Shown here piece by piece: positions 1 through 64,000 of a DNA stretch of 64,000 nt. Both the position numbers and the translations under genes were made by a program. The notes below the pieces were generated by a model. It searched no databases, was not told the DNA's origin, and worked only from the letters and a program-made list of their open reading frames with translations. The stretch comes from Vitrella brassicaformis CCMP3155 (taxonomy: Eukaryota; Protista; Chromerida). The DNA lies in the NCBI GenBank assembly GCA_001179505.1, contig CDMY01000437.1, positions 1 through 64,000 on the forward strand, given 5' to 3'. The first letter of the stretch is position 1. Every line of letters starts with the position of its first letter.

Positions 1-1407
1 GGCAACTGCCAGCTGCCTGTGAGGCTCACTGCCGCTGATCTGCACCAATACCCAAACAAGACGGTAAGCCAACCGAGGGAGGGAGGGAGAGAGGATGGCT
101 CTCAATCGGTGTGTGGTGTGTTGATGTGTTGTGTGTGCAGGCGTATTCGGCCGCTCCCCGTGTGTTGGCTCAGCTCAAGATGGTCGGCCCCCACATCCAC
201 TTCGGCGACGGTGAGACCTTCCAGCTGTTCCACCACGGCAACATACTGCGGGCCATCAAGGACGAGTACGGCTTCGATATCGACATCGACCCGCCCCTCC
301 CTCCCATCCACCCCTACCAGCAGCACCGACAGCCGCATGACCCGCCAGTCCGCAGCAGAATCGCATATCATCTGCCCGAGGGCTGGCAGTCGATGGGCGC
401 TGGGGACTACTCGTCTGTGTCGTCGTTTGTTAAGACCATTGTCATCGGCCACTTCAACGGGACTCACCAGATCAACTGCACCAGCCGTCCAGTCAGCAGG
501 TGAGGCGGGGCATCATTCTGTGTGGGCATTGCCATAAGACACGAGTGACTGTTTTGTGTGTGTGTGTCAGACATGTCGACAACCACCGGCTGCACACCAT
601 CGTGACACAGTCCCCCCACACACCAGTGGAGGAATGCATCACAACAACATCGTACCTCCCCCTTGTCGGCCTCCGTCGTTCTCTCGTGCTGACCGACGCC
701 TGCCAATCGTTCGTCGCATGGATCGCCGTCACGGATGTCGCCAACATTGGTCAGCCCAGCATGGCACAGCAACAGGGGAGGGAATGCAGTGCCACTCTCA
801 TCTCTGTCCTCTGCTGTCATTCGTTTGGAGTGCGTGTGTGGGTCATGACCACCGAGTCGGCTGTGTCTGGTGTGGGTGGCGCCTTCAAGGACCGCTTCCC
901 AGTGACCACTCGGCTGGCGCGGGCGGTCCTGGGGGCCGTCAACTCAGCCATCCTGTCTGACGGCGCACCGGAACCGGGACAGCAGCCGCAGGACGACAGT
1001 GACGAAGGTACGGACACAGGACACGGGAAGGGACGCCCACGGATGGATGGATGGATGGATTGTCTTCACTGCTGTTGGTGTGCGGTGCAGATTCCGATAA
1101 CGACGATCTGGACGGTGACGACGGTACGGAAGCAGACACAGATAAATGGATGGATAGATGACCCCCTTCTCTATCCTCCGTGTGTATGCTGCAGATTTCG
1201 ATGGCGATGATGATGATATGGAGGACGACTGGGAGGACTTTGATGATGAGGACGATGAAGATGATGATGATGAGGGCAGCGGAGGTGAGGACACGTGTGT
1301 CTGCCTATTTGTGCCACCTGATTGATGCAATCTCAGCAGGTGGCGAGGCCGCGGCGGCGTCTGCATCTGCATCTGCATCGGCGTCTGTGAGCTGGGCTGC
1401 CTCGTGA
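1..1407 (+). CDS. Family F copy 1 (5'-truncated by window edge): lineage-specific F-box-like family protein with an extra D/E-rich C-terminal tail
   Basis: GT-AG exons about 1-63, 141-499, 571-749, 831-1007, 1091-1123, 1194-1283, 1340-1407. They give ...LHQYPNKT|AYSAAPRVLAQLKMVGPHIHFGDG...|HVDNHRLHTIVTQSPH...|VRVWVMTTESAVSGVGGAFKDRFP... then DDSDE/DFDGDDDD exons. Clearly homologous to five other copies in the window. Confidence 0.85.
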
Positions 1408-2668
1408 TGCATCGATGGATGGATGGATGGATACACTCACGCTATTTGTGCGTGTGTGTCCAGCCATCAGATGCACCATGAACTTTATGTGTCCAGTGCT
1501 GCGGTGCAGTGTGTATTTCACACTCGTTGCCTATCCACACCCACACATACATGTCATCACACCAGTTTCACAGACAGACAGACAGACAGACAGACGAACA
1601 GGCTGCTCCCATGCAGTCAGTCATTTTTGGCTGCTTGTGGGTGCACGGCGATTGATGCGTGTGGCTGACAGCTGGAGGCCCTTCCTTCCTGTGTGTGTCG
1701 TTCTGCATTCATGCACACCTCGTTTGGCCCCTAGATGTGTGCCACTAAGGCGTTTTTGCTGAATGTATCCATACTGGCGCGATGCGCTCCAGCCCTCCTT
1801 GCTTGCTTGTGTGGTGTCTCGGTGGAGGGACGGCTGCCTGCAGGTAGGATCCGATGCATGTGATGTGCGCTTGGCCCGTCTTGTCTGCTGGCTTGCCTCA
1901 CATCGGCTCCTCCATCTCCCCCCCTCTCTCTCTCTCTGTGTGTCTGTACACATTTGTATGTCTTCTGTACACACCTCTGTATCGGTGTACACAGACGTAT
2001 ATTGCGTATACACTGACTCACATAGATATATAATGGACATACTCACATCCACCTGTGTCCATCCATGGCCATGTCGGCTTTCTTGTTGACGCTCTGCGGC
2101 TTTCCTCTCTCTCTCCCTCTCTGTCTGTGCCTCTCTATGCATGAATGGCTGACATCCATGCGCTCATTCATGAAGTACGGCTTCTCTCTCGAAGTGGGTC
2201 GATCGACATCGTGAGGATGACTGTCTTTCTGTGCGGACTCATTCATTTGATGCGCTCGGTCTGTCTGGAATGAATGCACGTGCCCTCGGGCGGTCCATCT
2301 CTGCTTCCTCGCCTCACGTCGACGTTGAGTGCGCATTGACATGTATTGGATTCGGTTCGTCAGTGTGCACTGCCTTACGCATACACACAAGATACACAAA
2401 CGGCGCATCAGTAGCGTCCAAATGAACACGCCAGCTACCCCCAGACGCTCCTGCAATGGAGAAAAGTCAACGTTACTCGTGTTTGAGCTCTGCCCTAAGC
2501 GAAGTTCGCGCGTAGTGCCCGTTGGCTGATTCGCTTCGTTGCGTCAGATCGGTAGGTCGGCTGCCTTCCACAGGCAAAGCGATTCATTCACACACATCTT
2601 AATGCTGTGTGTGTTTGGCGTCCTTCCTTTGTGTGTGTGCAGGTCTGAGTCACTGCAGCTTCCGTGTC

Positions 2669-4028
2669 ATGTCAGTCATCAGCAGGAGGAGCAGCGACAC
2701 GGACTCGCCCGTCGTCAACGGCGAGGCGGTCCGCTGCATGTTCAGCGACTCGCGAGTGCGGCTGCTCAAGGTCAAGGACGTCGGCAGCCTCAGAATGGCG
2801 GCCCGCCACCACAGCCTCGTCGACTTCCCTCCCGATGCACTCCACACACGACTCACCCAATCGCTGCACAGCAAACGGCTCGTCGACGGCACGCTGCTCA
2901 ACACCGTGCTGGCCTTCGACGCCCAGACGGTGTCTGAGCCACGTGTGCTGCTGGCGGCCATGTGGCTGGTGGAGAAGCAGACGTGGGACGAGGTGGCCGA
3001 CGTACTACGGCTGGCGGAGCAGTGCGGCCGGTGCACTCTGCCGGTGCGGCTGACTGCTGACGACATCAACAGACACGCCAACAAGACGGTGAGACGCACA
3101 CACAGGGGCGGGAGGGCACAGAGAGGGCCTCGTTCATTCTCCTCTCTCTCTCTGTGTCTGTGTGCGTGGTCGTGTAGGCGTATTTGGCCGCTCCCCATGT
3201 GTTGGCTCAGCTCAAGATGGTCGGCCCCCACATCCACTTCGGCAACGGCGTGCCCTTCCAGCTGTTCCACCACGGCACCACGCTGTGGGCCATCAAGGAC
3301 GAGGACGGCTTCGAGATCGACATCGACCCGCCTCTCCCTCCCAACCACCCCTACCAGCTGCACCGACAGCCCGATGACCCGCCAGTCCGCAGCTGCATCA
3401 CATATTGGCCGTCTACGGGCTGGGTGTCGCTGGGTGCTCGGGATTACTCGTCTGTGTCGTCGTGTGTCAAGAGCACCATCCTCAGCCACTTCGAGGGCAC
3501 TCACCAGTACAACAGCACTCAACGTGCTATCAACAGGTGAGGCCGGGCATCACTCTGTGTGGGCATTGTCACGACACACGAGTGTACGTGTGTCTTCATT
3601 GGTCAGGCATGTCGACAACAACCGGCTGCACACCATCGTGACACAGCCCCACACACACCAGTGGAGGGATGCACCACCACTCCATCATTCCGCTCCCCTG
3701 ACGGCGACACTTACGGTGGTCTCGTTCTGACCGACGCCCGCCACTCCTTCGTCGCGTGGATCGACATCAGGGAGCTCCGCTACAACAACCACGGTCAGTC
3801 CAGACGATACAACAAAAGAGGGAGGGAGGGTAAAAAGCACACACACACACAGCACTCACTCTCGTTTGCTGTGCTCCCCTGTCACTCTTTGCAGTGCCTG
3901 TATAGGTCCACACCACCGAGTCGGCTGTGTCTGCTGTGGGTGCCTTCAAGGACCGCTTCCTAGTGACCACTCGGCTGGCGCGTGTCGTGCTGAGGGCCGT
4001 CATCTCAGCCAGGATCTTCGACCAATAG
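2669..4028 (+). CDS. Family F copy 2 with divergent N-terminal exon (MSVISRRSSDTDSPVV...)
   Basis: Exons about 2669-3087, 3178-3536, 3608-3792, 3894-4028. Same intron positions and phases as the other copies. Ends ...ISARIFDQ*. An additional upstream exon is possible. Confidence 0.8.
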
Positions 4029-5095
4029 ACAGCTGAGGTATGTTTGCATCAACCACGACTGACACGAGCAGATGATGCGCACACACACGACGAACAGAAC
4101 GGTGTCTGTCTTTCCATGTGTGTGTCAGGCTGGGCGGTGGTGGTGACAGTGGGAGGGACACTCACTCCTGGCCACATAGATGGCTTCAATGGTGCGCGTG
4201 GGGTTTTCCGACTGGTCAGTCTCTGTCCATCTGCCACTCGATATGCGTGTGTGCATTTACCAGTGGCTGGCTGCCATGGCTGTCTGCCTGTCTGCCTGTC
4301 TGCCTGTCTGTCTGTTTTGCCTCTCCCTCTCGCCGTCTGCCCGACTGGGCGATCGGTGCTTTTGTTGGTGTTTGCTGCACGTGGTGGCTGATCGCTGACC
4401 CCTCTCTCTCTCTCTGTCTCTCTGAATGTGTACCCCACTCTGTGTGTGTCCATCCATCCAGCCAGCCATCTGTTACCCATTGCTTGCTCCACACACACAT
4501 CCCGACAAGACAGACAGAGAGACAGACAGACCGGCTGTTCCCATGCAGTCAGTCATTTTAGCCTTCCTGTTGGTCCTTGGCGACTGATTGATGCGTGTAG
4601 CTGGGTGGTGGCTGGTGGGTCGGCTTACCTTCCTCTCTCTGTGTGAGTCGTCCTGACTCCATGTGGTTTATGTGTGACCCCATGCATGGCAGTCGGTCGC
4701 CGAGGCGTTTTTACTGACCGCTCTCATTACCATCCGAATGGACACTGTAGCGATGCGGTCCAGTCCTCCTTGCTGATGCTGTGCGGGTACATGTAGCGTC
4801 TCGGTTGCGGTGTGATGGGTGCCGCATGAGGTGGGTGGGGTGGGATTCACATGTGCCTGTGGTCCATCTCTGCTGCCTTGCCTGTCTGTCTGTCGATCTC
4901 TGTATGTCTTGTATACTTATTTGTATGTCTGTACACAGACACTTATACGGTGTACATACGCACATCCATGCCATGCCATGCCATGCCATGGACCCATGGC
5001 CATGGCCCCCTCTCTCTCTCTGCAGACATGAATGGCTGGATCGGCAATACATCGAGGGTTTAATTGGCTTCTGGGTGAGTTGATGCAGCTGATGC

Positions 5096-5126
<31 letters not shown>

Positions 5127-5777
5127 CGTGTGTTTGTGTTTGTGTTTGTGTTTGTGTTTGTGTGTGTCATGATGATTGGACGAGAGGACAGACAACAGAG
5201 ACCGAGATGCGAAGTCTGGCGCATGTGTGCAGCCATCGTTGTCCGGGTTTCATACCCTGCAGCCCCACAAACCCTTTGAGATGTTGGTGCCAATAGCTAT
5301 GAGTCTGTGATGCCTCAAAGCATCCTCCGGCCATATATTATTGTCATCGGTAGGCATATGCACTGAAGTCCATCAGCGACCAATAGAACACTCAGTGACA
5401 AAGCACTCGGTGCAGTCAGAAAGCCAGCCAGGCAGATCAGCCGAGGATACAACAACAAACAACAAACAACAAACAACAAACACACACATGCCCTCCCGTC
5501 CCTTCATGAACACCCGTGTGTGTGGCCTCCGTGTCAGATTTGATGACGGCGTGAGTGAGAGGTTTTGCAGTTGCGGCGGGCCTGCCAGCCCATTGATGAC
5601 TCGTCGGTGCCAGCTGGGAGGCTGCCGCCGAAATCCAAGCAGTAAGCCGCCTTCTGCGAACTCAGAGCACAAGATACACACAGACAGTCACAGAGGGTTT
5701 GTTGGTGCGCTCACCGCATTTCCTTGTGTGTGTTGTTGGCTCTTCAGTGGGCGCAGATGGGTGAGCGTGTTCTCCCG

Positions 5778-8092
5778 ATGGACACAGACAATGACGGTGA
5801 CGGCCCGGCGCCGTCCGCCAGAGGTGAGCGGCGAATGGATGGACAGCACATGCAGTGTGACCACACCATTGACTGATGGACGTGGCGACCCGTTTGTGTG
5901 TCGTTCATTGCCTGACGGGAATGTGACACACAACACAGGTGGGAGTGGCGGTGGTAGCGGTGGTGACCTTCTGCAGAAGATCCGCGAGTTGCGCTCGGTG
6001 AGGTGGGGAGGGAGAAGGGGAGGGCTCCACACTGACATTGCTGCGCTGCTTCTGGCTTTCAGGATGCCTCTAAGTTTCTGTCTGGCGTTGATCTGGCCGA
6101 GCAGATGATAGCGACACACACCGACAACAAACAGGTCGTCACAGACACCGCACGGCCGAGCTGCTGCACTCACTGGTCAGCCCGTCTTTCTGCCTTTGTT
6201 GCAGGATGGTGAGATGGTGGACGGCCGCCTGTCGACCGTTCTGGAGACTCTCAGCGATACCCACTCGGCCCTCGGCAGGCAGCTGGCGCAGATCACCACT
6301 GACTGCAACACACATGTGAGAATGGATGGAATGACCAGTGACTGAGTGGCACACACAGGCCGGTCGCTCCCTTTATTGTGTGTGTCCGTCTCAGCGCATG
6401 GCTGCTGACAGCGAAGCTCATCAGTGGGGGGCGTGCGGTGCTGGGGGACCGAACGAGACCGACAGCAATGCACAGCAGGGCAGAGCGGTACGCACAAATC
6501 CACACCCACACCCACAGCAGCTCATGTATGTGGGTCATTTGCTGGTCAGGTGCCTGCTGAAGACGGCGGCGCCAAGAAGGGTAGACGCGTAGACCTCAGC
6601 CCTGCTGCTGCTACTGGTGGGCACAGCGGAGGTACGGAAAGCATCGGCTGCCGTTGGTGGATTGCATATCGTCATGACCCTCCTGTGCTGTGTGATGCCT
6701 TCAGGTGGCTCGATTGGTGCGGGTGGTGCTGCGGCAGGGGCACAGCAGCAACAGGGGGGCGGCAGCTCACTATCGGCAGCCCCCATGCAGCACACCCAGC
6801 AGCAGCAGCAGCACCCCCTGTGGTACGTCTGCGCCCACCGCGGCAGCGATTTTCCGCTGCGGGATGTGCTGCATCTGAGGAAGACCTGCAAATGGGCCAG
6901 AGGCCTCTTCGGAGCGCCTCAGCTGCAGCATCTGCTCACCCAATGGACAACAGACGATGAGCTCAGCACACAGGCGGGGCTGCGGCGGACGTGCAACGGA
7001 CAGCAGCTGCTGACCTTCGACAACCAGCAGATGGGTGTGGGTGACCTGCTGGCGGCGCTGTGTGTGACGGAGGCGGGCGGCTGGAGTGAGATGAGCGAGG
7101 CGGTCGAGCTGGCGGGGCAGTGCGGCAACTGCCAGCTGCTTGTGAGGCTCACTGCCGCCGATCTGCACCAATACCCAAACAAGACGGTAAGCCAACCGAG
7201 GGAGGGAGGGAGGGAGGGACAATAGATGGCTCTCAATGGGTGTGTGGTGTGTTGATGTGCTGTGTGTGCAGGCGTATTTGGCCGCTCCCCGTGTGTTGGC
7301 TCAGCTCAAGATGGTCGGCCCCCACATCCACTTCGGCGACGGCGTGACCTTCCAGCTGTTCCACCACGGCGGCACACTGCGGGCCATCAAGGACGAGGAC
7401 GGCTTCGAGATCGACATCGACCCGCCCCTTCATCCCAACCACCCCTACCAGCAGCACCGACAGCCGCATAACCCGCCCGTCCGCAGCAACATCGACTATT
7501 CTTTGTCCACGGGCTCGATGCCGGACTCTTGGGACTCGTCGTCCGTGTCGTCGATGGTCAAGAGCATCGTCCTCCGGCACTTCGACGAGACTCACCAGAC
7601 CAACAGCAATGGCGGTCTCGCTGTCAGGTCAGGCGGGGCATCACGCTGTGTGGGCACTGCTACGACACACGAGTGTATCTGTGTTTCCTTATCGGTCAGC
7701 TGGCGTGTCAACAACGCCCGGCTGGGCACCCTGCTGACACAGTCCCCCCACAGACCAGTAGAGGGATGCACCACAACCACATCATACATGTACCTCATTG
7801 ACGGCGTACCTTGTCGTCGTCTCGTGCTGACCGACGCGAGCCACCCCTTCATGGCGTGGATCTACATCAACACCGGTCAGCAAGGGGGAGGAGGGTGGCA
7901 AAGCCAGGGAGGCACATACTCTCATGTGCTGTGCTCTCCTGTCACTTGGCTGCAGTGTATGTTGAGGTCCAGACGACCGAGTCGGCTGTGTCTGGTATGG
8001 GTGGTGCCTTTAAGGACCGCTTCCCGGTGACTTATCAGCTAGCGCGTGCGGTGCTGGGGGCCGTCATCTCAGCTGTGGTCTTCGGCCAATAG
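5778..8092 (+). CDS. Family F copy 3, long form: helical N-terminal mini-exons, basic NLS-like KKGRR, Gln run, F-box-like segment, variable C-terminal domain
   Basis: Mini-exons MDTDNDGDGPAPSAR|GGSGG..DLLQKIRELRS|DASKF..|DGEMVDGRL..|RMAADS..|VPAEDGGAKKGRRVD match the exon-for-exon structure at 62120-62920. Core HPLWYVCAHRGSDFPLRDVLHLRKTCKW. Ends AVVFGQ* at 8092. Start codon inferred. Confidence 0.75.
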
Positions 8093-8954
8093 ACAGCTGA
8101 GGTATGTTTGTATCAAACACAACTGACACGAGCAGAAGATGCTCACACACATGAGGTATGCAATGGTGCCATTTTATTCGTGTGCGTGTCAGGCTGGGCG
8201 GTGATGGTGGTGGGAGGGGGACTGCCGGCCGCATAGATGGCCTCAATGGTGCGCGTGGGTTTTCCGATCGGTCGGTCTCTGTCTATCTGCCTGATGGACA
8301 CGTCACTATACATATGCATACATTTATCAGTGACTGGCTGTCATGTCTGTCTGTCTGTTTTGCCTCTCTCTCTCCATCTGCCAGACTGACTGACTGCACC
8401 GATCGGCTGGGCGGTCGGTGGTTTTGTTGGTGTGTGCTGCACGTGGTGGCTGACGGCTGATACATGTGTCTCTCTGAATGTGTAGACAGACAGGGCGACC
8501 GATGGACCACACTCTGTGTGTGTCCATTCATCCATCCATGTGTGACCCATTGCTTGCTCCACACACACAGAGACACGGCGGTGTGTGTTTTGCACTCGTT
8601 GCCGAGCCATGCACACACCATCACACAGACAGACAGACAGACAGACATTCCCGCGCAGTCAGTCATTTTGCATGCTTGTGGGTCCGCGGCAGTGGATGCG
8701 TGTGGGTGGTGACTGGCTGGTCGGCAGTGGGATGCTGCAGGTGGGTCGCTCCCCTTCCGCCCCTTCCTTCCTGTATGTCGTCCTGCTGCGTGCCACAGAG
8801 GCGTTTGGTGAATGCTTTCATGTATGTCTTGCGTACGTATTTGCATGTCCCCAGTACGTACACACCTATGCATACACATACACATCTAGCTTCCCTCTTT
8901 CTTCGTGAGTGTGTTGCCTGTCGCGTCTGCATGAGTTTGTGATGCACACACTCA

Positions 8955-9720
8955 TGGCTGGGCCGGGCCATGTCGATCGTGTGGCCGACGATGGCACGAG
9001 TAGCTGCGTCGGCACTGACGACTCGGCAGTGTATCGATTGGATGGTCGACACGCGTCTGATGATTGACACGTCTGATCGACATGCGTGTGTGTGTGGTTT
9101 GTCCCCCTTGGATGCTTCCATATGAAGCAGCAATAGCAGACAAAAGACACAATACCGACAAATCATTGCTGTCACGACCAGTGGTGCACATCATTCCATG
9201 TCTGTGATGACTTCAATGAATCAGACAGCACAAAAAGCACACACGACGCGTTCAGAGAGAGAAAGGGACACCAAGAACGCTACCGGCCGACTGATAAAGG
9301 CTGCCTACATATCTCTTCACGCACACATGAACAAGACACGAACAAGACAAAACACGTCACTCAACAGACTGTCACTCAGTCGGCTGTGCGAATGCATGCG
9401 GTGCATGGTGGTGGTGTGACTTGCATGTGGGATAGGATTCATATATGTGCCTGTGGTCCATCTCTGCTGCCTTGCCCCAGTGTGGCTGCCCCCTCCCCTC
9501 TCTCCTTTGGTACGGGTGTACATATGTGTATGTGTTCTGTACACACATATATATGTGTATACACGGACATACACACTTACTATCGTGTTGTGATGACTCA
9601 ATCACTGACATATGTGCATGTCCAACCGTGTTCTCTGATAAGTGTGTTGGCTGCTTCCACCGCTGGGCCATGTCGATCGTACGGCCGAGGATGATCGACG
9701 GTTTAGTTGGCTTGTCGTTT
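8955..9720 (-). pseudogene. Two short eroded fragments resembling the C-terminal module of the adjacent ankyrin family
   Basis: GGGCCATGTCGATCGT at about 8965 and 9665 matches GGGCCATGTCG at about 10467. The fragments translate as AIVGHTIDMARP and IILGRTIDMAQR versus AIGVRNSDMARR. Confidence 0.35.
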
Positions 9721-10135
9721 CTTGCGAGCCCCTCTTTCTGTGTGTGTGTGGTTTGTGCCGTGAGTAAATGTGTGGTGACTTCCTGTGTGAATGCATCACC
9801 TCATGTGCATCGTGTTGATCAGTGTGAGTCGAGCCGCATGCCTGTGCACACCAAACCAGCCACTCACGCACTTTCCATTTCGTTGCTTATGTGTGGTTCA
9901 ATCACTCATTCATCTGAGGAAAGCCGTGCAGTCAAGTGAGTCCGACAAAAACGACTAGAACATTCGCCCACCTTCCATCCATCCATCAATCCCCCCATCC
10001 CATGTGTCGAGACGTACGTCCAGTCAGACATGCACTATCCATCACATACATACCAGGGCCAGGCGACAGCCATCCATCCACGCATCAAACTCCTCCCGCC
10101 CCTGTCTGCCACCCAAATGTGTGCGCCTCCGCACC

Positions 10136-12497
10136 TCACGTCAGCTGCAGCGACCTGAATGTCTCCCTGCCGTCCCGCCCCTTCTCGACCGACCCCACCG
10201 ACCCCCACACCACCGCAGGCACATCCTTCTTGAAGCCGTTGTCGATCTCCCCCGCCAGCCCGCACTTGGCCGCCTCGTCCAGGATGGCCCGCTGCACCAC
10301 CTGACGCAACTCCATCCGCTGGCCACCCACACCGCCCATCACAAAGCACTGCAGCTGCGGCACCGTCATCTTGAGGCGCTTGTCGCCCTTCTGCTCATGC
10401 CTCGTCCCACCCACCACCCCTCGGTTGCTGCTGGCCTGGTGCAGTGCCGAGCGCACCAAGTGCTCCGCTGCCGCACACACACGGCGGGCCATGTCGCTGT
10501 TCCGCACACCGATGGCCTCACTGACGGCATCCTGGGCGGCGTCCATGTCGAAGAGGAACGACGCAATGCGCCAGCCGAAGATGGGGGCCTCCTGCGGGCC
10601 GACGGCCAGCCGGGGGGTCAGGAGGGCCGCGAGGGAGCGGTGTGGGGCGAGGGCGGCGTTGACGGCCGCCATGACGTCGTCCCGCAGCTTATTCAGCACC
10701 GTGGTGTACTCCGTCAGCACCAGCTGACGCTGACGGCGACGCTCCTCCGTGTCTGTGGGGATGAGATTGATGTCTGCCCCCACCCGCAGCAGGCTGCGGA
10801 TGGTCAGCTCCACGTTGTCAATCTCGGCGCGATACCGCTCCTTGGTGTCCTCGAGCGTCTCCGGATGCTGAAGCCGTTGGGTGCAGCGATCGAGCTCCTC
10901 GGCAGCTATGGCCAGGGGCGTGTTGTCGTCCTGTCCGTCGATCTGGTCAGCGGGGAGCTTGCGGCAGAGGTAGTCGGCCACATAGGGAGAGCCATACGCT
11001 GCCGCGTAGTTCAGTGGCGTCCATCCAATGCCGTCAGCTGCCGTCATGTCGGCCCCGTTCGCCGCTATGAGGTCGAGGTAGCTGTCGATGAAGGGCTGGG
11101 GATAATACCCTTTCGCCCGCTCGGCTGCCTCGTGCACCAGGTTGAAGCCGTTGGCCCGTTCGGTGGCGAGGGTGGGGTCTCGTTCGATTAGTCGCTCATA
11201 CATCGACAGCAGCAGCTGCAGATACTCCGGGGGAGGCTGACGCAGGGGACGGGGCAGCTCCATCACCATGTGTGCGCCTGCTGCGCGCAGGTCGATGTCC
11301 TGTCGAGCCATGAGCAGGTCGAATGCCATTCGGTTGCCCAGTGCGATCGCCACCCACAAGGGCTTGCTGCCAGTGGCGGCGTCATCGTCTGCTGCGTTGA
11401 TGTCGGCGCCTCCGTCGAGCAGTGCGGTGAGGATCTCCGCCTGCAGCCCATCAGACGACCACGATGGCACTGCCAGGGCCACGAAACGGCAAGCATCGTC
11501 TCCTGCTTCGATTTCCGCCGGGACGGTGTAGTCCGACTTGTTGTCGATGGCGATGGCGAGGAGCGGGTAGCGGAACCCACGATGCTTGCTGCCCTCCCTC
11601 CTTAGTCGAGGCTTGATATTGGAGTTGGCTCCCTGTTCGATGAGATCGGTCACGTGCTGTGCGCTGGGGATGGTGCGGCCGATGACGCCCAATGCCAGCG
11701 ACTTGGCAACGTCGCTGGTGCCGTAAGGGAATCGAGCTTCGATGTCATTGACGCCCAAACAGCCGTCTGGCACGTCGACTGTGGTGGTTGGCACCACCGC
11801 GTGACCTGGTGGGACACACACAGCCATCAGACGACGCACACCGAGAACGAATGCATGTATGGGCCCGCACCTTCCTCCCTCTCATGTGTCTGTCGGTCTG
11901 GCGTACCTTCCTCCTCATAGCCATCGTCATGACCGTCGCTGTCTGAGTCACTGTCGTCGTCCCCCTCACTGTCATCGATCTCGTCGTCTTCTTGGTCTTG
12001 GTCTTCGTCCAGCATCCCTCCGTCGTCACTGTCGTCCTGCATACCACCGCCCTGACACAGCGACACAGAGACAAGGGGAGGACAGCCAGGTGACGAGCGT
12101 CACACGGACGGACGGGGTGTTCGCGAATGAATGCCTCACCGATTCGCTCCCATCGGCCATCACACCGCCCTCCTCATTGTCCTCGCCTGAACACAATCAA
12201 CCACAGGCACACACATCGACCCAAATCAATTGCTGCGGGTTCGGTGCTGACCGTCAGGCTCGTCGCCGCTCTGGAGTTGCTGCACGGCGTCGACGTCCAT
12301 CGGGGGCTCCGCGGCGTCCTGCTGCTGCTGCTCAGCTGCTGCTTGTCGTGCGGCCATGGGTGGGGCTCGGTGGTGAACAGAGAGAGGGTCTTGCTGCCGC
12401 CTCTTGACGACCTGACAGTGACACGCGCACAATGAGAAATGAAAGCCCTTCCTTCATTGACGACGCCCTTGCTCCTTCCCGCCTGCCCACGTACCAT
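10136..12497 (-). CDS. Ankyrin-repeat protein with acidic N-terminus (lineage-expanded type)
   Basis: Exons 12497-12495 (ATG), 12411-12252, about 12187-12140, 12051-11907, 11805-10136. Ankyrin motifs KPLWVAIALGNRMAFDLL, NLVHEAA, GWTPLNYAAAYGSPYVADYLC, NTPLAIAA. Splice phases are mutually consistent. Confidence 0.85.
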
Positions 12498-13319
12498 CTC
12501 GTGTCCTGTCCTCTTCGGACGGGCCCTCACCACACAGATTAAACTGCTCAGATCTGCCGCCCTGGACCTACAAATCACGATGAGACGGAAACTGGGGCGT
12601 GGTGAAGAGGTCGCCTGGTCGCTCCACTGCCACTGATCTGCCAAAAAGGTCAGGCGTTTCTTAAGCTCAGCTCGCCCTGCAGGGTGTAGGGTTCAAACCC
12701 TAAGTCAGTGAAGCACTCGTTGATGCAGCCGCCTCCTTTGATTCATCGGCTGCCTTCCCATCGCTCGTTTCTCTTCGATAAGGTCCAGCAGCAGCAGCAG
12801 CAGAGTGTGCTCCTGCTGCCTCGGATCACCGTGTTGCCTAGCGGGGAATTCGTCCCGGTACTTGCCTCACCCCGGTCTGCCAATTGGCTCCTTGTCAGCC
12901 CACTCACGGCCCACTGCACGAGATCTGTCAGCTGTCCCCTCTCTGTCTTGCTCCATCTTCTCGTGCGCTCCGCCGGCACACAGGCGGCTGCTGGCGGCAC
13001 AGGCAGGTGCGTAATTCAGGCGGACGTCATGTCATGCACACGGCGGGCGCGTGACACGCCGAAATGATGCATGTGCTGTCTTGACGGTTGGTGCCTGGAT
13101 CTGTGTGCGGTGTGCTGCAGACGTACGTCGTGTGGTGTGTGAGGTGCAGCGGTGTGACAAAGGAGTGAGGGCACTCCAACAACTGGTACGCAGAAACAGA
13201 CAGATGGGCACACAGACACAGCGGGACTCACACGCACAGTATGTCTCCTCTCTCTGTGTGGCTGTCTGTGTATCCTCAGTGTGTGCAGGTGTGACTGTCT
13301 GAGTGGCTCTCTGATGGCT

Positions 13320-15291
13320 TCGACGCGCTGATGGCGATGATATCTGCTGAAGGGAGAGAGATCGGCCGATGAGCCGACGGACGTGCTGACTGAACTGAAC
13401 TGAAACCCTCACTCTGTCGCCTTTTGGTCGTATGTGCGTCGATCTCACTGTGTTGTGTTGTGGGGCTTTGCGTGTCGGTCGGTCTGCCTGCCACTGTCAT
13501 ACGTCCTCCGACTCCGACTTGTCAGTCGTCTGCTGCCATGAGTGTGTCGGCTGATGAGTTGGGGGGCGGGGGAGAGATGACAGACAGACAGACAGGCGGA
13601 CAGACAGACAGACAGACAGAGAGGGAGGAGTGGCTGGCTGGCTGCACAAAGGAATCGCTGTGTGAGGTGGCGGTGGCCGTCTGTCTGTGAAATGGGCGCG
13701 CGCGACGCTTGCTCGCGAGAGTGTGTTGATCTCTCGTCGGTGCATCCGTCACACACGGCCGGCTCTCAGACAGACAGACAGCCCGACACACACACACACT
13801 GATCTGCCTGATGCCTGAGAGAGAGAGAGAGAGAGAGAGAGTGTTCGCATGTGTGTCCTCCCCCCCACTGTGGGCATCTCACACACGAGCTGGCAACTCG
13901 AGAGCGTCAGCCCATGAAGGGTGTTGGTGCTTTAGGGTTGCCGGGCGGCGACAGAGATGCGCACAGAGGGGCGGGGGAGAGAATGAATGGACACAGAGAG
14001 AGAGAGAGATCTGTTTATCTGTCTGTGTGTCACGTGTGGCTGTTTGACAAAGCTGCGTTTTGTCCGTTGAGGACAGACCGACATAACTGTGGATGGATCT
14101 CATGACGTGTTTCTGTGGGTGCGTGGCGCATTGGCGAATGGCAGGGCGGCTGGGTGGCTGCTGACGCAAAGTGAGAGAGAGACGTCGGTCTGGTTTCTTC
14201 GTTGTTTGCCCGCGTGTGTTGGTGTTGGCGGCGTCACCTCGCGCGCAGATAATTTCCTGCCTGACTATCTGTTTATGTATGTCGATATGAAGGCAATGCA
14301 AAGATCCGTTTTGTATGTAAGGGCCCACCTCACACACACAGACACATAGACACACACACACACAGAGAGAGAGAGAGATCTGTTCATCTGTTTATCTGTT
14401 TGCATCCCTACCTGCCCGTCCTGCCTGTTGGTGTGCCAGCCATGATGTCTGTCTGTCTGTCTGACTGACTGAATGGTGGCGATGATGTGTGCTGAAGGGA
14501 GACAGATCGGCCGATGCGCCGACCCCTGCTGCCCAATAAGTACTGACTGCCTGGCCTTAGCTGACATCTCTCTCTCCCTCGTGTGTGGGTGTCGGTCGTC
14601 GACTGACGGACGACAGACAGCAGGACAACATGAGAGCTCATTGTGCGGCGGTGTGCGGCGGTCTGATGATGGACTTTGGTGTCTGCGAGCAATGGTACAG
14701 CGACAGACACACAGAGAGGGAGGGACACACAGACGGACAGAGAGGGGCGGCCGATGACGTCTGTGTGTGTGTGGGTCTGTGTGTGTGTGTCAGGTGTGGT
14801 TGGTGTGCTGATTCACTCGCTGGAACAAAGCCACACGACGGCCGAGCGGCTGCCGCTGTGAGATCGGCCGATGAGTCGACGAGCTGATGTGAGTGAACTG
14901 ACTGTCTCTCTCTCTGCCGCGTGGACGGCATCGATGGACTGACGGCTGTCGTGTTTATGAGAGTGTATTGTATTGTGGGGCTTTGGGTGTCGGTCGGTCT
15001 GGCTGCCATTGTCATCTCATCCTCGCCCACCACTTCTCAGCCGTCTGCTGCCATGAGTGTGTCGGCTGATGAGTGGGGGGCGGGGGAGATATGACAGACA
15101 GACAGAGAGGGAGGACTGGCTGGCTGGCTGCACAAAGGAATCGCTGTGTGAGGTGGCGGTGGCCGTCTGGCTGTGCGTCAGCCTTGTGGGATGGCTGCTC
15201 GCGAGAGTGTGTCGATCTCTCGTCGGTGCATCCGTCACACACGGCCGGCTCACAGACAGACAGCCCGACACACACACACACACTGATCTGC

Positions 15292-15324
<33 letters not shown>

Positions 15325-15830
15325 GGTTTCCCTCGTGTGTGTCCTCCCCTCTCCCTCTCTGTGGGCATCTCTCATCTCGACCGGCAACTGGAGAGCGTCA
15401 GCCCACGAAGGGCTTTGGTGCTTTAGGGTTGCCGGGCGGTGACAGAGATGCCCACAGAGGGGCGGCCGAGGGAATGAATGGACACACATACGACTGCTTA
15501 CCCATCCCACCAAATGAGACAGTGGATGGGTCCCTTTGCCGACCGTCCTGATGTCATACTTGCACACCCACACACAGATGTGTTGTGTGTCTGTCTGTCT
15601 GTCTGTGTGTGTGTGCGTCTGGGTGGGCCTGACGCACCGACGAATGGCGGCAGTGTGACAGAGAGATGGGACGGCCGCATAAGGAAGAGAGGGGCCTCCT
15701 TGGTTCTTCTTCCGCCGTCACCTGAGGCAGACGTCAGTGAATTCTCGTCTGACTTTCTCTTTATGTCGATATTTACACAAGGGTGTGTTTTGTATGTGAG
15801 GGCCCACCACAGACAGACACCGACGTGTGG
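13320..15830. repeat. Degenerate tandem duplication of a non-coding unit, period about 1.5 kb
   Basis: GCTGCCATGAGTGTGTCGGCTGATGAG at about 13532 and 15047, GGCTGCACAAAGGAATCGCTGTGTGAGGTGGCGGTGGCCGTCTG at about 13639 and 15126, TTTAGGGTTGCCGGGCGG at 13931 and 15422, TTTTGTATGT(A/G)AGGGCCCACC at about 14309 and 15788. Confidence 0.85.
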
Positions 15831-17244
15831 GTGTTCTCTTCTGTGCCTCTCTGTCACTGTGCTGTCACTTCCCTCGTGACGACGGCCATGTGTGTGTTTT
15901 TTGCCGTCGTGTGAGTGGCACACCCACACGGCCGGGTGAGAGAAAGAGACGCTTGTTTGGTGCTGCTGTAGTGTGATATGTCGGTGTGTCGGTGTGCTGG
16001 CTGTGGTGCCCTCGAAGCGCACCTCACACAGTGAGTGTTGCTCATCACTCTCTGTGTGGTGGCCATCGAGCGGCTGACAGACACACACACACGCACACAC
16101 AAAGGAGTGGCCAGGCCACTCGTCGGTGTGCAGACTATGCCATTGCCGGCCGAGTCATTATGACAGTCAATGCGCTCCTGACAGACTGACGCCCACAATT
16201 TGGCCCATCGATTCATCCGGCCGTCCAGCAGCGCCATACCTAAGGCGGCCCCACTGCACTGCATCGGTCTCACATCAGTGCCGATCGCCGACTGAGAAAT
16301 GGCCAATGACAGACAGAGGAAGGATGTCATGTGGGTCAGCGTGTGTGAGTGAGAGAATGACACAGAGAGAGACATCCACTGGTTGTCTGTCTGTGCGCTC
16401 TGCTTGTCTGCCTGTCTCGGCCGTCTTGTGGTTTGTTTGGGTTCGTTTTGGTGTGTTTGTGTCGACTGTTTCTGTCTGTCTTTCTTATTGTCTGTGTGGC
16501 CATGGGGTTCGTTTCGGTCTGTCTGTCTGTGTGGCATACCGACGGACAGGGAGTCAGAGAGTGTGGCGGGGCCATTAGCCTGACATACACAGAGAGACAG
16601 ATCAACACGACAGCTGCAGCAGGTGCATTGAGTCGATGATATCAGTGAGTCAGTCTCTTTGGGTCTCAGAAGCGATGGAATGAATATATATAATAAGCTG
16701 ATCACACAGACAGCTGGTGCGGCATATATACACACACACACATATCCACAGAGCCCTCCTGTACATGGGAATGTCTGTGCAGCGTGGGATGGGATGGGGA
16801 GAAGAGAGCAATCAACATAAGACAGACACCTCACACACATAGACACATCTCACCCTCCCGCCCTCTCATTCACTGTCCACCCGCCTCAGTCCGCACAAAC
16901 AAACAAAAAGAACGAGACGACAGCCAGGCAGGGAGGCAGGGAGGCACCATCAACCCCACACGCACGCACGGATAATCAGACAGACAGGCAGGCAGGCAGG
17001 CAGACAGGCAAGTGCACACCAGCCAGTGACATGTGTGTGGGATAAAACGGGTACATATACAGCCAGTCGATACTCTGTGTCTGTGTCTGTGTGTGGTATG
17101 TGTCTGTGTGTTTGTATGTGGGTCTCTGCGCGTCCATCCATCCATCCAGCCAGCCAGCCGCTCGCTATCCTTCCCCTCCTCCTCTGGGCTACTTAGTCAG
17201 TTCGTAGCGAGTTGCGTTAGCCATTGGGATACACACTGACTGGG

Positions 17245-18422
17245 TCACTCCATGCCCTCTGGCTGCCCCTCCCCGCCCCCACCGCCGCCCTCCTGCCCCT
17301 CAACGGCACCAGCCGCCTCACCTGCAGCAGCACCGGCCACCTCGATCTCCACCTCCTTGGCCTCGACGTGCCCCTTCCTCCCCTGCTTGCCCTTCTTCTT
17401 GGGTCGCGACAGCCCCTCCTCGCCCTGTGTGTCGTCCTTCTGGTCGTGCTTGCGCTTGCGCACCGTTTTGTGGACGGGGGGCACCACGGGGAGCTCCTGC
17501 TGCGGCATGTGCACCTGGGGCTGCAGCCCCTGCATCTGCATCTCCGGCACCCCCTCCACGTTCTGCACTATCACATGCTGCTCCTGCCCCGGCAGCTGCT
17601 GCATCTGCTGTACCATATGGACGTGGGCGCCCGGGGGCAGCATCAGGCCCTCGGGGTGGTGGTGGGCCAGCGGAATGCCCTTGTGGACGGGACCCAGCAG
17701 CTCCACACCCTCGGCCAGCGGCACCCCCTGCGGCACCATCATCGGGACCCCCTGCAGGGCCTCGTGTAGGGCAGCATGCTCGTGGTGCGATGCGTCCAGA
17801 CCCTCGGCGCCCTCGGGGGGCACGCCCAAGGCGGGCGCGGCATACTGCAGGTAGGCGGCGCTGGGCTGATCGGCAGACTCGGGAACGGCCAACTTCTTGC
17901 CCCTACCTGATGGAACAAGAAGCAGGGCCAGGGGAGAGAGAGGGGGTGTCTGTGGTGGGTGGGTGGATGGGGAGGGGAATGGGATTGATGCTTACGTTGA
18001 GTCTTGCGTTTGGGTTTGGCGCCGGGGAGGGACGCCCCGAGCTGCTGGGCTGATGCGTCGCCGCCATTCAGCTTGGACAACTTGTTCCTGCTTACGTGTG
18101 TTACACCCACCAGCCGCACACACACATACACACACGGCATGCAGGTCTTGGTGGCGTGTGCGCGCACCACACATGCTTGAGCTCCGATACGTTGCGATTG
18201 TCCCTCATCGTCTGCAGGAAGGATATATGGACACGCAGACGCACGCAGACGTCAGCCTGCCAGTGTGTGTGTGTGTGTGTGTGTGTGAGAAGGGGGGGAC
18301 TGACACACCTCGATATTAGCCGGCAGGGTGTAGCTACTCTCCGTCAACGCGTTATACATGCCGTCGGCGGCCTCACCTAGACACAACACACAACACACAG
18401 AGATGCTGGCATGGTTGTCTGT

Positions 18423-18454
<32 letters not shown>

Positions 18455-19693
18455 CGATGGAGTCGTGCGCCATGACCATGAGTTTGGCCAGCGCCCGCTT
18501 AATCTCCATCTTATCGAACAGGTGCACGTGCTTGGCAATGTCATCGCCACGGCAACGCTCTATCTTGACCTGGACCTTCATGTCCTGCACACCACACCAC
18601 ACCACACCACACACGTCAAGCTGGAGGGGGTGTGTGTGGGAGGAGAGGGTACCCGTGCGGCCGTGGATGTGAGGCATGGTATCTGCGCCTTCCAGATGGG
18701 TGGGCGACGGCTCTCCACCGACGGCACCTCACGCGACACGAAGTCCATCCACTCGACAGCGTACTCGTCCTGACATCATGTCACCACACCACACCACACC
18801 ACACCACACCACAGCATGCCCATCGGTGCAGGCTTCTGTCTGCCTCGCTGTCTCGTCAGTCACCTACTTGTCGGAATTTGGTGCAGATTTTGGAGAGGAA
18901 GTCCTTCAGAGCGTCCCTCGGTATGAGGCCCTCCCCGGCCAGCTCCTCGTCGGACTCGGTCAGCGGCAGGACCACGTCGTTCAACACCTCGTAGCAACGC
19001 ATCTGACACACATGCATGCAGCAACAACGAACAACCAACACAGAGGGAGCGGAGCATCGAAAGGGACATACAGACCTCCCCCCTTTCGCCTGCTCTGTGT
19101 GTGGCTGACCTCGAAGGTGGCGCCTTGGGCCTTGGACTGTCTGTCGGTGTCCTTGCTGTAGACCACCATCTCGCCACCCTCACGTCCACCCACGTGCAGC
19201 ACCTCTATCTCATCCGCATGGAAATACGGCGACCCGCCCAGCACTGCATGGCCAATTTCATCCCTCTCCCCCGTGTAGCCCGCAGGCACAAGATGGCCCA
19301 GGGTGAGCTGGCTGAAGGCAGCTGCGGATGTCGGCAGCCGGCGCGTCACCGCCAACTTCGCGACCCAACCGCAGCCACCCACCTATCTCCACACTCGCAG
19401 CATTCACTTGCCCCTCCCTCCCCGCCACCGACACACACTGGTTCTTGTCGTCGATGTCGATCTTGGTGGGCTCGGGGAAGTGGCCGGCCAGCGAGAAATC
19501 CCACACGTCACAGCCGTACCAGTGGCCACTGGTCGGCTCGTCGGGCGGCTGGATGCCGGCACTGATGAAGGAGCCGAAGACGTACTGGTCCTTGCGGATG
19601 AGGAACACGAGGCCGGTCTTGCCGCCCACACACCGCAGCACATCGCTGTAGGTCGTGCCGTCACGCGATGACCTGACGCACACACAGACAATG

Positions 19694-19728
<35 letters not shown>

Positions 19729-20006
19729 TGCTGCATCTATACCGGTAGATGGACTGCAGCTTCATGGTGTGGTCGCCCAGCAGTCCCAGCAGGTCGTAGT
19801 ACTCCTGCCGTGTCAGCGATGTGCCCTCCGGGAGATCAACCTGCCCAACAACACAGTGGCACACACACACACATGCGACCATGGCTGCCGAAGTCATGTT
19901 GTTTGTCGGATTGTTCTCACCGTCTGCATGTGAATCGCCAGCAGCGACGCCATGGCCTCTCGCAGGCCGTGGTTGGGATGGACGTCGACTCCGCAGTCGC
20001 GCCCTG
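17245..20006 (-). CDS. Chimeric TLDc-domain gene (frameshifted in TLDc) running in frame into a second multi-exon module with a Gln/Pro/His-rich, basic C-terminus
   Basis: TLDc motifs LQSIYR|SSRDGTTYSDVLRCVGG..VFGSFIS..GGSPYFHADEIEVLHV. A 4-nt duplication at 19307-19314 shifts the frame. Downstream exons MVVYSKD..|MRCYEVL..|DEYAVEW..|DMKVQVK..|GEAADGMY..|TMRDNR..W|NKLSK..|RGKKLAVPES..ME* splice in consistent phase. The 5' end is uncertain. Confidence 0.7.
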
Positions 20007-20615
20007 ATCAACACGACTCACTGCAGCCCTCACCTGGCCACAGATGAGACCCACACACTGGCCACACACACACAGAGAGATGCACACAGACAAAGAAGGT
20101 CAGCGCATTGAGGTGACTGAATGGGTGGGTCAGTGAGTGTGTGTGTGGCCTCCCTCTGACCTCTGCTATCTGTCAGCTCAGCGGCCCGCCCTTCCACCAC
20201 ACCAGTCCACAGGGCGGCGGTGGGACGGATGATTCCACTGATCCGCTAAGCCGTTCTCTCAGCCGAATGCGCCACGCTCTACAACGCACAGCTGTGAGAA
20301 AGGCACACAAGAGGCCGCCAAACACTCGGGGTCTGAAACCCTACCCTTGACCCCTTAAACCCTTTGGCCCGAAGCGCCCGCCGCAGCAAAAGGCTTCGAC
20401 GAGAGCATAGCCCCTTCGCGCTTCTGCCCCTCCTGTCGTGAATAGCACGGCAAGCATGGCCGTCTGATCATAGCTTTTGGACAGGAGAAAGATTGAGGAG
20501 CTGTGACTCTGCTGGTGCGGCGCATCTCCGTCGTGTGTCCTCTGCCCTCGTCGAGGGTGCTGCCGTCGCCTCCTCGGTGTCTGCTGTCGTCCCTTCTGCT
20601 GCGGTGAGCGGTGTT

Positions 20616-22937
20616 ATGGAGCCGTCTGTGAGTGTGCGGTTCGCTGGCGATGGGGAGGGCGATACGCCGCTCGTCGTCAAGGAAGGCGTCATACGGCAAT
20701 ACAAATACTTCACTTCGGTCCGGCACACCACACACGGCAGAGATGACAGACACGCGACATGCACGTCGTGTCGTCTGTGTGTGTGGGTGCAGGTGATGGA
20801 CGGCGAGTTTCAGGAGGGTCAGGAGCGTCAGGTGCGCATCGAGAAGATCAGCCGGTCCATCGGTGAGGTGGTGCTGCAGCAGGAGGTGGACATCGTCAGC
20901 TCGCTGACCAAGGACAATCTGCTGGATGCCATGATCGCTCTCGACTACCTCCAATTCGACACCGACCAGATCTTCACGACGGGCAGCAGCCAGAGCCTCC
21001 TGTGGCGCATCCATCGCAAGGTAAACAATGGGCACGAGAGCTCCTTCGCGGATCCACTGTTGGTGCATCTTGTCTGCCTGTATCAGGTTGTGTTGGACGG
21101 CTGGCTTGACGACCACCAGGTAGCCATGTGTCTGCTCGACAGCTTCGCCCAGTACCCCTTCATCGCCCGATTCATCCACTGCCATCCCGACATCTGCGCG
21201 GCGCTGCGTCAGTCTCTCCGCAAGAGGCCCGACGTCATCCGTGAGCAGTGGCGGCGACGCGAGAGGGGCGAGGCCGAGGATGACTCCGTCAAGGCAGCGG
21301 TGAGTCTGGTGGCTAGCCTAGGAGACGCCATGTCGTATGATGCAATGGACATGTCGCATCAAGAGCTGGCCCAGTTCATCACGGATGCGACGGGCTCATC
21401 GTCACTGCCGGCCGCACATGGTGAGGGACAAGAGGACAAGCAAGGAGAAAAACCCACCACCTGTCTGTGGTCGGTGTCTTTTCTGCAGCGGCTGTTTTCG
21501 AGTCCGACGAATTCTCATCTGCTTCTACGGCGGCGGTGCGGCCCTTTGCCGATGAGCAACAGGGAGCCATCACATGTGTCGGCTTCGCTGTCGATGTGGC
21601 GGGTCTTCCCCCTCCCTACACCCCGCACTCATCCAGCAACCTGCCGGCCGACGCCATCCGCGACGGCGATGCGAAGCTGACAGAGGTGGCGGGCTGGTAC
21701 GGCAGGTTGCATATCCGTCCAGTCGTTGGAATGCGAGCGGAGGGCGAGTCGTTTGTGAAGTGCTATTCGCCTGGCGGCTCTCTGGAGGTGGCTGGTGCTC
21801 ACGGCGATTCCGATGCCACTCGCCCCGCGATTCGACTGCATGAGAGCCCGGCCCTGATGGGCGCCCAGATTCAAATGGGCGGGGGGCCATCGGCTGGCGC
21901 CTCTGTCAGTCCATTTGGCGTGAAGCTACTGGGAGAGTCAACCTCCCTGTATGGCAACGTCCGCATGCTTGCTGCCGATGCGCTGGCGCAGCAGGGGCTG
22001 GGGGATACTCGTCTGAAAGATGTCGTGCTGCTCATGACACTCCGCCAGTTCCCAATGCGTGAACTGGCCTTGCACTTCTTGCGGATGTGCGTCATTGAGG
22101 GCTGCTATGAGGAGATCTCCAAAATGGCCAAGTAAGGGAAAACACGACACATCCAGCACTCAATGACTCACGTGTGAATGAGCAGATGTACTCACACCCG
22201 ATAAGTCGTGAATTCTGTGTGCGCCTGGGTGGTGGTATCGTCTTCGTATGTGCAGGTCGATTCGTCGTGAGCTTGCCGAGTACCTGCTCACCAACATGGC
22301 TTTGGCGAAGCGCCATCGCCTTCCGCTCATGCTCTTTTGGGCGGCGGGCATCGAGGGGCTTTCTTGCATCAGGAGCAACAAGGTCGTGTCGACGCTGCAG
22401 TCTGGCTTCGACGTCAGCGATGTGCCGGCCGTCCTTCCTGTGATCCCACTCCTCCCACCAGCCATCCAGACGGCCTTCAAGAATGCCCTCAGGGAGGCCC
22501 TCGACGATCAGGACGAAGACGCCTTTGACTACCTCTACAAGCAACTCATCGACAGAGAGACCACACGCAAAAAGGTCAGTCGCACTACCCTCCCCCAGCC
22601 AACTCCGCTTATCCTTCCGTTCCATATGCCTGCCTTCCTGACGGCCCCTCTGTCGTTCTGTGTCTATGTGGCTGTTGTGCGCGCAGGAGGCGGCCGAGCG
22701 GCAGTGTCTGGAGGCCGAGATTCAGCGGCTCCGAGAGGAAAACGCCACGGTCAAGGAACAGGTCAGTTGGATGTTTGTTCACACAGCACACATCAGTCGT
22801 TCATTCCCTGGCTGTCTTTCGTTCGTTTGAGGGTTTAGGAGCGTCGCGGGACGAAGCGGCCGCGAGATGAGATGGAGGGCCAGCAGCAGCAGCGCCAGCA
22901 GCAAGAGGGGGAAGCTGACCAGGAGATGAAGTCATAG
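20616..22937 (+). CDS. BTB/POZ-domain protein with C-terminal coiled coil
   Basis: N-terminus PLVVKEGVIRQYKYFTS|VMDGEFQEGQERQVRIEKISRSIGEVVL..LTKDNLLDAMIALDYLQ matches the BTB consensus (F..MF.G.F.E....V.I). About 8 GT-AG exons ending DQEMKS*. An upstream in-frame start is possible. Confidence 0.75.
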
Positions 22938-24066
22938 ACGGGCACACACATCCATCCATCCATCCATCGACATATACCAGCGGCTCATGTGTTCGTATGG
23001 TGCGTGTCGTGATCGATGATGAGTGTCTGTCTGTTTGTATCGTCTTGCTTGCGTGTCTGGCTGACTGATTGCGTGGATCGGACGGGACGGCTCGCTTGGT
23101 CGGTGTTTATATCCATGTGTGCTATGCTGCCTGGCGGATGCCGTCATGCCTTTTTGAGGGTATGAAGAAAACGTGACCGACTCAGCCAGGCAGTCAGCAA
23201 AGGTCTGTATGGTCAGCTCGCTGGTATGATTCCCTTCTCTATATCTGGTGGCCCTGATTGTGGTGTCCCCGCCTGTCAGGTATGCCCAAACGATACGTTT
23301 TGGTGTCATGTGCGGCCCTTTCGCCTTTTGTGTCACTGACTGCAGACCACTCTTTCTCTCTCTCTGTCAATACGTACGATGAATCTCAGCTCTCTTGCCT
23401 GTCTGCTGGTCGTCCGGATGCCTCTGTACATACATACCCCTACGTGGACGCTTGGTTCCGTGCGTGTTGGCCTGTTTCGCGTGTCTCTGCGATTTTCTGG
23501 TGCGGTGGATCCATCTATGTGTGGACATGTGCTCGCGCTCGTGGATGATGCGCGGATGTGACTGCAATGCAATGAACCCAGTCGATGGCTACTACAACTT
23601 CACTTTTAAACAGTGTCACACTCATACACAGCACATGAAGCTGTCAGTCACAGTGCGGTCCGTCCAATCTGTCTGTCTCTGAAGATGCAATGTGGCCTGA
23701 GCTGATCGCGTGGCCTGAGCTGATCGCTGGTGCGTAAAGGGCACTCAGCTGACTTCTGTCTGTCTGCCTGACTTGTGTCAGCCAGATCGTATGCTGATTG
23801 CAATGCAATGCCACGCCATGCCAGCATCAGGCAGCCCCCGTCCGTCATCGACACACACGGACGGACACACATCGCATCCATACAGCTATGCTATGCAGCA
23901 GATGAACGCGTCAGCTAGGAATGGCCCCACTGCGGCCCGTCTGCTCTGAATGAATGATCCACCACACACAATAGGCGGCCTGACAGACACCACCACCACC
24001 AACACCCACACACACGCACCTCTGATCATAGAAGTCTTCGTGTGGATGAGTGCCATTCCCTCACCG

Positions 24067-26270
24067 TCAGCCGTTGCGCGCTGCACCAAGTAGCAGACGT
24101 GTGTCCCAACCGCTTATGCGTCTGATGCTGAAGCCGTCGATCTTGGCGCCGTCAAGAAGGAAGGCGTCGATAGAACCACGCTGCTCAGGCGTCGTCTTGT
24201 CGACCAGCAGCTTGACAGACTGGAGTCCCCTGAGGTGCATGGTATGATCGGTCAGCGATGAAAGGCGGGCGCGGACGACGCTGCCGGCATCCTCCACATC
24301 ATCAGGTACTGAAGGTGAACACACACAGAAGGCAGAAATGAGGATGGATGGACACAATGCCCTCTTCTCTCATCGTACGCGTCATGGTGAATTCTAGTTC
24401 TCTGATGGTCGGCAGCTCGTCGGCCGCCCCCAGCAATGGGTCTAGTTGGTCGACACCGATCTCCCCCATCGGCACCACATCCACCTCCCTCCCCCTCCCC
24501 AGTGCCGCCAACACGCCCACATTCTCCTCACCACCCGACATCCATCTGAGTCTCACCCCTTGCACCTTCTTCGGCACCTTGGCGGCCAGCAGCCGCCCGG
24601 CAGCACCACCCATTTCGCTCCAGACACACAGCTGTGAGGTCTTCGGGAACGGCTGGAGGTGTGTGATAATGGCGGGGTGGGGCGATGGGGTGTTGGCCGG
24701 GGGGTAGAACCCAAAAGCATTCTGGACCGACACCGTCTCGGCCTTGTCGAATGAGAGGCTGGATGCGATGTCAATGGCCGCTGGTCTGGGGTCGGTGTGC
24801 GGGTCGGTGAGGCCGTCCTGACTGAAGACGTACATCACCGATGTGGCCTGCCGGGCCAGCTGCTGAATCACGGTCTTGAATGGGGGTGAGGGGCGGGAGG
24901 GGAAATCCGTGGCGTAGAAGATGGAGAGATCAAGTTGGAGAAGGCCGGTTGTGGTGACAGCGAGTTGAGCGTCCGATCGGCAGCAGGCGACGACCAGCCG
25001 CTCCACGGCGAGCAGGACGGGCAACGTGTAGCGGCTGATGGCGTAGCGGGCAGAAAAGCGGACGTGCAGCTGCTTGAGAGAACGCCGGCAGCCCCGCGTC
25101 AGCAGCGCCTCCTGAAGGAAAGAACACACAGATGCAGGAAGGACATCTTGAACCACCCACACGCGCTGCTGTAAATGTGCGTTGTGGTCACCTGAAGCCG
25201 GTCGATGCCCGCCGGATTGTCAAGTTCGACCAAGATGGTGCCGATGCTCTCGAAGTTGCGAAGTGGCCCTCCCTGCCGCCCGGCGGGTGCCTCAGGGATC
25301 ACCTCAAACACACGCGCCCACTCGTCACCCCAATACGCCCCGTCGATGTGCTGCAGGGAGCGGGACGAGCTGATGAGTCGGCGCAGTCTGTCAGCCCACC
25401 ACCCCTCCGGCCGCACGATGGCGAGTGAGGGCATCTGCCAGCCCCGGTAGGCCAGCCCATGATGGTGGTGGGTCAGGCCGGCAATGGTGGTGAGCGCGTG
25501 GAGGGTGGGGGGCGCGTCGAGAGGCGCGGGGAGGGCTGGGTGAGTCCTCGTGACGGTTCGCCTCGCCGCGTCGGTCAGCCGAACCCCTTCTTCGATGGTG
25601 ATGGTCTGCAGGGTCCCGCCATCCATGTTGGCTGCCACCCGACCGGCAACGTGGCCCTCCACCAGGGCCACGAACACGTGAAGACACCACATGGGGAAGC
25701 CCAGGGGGTAGCAGAGGACGACACACGCCAGCTTCGTCAGGTATGTCGCCCATTCGGTGACCAAATCGATGGTGGTCCTCTGCCAAAAGAACCGCTCGTC
25801 TTCGGCTGCGGCGCTCATGGTGAGGTGGTGCTGCTTGCGGGCGGCGTGCTGCCACGTCAGGGGCGGCAACTGCAGCTGCATGAGCAGATGGATGGGTAGG
25901 AAGGCCATGACGGTGCTGAGGAGACCGGGCTGTACACAGCCACGCAGCACACGGGACGGCAAGAGATATTCGTCAGGGTGTGCATGCCCTCATTGCGTCG
26001 GGGCCACACTCACCGTGTCAGCGATTTGTTGCCGAAGGTCGCTCTCCGTCTCCTGACGTCGCTGCCGCTCCTCATCACTCTCACCACTACCACCACCAGC
26101 AGATGCAGACGCAGTCGAAGCCGCAGCAGCCGGCGCGTCACCACAACAAGACCACCTGACCTGCACCCATACAGCAAACACACCAACACAGCCGACATCC
26201 GTCTGGTGAAATGCGCCATCCATTGCCAGCGGTGCTGTGGTCGCCTCACCTGTCTATCTCCCTCCTCCAT
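24067..26270 (-). CDS. F-box-like / degenerate LRR-type lineage-specific protein
   Basis: Exons about 26270-26250, 26150-26014, 25929-25192, 25111-24334, 24310-24067. F-box-like PGLLSTVMAFLPIHLLMQLQL..WQHAA, then repeated L..L..L/LxxLxV segments (LRNFESIG, SLKQLHV, LPTIRELEF). Alternative in-frame start at 26333. Confidence 0.7.
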
Positions 26271-26871
26271 GGCCAGCTGTAGATCTGATTCTGTAGAACT
26301 CCAATGCCTCCTCTGAGGCCGCTGATTAGCCACTGCTCACGGCTCTATGACGTCGCTCCCTGACACACGAACACACACAGCACATGAGGCCTACACCGAT
26401 GGCGAATTCGCCTTCTCCCTGCCTTGAAGTACCTCAGAGTCAGGAAGGACGGGACGCGAGGATGCCTGTCATTCGACCCATCGATTTGAGGCGCAGCAGG
26501 CACAAAGGGGGGCCTCGGTCGCCCCTCAATGCTGCACACGGGCTGGTTCGCCTCTTGGTGCAAGTTTTATATCTGCGAGCTCGAAGGGGGTTCCTTCCCG
26601 AACACCTTGCCTCGTTTGGCATTTGTGTGTCGCCAGACTGCTCTGCGTTGGCAAAGGAACTCACCAATCGAAAAAATGACAAGATGACTCATGACGCACG
26701 GCACATGGGGGTGTGAGACACGATGCCCACAGGGGGAGGGCCCGTCACTAGGCTGTCCTGCACTGCCCGCATCATCAAAATGCCACACACCTTCAGGGGG
26801 GGGAGACGGGGGGCTGCGTTCAAACTTGAAACGCATCCTGGCCTTCCAAGAGTTCTTGATACATCAGCGCA

Positions 26872-28389
26872 ATGACGACGCTCAAGGCTTTTGTAGCGTT
26901 TACCATATGCTTTCTGGTGACCTCGACCACCGCCGTGGCCATCGGTAAGCATGGGCTGCAGCCAGCCGTGACGTGCTTTGGGCTGCCTCTTGTGTTGTCT
27001 TTCCAGAGGAAGACTACGACAGCTGTGAGGATTCGAGCTGCGCCACGGATGGCGGATTTGAATCCATCTCGGCTGGCATGTCCAGCAACCACAAAGACTA
27101 CAAAAACGGTGAGGAACGGTGAGGGGCTGCATGGCTGGATGCATCGATGTCCAAGGGCAGATCTATGCATCTCCCTGGTTGTATCCATCCATCCATACGT
27201 CCATTCATTCATTAAGGAGGTAGTTACTGTCCGCCCGCTGTGTGCAGGTGCGTCGTTTGTCGGCCGCACTCAGGAGGAGATCCAGACCATGACCGCCAAT
27301 AAGCACGGTGCGCATGGACGTGAAAACACCCAGACTTATCCGTGGTACACTGTGTGTGTGTGTGTGGTGTGTGTGTGTGTGTGGTGTGTGTGTGTGTGTG
27401 CAGGTGTTGCATTGGGCGCTGGTGAGTTGTCGGTGTTGCAGCAGCAGATTCAGACCGGCAAGGCCATCCTGCAGTCGGCCACCAAACTCTACACGGCAGC
27501 CGACTCGCTCAAGGCCGCCGCCAACGACCTGAGGGCATCAGCAGTGGCGACCATCGATGACATAGCTGACCGCATGGGCGCCATCATGGGCATCGAGCCG
27601 GGCACCATGGGTACACAATGATGCAGATCCCCTGCATATAGCGGAGGCCTTGCATGCAGCGCATATGTGCGTGTATACTGTCCATTTTATTTGGCTTGTG
27701 TTGCTTTGTTTGTTGCCCGATGGATGGATGGATGGATGGATGTGTGTGTTGCGTTGTGTGCAGCCATGGACACCGACCAGCCCCATTTCCTGATCCTCCA
27801 CAAGGTCCATCCTTGGTCCATCCTTCCATGCCACACACGACATGTTGTCTTGCCTTCCTGCTTTCAGGGTGGAAAGTCGTCGCAATCGGGAGGAAAGTCG
27901 GATAAAGAGTGGGAACACGAAGAGACGAAGCGGATAAAGCAGAAGACAAAGCAGGACCGTATAAACGCAGGTAGACAGGCAGATGACGTACGTCAAATTG
28001 ACATGTTTCTCTGTCTGTCTGTCTGGGTCCATATCCCCCGTGGCTTCAGGCGAGTGTAAGGACGACGGCGAGTGCACGGAGGAGGGCAAGTTCTGCTACA
28101 AGCACGTGACAGACCAGAAGAAGCTCTACACGCAGCAAATCGGGAAGTGCAAGGCAAGCGATAGATAGAGGTCAAGAAACCCCCTCTCTCTGATTGGTTG
28201 ACTGCACGGTTGCAGAGGGCTGGCGGCCTTTGGGACGATGGGTGCGGCAAGGAGCACCCCTGGTCGAAGGAGCACCCCTGCGGCACCGGCCTTAAGTGCC
28301 AGACAAAGACACACAGATTTTGGGCTGACATCGTCCCTATCGTAAACACGGTTCACGTCTGCCTCAAGCCTGAAAAAGAGAGTTATTAG
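26872..28389 (+). CDS. Secreted protein: signal peptide, helical mid-region, C-terminal 8-Cys domain (colipase/prokineticin-like spacing)
   Basis: MTTLKAFVAFTICFLVTSTTAVAI is signal-peptide-like. Eight exons with consistent phases. The last intron 28154-28215 is GC-AG. C-terminus ECKDDGECTEEGKFC...GKC|KRAGGLWDDGC..HPCGTGLKC..HVCLKPEKESY*. Confidence 0.8.
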
Positions 28390-29479
28390 CAAGCTCGCCA
28401 GTCGAATGGCCAAACACCACACCACACAATTAGCTGGCACACTGTTAGTATGGTCACACCGATGGGCGACACCTATATGTGTCTCCATGTGTGTCTCCGC
28501 TGCCTGTCTGGCTGCCTGTCTGTCTCTCTGTCTGTCTGTCTGTCTGTCTGTCTGATGGGTAGATGGATGGATGTGTTGGCAATCGATGGCTGATTTAATT
28601 GCCTTTGTTGGTTGACGCACACACACACACACACACACGCTCACATGCGGACGCCCGGTTTTCTTTTTCTTACATCCATCGGTCGGTCGGTGTACAGATT
28701 TCGGACGGTCATGATGGACACGCCAGCTGTGGTGAACCGACGGCATTCATTCGTCAATGAATTGCACAGACAGCCCAATGTGTATGTGCAGCCGTCCGGC
28801 CGACCTGTTGCTGACCGAGAGTCGCCGCGCAATCCCATTAACACCACGGGGTGATGCATGTTTGCACGGCCGTCTGTGCGGCCGTTTCATTCTCACAGGA
28901 GTTGACACATTGGTCTCAACGCGCAGCGCACATATAGAAGACCTCACGTCACGCACATCGATGAAGTCAGTAAGTGACTGACTGACCAAACAAAAAGCAG
29001 ACAGCCGCTCCCGCCGCCTACGTATCATCGGCAGCCCCTGTCCGTCATCTGTAGAGCTGGCCAGTCGTTAACACTATGACATGGACACACCCACATACAC
29101 ACACACCTAAGCATGTCAGCTGACAAAACTGCCCCACTGCCCCTCCGCTATGATTCGTCGAGACAAGACAACCAGCCTGACAAACACCTCCACACACACA
29201 ATATAAGACCCTCACCTTGAGGCATCGAGAGCTGCAGTCATTCCTACATATGAGTGAGTGGTTTGAGAAATAATTGCATCGGGTGGAGGTGAGTGTGTCT
29301 TGAGTGTCTTGTTTTTATGCACCCCTTGCCGATGTTTTGTATATACACGTATGTACACGTGGGCGCCTGATTCACGTAAGGCAACTTGTTTCAGTCGGTA
29401 GCCTTTCTCCTTGTCATGTGTGTCTGTTTCTCTCTGTGTGTGTCGGTGTGTGTGTGGGTGACGTCAAGCGCTCTAGAAT

Positions 29480-29950
29480 TCTGATCTCTCTCTCTCTCTC
29501 TCTGTCTGTGTGTGTGTCTGTGTGTGATGTGTGTGAGTGGCTGGGCAACGAGTGTGAAACACACACCGCCGTGTCTGTGTCAATGTGTGTGCAGCAAGCA
29601 ATGCGTCACACATGGATGGATGGACGGACACACAGAGAGTGTGGTGGACCGGTCGGCCTGTCTGCGGGCACATATATGTGTACACATTCAGAGAGGGAGG
29701 GAGAGAGACAGATATCAGCCGTCAGCCACCACGTGCAGCAAACACCAACAATAGCAGATGGCGAGAGAGAGGCAAAACAGACAGACAGAGAGACAGACAG
29801 ACACGGCAGCCAGCCACTGATAAGTGCACACACGAATCGAGTGGCAGATAGACAGAGACTGACCAGTCGGAAAACCCACGCGCACCATTGAAGCCGTCTA
29901 TGTGGCCGACAGTGCCGCTCACATCTCAACACCGCCGCCCAGGAATGCAA
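29480..29950 (-). repeat. Orphan copy of the family F 3' flank with no adjacent coding exons
   Basis: Reverse complement of about 29870-29915 matches GGCCACATAGATGGCTTCAATGGTGCGCGTGGG..TTTTCCGACTGGTCAGTCTCTGTC at 4170-4230. GATATCAGCC..CAGCCACCACGTGCAGCAAACACCAA recurs at about 29712 and 30767. Confidence 0.75.
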
Positions 29951-31108
29951 CCGGACCAGGACGATTTGTGTGTTCATCTGTGTGCCTCTTCTCTCCCTCA
30001 GTGTGTACGTTTGTATGTGTGTAAGTACACATCTGGATGCCACGTTAAAGCGTGATTAAATATTGATTGATGCGGCATCATTGGGCATCTATGCCGCGTG
30101 CGTATCATTTACACGCCAGCATCAGGCAGCCCCCGTCCGTCAATCTGTAGAGCTAGCCACGTATGCACAGAGAGAGAGGGTTATGTCAATCATTCATACA
30201 TACATCAAGTCGATGTAAAGAGAGGAAGTAGAATGCATGTACGTATATACATAGATGTGTCCTAAGGACAAAACATACACAGATGCCAGGGGGAGAGGAG
30301 ACAGCTGACGTGAGGCAAGGCAGCAGAGATGGACCACAGGCACATGTGAATCCCACCCCACCCACCTCATGCAGCCACCCATCGCACCGCCACTGTGCAG
30401 CATGAGTAAGGAGAATTGGACTAAGTCGCTCAGTCCGCATTTGTATGTTCATAAAAGCGTCCAGCAAAAACGCCTCGGCGACAGAGTGCCATGCAGGAGC
30501 CGAACACGACATGAAGTCAGGACGACACACACACAGAAAAGAAGGGGACCCATCCGCCTGCCTCCCCACCAGCCACCAGCTATACGCATCAATCAGTCGC
30601 CGAGGACCAACAAGCAGGCTAAAATGACTGACTGCATGGAAACAGTCTGTCTGTGCGTCTGTCTGTGTGTGTGGAGCAAGCAACGCGTCACAGATGGATG
30701 GATGGATCGATGGATGGATGGACACATAGAGTGGGGTGCACATTCAGAGAGAGGGGGGGAGAGACAGATATCAGCCACCAGCCACCACGTGCAGCAAACA
30801 CCAATCGATGCAGTCATTCATTCATTCATACGAGAGAGAGGCAAAACAGACGGACAGACCAACCGGCATGGCCGCCAGCCACTGATAAATGTATGCATGT
30901 GTCTATCAGGCAGATCGACAGAGACTGACCGGTCGGGAAACCCACACACTGTAGGCCATGTGTGCGCTATCTTAGACATCTATATCGACTCTGCCCAACC
31001 TGACAGACAAATGAAAAAACAGAGGGCACAGTCAGACAGCATTGGGTTTGTCGTATGTGTGGGCATCTTCTGCTCGTGTCAACCGTGTTTGGTGCATACC
31101 TCAGCTGT

Positions 31109-32488
31109 CTATCGCTCGAAAAGGATGGCTGAGATGACGGCCCCCAGCACCACCCGCGCCAGCCGAGTGGTCTGAGGGAAGCGGTCCTTGAAGGCATCGC
31201 CCACACCACACACAGCCGACTCGCTGGTCATGACCCACACCTGCACTGCAAACGAATGACAGGGGAGGACAGCAGCGGACAGCACATGTCCTCACAGCAA
31301 GCGAGAGTGAGTGTTGTATGTGATTCCATGGGTTTGTCACCCTCCTCCCCCTCGCTGTGCCGTGCTGGGCTGACCAGTGTGGGAATTGCCGTCGTGCATG
31401 ACGGTGATCCACGCGACGAACGAGTGGCGGGCGTTGGTCAGGACGAGATTACGAGAACTCAAGCCGGCAGCGAAGCGAGCTGATGTCGTGGTGGTGCATC
31501 CCTCCACTGGTGTGTGGGGGCATTGCGTCAGCAGGTTGAGCAGCCGGTTGCTGTCGACATGCCTGATCAGCCAAGACACACACACATTCATCAGTCACTC
31601 GTGTGTCGTGGCAGTGCCCACACAGAGTGATGCTCCGCCTCACCTGTCGATAGCGCGGTCAGTGCTGCTGGCCTGGTGAGTCTTTTTGAAGTGGTTGATG
31701 ACGATGCTCTTGACGAACGACGACACGGACGAGGAGTCCCATGGCAATGGCGCCAGCTGCACCCAGCCCTCGGTCAGCAGATAGTCGATGTTGCTGCGGA
31801 CTGGGGGATCGTGCGGCTGTCGGTGCTGCTGGTAGGGGTGGTTGGCAGGGAGAGGCGGGTCGATGTCGATCTCGAAGCCGTCCTGGTCCTTGATGGCCCG
31901 CAGTGTGTTGTCGTGCTGGAACAGCTGGAAGGTCACGCCGTTGCCGAAGTCGATGTGGGGGCCGACCATCTTGAGCTGAGCCAACACACGGGGAGCGGCC
32001 AAATACGCCTGCACACACAACACATCAACACACCACACACCGATTGAGAGCCATCCATTCTCCCTCCCTCCCTCAATCGGTTGGCTTACCGTCTTGTTTG
32101 GGTATTGGTGCAGATCGGCCGCAGTGAGCCTCACAGGCAGCTGGCAGCGGCCGCACTGCCCCGCCAGCTCGACCGCCTCGCGCATCTCACTCCAGCCGCC
32201 CGCCTCCGTCACACACAGCGCCGCCAGGAGGCCGCCCACACCCATCTGCTGGTCGTCGAAGGTCAGCAGCTGCTGTCCGTCGGCCGCCCGCCGCAGCCCC
32301 GCCTGTGTGCTGAGCGAATGGCTGAGCCGCTGCCGCAGCTGAGGCGCTTTGAAGAGCTGTCTGAGCCAGCGGCGTGTGGCCCTCAGCTCCAGGATGTCAT
32401 CGAGGCTGAGCAGGTAGAAGGTGCGGCGGCCGACGAAGATGTACTCGATGGGATGCTGCTGCTGCTGGTCGGGCTGCTGTTGCTGCAT
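31109..32488 (-). CDS. Family F copy 4, short form (MQQQQPDQQQQHPIEYIFVGRRTFYLLSLDDILELRATRRW...)
   Basis: Four exons with the conserved family introns. F-box-like YLLSLDDILELRAT..WLRQLF. Ends AILFER* (TAG at 31111-31109). Confidence 0.85.
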
Positions 32489-32668
32489 GCCTGTCGAGGC
32501 CGTCAGATCTGCAGACAGGCAGCTTGGCGAGAGAGAGGGGAGGGCGGGCGGGGGAGGCGATGCCCCAAGACGCGATGCCGGGCAACCGGGAAGCAGAAGA
32601 CGATGCGGGAAGGTCGGTCGGTCGGTCGGTCGGTCGGTTAAAAAGGGAAGGAGGGGAGTGCCTTGCCA

Positions 32669-32679
32669 GCTTAGCTCGC
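32669..32679 (+). promoter_or_regulatory. Candidate promoter motif GCTTAGCTCGC
   Basis: Exact match in the divergent gap between copy 4 and the coiled-coil gene, 115 bp upstream of ATG 32794. Confidence 0.6.
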
Positions 32680-32793
32680 ACCTTCCCCCCGGCGAAACCG
32701 CTGCCCCCCGGCGAAGGTGTCATGCAGAGGGGAATGAGTTGAGCAGGATAGTCACCACCAAGATCTTCTTACAGCCAGCCTACGCAATCAGTC

Positions 32794-35700
32794 ATGGAAG
32801 AGGAGTCTGCCGCACCAGCTCAGGAAGAGGAGGAAGGCAACGGCGAAGGCGAGGGCATGGAGACCGAGGAGCAGGAAGACCTCGCCGAGCAGCAAGGCGA
32901 TGAAGAGCTGGCGGCTGCGGAGGATGAAGAAATGGGTGAAGGCGAAGAGGAAGAGCAGGAGTGGGACGAGGAGGAATGGGGCGAAGAGGGCGAGGGATGG
33001 GAGTGGCAAGTGGAGGGAGAGGGAGAGGAAGAGGAAGAGGTAGAGGAGGAGGAGGAGGAGGAAGAACAAGAGCCGGCGGCTGAAGAGGAGGCGCAACCCG
33101 AGGAGGCAGATGAAGATGAACCGATGAATCAGGGCGACGAACAGCAGCCAGACCAGCTACAAGGTGAGCGCGGCCAGCCTCTCGCTCGTCTCACTCACAC
33201 ATGCGCCTTCTCCTCTTTTGTCGTGTGTGGTGTTTGCAGCCGCCGCACACGAGCCGCCGGCTGAACAACCCGGAGATCAGCCCGCCGCTCATCGCATGGA
33301 GCCTGCCGGCCAGCCATCTCCCTCGCTATCCCCAACACCGTCACCATCGCCTTCACCATCACCCGAGGCCCCTCAAGCGCCACGCACTGAAGAGGATGCC
33401 GACGCCGACCAAGTCGACCAGGCCATGCACGAGCAGGACGAAAGCGGCCCAGCCCAGCCCGACCAGCAGCCACAGCCAGAAGAGGCCAAGGACGCCGAGG
33501 CGCCAGCAGCCGAGGCGCTAGCAGCCGAGGCTGGCGTGGAGGAGGAGGAAGAGGAGGACAAATTGGCCGAGCAACCGCCAGACCACGCGGCACCTGCGGC
33601 GGGTGAGATCGAGGCCCATGCCGTGCCTGACGAGGGAGCAGGACAGCCACAGCCAGAAGAGACCGAAGAGGTCGAGGAGGCCGCTGCCGATGCTGAGCAA
33701 GAGCAAGAGGGAGAGACTGAGAAGCAACAGGGAGAGGGAGAGGAGGAGAGGCCGGCAGAGTCGCCACCAGAGGCTGAGGGAGAGGCTGAGGCTGCCCCAG
33801 CGGGTGAGGCCGAGCCACCTGCTCAGATTGGCGAGGAGGCTGAGCAGCCAGAGGTCCAGGAGGTCGAGATGGAGGCCGCTGCAGAAGATGTCGAGGTCAC
33901 GGCCACAGAGGAGGCCGCAGGGGAGGGGGTCGGCGAAGGGGAGGGAGAGGGGGAGGGAGAAGGAGAGGGAGATGGCCAGGCGTCGCAACAGGAGCCTATC
34001 GAGACCGAGGGAGCTCAGCCGACCGATGAGGAGGAGCCCTCTGTCCTTGCTCCCTCACCGGCCGCCGACCAAGACACAGCCGGCGAGAGAGGTCAGCCGA
34101 CCGCCCAGGACGAGGCGACGACCGTCGCTCAAGAGCCCAGCGCACCCCCGCCCCCACCGCCCACCGACCAAGAAATGGCCGCAGCGGAGCCGCCAGCTGA
34201 GGAAGCCATCATGGCCCGAGTTCGAGAGCTCGAAGCGGCTCTGCAGTCGAGCAGGCAGGAGCTGACTCAGACATGCGAGACGTCCAGCAAGCAGGCAGAG
34301 GAGTACCAGCGTCAGATCGCCACGCTCTCGGCATCGGTGGCCGACCACGAGAAGCACACCGCGCAGCTGGACGATCAACTGCGGGTGGAGAAGGACAAGT
34401 CGGCTGCGGCGGTTCAGCAGTGTGATGCGCTCAGCAAGGACAAGACGGCCGCCGAGCAACGCGCCAGCGACCTCGCACGACAGCTAGAAGAGGCCAAGAA
34501 AGAGACGGAGAATCTTCGCGCGGCCATGGCGGCGTCGTCCACTGAGCTCTCTGACGAGCTTGGTGTCGAGAAGGAGAAGAACACCGCCGCGCAAGCGCAG
34601 ATCGAGGGCCTGCAGAAGGAGAGGGACGGGCTGTCGCAGCAGCTGGCCGAAGTCCAAGAGGAGCTCCAGACGCGGATGGCCGAGGCGGAGCGGGGCTTCA
34701 TGGCCATGAGTGAGGAGTCGACCAGGCTGGCAGACGAGCTGACCCGCCAGAAGGAAGCTACAGCCGCGGCGTCAGCCGACCACGACGCCCAGACAACCGC
34801 TCTCGCACAGGAGCTGCAAGCCGAGAGAGACAAGAGCGCCGCCGCCCTGCACCAGGTCGAGACGCTCGAGAAGGAGAGAACCGACCTGTTCGAGCAGCTT
34901 TCCACGGCTCTCGCTGACGGCAAGGCCACCGCCACCGAGCTGGCGACGATCCGCCACCAACATGAGAGACAAGAGAGGCACCTGCAGCGGCTGGAGGCCG
35001 AGAGCAGCCAGCGATCGTCTCTCGAGGCCCGGCTGGCAACAGAGGTGGAGTCACGAAGGCGGGCCATCGAGGCGCTCAGCGGGCTGCAGACAAAGCTCGA
35101 CGAGCAGACGGCTGAGCTGAGCCGTTTGCGGAGGCTGGAGAGGGTGGTGGGTGAGCAGAAGCCGGCGCTTCTCAAGTCGCTTGAGGAGATGGACAAGATG
35201 CGCAAGACGGCCATCGAAGAGAGGAATGCGTGGCGACGACAATACGCCGACAGCCAGGCGGTGAGTCAATGAAGGAGGGAGGGAACCGATACACAGCCCG
35301 ACTCGGTGGCCTCCTGCTCTGTGTGTGTTGTCGTTATCAGCGATGTGAGTCGTTGGAGTCGAAGCTGCGTTCAGTGGAGAAGGAGCTCGAGGAGGCCAAG
35401 GTCACGGCATCCAACGCGCCACAGCCACCCCCAGACCAGCAGGCGGCAGCAGCTGCAGCCGCCGCCGCCGCCGCCGCCCAGGCAGCAACACTCGAGGTGG
35501 ACAAGGCGGTTGTGCGGGAGCAGCTGCTGGCCAAGGTCGACCAGGCCCTGGCTGAGAGGGAGTACGGCAAGATGGACGTGGTGGAGGTCTTCCAGGCCCT
35601 GTCGGTGCTCTGCGAAGGCGAGGGCAAACCTGCCGTAAACAATCTACTAGAACAGGGGGGCGACACGCGTGTTGGTTTGCCATTCTCTCTCCTCTCTGTG

Positions 35701-36666
35701 TGTGTATGTGTGTGAATGTGGTGTGGTCAGTCTGCTTTGGACACGCTGAATCTGCTCAAGGGCATGCACCAGTCCTACGAGCTGGTCGGTCAGGATCCCC
35801 CCCCACATACACAGAGAGACAGAGAGAGAGAGAGGGAGCGAGAGAGGGAGGGACGGTAGATACACACACCACACATCCCTCCATGTGTGTGCCACGGATG
35901 CCGTCAGATGCGCAAGTACTCCAAGCAAGCCGAGGAGGAGCAGGTGCGGCTGCTCGACCTCAACCGCCAGATGGAGCGTCTCGAGGCCGACCGACACGCA
36001 CTCGCCGAGTGGAAGAAGGCACACGAAGAAGTCGTGCAGAACTGGGTGAGGCCGCCTTGACAACAGCAGCAGCAAGGAGTTGCTGTGTGCTGTGTGGTAG
36101 TACCGTCTTGCTCGTATGTGTGTGTGTGTGTGTGTGGTGTGCAGGAGGAAGAGCGGAAGATGCTGGTGGAGCATGCCGACGCCAAGATCTTCGTGCAGGA
36201 GAAACTCTGCCGCTCCGAACAGCAGAACGAGTCCCTACGAAGACAGGTCAGTGTCTCAATGACACACACACACATCCATCCATCCATCCATCTCTCTCTC
36301 ACTGGTCCTGTGTGCTGTGTGTGTCAGCTGATAGCCCGTGACGCCACCATCCTGAAGCAGCGTGCCGCTCTTGACACACGGGACGCCGTCCTGGGCGAAA
36401 AACTCACCACCATGATCAACAACGGTGGGTACCAAGAGGGGGGCCATCTGTGAGTGAGTGGCGAGGCGACCAACTATCTCGGTGTTTGTGTTTGTATGTG
36501 TGTGTGTGTGTGTGTGGACACAGGCATGGTGCCAATGGAGGAGGTCGTGTCGAAGCTGAGTGCCGCCGAGCTCCAGGAGTACCGGCGCGACCCCAAGGCT
36601 GTCCTCAACGACATACTCGACCAGAACAGGTGTGCAGGGTGCAGCCAGTGGGCGGCCGTGAAGGCG

Positions 36667-36697
<31 letters not shown>

Positions 36698-37721
36698 TGC
36701 AGGACGTACCTATGTGAGATGGACGAGTGGGTGAGCGGCCGCAAGGATGACCTCGTCGAGACGAAACTGCGGCTGCAGCAGCAGGAGGAGAGCCTCAAGG
36801 AAACCCAGTACCTGAGCTGAGCTAGACAGACTCACTCACTCAGCGCTACACACACATGGACTGCCTGCCTGCCTGCCTGCTTGTTCCCTCTCTCTCTCAG
36901 GAAGAGCCTTCAGCTGCTGACTGCGGCCCACAGCGACACAATGGCGCAGAAGACCGAAGCCGTCACCAAAAGGTGCGACCACTCGTCCACTCGTCCATTC
37001 AGCCACCTCGGTTGTTGTCCGTGTGTCGTGCAGCAAGCAGCTGGAGTCTGAGCTGCAGCAGGTCAGGAAGGACTGCCACCAGTGGGAAGTCCGCTACCAC
37101 AACGTCGAGCGCATCAGCAAAGAGGCCGAAAAGAAGGTACGTGACAGTGACAGTGACACCACCACCACCACCACACGCCATTGCACCTGTGTGTGTGTGT
37201 GTCTGTGTGTGTGGGTCACTGGTTCAGGTCAAGGCGTTGGAAGAGGACGTGCAGCGTCTGCAGAGCGAGCTGACTGGTGTGAGGGGCGAGCTCACCGAGG
37301 CCACCAAAAGACTGTCGGAGGACGACATTCAGAGGGAGGCGGAGCGACTCAAGCAAGAAGTCGCCGCACTGGTGCGCACCCCTCCCCGCCACACACACAC
37401 GTGCAACTGAATGCGTGTGAGTGTGTGTGTGTTTAGGAGCGGCAGCTGCGCTTACGTGAGGAGCAGGGCAAGGCGTTCGAGCAGCTCAAGCAGGAGAATC
37501 TGGACCTCAAGCTGCGCATCAACTCGCACAGGGAGGCGCAGCTGGAGAGCCAGGTGCTGGAGCTCAAGCAGCTCGTGGCGAGATACAAGGACCAGAACGA
37601 GGGGCTCCACGACAAACTCGCAAAGGTGCAGGTCGACATCCTCATACAGAAAACAGAGCTGACGCAGCTGCAGGTGCGCACAGACGGACAGACACACAGA
37701 CAGACACCATGGATGGCATTG

Positions 37722-37758
<37 letters not shown>

Positions 37759-39906
37759 CGTGTGTGTGTGTGTTGTGTGTCGATAGGACACACGAAAGCG
37801 TCAAGAGCTTGAGCTCGAGGCCGCCCAGAACGACGTCAAGCTGGCCCAGGCACAGAAGGACGAGCAGCTGCAGAAAACTGAGGAAAGGTATACTTACACA
37901 CACACACACACACACACTTGCAGAGGAGAGAGAGGGAGAGACCTGTGTGTGTGTGTGTATGTGTCAGTTTCAAGCAGCGTCTAGGAGAGATGGAGGCCGC
38001 CTTGGGTGAGGTGCAGAAGAAGGCCGACTCTCTGCAAGAGGAGCGCGCGCAGCTCACGGCCAACATAGAGTCAGTGATCGAGCTGTGAAAAAGACCACCA
38101 CGCAGACACAGTCACTGTCCATGTGTGTGTGTGTCTGTTTGCCTGCAGGGCGCTTGAGCAGGACAACAGCACCAGGGCGGCACGAGTGTCGCAGCTAGAG
38201 GAGGAGGTCAAGGCCCTCAACGAGAAGCTGGCCGAGCAGCAGGCCGCCGCGGCCACCGAGGAGCAGCAGCCTGCAGAGGCCCAGCCACAGACAGGTCAGT
38301 GACGTGACGACCCCCACTGCACAAGACACACATCATGATGTGGTTGGTCTGCACAGACGCTGAGTTGCTAGAGGCCAACGAGCGACTGCAGAAGGAGGTG
38401 CAGGCCCTCACTGAGGAGATGGGCAGCAAGACCAAGGAGCTCACCGAGCAGCTCGACGCCAGGCAGCAGGAGCTGGTCAAGCTGTCGGACGAGCTGCGCG
38501 AGGCGCGGAAGGAGATCGAGACGCTCACCGAAAACCGGGCCAGACACGAACAGCAGCAAGAGCAGCTGGAGGAGGTGCAGCGAGAGCTCACCGACGCCAG
38601 ACAGACCATAAGCGACGACAAACAGACATACGAGGTCACTCACACCACACCACACCACACCGCTCGAGTCATCCGTCCACCCAATCGTCCCTCTCTGTGT
38701 CCCTCTCAGGCGGAGATCAAGCGTCTGTCCGGCCGCATAACGGAGCTGGAGCAGGAGCGCGCCACCACCCTGGCAGCAGCGGAGGGCGAGGGCGACCACG
38801 CCCGGCAGCCCGTCGACTCGGCCGAGCTGCAGGAGTACAAGGAGTGTCTGGCGGCGGCCAGCACCCGGTGCGACCAACTCAACACCAAAGTGCAGAGCCT
38901 CACTACCGACAGGTATGTGGGTGGGCATCAATGCTGCCCAGAGAGAGGTGGACGGACAGATGACCTGGTGTGTGTTCTGATTGTGTGTGTGTGTCAGGGA
39001 CACCTGGCAGAAGAAGTACGAGGACCTACTCATGGCCTGCAAGATCAGGTAAGACATACCCCCACCCCCCCCCACACACACGGTGGGCAGGCAGGGAGAG
39101 GGTCACCTGCGTTGCTTCATCCATCCATCCATCCATCCCCCTTTGTCTGTGTCGATTCAGTGGTGGCATCATCAGCGAGGATGCCTCCCCAGCGGCAGCA
39201 GCAACCGCGGCAGCCGCAGCAGCAGCAGGTGGTAGTGCAGAGGGGCCCCTGACAAGCCGACCTGCCGCATCGTCGTTCCTCCAGGTCGGTCACTCAGGCA
39301 TTGCGTGGCCTCAGTTGTGATGTTTGTGTGTCCAGCAATACCGGAGTGAGGAAGAGGCGGATAGCCGCGCGACTGAGCTGGCGGAGGAGACCCGGCGGCA
39401 GATAGAGTGGCTGGGGCGGTCGGAGGAGGCACAGCAACCACAGCAACAACAGCAAGAGCAGCCGCAGGTCACTAGTACTGAATATGGGAGGGAGGGAGGG
39501 AATGACTGACTGCAGTGTGCCTGTTTGTGTCGTGTGTGGCGTATGTGCAGGAGTGGTCTGGGGCGGCTGTGGACGAGCCAATGGCAGAGGTACACAGCCT
39601 CCTACACACACACACACGCCCGCGCGCGATAAGCGGCGGCACACTGATGGATCCTCCCGTCACGTCTTCTGTGTGGCCTTCGTCCAGGTGGCTGGAGGAG
39701 GCCAGTCAACCAAGCGCAAGCGGCCGCTTGGCGAGTCTGAGCCACCTGCTGCAGCAGCAGCTGCTGCTGCTGCAGCTGCCGTGGCCCCCAGCACTGAGGG
39801 CGGCGCTGCTGGCGGTGGTGGTGGGAATGCGGCGGCTAGTGGCACTGGCAGTGTGGGCGAGGCCAAGGCGAAGGCCAAGACGAAGCGGCGAAAGGTCGAT
39901 GGGTAG
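32794..39906 (+). CDS. Very large acidic / coiled-coil protein with C-terminal basic NLS-like motifs
   Basis: About 20 exons. E/A/P/Q-rich N-terminus (MEEESAAPAQEEEEG...), long heptad-rich E/Q/K/L exons (RVRELEAALQSSRQEL..., LEANERLQKEVQAL...), C-terminal TKRKRP and AKTKRRKVDG*. Could be two genes, but I found no break. Confidence 0.75.
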
Positions 39907-40248
39907 ACAGAGGCCGATACATAGTCTGTCTTTCGGTCGGTCTGTCTGTCTGCCTGTAGCCGGATGGATGGATGGATGGCGTGTCTGTCTGTCTGTCTGG
40001 ACGTAGGTAGCCAGGTTGGTGCGACAGCTGACTGAGCGTTGGTTGGTTGGTTGGTTGGTCCACCCCTTCATTGATTTGGTCGAGGTCTGATCGACATCAA
40101 ATTGCGAACATGCCACGCATGACATAAACACACCGACGACACATCGACACGTCTCTCTCTTGGTCGACATAGACGGCCGGCCGGTCACTGATAAATCGTT
40201 GCACCTCCGTGTGTGTGTGTGTGCGACGGCATTCGCTCATTCACTCAT

Positions 40249-40681
40249 TCACACGCCATCAGCGGGCATGGACTGGGTGAGAAGGGGGTGGCTGGGCTCC
40301 TGCAGCAGCTCGTCCATCAGGTCGTCGTCAGCACTCTCGCGCAGCAGCTCAACCATACCCCGCGGCAAAATGGGCGTGTCTGTGCAGCGCAGCGACAGGG
40401 AGCCAGGCCACCAACACACACACAATTCACCACACCACACCCTGGCCGCTTAGCTCTGCTCCCTCCCCTACTCGCATCAGCGGCCTTCTTCGATCGGTGG
40501 CTGAGAGCGACGTAGCGGAAGGGCATGTTGGTGGAGTCATGCGCACCCTGTGTGTGTGACGGAGGGAGGGAAGAGGCACAAGACGTGTGTGTGGGGAAGC
40601 GAAGCGGCTGGGTGGGCGGCTGACTGACCGTGCGTATGTCAGGGTGGTCCACATACGGGATCTTCTCAAGCGCGACGCCAT

Positions 40682-40725
<44 letters not shown>

Positions 40726-41790
40726 GGCGTCCCACTGCCAGCGTCGCACCCACCCCCACACCTTCAAGAACGATCTTGCACACCAGCATCGCGGTGTCGG
40801 TCGTCATCTGAACATCATGGTGCGCAAACGCCCCTCAATCCGTCCCTCCCACAGGCACCTGCCCACCCACCTGCACACTCCCGAGGTTTCGTCTGTGAGG
40901 GAACCCTACCTTCCGCAGCTCCTGCGTCCGATCGTCCGACGGCACATTGCCTGGGCCAGACATCAATCAATCAATCACACACGGCACGACAGCAGCAGGC
41001 ACACCACACAGCCCTGCTGCTCAACTCAGCTCAACTGGCCTGCCTGCCGCCTGTGTCTGTGTGTGGTCACTCACCTAGAATGCCCCCAAACAGCACCGTG
41101 TCGAACAGAGCGGCGTCTGCGGGCGTGAGCGGCTCGGAGGCGTCCATCTGACACACACACGCATACACACAAATGAAATGAAGAGGCCCGGCCCGGCCGC
41201 TCTTGATTGGCGATAGTGTCCTCCTCCTCACATCCATCAGCACAGTGCGCTCTCGCGGGAAGTCTTTCTGGAGATCAGCAATGGACTCTGCGGACACACA
41301 ACAAAGCGGACACAACGAGGGCCCTTTCAGAGGTCTGCCTGCGGAGTCGTGCAGGGCAGGGCGTGGCTATGGGTGGCTGCCTGTGTAGACGCGCGGCGCA
41401 AAGCGGCTGTCCACACAGGCGAAGGACCTGCACTGACACACACACACGCAATGAGGCAGGCAGTCAGTCAGTCAACCAGCGGGTCGATCAACAGACAGGG
41501 ATACCCACCTGTCCTCATTTGGCCACTTGGTGAAGGCGAGGCGCTCGTCCTTGACCACCTCGCACATGTGGCCGTACTCCAGCGCACACCACCGCTGAAA
41601 TCATGATGCAGTCCAGCCAAACACAGAACAACGTCCGCTCCGATGCTGCTGGTTCGTTCCTTTGTCTCTGCAGCAGTGCGCATCTGACCGGCACGCCCTC
41701 CTCCAGGTGCTCCACCGCATAGATCTTCCCTTTGCCGCCGCCAGCTGCAGCGGCTGCTGCTGCCTTGACATCTGATGAGTCGGCCATCAC
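40249..41790 (-). CDS. SFM1: SPOUT-family protein-arginine methyltransferase SFM1 homologue
   Basis: Spliced product has YAVEHLEEGVP|RWCALEY, LMD|MDASEPLTPADAALFDTVLFGGILG, MTTDTA, IPYVDHPDI, TNMPFRYV, PILPRGMVELLRESADDDL. These match the Sfm1 motifs (YIIEHME, FGGILGD, QMTTDTA, EMPFRYV, PILP.GM.DL). One GC-AG intron. Confidence 0.92.
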
Positions 41791-41894
41791 TCAAGGGCAG
41801 CAGTTTCTGTCGCGCACTGCCTGAGGATCCATCTGCACCAATGTGTGCAGGATATCCTGCCTGCGTATTTTTGCCTTCTCCCCTCGAGGCGCCT

Positions 41895-41905
41895 GCGAGC
41901 TAAGC
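41895..41905 (-). promoter_or_regulatory. Candidate promoter motif GCTTAGCTCGC (reverse strand)
   Basis: GCGAGCTAAGC in the SFM1/ABCG divergent gap, 105 bp upstream of the SFM1 ATG. Confidence 0.6.
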
Positions 41906-42262
41906 CGCGAAACCTGCACTGAACGACACAAACATCCTTCTGTTCTTTTCTCTTCTCTCTGGGACAGTTGCAGCAGCAGAAAGGCACGCAAGAAGAGCCG
42001 TTCATTGTCCCCTCAACTCAACAACTCACCAACACAACCGCCCAACGTCGGAGGGAGAGACCGACACAACCAACCACACCACCCACACCAACGACCCGAC
42101 CTCTCCTCTGTCTGTCTGTCTGTCCTCTCTGCCTATTTCATCAAGCGAAGGAAGATCCACACACACACGCCTTGTCACTGGTCACTGGTCAGTCAGCTCT
42201 CGGTCACGGCAACCGAGTGTGTGTGTGGACTGTAACTGAGACTTCGGCGAGGGAGGGAAGGG

Positions 42263-44630
42263 ATGCAGTTCAAGGGCGAGCGGAAGTACACGCCCGTGTC
42301 CATACCAGTGGTCAGTCAGCACAACACACACACGTGCGCAGACCAACGACATGAAGGCTCGCTCGGGCTGTAAGCCTTTCCCTCTCTGTGTGTGTGTCTT
42401 GGCTGTCAGGACATAGAATGGCGTAACCTAGTCTATACGGTCAGGAGCAAAGGTGGCGGCAAGGGCGGCGGCGGCCACCAGGGCTATAAGAAGAAGAAGG
42501 CCGTGGAGACGGAGATCCTTCACGGCATCAATGGCTGCGTCAAGAGCGGCGAGTTCGTCGCCGTCATGGGGCCTTCTGGCAGCGGCAAGACCAGCCTGCT
42601 CAACGCACTCTCCTCGCGCACATCTGTGGGCGTCAGCGGAGACCTCCTGGTAATGGGCTTTCACACACTGATGGATGGATGGATCGAGACAATGGCCGGG
42701 GTGGGTGCTCTGCTGTGTGTGTCGGGCAGATCAACGGTGAGAATCGGTCCAAGGCTGCCAAGAGGGTCACTGGCTACGTCATGCAGCGCGACATGTACGT
42801 GTGTGTGCACACACACACACAGAGAGAGAGAGAGAGATGATACCCCTGTCTGTCTCTCACACACGGTGCAGATTCTTCGAGTACCTGACGGTGTTCGACA
42901 CGCTGCGGTACACCGCCCTGCTGCGGATGAGCAAGACGCTGACCAAGGAGGAGAAGATCTCGAGGGTTCGCTCCGTCATGGAGCAGCTGGGACTCACCAA
43001 ATGCTCGTCAACCATCATCGTAAGGACTCACACGCACACACACACTCGCACCTGTGTTGATGGTGCCAACGGTGTGTGTGTGTGTCCATCAGGGGAACGC
43101 CTTCAACCGTGGGATATCTGGCGGGGAGCTGAAGCGGCTCAACATAGCCAACGAGCTGCTCTTCAACCCCTCACTCCTCATTCTGGGTGCGCTGCACTGC
43201 ACCACACTCTCGCACACAGACAGACAGACAGGCAGACAGGCAGACACACAGATGGGCGTCGAATATCTGACTGGTTTGCAGACGAGCCGACGTCTGGCCT
43301 GGACAGCAGCAGCGCACTGGCGCTCACGTCGACCCTCAAAGAGATGGCAGAGAAGGCCAGGAGAACGGTACTCCCAAACCAGACCCACACCAAACACACA
43401 CAAAGCTGCCACCGCACCGTGTGTGTATGTATGTGTGTGTGGTGTGGCTGCAGATCATATGTTCGATTCACCAGCCGTCGAGTCAGATATTTGCCCAGTT
43501 CGACCGGCTCATCCTGATGATGGGCGGCCACATCGTCTACCAGGGCGACGCCCATGCCGCCTACAGCTACTTCAGCTCAATCGGTACCCTCCCCCCCCCT
43601 CCAGCCCTCCCACGCCCCCACCCCACACACACCGACACACACCCTGTAGCAAACCAAACAACCAAGGCGCTTGTGTGTGTGTGTGTGGATGAGTGCAGGT
43701 CACCAGTGCCCCGTCGGCTTCAACATGGCCGACTACCTGATGGACCTGCTCAACGAGCCGCAGCTGCAGGACAAGCTCGTCAAGGCGTACGCGCAGCGCT
43801 GCACCGTCGACGACGAGGGCCGCTACAGCATGACGGGGTGCGTGGCCATCCTCCCCCCCACCGTCAGCACCACCACCAAGCTCGCCCTCACCCCCACAGC
43901 TGCGACAACCGACAAGGGCGCGCTCTCCCCAACGATGGCATCTTCTGACAATGACGCCTCCAAGACCTCACACACAGCAGCAGAGGACGACTCAGACCTC
44001 AGCAACAAGGTCAGACAGAGCCCCACCCACCTCCACCATACCGGACTTTCTCTCTGTCTCTCTCTCTGTCCGTGTGTCAGTCATCCGAGTCGCCCGACCA
44101 GGGTGAGGAGCTGGCGGGAATGGCTGACCCCGAGCCCGCCTCGCCCGTGCGGCGGCGGAAGTCGTCGCAGCACGATGTCGAGAGGGGGGACGCCCCCGGG
44201 TGCTCATCGCCGATTTCGGCAGCGTCGCCCCGCACGACCTACACGCGTCAGAAGAGCGTCAAGGAGCTGGTGGAGGAGACCACACAGACACCGCCGTACT
44301 GGGAACTGGTGCGCATTTCCCCCACCCCCCCTCACATACACACACAGACAGAGAGACAGAGAGATGTGTCACCTCTCTCTGCGTGTGTGTCCGTCACGGT
44401 CAGTGTGCGGTTTTGTGGCAGCGGGCCCTGAAGACAGGTTCAGGCGGCGTGCTGACCAAGCTCAACCTCTTTCAGTGCGTCGCCGTGGCCACCATCTGCG
44501 GGCTGCTCTGGTGGCAGAACCTCACAAGCTACACAGAGGCCAAGCTGCAGGACCGCCTGGGCATCCTCTTCTTCATCAAGTAATCAAGAGCCCCGACCCC
44601 ACAGCCCACCCACCACTTGCCCCCTCCCTC

Positions 44631-44661
<31 letters not shown>

Positions 44662-45577
44662 TCTATCACGGCTTCATCCCCATGTTCTCGGCCCTCACGA
44701 CCTTCCCCCCCGAGCGCTCGGTGGTGGCCAAGGAGCGCGCCGCCAAGAGCTACCCCATCTCCTCCTACTTCTTGGCTCGGTCCTTCAGCGACCTGCCCAT
44801 CCAGCTCGTCTACCCGCTGCTCTTCCTGTGCATCGTGTACCCCATGGTGGGGATGCCGTGGACAGCTGCTGACGTGCTGGTAGGTGGGATGAGGGTGGGA
44901 GAGGAGAGGGCGAGAGGGCGGTTGTTGATGTGTGGACGGACGTGCTGGCTGGTGTGTGTGTGTGTCGTAGGGGACGGTTTGCACGCTGCTGGCCAATGTG
45001 CTGGTGGCTCACTCTTTTGGGCTGCTGGTGTCGGCTCTCTGCAAGGACTTCCAAACAGGTATGGTGATGCGTGTGGCGCAATCATTGCTTCCTTCCCTCC
45101 TCCTGTATGTGTGTGTGTGGTGATTGTTTCCTCACCGTCTGTCTGTCTGTCTGTCTGTCTGTGACACTTACACAGGCGCCATATCGATGAGCATCCTGAT
45201 GCTGCTGTTCATGCTGTCTGGCGGCTACTACGTCGACAAGAACAACATCCCCCTCTGGATCTCATGGGTCTCGCGCATCTCATTCATCGGTCAGCCACAC
45301 CTTCCCCCCCTCTCCACCCCTCTCCCCCCAACACCCTCTCTCTCTCTCTCTCTGTCTGTCTGTCTGTCTTTCTCTCTCTGTGTGTGTGTGGCAGACTACA
45401 CCTTCAACGCCCTTCTCGCGTTGAATTTGGAGCATCGGCGGCTGTCGTGCGCCGAGCTGTCTAGCTTTGAGGTGTGTTCGGCGCCTGGCGTGAGTGACTT
45501 CAGCGGTCGGGAGGTGATGGACGTGTTCGGCCTTTACCTGACCTTTGGGGAGTGCATTGCCGTACTCGCAGGTCAGC

Positions 45578-45610
<33 letters not shown>

Positions 45611-45732
45611 TCAGAGACACACACATGGACGGGGCTGTGTGTGTGTGTGTGTATTGTGTAGGTTTCTTCATCGTGCTGCGGTTCACCACCTACCTGGTGC
45701 TGCGGTTCGGCAAGCTCCTCAAGCTAGAATGA
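42263..45732 (+). CDS. ABCG (White-family) half transporter, NBD-TMD
   Basis: Walker A GPSGSGKTSLL, signature ISGGELKR, Walker B LLIL|DEPTSGLDS, H-loop SIHQP, CP.GFNMADY, and a TMD with ERSVVAKER..YFLA. Ends FGKLLKLE*. Start codon is tentative. Confidence 0.95.
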
Positions 45733-47158
45733 GAATGAGACACAGGCGATCCCACTCCCAGAGAGAGAGAGAGAGAGAGGCCTGTTCTGTGGGTCTGTGC
45801 GTAACGCTCTGAGAGCTGGTGGAAGGGGTGCATATGTGTGTGAAGGGGACAAGGGGACAACTTCCTGAAGTTGTCGTGTGCCGCCTGTCTGTTGTTTGCC
45901 GTCGAGTCCCTCTGCTGACGACCTCCGGCCGGGGCAAAACTCTTGGTCCGAAGGTCTCGCGTAGCGGGATTCGACGGAGACAACCGACAGAGAGCACGAG
46001 ACAGATAGAATGGTTTCGTGTGCCGGCTGGATCCGGTCCGTCTGTTTGCTCGTGTGGGGTGCGTGTGTGCGTGTGTCTTCATCTGCTCAGTGGGCGTGTA
46101 CCATGGAGGGATGGATGGGGTGCATCGGGAGGGGCCTTCGTTGTTTGTTTTTTGAGGGGCCGAGGGGTTTCTTTCCTTTTCGTTTTCCTTTCGTTTTGTT
46201 TGCCGTCTGTTAACGAACGAAGTGCACATTGTTTTTCTCTGTGCTGCATTATCATGATGTGACAAAACCGTACCACACACCAAGTCGATCTTTTCTTACG
46301 GACCTCTTTCCGTGTGCGTCTCGTCCTGTCTCCCTTCTCATACACAGACAGCCAACACACACAACACAACACAACACAACACCAGACAGACAGCCACATT
46401 TGGCGGCCGGCGGGATGCATATTAGTCAGTCAGTCACTTTGAAAAAATTCGATTTGCTTACTGCCTGCCTCTCTGCTGTCCGTCCGTGTGATACAGGGAG
46501 AGAGGGGGGCGAGTGCCGTCCGTTGCTTTGCTTTCATACCGTTCACACCCACAGCCATCCATAAAGTGCACTGCACTCATCGAGTCTCTCCATCGCTCTC
46601 TGCTCTTTTTGCTTGCGCAGAGGGGGAGGACGGACCGATGAGATGAGGGCAGACACACACAGGCAGTGCAGTGGAGTGAAGTGGAAGGGTGCACGGTGCA
46701 CACGGCTCTCTGCGTGCGTGTGCGTGGGTGCCCTTTTCTAGTGGATGGATGGATGGATGGGGATGCACAACACACACAGTTGTGTGTGTGCAGACACGAC
46801 TTCATACGGACGGGGGAGCGGACACAGAGAGAGAGCGAGCATATAGAGGAGAGGCTGGCCGCACCACACACACACAAAGCGGGTGCAGCAGAGAGAGTCA
46901 GTGGTGCGAGGGTCCGATCCCCAGTAGTAGTAAGAGTGATTTTTAGTGCCTCCCTCGATGATTCATTAACGCTGCGGCCAGCTGATGTTTGTGTGCACGT
47001 GCGTTGCCTCTGCTGTCTGTCTGTCTGTCTCCCCATGTGTGAGCGTCCTCGCCTTTAAGCGCCTTCCTTGCTCCTTGTCCATCATCTCATCTAGCCTGAC
47101 CATGGGTGTTTTGTTGGTTCTTTTCCCGTCTGGCTGCCTACGTCGTCGTCGTCACGTG

Positions 47159-47206
<48 letters not shown>

Positions 47207-47209
47207 GGG

Positions 47210-47509
47210 NNNNNNNNNNNNNNNNNNNNNNNNNNNNNNNNNNNNNNNNNNNNNNNNNNNNNNNNNNNNNNNNNNNNNNNNNNNNNNNNNNNNNNNNNNN
47301 NNNNNNNNNNNNNNNNNNNNNNNNNNNNNNNNNNNNNNNNNNNNNNNNNNNNNNNNNNNNNNNNNNNNNNNNNNNNNNNNNNNNNNNNNNNNNNNNNNNN
47401 NNNNNNNNNNNNNNNNNNNNNNNNNNNNNNNNNNNNNNNNNNNNNNNNNNNNNNNNNNNNNNNNNNNNNNNNNNNNNNNNNNNNNNNNNNNNNNNNNNNN
47501 NNNNNNNNN
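47210..47509. other. Assembly gap (300 N) flanked by (GT)n and poly-G
   Basis: Directly visible. Confidence 0.99.
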
Positions 47510-48740
47510 GAAGGCCTCTCTGTCTGACTGTCTGTCTGTGTGTGAAGGGACCACTGCACCACTGCCGCCACATTTTTGGTCAAACAAGGCTGACAGGCTG
47601 AGGGGCAGGGAGGGAGGGAGAGAGAGAGAGAGGGCACCTGGGCGTCTATCTACGTGCCTATAGGTACCTTGCTTGTCAGTGGCAGGGCAGCTGGGCACTC
47701 TTGTAGTGAGTGCTGCAAGAGAATGATGAGTTGAGTGATTGCTGACTGAGAGTTTTGTCTTTTTGTTTCCTCTCGAGGGATCCCACCACTCATTCGCACA
47801 TTGAGTGCAGCGCGCCGCGCCCAGTCGACCACACAGCTGCAGATCGGCACACCACACGTGTGTGTGTGTGTGTGTGTATATGCTGTGTGGCTCTCGACAC
47901 GGCCCGACCGTGGTGTGAGGTGTTTGTTGTGTATGGTAGCTACTATCGCATCTGTCTGTGTATGTGTGCATTGATTGGGAAGGGCTGCAGGCCAGCTGAG
48001 ACTGACCATTGCCCGGCAGCTGGCAGCGACTGAGCGAATGACTGAGGACTGAGTGTGTATCTATGGGATATGCTGTTTTATCTGTCCGTCTGTCTGTATA
48101 TCCGTCTGTCTGTCTGTCTGATTGTGGCGCATGACGTGTGTGACGACTGACTGACTGACTGACTGACCAGAGGGCACGAAGAGCAGCAGACTGGTGCGTG
48201 CGTGGCCAAGGGGACTGACTTTATCCGGTGGCCTTTCTCTCTTCGGATCAATAATCCTGATAACGATGCAGCCTCTCGCCGAACGATTGCAACACCTTTA
48301 CGCAGACAGACAGACAGACAGAGAGCTGTCCCCATCAGTCAGTCAGTCAGCGCTATCACGTGTGTGTCAAACCATAGCCAGGCAGAAACGCATCAGCATC
48401 AAACAGACGAGGGATGGCTGGAGGGGTGGGTGACAGGCCAACACAGTCGCTTCGTTCAACAGACGCATGGCAGAAATCTGCCGCTCATCGAAGGTGAGTC
48501 GTGGAGACCAAGCACACACGCAGCCAGGAATCGTGAAAAAACAGACCTGATCAAAATGTCCCTGTGGACAAGAGGCACCCCGCACCCTTGAAATCAGTCT
48601 GCCCATCTCTTCGTTCACACGAACACGCAGGCACACAGGAAAGAAACAAGCCGCCGCCACCAGCTCGCCTCTCTCTCTCTCGCCGCTCGCCTCTCTCTCT
48701 GCGCGTGTCGGCCGCTGGGTGGATCGGTCTGCTTGTCTAC

Positions 48741-49412
48741 CTACGCCGAAGTGGATTGGTTCTTCTCGATGTAGCTGACGGCGTCGGCGACGGTGACGAT
48801 GTTGGTGGCCTCCTCGTCGGGGATCTCAATCCCGAACTTCTCCTCAAAGGCCATGACCAGCTCCACGCTGTCAAGACTGTCGGCTCCCAGGTCCTGCACA
48901 CAGACAGACAGACAGACACCCATCACACACAGAGAGAGAGAGAGAGAGAGACAAATCGACTGCATGCCCGTTGGTCATGAGTCATGGTTGGTTGTTGTGA
49001 TGACGTGCGCACCTGCACGAAGTTGGCGGAGTCGGTGACCTTCTCCTTGTCGACGCCAAGCTGCTCCGCCACCAGGTCCTTGACACGCTCAAGCACCTCC
49101 GGCTCGGCCCGCAGCACCAGCAGCGACTGATGGGTGGCGGGGCGATACCGCAGACCTCCACGAAGCACCACAGAAGGGGCGGGCGCCACAAACGCTGCAC
49201 ACACACACACACACACACGCGCAGATCAGGTCACATCAGAGACCGCGCTGGCTGCATGAGCCGCGCATCTATGTCGGCGTGCGTGTCTTGTCTCCACCTG
49301 TGCATCTGATCTGATCTGCCGTCGCGTGCGGGTGTTGAGTGAGCATACCGCTGCTGAGGGTGACGAGTGCAGCGAGCACAGCGCCGAAGAGGGCGGTCCT
49401 TCTGAACATCAT
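48741..49412 (-). CDS. ACP: Acyl carrier protein (type II FAS) with bipartite plastid-targeting leader
   Basis: Three exons: [21 protein letters not shown]|[14 protein letters not shown]...[18 protein letters not shown]..|[29 protein letters not shown]. Phosphopantetheine motif DSL. Signal peptide followed by A-F and a basic transit peptide. Confidence 0.97.
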
Positions 49413-49749
49413 GGCGACTCGGCTGCCTTCAGGAAGAGAGTGACGAGGGCTGATGGGAGGAGCGGGTGTGAGCGTCAGCGTCGCTGTGTTTTACGTCGAC
49501 CCCAGTGGATTTGATCTCGCAAGCAAAAGCCGGGAACTTCGGCCTTTTCTGGTGCAGAATCAAGCCACACGCGCTGTGCCAGACCGCATTGCCAACACGC
49601 AATGAGCCCGCGGATCATCCGCTCTCCGCTGCGTTGACCGCCAGCCATTCGGGAAAAAAGCAGCCGCGAGGCGTCCACACGTCGTCGTTATCGGCCCTCT
49701 CTCCCTCCCTCCCTCTGTCTGTCTGTCCGTCGGTCTGTCGGTCGTTTAC

Positions 49750-50713
<964 letters not shown>

Positions 50714-51536
50714 ATAGAGCTCATCCATATGGATGCTGCATGTGTGGCGGCTTGTTTGTCGGTCTTTTGCCGCCCATTGTTTTGCTACGGGGCAAGGGGA
50801 TGGGGCTGTGGGGGTGGGGGGGATGATGGGGGCGGGGGAGCCAGAGAGTCCTCCCTGCAGCGTGTGTGTGTGTGTGTGTGTTTACATCACCCCGTGTGAG
50901 CATGTCATCGACCACGGGGAGACGACGATGCTTTGCTTCTGCACGTCCATCCGTCGTCCGGCTATATGGCTATTTGTGCCTGCCTGCCTGCCTGGAACAG
51001 ACGGAACAGCGATGCTTCGTCGCTCTCACCAGTGAGTGACAGACACCCTGGCACAGCTTAGCATAGCTTAGCATAGCATAGCATAGCACTGACCCACACG
51101 ACACATGCCATGCATCCGCCCGTGTGTGTGTGTTTGTACAAACAAACAAACCGATCGCCGTTTTTTGGTCTTCATAACCAACCCATTCATTAACCACATA
51201 GATGGATAAGCCACAGCACATGGCTGCGTCGCGTCCACACACACACACGCACACGACACGCACACACATCACAGGGACCCAGGGGCAGACAGTCGGTCGG
51301 TCGGTCGGTCGGTCGCAGAAGCATCGACAAGTGAGCAGCAAGGCAAGCAAGGCAGGGAGCGAGGAGGGAAGGGAGGGATCATTCATCCCCTCATTACATT
51401 ATATCCACACACACCATTTCATGAGCATGAGTGAGACCGAACACCAAACGAGTGAGTCAAAACTGGCTGGCTATTCCCTTGCTCCCTCCCCATCTCACAC
51501 CCACACCCACCCCACCCACACACGGCCTTTGCTACC

Positions 51537-52881
51537 CTACCCCCCTCTGCTAAGGTCGCCTCCCGGCAGGAAGGAGGCGATCGACGGCACAATGAAATCG
51601 GGCGCCCGGCTCGCATTCTCAGGGCTGCAGGGCAGTGGAGGCGACATGAATGAATGACACGACAAGAGAGAGGGTCGTTATGGGGGGTTGGTTGTCTGTC
51701 TGGGTGTCCGCTGCATACCTCTCTGCCTGCTGTTTGCTGTTGACGCCCGTCTCCACCATTAGAGTCGCTGCACACACACACACAGAGAGAGACAGGGAGG
51801 GAGGGAGAGGGGTGAGCAGGTTGTGGGGGGGGACACAGCGCAGCAACCGTCTCAGTGGCTTCAATTACCGACCGATGTTGGCCGTCCGCCCGAACTCTAT
51901 GTCGGTGAACAGATTGTCACCCACCATGCACAAGCTCTCCCGGGGCATACTGAACCGACTGATCACGCCACACACACACACACACACACACACGACACAC
52001 ACAGAATCCATATCCCCCCTGTCCCCCCCACATCCACCCCCACTGGCCACCTGCAGATGTCCTCGATGATGAACGGCCCCGGCTTGCCGACGATGTAAGG
52101 CGGCCTGTCCGCCACGATCTCGAGTGCGCTGACGAAGGTGCCTGCCCCGGGGAGCCTGCGGCCGTTGGCGGGGAAGTGTCTGTCCTTGTTGGTGACGAGG
52201 AAGAGCCGCGATGGGTCGGTGTTGAGGAGCATGCCGGCGTAGGAGATCTTGTAATAGTTGACCTCGTGGTCGAAACCCATCACGACGGCGCGAATGCTCT
52301 CGTCGAGCTGCCCGCCGCAATGCAATCAACGCACACACCGTGAGTGCATGTGAAGGGACGACCAACTGTCTGTGTGTGGGTGTGGGGGGGTGAAAAGGGT
52401 GTGTGTGTGTGTGGAGGAGGNNNNNNNNNNNNNNNNNNNNNNNNNNNNNNNNNNNNNNNNNNNNNNNNNNNNNNNNNNNNNNNNNNNNNNNNNNNNNNNN
52501 NNNNNNNNNNNNNNNNNNNNNNNNNNNNNNNNNNNNNNNNNNNNNNNNNNNNNNNNNNNNNNNNNNNNNNNNNNNNNNNNNNNNNNNNNNNNNNNNNNNN
52601 NNNNNNNNNNNNNNNNNNNNNNNNNNNNNNNNNNNNNNNNNNNNNNNNNNNNNNNNNNNNNNNNNNNNNNNNNNNNNNNNNNNNNNNNNNNNNNNNNNNN
52701 NNNNNNNNNNNNNNNNNNNNGTGTGTGGAGGAGGGGGGGGGGGTGGGGGGGGTGTTACCTCAACTCTGGCCATGTCGTATGGCAGTGGGAACTGCCCCGT
52801 GTGTGCGCTGTTGTCGAACACGTCTACCCCTTTCGCCCGGATCTCCTCCTTCATCGCGTCCGCACCTATCACATAGCTGTG

Positions 52882-52912
<31 letters not shown>

Positions 52913-53749
52913 GCCATGACCCGGGTCTGTCGTTGTCTGTCTGTTTGTGTGTGTTGTGCGCCGCTTACGCTTTGCCCTTAAAGCCGATTTTCTGGAGGTA
53001 GTTTGCCGTGGCTGACGCGGCGCAGTAGATGCTCTCCTCGGCGATGTCGTCAAACCCTCGACGCTGGAACATCTCGACGTACTGAATACACACACACACA
53101 CACACACACACACACGTACACGTGGATCAACGCACCAACGCATCAAGAAAGAAGCACAAGGGAAGCAGTATGGACCTGCTTCTTGTTGAATATGGAGTTG
53201 TTGGTGCAGAAGAAGACTCGCTTCCCCATGGCCCGCAGCCGCACCAGCGCCTCCCGCGCCCCAGCGATCACCTCCGTCCCCTCCCACAACACGCCGTCCA
53301 TGTCAAAGATGAAACCCTGACAAGAACAAACAGACGAACACACACGCACACACACACACACAGAGAGAGAGAGAGCGTGTGTCACATGCATCCTTCGGTT
53401 CGCTTCTCATCAGCGCGATGACCTCATATCTGTTGACGATCTCCTTCTCGATGTCGGCGAAGTCGTCCAGATACCGACAGAGCTCCGGCACCTCAATGGT
53501 CTCCGCCGACCCGCTGCCCATGGTAGAAATATCAGCGGCGCGTGGCACCGATGGCCGTGGCAGTACAGGCGGCTGCCAGTGCGGCGGGCGCGAGAGTCTG
53601 CCGCAGGTATACGCAGCAGACAGGAAGAGGGCGATGGGCAGCTGCCGCTGTCTACTTGTTGGGTGAGCCCGAGGGGTCCGCGGCTTGGAAGGACGGACAG
53701 CTACTTGTGTGAGGGATGGAACGACGCTGCTGATGAGCACAGATCTCAT
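51537..53749 (-). CDS. PGP: HAD-IIA phosphatase (phosphoglycolate / 4-nitrophenyl phosphatase family)
   Basis: FIFDMDGVLW, FCTNNS, AVVMGFD, FLVTNKD, PGAGT, IVGKP, MVGDNLFTDIEFG, TLMVETGV, PDFIVPS. In-frame ATGs at 53749 (long) and 53521 (short). Confidence 0.92.
52421..52720. other. Assembly gap (300 N) inside a PGP intron
   Basis: The flanking exons join in frame (MARVE|LDESIRAV), and GTGTGTGGAGGAGG occurs on both sides of the gap. Confidence 0.95.
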
Positions 53750-53776
53750 CAAACACGTTGCCCCCTTCCTTCGTGA

Positions 53777-53787
53777 GCTTAGCTCGC
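53777..53787 (+). promoter_or_regulatory. Candidate promoter motif GCTTAGCTCGC
   Basis: Exact match in the PGP / small-gene divergent gap, 114 bp upstream of ATG 53901. Confidence 0.6.
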
Positions 53788-53900
53788 AGGTGGGGATCGG
53801 GCGGTGGTTTCAGTCGAGAGAGGAGGCTTTGCCCAAGTAGTCGTTCGTGCATTTGCTGAGAGAGAAGATATCTGCCTCGAAATAGCGTAGATCGGCGGGT

Positions 53901-54622
53901 ATGAGAGGTCCCGACGCTCTCGGCGTTGGCTCCTGCATGATGACGATGCTCGTGCTGCTGCTCATCTGCGTCTGCTCCTTCACTGGTACGCCGCACACCG
54001 AGAGAACAGAAAGATCAGTGAGTGCCACTGCGATGCATCGACATAAGTGCGTGTTGTCCTGTCGCCTCCTTCCTTCTGTCGGTTGGTTCATTCCTGCGAC
54101 GCCTGGCGTGGCGCATGCAGATGCATTCCATCTTCCTCCCCACCAGCTGCTGCCCTCGCGGCCCCAGACACTCCCACACCCACAGCCACACCCACAGCCA
54201 CAGCCACAGGGACAGCCGCAGACAGTGTTGCGGCAGTACGCCGGAACGGAGCAGCTCGACGCCAGTGGTGCTGGTGGTGGCGATACGCTCATGCAGGCGC
54301 TCGTGGCGGGGCGGATCAGCGAGGAGGTGTTCCTGTACGAGCGTGACCGGCAGGAGCGAGAGCGGCTGCTGGCGCTGTTTGAGAAGGAGTCCTCTGACGA
54401 CATGAAGAAGCAGCTCCTCGACCTGCTTATGCGCAAGGAAGGTGCAGACACAGACAGACAGGGAGGGAGGGAGGGAGGGGGAGGGGAGGCTGCACACACG
54501 ACGGATTCTCCCTCTGTGTCTGTGTGTGTGTGTGAGGTTGACATGCAGGCGGGATGATGATGAAGGCCGGCGGGCCGAAGAAGGGGGCGAAGAAGGCGGC
54601 GCCCAAGAAACCGCTCCCCTGA
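53901..54622 (+). CDS. Small signal-peptide protein, possibly plastid-targeted; unknown function
   Basis: Exons about 53901-53986, 54121-54441, 54549-54622: ..MLVLLLICVCSFT|DAFHLPPHQ..PQ repeats..ISEEVFLYERDRQERERLLALFEKE..|GGMMMKAGGPKKGAKKAAPKKPLP*. Confidence 0.65.
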
Positions 54623-55573
54623 CAGCGACAAACCCGTCCACCCACCTCCACACGCGGCACGGCGAGCGGAGAGAGCGGGCGGAGATTTTTAGAGCTCGCG
54701 TGATATGCGAGATCAGATCATCATGACGGCAGACTGGCTGGTGAAAAACAAGACAGGATGGGATGGCGGTGCTTAGCGTAGGTCTTACGGACGGGCGGAC
54801 GGGACGAGTGCAGCTGTAGGGTAGGGCTTACCTTACGAGAGAGGGAGGGAGGGAGGGAGGGTGGGTGGGTGTATTGTGGGTGGGTAGGTGGGCAGATGGG
54901 ATGGATGGGTGTTGCGGATTTAAGCCTCTCTCGGTGTGCGTGGCGTGGGTAGGCGATGGGTGATTTGTGTTGTGTTGTGCGGTGTGGTGTGGTGTGGTGT
55001 GGTGTACAGCGACTCCCTCCCTCCCATGTGGCCTCTTGACATTTCCATGGATGGACTATGCCAGTGGCCGCCTCGTCTCCCTCCCTCTCTCCCTCTCTCT
55101 CCCTCTCTCTCTCTCTCTCTTGCCTTAGTCTAGCCTTGCGCCTGTACAAAGGATGCTATGCTGCCTGCCTCCTCCCCTCCCCTCATGGCCTCCCCCCTGT
55201 GCGCTCTGTGAGTGACAGACAAGTGTAGGTTGCGTCGACTGACATGGATGGACGAACAACGGATCTGATCTTAAGAATGACCGGATCGGAGCTCATCTTG
55301 ATCAACTGTAGCTAGCCAATGTCAGTCAGTCACTTATTCCCACACTCAGGCAGGACATTACTTACGCACATCACATCGATTCGAAACAATCGCCTTCGCA
55401 CACGTACGTCACACGATCGCCTTCCCGACCGTGTGCGCTATCTAAGACATCTATATAGGCTCCGCCCAACCTGACACACACACGGAAAGACACATAGACA
55501 CAATTCTGTTCGTCGTGTGTGTGGGCATCTTCTGCTCGTCTCAGCCGTGTTTGGTGCAAACATACCCAGCTGT

Positions 55574-56923
55574 CTACTGGCCGAAGAGGATGGCTGAGAT
55601 GACGGCCCCCAGCACCACACGCGCCAGCTGAGTGGTCTGCGGGAAGCGGTCCCTGAAGGCACCACCCACACCACACACAGCCGGCTCGGTCGTGTAGACC
55701 CACACAATCACTGCGAACGAATGGCAGGAGAGCATATAGCAGCGGACAGTGCATGAGAGTATGTGCCTCCCTGGGTCTGTCACCCTCCTCGCCTCTTTTG
55801 TTATACCGTGCGGGGCTGACCGTTGATGCCCGGCAGATCCTTGACGGCGATCCATGCGACGAACGAGTGGCCGGCGTCGGTGAGCACGAGACAGCGCCAA
55901 GGGAAGCGATGTGATGTGGTTGTGGTGCATCCCTCCACTGGTGTGTGGGGGGACTGTGTCAGCAGGTTGAGCAGCCGGTCGTTGTCGACATGCCTGACAC
56001 ACACACACAACATACACTCGTGTGACGTGAGCATTCCCACACAGAGTGATGCCCCACCTCACCTGTTGATAGAATGGCCGGTTGTGGTGTTGGTCTGGTG
56101 AGTCTCCGTGAAGTGGTAGAGGACGATCCACTTGACGAACGACGACACAGACGAGTAGTCACGAGCCAACGAAATCAGCGACTGCCAGCCCTCGGGCGGA
56201 CCATAGTCGATGCTGCTGCGGACGGGCGGGTCATGCTGCTGTCGGTGCTGCTGGTAGGGGTGGTTGGGAGGGAGGGGCGGGTCGATGTCGATCTCGAAGC
56301 CGTACTGGTCCTTGATAGCCCGCAGCCCGTTGCCGTGTTGGAACAGCTGGAAGGTCACGCCGTTGCCGAAGTGGATGTGGGGGCCGACCATCTTGAGCTG
56401 AGCCAACACACGGGGAGCGGCCAAATACGCCTACACACACAACACATCAACACATTGACCACACACCGATTGAGAGCCATCCCTCCTCCCTCCCTCCCTC
56501 CCTCGGTTGGCTTACCGTCTTGTTTGGGTATTGGTGCAGATCGCCCGCAGTGAGGCTCACAGGCAGCTGGCAGTTGCCGCACTGCCCCGCCAGCCCAACC
56601 ACCTCGCTCATCTCACTCCAGCCGCCCGCCTCCGTCACACACAGCGCCGCCAGCAGGTCACCCACACCCATCTGCTGGTCGTCGAATGTCAGCAGCTGCT
56701 GTCCGTTGGCCGTCCGCCGCAGCCCCGCCTGTGTGCCGAGCGAATGGCGGAGCCGCTGCCGCAGCTGAGCCGCTTTGAAGAGCTCTCTGAGCCAGCGGCA
56801 TGTGGCCCTCAGCTGCAGGACATCATCGAGGCTGAGAAGGTAGAAGGTGCGGCGGCCGACGAAGATGTACTCGATGGGGTGCTGCTGCTGCTGGTCGGGC
56901 TGCTGTTGCTGTGTGTCCTGCAT
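55574..56923 (-). CDS. Family F copy 5, short form (MQDTQQQQPDQQQQHPIEYIF...)
   Basis: Four exons, close paralog of copy 4. Ends AILFGQ*. Confidence 0.85.
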
Positions 56924-57051
56924 GGCAGTCAAGATCTGCCGACAGAGGCGGATGGACGAGAGAAAGAGAGGGCGGGCTGGGGGCGATGCCTCAAGACGAG
57001 ATGCCGGGAAGAAGCAGAAGACGATGCGAAAAGGTCATGTCTTTCCCTCCA

Positions 57052-57062
57052 GCTTAGCTCGC
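57052..57062 (+). promoter_or_regulatory. Candidate promoter motif GCTTAGCTCGC
   Basis: Exact match in the copy 5 / hypothetical-gene gap, 94 bp upstream of ATG 57156. Confidence 0.6.
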
Positions 57063-57155
57063 TGTCAGGCTAGGACATTGCGTGAAACTGTTCGCCCCGC
57101 GTCGCTGCGGGGAGGTATTCCTGAAACCGCTCTGGAAGGGAGACGTTCTGTATGT

Positions 57156-58107
57156 ATGGAATCGCCGGATCATTTCGTCTGCTCTCGGCAGAGTGGATAT
57201 TCTCTGCCGCAAGGGCAGGCGCCCGAGAGCTCTTCCACCCCCAACCTGATGCATCCTCTCCCCGCCGCAGTAAGCAGCAATGAGCGCCACAGACGCCGGG
57301 CACTCTGCATGCATTCACTTCGTTGTCATGATTTTCTGTCAGGCTCTTCATCGCAGCGTGGCCGTGAATTCGGCGGCATCCACCACCTGGGACAGCTCTG
57401 CGGCCCTCACCTGAGCTGCCTGGGCTACAGGAAGTCAACACACAACGTCCGCTCGCCCAGCAGATCCCATGAAGACCCTCTCAGTGAGCTCTTCTCGGTG
57501 CTGGAGGAGGAGGAGGCGCGGGGCGAGGACATCAAGGCGGTTCACGGGCAGCTGCAGCAGATGGAGGCCATTCTGGCCGATGAGGACGGCTCTGGAAGGC
57601 TGCTGGAGGGCATGGCAGACGACGGGGTGGGAGGGATGACGGTGCGAGAGGTCGCGGAGGGGGTGAGGGAGCTCCTGCCGTTCGTGACGGTGCATGACGT
57701 CCGCAAGCACCTGGTTAGCCGCATTGAGAGGGAGGGAGAGGCAGGGGAGGGTGGGCACGATGACTGCGTGAGTACGGGAGGCCTCCGGCAGCACATGGAG
57801 GGATTCCTGCAGGCCAAGCGAGATGAGCTGCAGGTAAGCGACACTTCACATGTCAATGCCCTCCCTTCTCATATGTGTGTGTGGCTGCATGCAGGTGGTC
57901 GAGGCGGGTTTGATCGGTCGCCGGGTGGCGTGTGAGCGTCGCGCGGAGGAAATGCGGCAGCGGCTGAGGCGGCGGTACTGCACCGTCATGTCGCGGCGGC
58001 TGGACGTCACGCCCAGCGAACAGCTGCTGCTCAAGAAAGACGGCGTGAGGAAGATACTCAACACCAGGTGAGTCAGAGGCACAACAGGCAAGACAGAGAG
58101 AGAGAGA

Positions 58108-58149
<42 letters not shown>

Positions 58150-58859
58150 TGCATTGCGCCTATCGCACTTTGTCTGTCGTTCGTCAATGCAGTCCTCGCC
58201 CGTTGGTCGACGCCCTGTTCCACCACTGCATACTGACCCAGGACCATGAGCAAGCAGCTGCCGACACCAACAACGGCAGCAGCAACGAGATCCCCTCCCC
58301 CGCCCCTTTTCCCTCTCCGCGAACCATCCACTGGCAAGAGATCGAGGCCCTTTTCGACCTGCCGTCCCTCCGGATGATCCGAGAGTCATACCTCTCGCCA
58401 CCGTTCCTCTTCGACCTCAGCAGCGATGAGTCGTCCCCCTCACGCCGGCGGTCCCGGCAGACGCGCAAGACTATCGGAGGCGCCCTCGACGGAGGTCGGT
58501 CGCCGCCCTTGCTGCCCCCAATGTTCCTCACACCCACGGTCCCAACGCCGACTATCCAACGGCCCCGCAGCAACGATTTCGTGGACAACAACGAGCATCA
58601 GCATGACCATGGCGACGACGAGCAGTCAGATGTGCCCCCGGTCAACGTGGGCAGCCCTTCGCGGACTGTACGGTCGGTGCAGTCGAGCTCGCCGACACGC
58701 GGCCACCGGTGCGTGGCGCTTGCAGTCAACAGGCCGCTGCATTATGTGGACAGCGGCGTGAGCGTGCCTGTGGTGCCGTATCCGCCGTTCTGCATGGGCG
58801 AGGGCGAGAATGGTGACCGGTTCGCAGAGGGAGGGGGAGGGGGGGCGCTGCGTGCATGA
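57156..58859 (+). CDS. Hypothetical protein with helical core and Ser/Pro-rich C-terminus
   Basis: Coding-like exons EDPLSELFSVLEEEE..FLQAKRDELQ|VVEAGLIG..RKILNTR|..PRPLVDALF..GALRA* with GT-AG junctions. Start codon is uncertain. Confidence 0.6.
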
Positions 58860-59289
58860 GCTGGACACGTGTGATGCATGATGATCGATGGGTGATGGGT
58901 GGGTGATGGGTGGGCTGTTTGTTGTAGAGTGCGTACCTGCACACCTACACACACACACAGATACATACCTACACACACAGAGGTGTATAGCTGGTCTGCA
59001 CGGGCCTGCATTGACTGCATGGGTGCGCATGGTGGATGGATGGATGAATGGAGGGAGGGACAGTGGACAGTACTGTCGTTGGGAAGAGACCGACCGACTG
59101 GGACAGACTGCTCGAACTGATTCGCCATGTGTCTGTACATTTCCACGCAAGGCGACACACGGCTCATTAGCTATGCGATGAGGAGGCCTTACCGACACCA
59201 ACACACCACATGTGCCCAAGAAAGCAGAAACTACAGCCAACATGGTTCCGCCATCCCTATGTCTCTCCATCTATCTCTGTCTGTGTATA

Positions 59290-61587
59290 TCACGCGATGG
59301 CGGTCTGCGGCCATATGATGACCACAACATCGTTGTGTCGGCCGCCGCCTCGCACGGCCGCCATGACGTTGCTGTTGTCTAGATTGCTGTGCCCGGTCAC
59401 TCTATTGAGCTTGAAGCCCTCACTGCCGAGAGCGGTGGCAATCGCATGGAAATTCAAGGCCGCCTACGACCATCAGTCCATCCAAACACACACAGACAGG
59501 CACATCTGCGCGTGGGTGAGTTGTTAATTCCCGTTTCCTGTCCTCACCGTGGCGTATTGTCGTTTCTTGTTTTCGTCGTTTGTGAGATAGTTCTCGTTCG
59601 CTTGGATGGCCCGCTCGGTCTCGGCCAGTGCGGCATCGAGCTTCTGGGCCTGCTGCGCCAGCATCGCCTTGTCCGACTGGCGAAGCGAACCCTGAATCAT
59701 GAACGACAAGAGACAAGCAGACACAAGAGAGAGGTGGAGACACGGATTCACCCCTGTGCGCACCTGTCTGTCGTTGGCTACTACTCCTCTCATGTTGTTC
59801 ATATCCTTGTCTGTCATGAATATGCGGTGGGTCTTGTGCGTGACGTCAGACACATACGAGAGCTCATACACATGGCCGGCACGGGCGGCTCGGACCAGAC
59901 TACTGCAGCAACACACAAGCAGAGATGTGTTGTGTCTGCCTCTCTCTCTCTCTGTGTGTGTGTGTGTGTCTGTGCCCACGTGCCTTAGCTCATCACCACA
60001 ATGTCCTTGTGGCCTTGCTGGCTCGCACGGTCGACGGCCGTCTCGTCGACAGGCATCTTGTTGAATCCGCCGCTGCCGACGGCCTTGGCGATGGCATCGA
60101 AATTCAACACAGCCTGCACCACCGACACAAAGACTCCAGACGAGACACAGGTCTGTGTGAGGGCTGGGGTGCGTACCGCGGCGTAATTGCGTTTGTCAGT
60201 TTCGTTATTGTCGAGGTATCTCGGGTCGGCCTCGATGCGCTTCTCGATCTCGTCTAGTGCGGCATCGAGCTTCTGGGCCTGCTGGGCCAGCATCGCCTTG
60301 TCATACTGAGAAAGCGGGCCCTTAACACACACATACGCAGAGAGAGTAGAGAGGGGCACACACACAGACGTCTCTATTGTGCGTACGTGTTGTGTGTCGA
60401 CAACCACTGAGGTGAGCTCTTTCATGTCCTTCTCGTCGATAAATATGCGGTGGGTCTTGCGGGTCACGTCAGACGCATAGGATATCTCATACACATGGCC
60501 GGCACGGGCAAGACGACCCATCGCCTCCATCTCCACACTGTACTCACACCCACACAGACCGGAATCAAACGCATCCATCCATTGGTGGTGGCCATCTGTG
60601 CGCACCTATATGCGATGTCCGCCCCACCCGGGGCACTCTGCTGATTTGGCTGCTCTGGCTCTGGCTCAGCCTCCGGCTCCTGCTGTGGAGCTGACGGCGG
60701 GGGCATCGCGGCAGAGTGGTGGTGGTGGGCCTGCTCAGAAAACTTGACGAGCTCACATTCGCCCGAGGCCGTGTCTGTGCATGCTGGTGCTGACGGGGGG
60801 AGGTCCTGTCGGGGCGGCAGATGCAGCTGCTCCGTCCGATGCTGCAACCGCTCCGTTCGATGCAATGCAACGGGCGGGATGGGGGGAATTGGCGGGATGG
60901 GCGGGATGGGCGGGATGGGCGGGATGTCGGCCGCCGCACCAGAGGGCGCGCACACCGCCACCAATACCAGAGACAGCAGGCTCACCAGCAACACTGCACC
61001 CATTGCAGCAAGACATGCACAGACAAACACGGTCCACAGTGCTTGTTCCCCTGCTTACCTCTGGGGCCACGCTCGGGCGCCTGGATCTCCTCTTTGTGGC
61101 ACTTGTTCCGGCCGCCATGGCCATGCCGATGTCCCTCCCGCACATACGTCCCGCCCCCCCTCGCGCGCCCGCCGCCCCCGCCAGCAGCCTTCACCTCCCG
61201 CATCACCATGCCGCGAGAGGGCACCTCACACACATCCTCACGCGGAGCAACCTGAACCTCCTTCAGCACCGCCCCGCGAGAGGCCGGGGCCTCACGCGCA
61301 GCGGCCTGGATCTCCTTCATGACCTTCCCGCGGCTGGGCGCGGTGGCAATGGAGATCTCCTCCATCACACGACCGCGGCTGGGAGCGGGAGCGTCCGATA
61401 CGCGGTTCTCATTGCTGTTCATGGAGATCTCTTGCATGATGTGGCCGCGGCCGGGCGGCGAGGCGGTGAAGATGCTGGAGAGTGCGGCAGATCTGGTGGG
61501 CGGGGCGGGCGCCTCCTCGTCGTAGGTTGGGAAGCCCGGGTGGGCGGAGTCGCCACACGGAGGGGAAGCCTTCTCCTTACTGAACAT
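59290..61587 (-). CDS. Type II membrane (or secreted) protein: N-terminal RGxVMxE repeats, TM/signal helix, (IPP)5 stalk, and two tandem homologous 3-exon C-terminal cassettes each with its own stop
   Basis: Exon 61587-61059, 65-nt intron, exon 60993-60606, cassette A 60537-59985 (..GHKDIVVMS*), cassette B 59902-59290 (..RHNDVVVIIWPQTAIA*). The cassettes share ARAGHVYE.SY.SDVT.KTHRIF and DKAMLAQQAQKLDAAL. Confidence 0.75.
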
Positions 61588-62119
61588 TGCACACCGGAAA
61601 GCGCTCCTGGCCAAGTATGGAATTCTCGCCGAAGCTCGCGTTGAAATTTCTTTGCGAACACAGTTTTGGTGATGACAGGCATGTCTGATGCCTCCACACC
61701 TCCTCTCATCACCATCATCGGTAAGACCTCTCGGCCCATTCACTCAGTGAGCCGGTGCGCTAAGCCTTCCCATCAGCGAGGCCAACTGAGGGAGGCAGGC
61801 AGACAGATGATCCATGAGATATGGAAACGACAGGCAACGCATTCCCTTCCCTCCCTGCGTGGCTGTGCGGTGTGTGTGCTGTCAGATCTGACTGTGACGG
61901 GCTGAGTGAGAGGTTCTGGACGGCTGTGGCGGGCAGCACTCATCAGTCGGGCTGCTTCTTGATGGCTGACGTTAGTTTCAGCTCGATAGCTGACGCCACA
62001 GCTCTCACACTGAGCAGTGAGTCGGCAGACTGAGAGCACAGGCACACTGATGACTGCATCCCATCTCGCTGTGTGGCTGGGCTGCTTCCTTGGTGCAGGT
62101 GGTTGACCGTGTTCGTCAG

Positions 62120-64000
62120 ATGGATAGTAGCCACGACGCACCGGCTCCCTCGAGAGGTGGGCGATGGCGCACACAATGGACACACACAGCTGCCATGTGT
62201 GTGTGTGGTGACGGTGTGTGTGGTCCAGGTGGGCGGGGCGACGTGTCAGACGATAGCTTGCGAGATGTCATAGATCAGATCCAATCCGTGAGGGAGGGAG
62301 GGAGGGAGGAGGGAGGCGCCAGACCGACCATTCATTCACTGGCTGTTTGCCTGTCTGTCTGTTTGCCTTCAGATCGCATGTGAGATGGCCGCGCCGGTTC
62401 GGCGGGCGAGGGAGCTGATCCAACGCAACCAACACAACGACACACAGGTCCGCCTGCACGAGTGCCGCATCTCTCTCTCTCTCTCCGTCGTGTTTGTTGC
62501 CGTTGACAGGTTTGTGCGTCGGCGGCTGGTCGACGGCTGTTGGGTCTTCTGACGAACCTCACCGACGCCCACTCGGCCCTCAGCAATGAGCTGACACAGA
62601 CGCCCGCTAACCACAACAAACGCGTAAGGCTCCACCGACCACTGGATGGCACACACAAGCCGGCCACTCCTCTGTGTGTCGATGTGTATTGATATCAGCG
62701 AATGGATGTCGACGGCGGGGCTGCTCAGTGGCGGGCGGGCGACGCTGTGGGACCGAAGGAGACCGACAGCAACAAACAGCATAGCAACGAGGTGCGCACA
62801 GGTCCACACCCACACACACAGGCACACAAACTCATTGATGTGTGTCGCTGGTCAGGTGCCTGCTGAAGACGGCGGCGCCAAGAAGCGTAGACGCGTAGAC
62901 ATCAGCCATACTGCTGATGCTGCTGGTGGGCACAGCGGAGGTACGGAAAGCATCGGCTGCCGTTGGTGGACTGCACATCGTCATGACCCTCCTGTGCTGT
63001 GTGGTGCCTTCAGGTGGCTCGGTTGGTGCGGGTGGTGCTGCGGCAGACTCACAGCAGCAACAGGGAGGTGCCACCTCACTGTCGGCAGATATGACGGCCC
63101 CCAACCAGCAGCAGCAGCAGCAGCACCCCGTGTGGTACGTCCTCGCCCACCGCGGCAGCGATTTTCTGCTGCGGGATGTGCTGCGTCTGAGGAAGACCTG
63201 CAAATGGGCCAGACAGCTCTTCGGAGCGCCTCAGCTGCGGCAGCGGCTCAGCCATGAGCTCAGCACACAGGCGGGGCTGCGGCGGACGGCCAACGGACAG
63301 CAGCTGCTGACCTTCGACGACCAGCAGATGGGCGAGGGTGACCTGCTGGCGGCGCTGTGTGTGACGGAGGCGGGCGGCTGGAGTGAGATGAGCGAGGCGG
63401 TCGAGCTGGCGGGGCAGTGCGGCAACTGCCAGCTGCCTGTGAGCCTCACTGCGAGCGATCTGCACCAATACCCAAACAAGACGGTAAGCCAACCGAGGGA
63501 GGGAGGGAGGGAGAAAGGATTGCTCTCAATCGGTGTGTGGTGTGTTGTGTGTGTAGGCGTATCTGGCCGCTCCCCGTGTGTTGGCTCAGCTCAAGATGGT
63601 CGGCCCCCACATCGACTTCGGCGACAACACGACCTTTGAGCTGTTCCGCTACGGCAACGCACTGCGGGCCATCAAGGACCAAGGCGGCTTCGCTATCAAC
63701 ACCAACCAGACCCTCCCTGCCCACCACCCCATCCAACAGCACCGACAACAGCATGACCCGCCCGTCCGCAGCAACATCTCATATGATCCGCCCGAGGGCT
63801 GGGTGTCGCTGGCGGCTCGGGTCTCCTCGTCTGTGTCGTCGTTCGTCAAGAGCATCGTCATCGGCCACTTCTGGGGGACTCACCAACTCAACTCCACTAG
63901 CCAGGGCATCAACAGGTGAGGCGGGGCATCACTCTGAGAGGGCATTCCCACGGCACACGAGTGTGTGTACGTTGTGTGTCTCTTCATCATCAGGCATGCT
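62120..64000 (+). CDS. Family F copy 6, long form, 3'-truncated by window edge
   Basis: Mini-exons MDSSHDAPAPSR|GGRGDV..|IACEM..|VCASA..|RMDVDG..|VPAEDGGAKKRRRVD, then a core near-identical to copy 3. Start codon inferred. Confidence 0.75.

Follow-up and report, generated by a model that had tools for sequence, protein, structure and literature searches.

A sharp 5' similarity boundary between two copies of a Vitrella brassicaformis orphan gene family most likely reflects ordinary gene duplication beside a shared promoter

Results

Copies 4 and 5 and their head-to-head neighbors

The analyzed window comprises 64,000 nucleotides of Vitrella brassicaformis CCMP3155 (contig CDMY01000437.1, positions 1 to 64,000) and contains several copies of one gene family. 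Copies 1–3 are arranged in tandem, copies 4 and 5 each lie head-to-head with another gene, and all features considered are summarized in Table 1. The two assembly gaps are located between copies 4 and 5 and outside the compared stretches, so that only the spacing of 24.4 kb is uncertain.

Table 1. Features of copies 4 and 5, their neighbors, and motif sites within the window
Feature	Position	Strand	Remarks
Variant motif GCTCAGCTCGC	12665..12675	+	Telomere-repeat-like AAACCCTAA about 25 nt further; cited in the initial annotation for the ankyrin gene
Copy 4 segment common to copy 5	30960..32679	-	Motif, leader, exons and introns, and about 150 nt downstream of the stop codon; BLAST
Copy 4 exon 1	32090..32488	-	133 codons, ATG at 32488; translation
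Copy 4 leader and candidate proximal promoter	32489..32665	-	Conserved islands between non-aligning stretches
(GGTC)6 microsatellite	32612..32635		Copy 4 leader only
Motif CCAGCTTAGCTCGC followed by A	32666..32679	+	Core is generic AGCTCGCA; directed at plus-strand neighbor
Head-to-head neighbor of copy 4	32794..35272	+	Acidic, coiled-coil protein; exon 1 ORF from ATG 32794, then 702-codon ORF
Further GCTTAGCTCGC(A) copy	41895..41908	-	Unrelated place in the window
Assembly gap 1	47210..47509		Outside compared stretches
Assembly gap 2	52421..52720		Outside compared stretches
Further GCTTAGCTCGC(A) copy	53774..53787	+	Followed after 113 nt by a 218-codon ORF
Copy 5 segment common to copy 4	55431..57062	-
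Copy 5 coding region, database protein P0001 (361 aa)	55577-56923	-	ATG at 56923 is the P0001 start (mapped)
Motif CCAGCTTAGCTCGC followed by T	57049..57062	+	Directed at plus-strand neighbor
Second generic promoter motif (candidate) GACATTGCGTGAAAC	57074..57088	+	11 nt past the first motif, outside the copy 4/5 similarity
Head-to-head neighbor ORF of copy 5	57157..57935	+	259 codons, no Pfam family

The whole segment shared by copies 4 and 5 was recovered as one BLAST alignment with 83% identity over 1678 nt, in which the introns are kept and alignable, and which has a sharp 3' end beyond the stop codon. The leaders are 84.8% identical over 230 nt, the first coding bases included, and the exact 14-mer CCAGCTTAGCTCGC is present upstream of both genes. 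Between ATG and motif, the local alignment of the two copies scored 115, while shuffled sequences reached 18.4 ± 3.0 and none of 300 shuffles attained the observed score. In the 400 nt past the motif, the score was 19 (18.4 ± 2.2 in shuffles), which is equivalent to no similarity. The motif itself forms an island, as 12 nt in copy 5 and 50 nt in copy 4 directly inside it do not align. Part of the difference in leader length is due to the microsatellite found in copy 4 alone.

According to the initial annotation, the two copies align up to the motif and diverge beyond it into different host genes about 100 bp further on. The coordinates and strings given there for both copies were found as described, and the scores inside and beyond the motif confirm the stop. 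The divergent ORFs start 114 nt (copy 4) and 94 nt (copy 5) from the motif and are unrelated to each other; the copy 4 neighbor returned only weak coiled-coil matches in Pfam.

A generic, directional word at the boundary

The core of the motif, AGCTCGCA, occurs at 7,692 sites genome-wide compared to 2,061 sites for the reversed control, and among the first 100 sites listed there are 17 pairs no more than 40 nt apart (34 sites with a partner). The longer form GCTYAGCTCGC was counted at 535 sites (104 for the control) and the exact 14-mer at 10 sites (0 for the control). Seven of these 14-mer sites are independent, with unrelated flanks and a distance of more than 1.5 kb to any family copy. The motif is directional relative to a second generic motif, CATTNCGTGAAAC (168 vs 1). 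AGCTCGC precedes this second motif by 1–30 nt in the same orientation 51 times, with the inverted arrangement found in 8 cases and the reverse order in 9. Start codons follow 18–55 nt after several generic motif sites, and the ORF opened by one of them has 492 codons or more; the ORFs following the motif were too noisy, at the few sites used, to indicate its direction. Taken together, the genome-wide counts identify AGCTCGCA as a candidate generic promoter element of V. brassicaformis, present at thousands of unrelated genes. Nothing relevant to a Vitrella promoter word was found in the literature searched. The counts provide independent support for AGCTCGCA as a real, directional promoter word and add a second, longer partner word, and both could be put to use in chromerids, in the annotation of gene starts and the design of expression constructs.

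CCAGCTT precedes the core in copies 4 and 5 as a 7-letter prefix common to the two paralogues. The spacer of copy 5 contains the ordered pair of AGCTCGC and second motif, directed at the neighbor and with the second motif on the neighbor's side, which makes a promoter common to the family copy and the head-to-head gene plausible. As a simpler alternative to insertion, the initial annotation had proposed that the motif is the unit's own promoter and its last conserved element. The second half of this proposal agrees with the inheritance of the motif within the subfamily (described below for L013 and L020). The first half is less well suited to a generic word that is directed at the neighbor and not at the family gene, and the promoter is therefore probably shared. 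The ankyrin gene, to which the same geometry had been ascribed, has its putative start at a minus-strand ATG at 12497 near the variant motif.

Boundaries across the family

With copy 4 exon 1 as the query, at least 150 genomic copies of the family were found, 92 of which were compared over flanks of 1.45 kb. All named protein matches belong to V. brassicaformis CCMP3155, and the metagenome scan returned no relatives. Searches with the exons and one natural read-through ORF gave no convincing match in Pfam, the PDB sequence profile search, Foldseek, or VIA-align; the best structural match (Z 5.9) covers a generic alpha/beta C-terminal part.

The 5' limits of similarity in the 92 copies were scattered from −12 to beyond −1400. 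The motif was enriched at −40 to −400, with 28 instances in 26 copies compared to approximately 6 expected (p = 7e-11), while the other 66 copies have no motif nearby. It was followed by A in 24 of the 28 instances and preceded by GCTT in only 4. The distances varied, and 19 of the instances are directed away from the family gene, the other 9 at it; in L016, which belongs to the subfamily of copies 4 and 5, the motif is inverted. A likeness of the L016 neighbor to SelO was considered and dropped, as it had no Pfam support. The initial annotation had named scattered breakpoints away from the motif as an argument against its insertion reading, and with regard to the scattered ends and the majority of copies without a motif, this is largely what the 92 copies show.

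In several pairs (L012/L013, L055/L076, L063/L074, and L018/L019), similarity extends clearly farther out than the motif position. In copies for which inheritance of the motif is clear, the similarity often breaks off approximately 0–20 nt from the outer motif edge, with different neighbors beyond. This boundary was observed in L011, L014, L012/13, and L020 of one subfamily, in L054 compared to L063 of a second subfamily, and in the pair L030/L038. Since the geometry recurs outside the first subfamily, recombination anchored at the motif retains a small probability. The motif-edge boundaries are also tighter than random breakpoints in a gap of 90–115 nt would usually give, which speaks against the reading preferred below. 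On the far side of the motif, L011, L014, and L013 showed no similarity in local alignments compared to shuffles, and an apparent match between L014 and L013 in a MAFFT alignment did not survive this procedure. Measured against the leader, L013 carries a decayed and L020 a variant motif in the same place, and L013 has an inner flank in common with copy 4. Judged from these alignments, the motif appears to be inherited with the unit in the subfamily of copies 4 and 5.

Arrays and mosaic relationships

The family copies lie in arrays, and many contigs hold 4–8 copies each. Quartet site counts of 32/29/14, 42/25/21, and 34/33/27 gave similar support for all three possible groupings. The sites that group L011 with L014 cluster in the 5' part, with 14 of 16 there compared to 20 of 78 elsewhere (Fisher p = 6e-6), and intron 1 is conserved to the same degree as the exons. 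Based on the quartet counts and the Fisher test, the relationships among the copies look mosaic and would fit gene conversion.

Signs of insertion

The initial annotation considered an integration of the unit at the motif and pointed to target-site duplications and to the termini of tyrosine recombinase, Helitron, or DDE elements as its possible traces. No target-site duplication was found at copies 4 and 5, whose outer flanks share no word longer than 3 nt, and no terminal inverted repeats were found at the unit ends. A second motif copy flanking the unit is likewise missing, the nearest others being 1.6–2.5 kb from the 3' ends; the motif at 53774 lies 1.6 kb from the 3' end of copy 5 and is thus no flanking repeat of the unit. 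The 3' end is not fixed either, as the similarity between L011 and L013 runs past the end of that between L011 and L014, and no A-run that could be a poly(A) remnant is present at the 3' boundary. Neither the 14 window ORFs scanned nor 30 family proteins contain a recombinase or transposase Pfam domain. L003, which has 42 nt in common with the far side of copy 5, was considered as an empty site and rejected, because the common stretch consists of two adjacent generic motifs and no paralogous locus is present.

An insertion at a specific site is therefore not supported: the word is generic, the boundaries are scattered, the motif occurs in both orientations, hallmarks of mobile elements were not found, and the copies form arrays and mosaics.

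Discussion

The sharp stop of similarity at the motif is most likely the result of ordinary gene duplication beside a shared promoter and not of a new insertion route. Copies 4 and 5 would be DNA-level duplicates that retained their introns and belong to an orphan family specific to Vitrella, which has at least 150 members. The common segment can be understood as one transcription unit together with its proximal promoter, extending from the core-promoter word to approximately 150 nt downstream of the stop codon. The word lies in a spacer of approximately 300 nt that would be shared with an unrelated head-to-head gene, at which the word is directed, and it may represent the outermost conserved piece of the subfamily promoter. 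Similarity would stop there because the next 30–115 nt already belong to the leader and coding sequence of the neighbor, and a viable junction of the unit with a different neighbor would have to fall into the narrow gap before that neighbor. Gene conversion among the copies could homogenize the unit in its 5' part and sharpen the boundary. That the motif serves both genes as a bidirectional promoter element, and that conversion and the survival of working copies account for the sharp edge, are parts of this scheme that we infer from the sequences. Overall, we consider it fairly probable that copies 4 and 5 are duplicates that took their proximal promoter along, with the motif as its outermost conserved piece and a boundary set by the neighbor and by conversion.

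A more unusual route would be recombination or gene conversion anchored at the motif, with the word as the microhomology that joins family cassettes to unrelated resident promoters. Nearly every head-to-head spacer would contain a word of the AGCTCGCA type as the sole sequence common to unrelated promoters; ectopic recombination, template switching, or conversion tracts would resolve at this word, and the promoter of the neighbor would be shared from then on. In the subfamily of copies 4 and 5, the motif is joined to four different far sides, each beginning a different gene within 33–114 nt, and such joining is also seen in the second subfamily and in the pair L030/L038. In copy 5, the inherited motif and a second one beyond the end of similarity are paired in the usual order, which would suit a junction within the first motif or immediately after it. 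However, across the whole family the boundaries are scattered and most copies have no motif, several pairs with an inherited motif remain similar beyond it, and a word of 8–14 nt is short for homologous recombination. Moreover, the narrow gap before the start codon of the neighbor forces the boundaries close to the motif anyway. Overall, this route appears unlikely. If it was true, the family would spread by plugging into existing bidirectional promoters, and a genome-wide excess of motif-edge boundaries would point to promoter words as recombination anchors, which would be the more interesting result.

The two motifs could also be independent of each other, each belonging to the promoter of the respective neighbor, with the real similarity ending earlier, by the microsatellite, and the identity of 14 letters being coincidental. 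The non-aligning 12 and 50 nt just inside the motif, the occurrence of the exact 14-mer at seven unrelated candidate promoters, and the orientation and second-motif pairing, which suit a promoter of the neighbor, are all in line with such a coincidence, and in many other copies the motif lies 22–95 nt beyond the end of family similarity. However, CCA precedes GCTTAGCTCGC at 10 of 535 GCTYAGCTCGC sites, no more than roughly expected by chance, and only 4 of the 28 family instances have the GCTT prefix, so that coincidental agreement in all 7 additional letters has a probability of approximately 0.2%. The related or decayed versions of L013 and L020 at the same position and the inner flank common to L013 and copy 4 argue for inheritance as well, and we give a coincidence only a slim chance.

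A mobile cassette with the motif as attachment site (tyrosine recombinase, Helitron, or DDE type), or a copy derived through RNA from an unspliced transcript, would account for a common segment with sharp ends and the size of one transcription unit, but both are highly improbable and largely refuted, since target-site duplications, terminal inverted repeats, a flanking second motif, and recombinase or transposase domains in the scanned ORFs are missing, the ends are unlike those of Helitrons, the 3' end varies between pairs, the motif is directed away from the unit in some copies and at it in others, and an RNA-mediated origin conflicts with the kept introns and the lack of a poly(A) remnant.

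If duplication beside a shared promoter holds, the locus provides a worked example, in the genome of a relative of malaria parasites, of how an orphan family in a compact genome keeps only short functional promoter islands, and of sharp duplication edges that need no special machinery.

Comparison with known systems

Site-specific mobile elements such as integrase, Helitron, and DDE cassettes likewise present a discrete, sharp-ended segment beside a recurring short word, but their defining hallmarks were not found at copies 4 and 5, with the recombinase scan covering 14 window ORFs and 30 family proteins. The locus bears more resemblance to families shaped by tandem or segmental duplication and gene conversion (concerted evolution), with which it shares the arrays on a few contigs, the kept introns, a closest relative that shifts along the gene, a homogenized 5' part including intron 1, and boundaries that vary between pairs. 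Different from such families, the 5' boundary of some subfamilies here recurs at one generic promoter word, inside a bidirectional spacer that is very short. Bidirectional promoters of head-to-head genes are known, and the recruitment of a neighbor's promoter by new copies has been described for mammalian retrocopies. Similar to these, the family copy lies approximately 300 nt head-to-head with an unrelated gene, and the only recognizable generic core element in the spacer is directed at that neighbor. Unlike retrocopies, copies 4 and 5 appear to be DNA-level copies with introns and a conserved leader of their own, and the word seems to travel with the unit within the subfamily.

Edge of similarity between copies 4 and 5

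Copies 4 and 5 of the Vitrella-specific family F have a segment in common that is 83% identical, introns included, and that has a sharp 3' edge about 150 nt past the stop codon. Their leaders gave a local alignment score of 115, compared with 18.4 ± 3.0 for shuffled sequences, while the 400 nt past the motif scored 19, against 18.4 ± 2.2 after shuffling, and did not align. The initial annotation, which had described an upstream alignment reaching the motif and divergence beyond it into different neighbouring genes about 100 bp on, was thus confirmed. Head-to-head ORFs start 114 nt (copy 4) and 94 nt (copy 5) past the motif and are mutually unrelated. The 14-mer, CCAGCTTAGCTCGC, is identical in both copies and forms an island of identity, with a non-aligning stretch of 12 nt in copy 5 and of 50 nt in copy 4 just inside it, the latter including a (GGTC)6 run. 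Both assembly gaps lie between the two copies, outside all compared stretches.

Positions of family F copies, promoter words and neighbouring features in the window
Feature	Position	Remark
Family F regions	1-8600, 29576-32488, 55577-56923, 62683-64000	
Copies 1-3	near window start	plus strand, tandem
Copy 4, start	ATG 32488	minus strand
Copy 5, start	ATG 56923	minus strand; start of protein P0001
Copy 6	far end of window	
Common segment, copy 4	30960-32679	
Common segment, copy 5	55431-57062	
14-mer, copy 4	32666-32679	
14-mer, copy 5	57049-57062	
Second generic word, GACATTGCGTGAAAC	57074-57088	past motif at copy 5
Six-codon upstream ORF	32722-32742	between motif and neighbour gene
Neighbour gene of copy 4, start	ATG 32794	
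Telomere-repeat-like words	12665-12710	adjoining promoter word

Family F in the window and the genome

The window (GC content about 58%, introns rich in GT/CT repeats) holds six family F copies. With exon 1 as the query, 317 candidates and at least 150 copies were found in the genome, many of them in arrays of 4-8 copies per contig. The family occurs in two builds, a short one starting at its own ATG and a long one with extra upstream exons, the latter found in many copies, including copies 3 and 6. Other domains are recorded on a few members, CBM20 by source name on one and an IQ motif by precomputed Pfam match on another. Protein searches, in which exons and one natural read-through ORF rather than spliced proteins served as queries, yielded no relatives in Pfam or among PDB sequences, and all named matches were from Vitrella. 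A fold search with the AlphaFold model of P0001, the protein encoded by copy 5 (mean pLDDT 74), gave no convincing match. Judged by sequence, family F is thus an orphan restricted to Vitrella.

A directional, probable promoter word

Across the 72.7 Mb genome (1,064 contigs, among them C437 with the window), the motif core AGCTCGCA occurred at 7,692 sites, compared with 2,061 for the reversed control, and was strongly clustered, with 17 pairs no more than 40 nt apart among the first 100 sites listed. GCTYAGCTCGC was found at 535 sites (104 in the control) and the exact 14-mer at 10 (0 in the control). Eight of these ten lie elsewhere than copies 4 and 5; seven are independent, with unrelated flanks, and no family F exon was found within 1.5 kb of those seven. 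At several sites a start codon follows the 14-mer by 18-55 nt, in one case opening an ORF with 492 codons or more. By its distribution, the motif is generic and not special to family F, and it is most likely a core-promoter word.

The core of the second word, CATTNCGTGAAAC, had 168 genomic sites against 1 in the control. Its longer form, (TAG)GACATTNCGTGAAAC, is often followed by CGCTCTC, with exact 15-letter matches at 37 sites. In 51 cases the core of the second word is preceded on its own strand, at a distance of 1-30 nt, by AGCTCGC, compared with 8 in which the first word is inverted and 9 in which the order is reversed; the first word is therefore directional. As a pair, the two words resemble a bipartite, ordered promoter module. 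At copy 5 the second word falls outside the similarity with copy 4, and the pair is oriented toward the neighbouring gene rather than the family gene.

Two further sites were recorded. At L001 (contig C86, about 38152), the 14-mer sits in an extremely compact head-to-head spacer, between divergent ORFs of at least 492 and 130 codons whose start codons are only about 80 nt apart. L008/L009 (contig C929, about 192227 and 193209) form a local duplication that is perfect over 682 nt and carries three promoter-word copies; about 300 nt not aligned by BLAST separates the identical copies, and the duplicate may be an assembly artefact.

Inheritance of the motif and limits of similarity

A leader of about 120 nt is common to the family F copies L011 (copy 4), L014 (copy 5), L012, L013, L016 and L020. 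Since the motif is decayed in L013 (whose inner flank matches that of copy 4), present as a variant at the corresponding position in L020, inverted in L016, where it is paired with a second-motif-like word and points toward the family gene, and lost in L012, it evidently belonged to the predicted ancestral promoter of this subfamily. The simpler view of the motif as the unit's own last conserved promoter element thus stands with regard to inheritance, but the word is generic and points at the neighbour. Past the motif, L011, L014, L012/L013 and L020 all differ from one another; in L020 an NAD-binding dehydrogenase gene starts 33 nt on, and the mutual similarity of L012 and L013 runs more than 1.4 kb past the motif position. 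The same edge pattern recurs in a second subfamily (L054, L063, L068, L064) and in the pair L030/L038, and similarity runs through the motif position in the pairs L055/L076, L063/L074 and L018/L019.

The sample comprised 92 copies, each with at most 1.45 kb of its 5' flank. AGCTCGC occurred between -40 and -400 in 26 of them (28 instances, about 6 expected, p = 7e-11), at distances of -75 to -368; A follows in 24 instances, and the orientation is away from the family gene in 19 and toward it in 9. The 5' end of similarity, defined as each copy's deepest upstream similarity to any other copy, lay at -12 to -99 in 25 copies, -100 to -399 in 15, -400 to -999 in 31 and -1000 to -1400 in 7, and similarity reached the end of the fetched flank in 13. 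Of the 26 copies with the motif, 19 lose BLAST-detectable similarity before reaching it; among these are copies 4 and 5, in which the motif is an island past that end. Breakpoints are thus scattered, contrary to the proposal that family F units integrate or recombine at the motif.

Mosaic copies and origin of the edge

Over the 550 nt that begin with exon 1 and take in intron 1 and exon 2, the ten dispersed subfamily copies L011-L020 are mostly 80-96% identical; identity is roughly 60-80% in the rest of the gene, where the closest relative shifts along the sequence. By quartet site counts, the three groupings have roughly equal support, and the sites that join copies 4 and 5 cluster at the 5' end (14/16 sites versus 20/78, p = 6e-6). 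Such mosaic copies fit gene conversion, and the pattern suggests that the 5' part was probably homogenised locally by it.

We consider it probable that this generic motif serves as a core-promoter word at the outer edge of the promoter of the copies 4/5 subfamily, within a short head-to-head spacer, and that ordinary processes give the edge. The family unit shares this very short spacer with the head-to-head gene, and ordinary duplication, together with conversion and the retention of functional copies, would produce the sharp stop; conversion would also sharpen similarity edges. In a weaker form of the earlier proposal, the word, as the only sequence common to unrelated promoters, would anchor recombination or conversion junctions. 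This is unlikely in light of the scattered breakpoints. No other reading accounts directly for edges that hug the word in both subfamilies and the additional pair. Less likely readings are that the motifs of copies 4 and 5 are independent, which is quite improbable, the probability that their seven additional letters agree by chance being roughly 0.2%, and that a true mobile cassette or an RNA-mediated copy is involved, for which we see hardly any chance. The ends of the copies 4/5 segment showed neither a target-site duplication nor a terminal inverted repeat, no second motif copy flanks the unit, the copies compared have no common 3' end, and the ORFs scanned contained no transposase or recombinase domain; the target-site duplications and recombinase sought on the earlier suggestion were therefore not found. 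Retroposition was ruled out because introns are kept and no poly(A) remnant is present.

Beside the generic promoter word, the telomere-repeat-like words AAACCCTAA and GGGTTTCA occur in the window and upstream of L012 and L013, an arrangement that recalls the plant telo-box.
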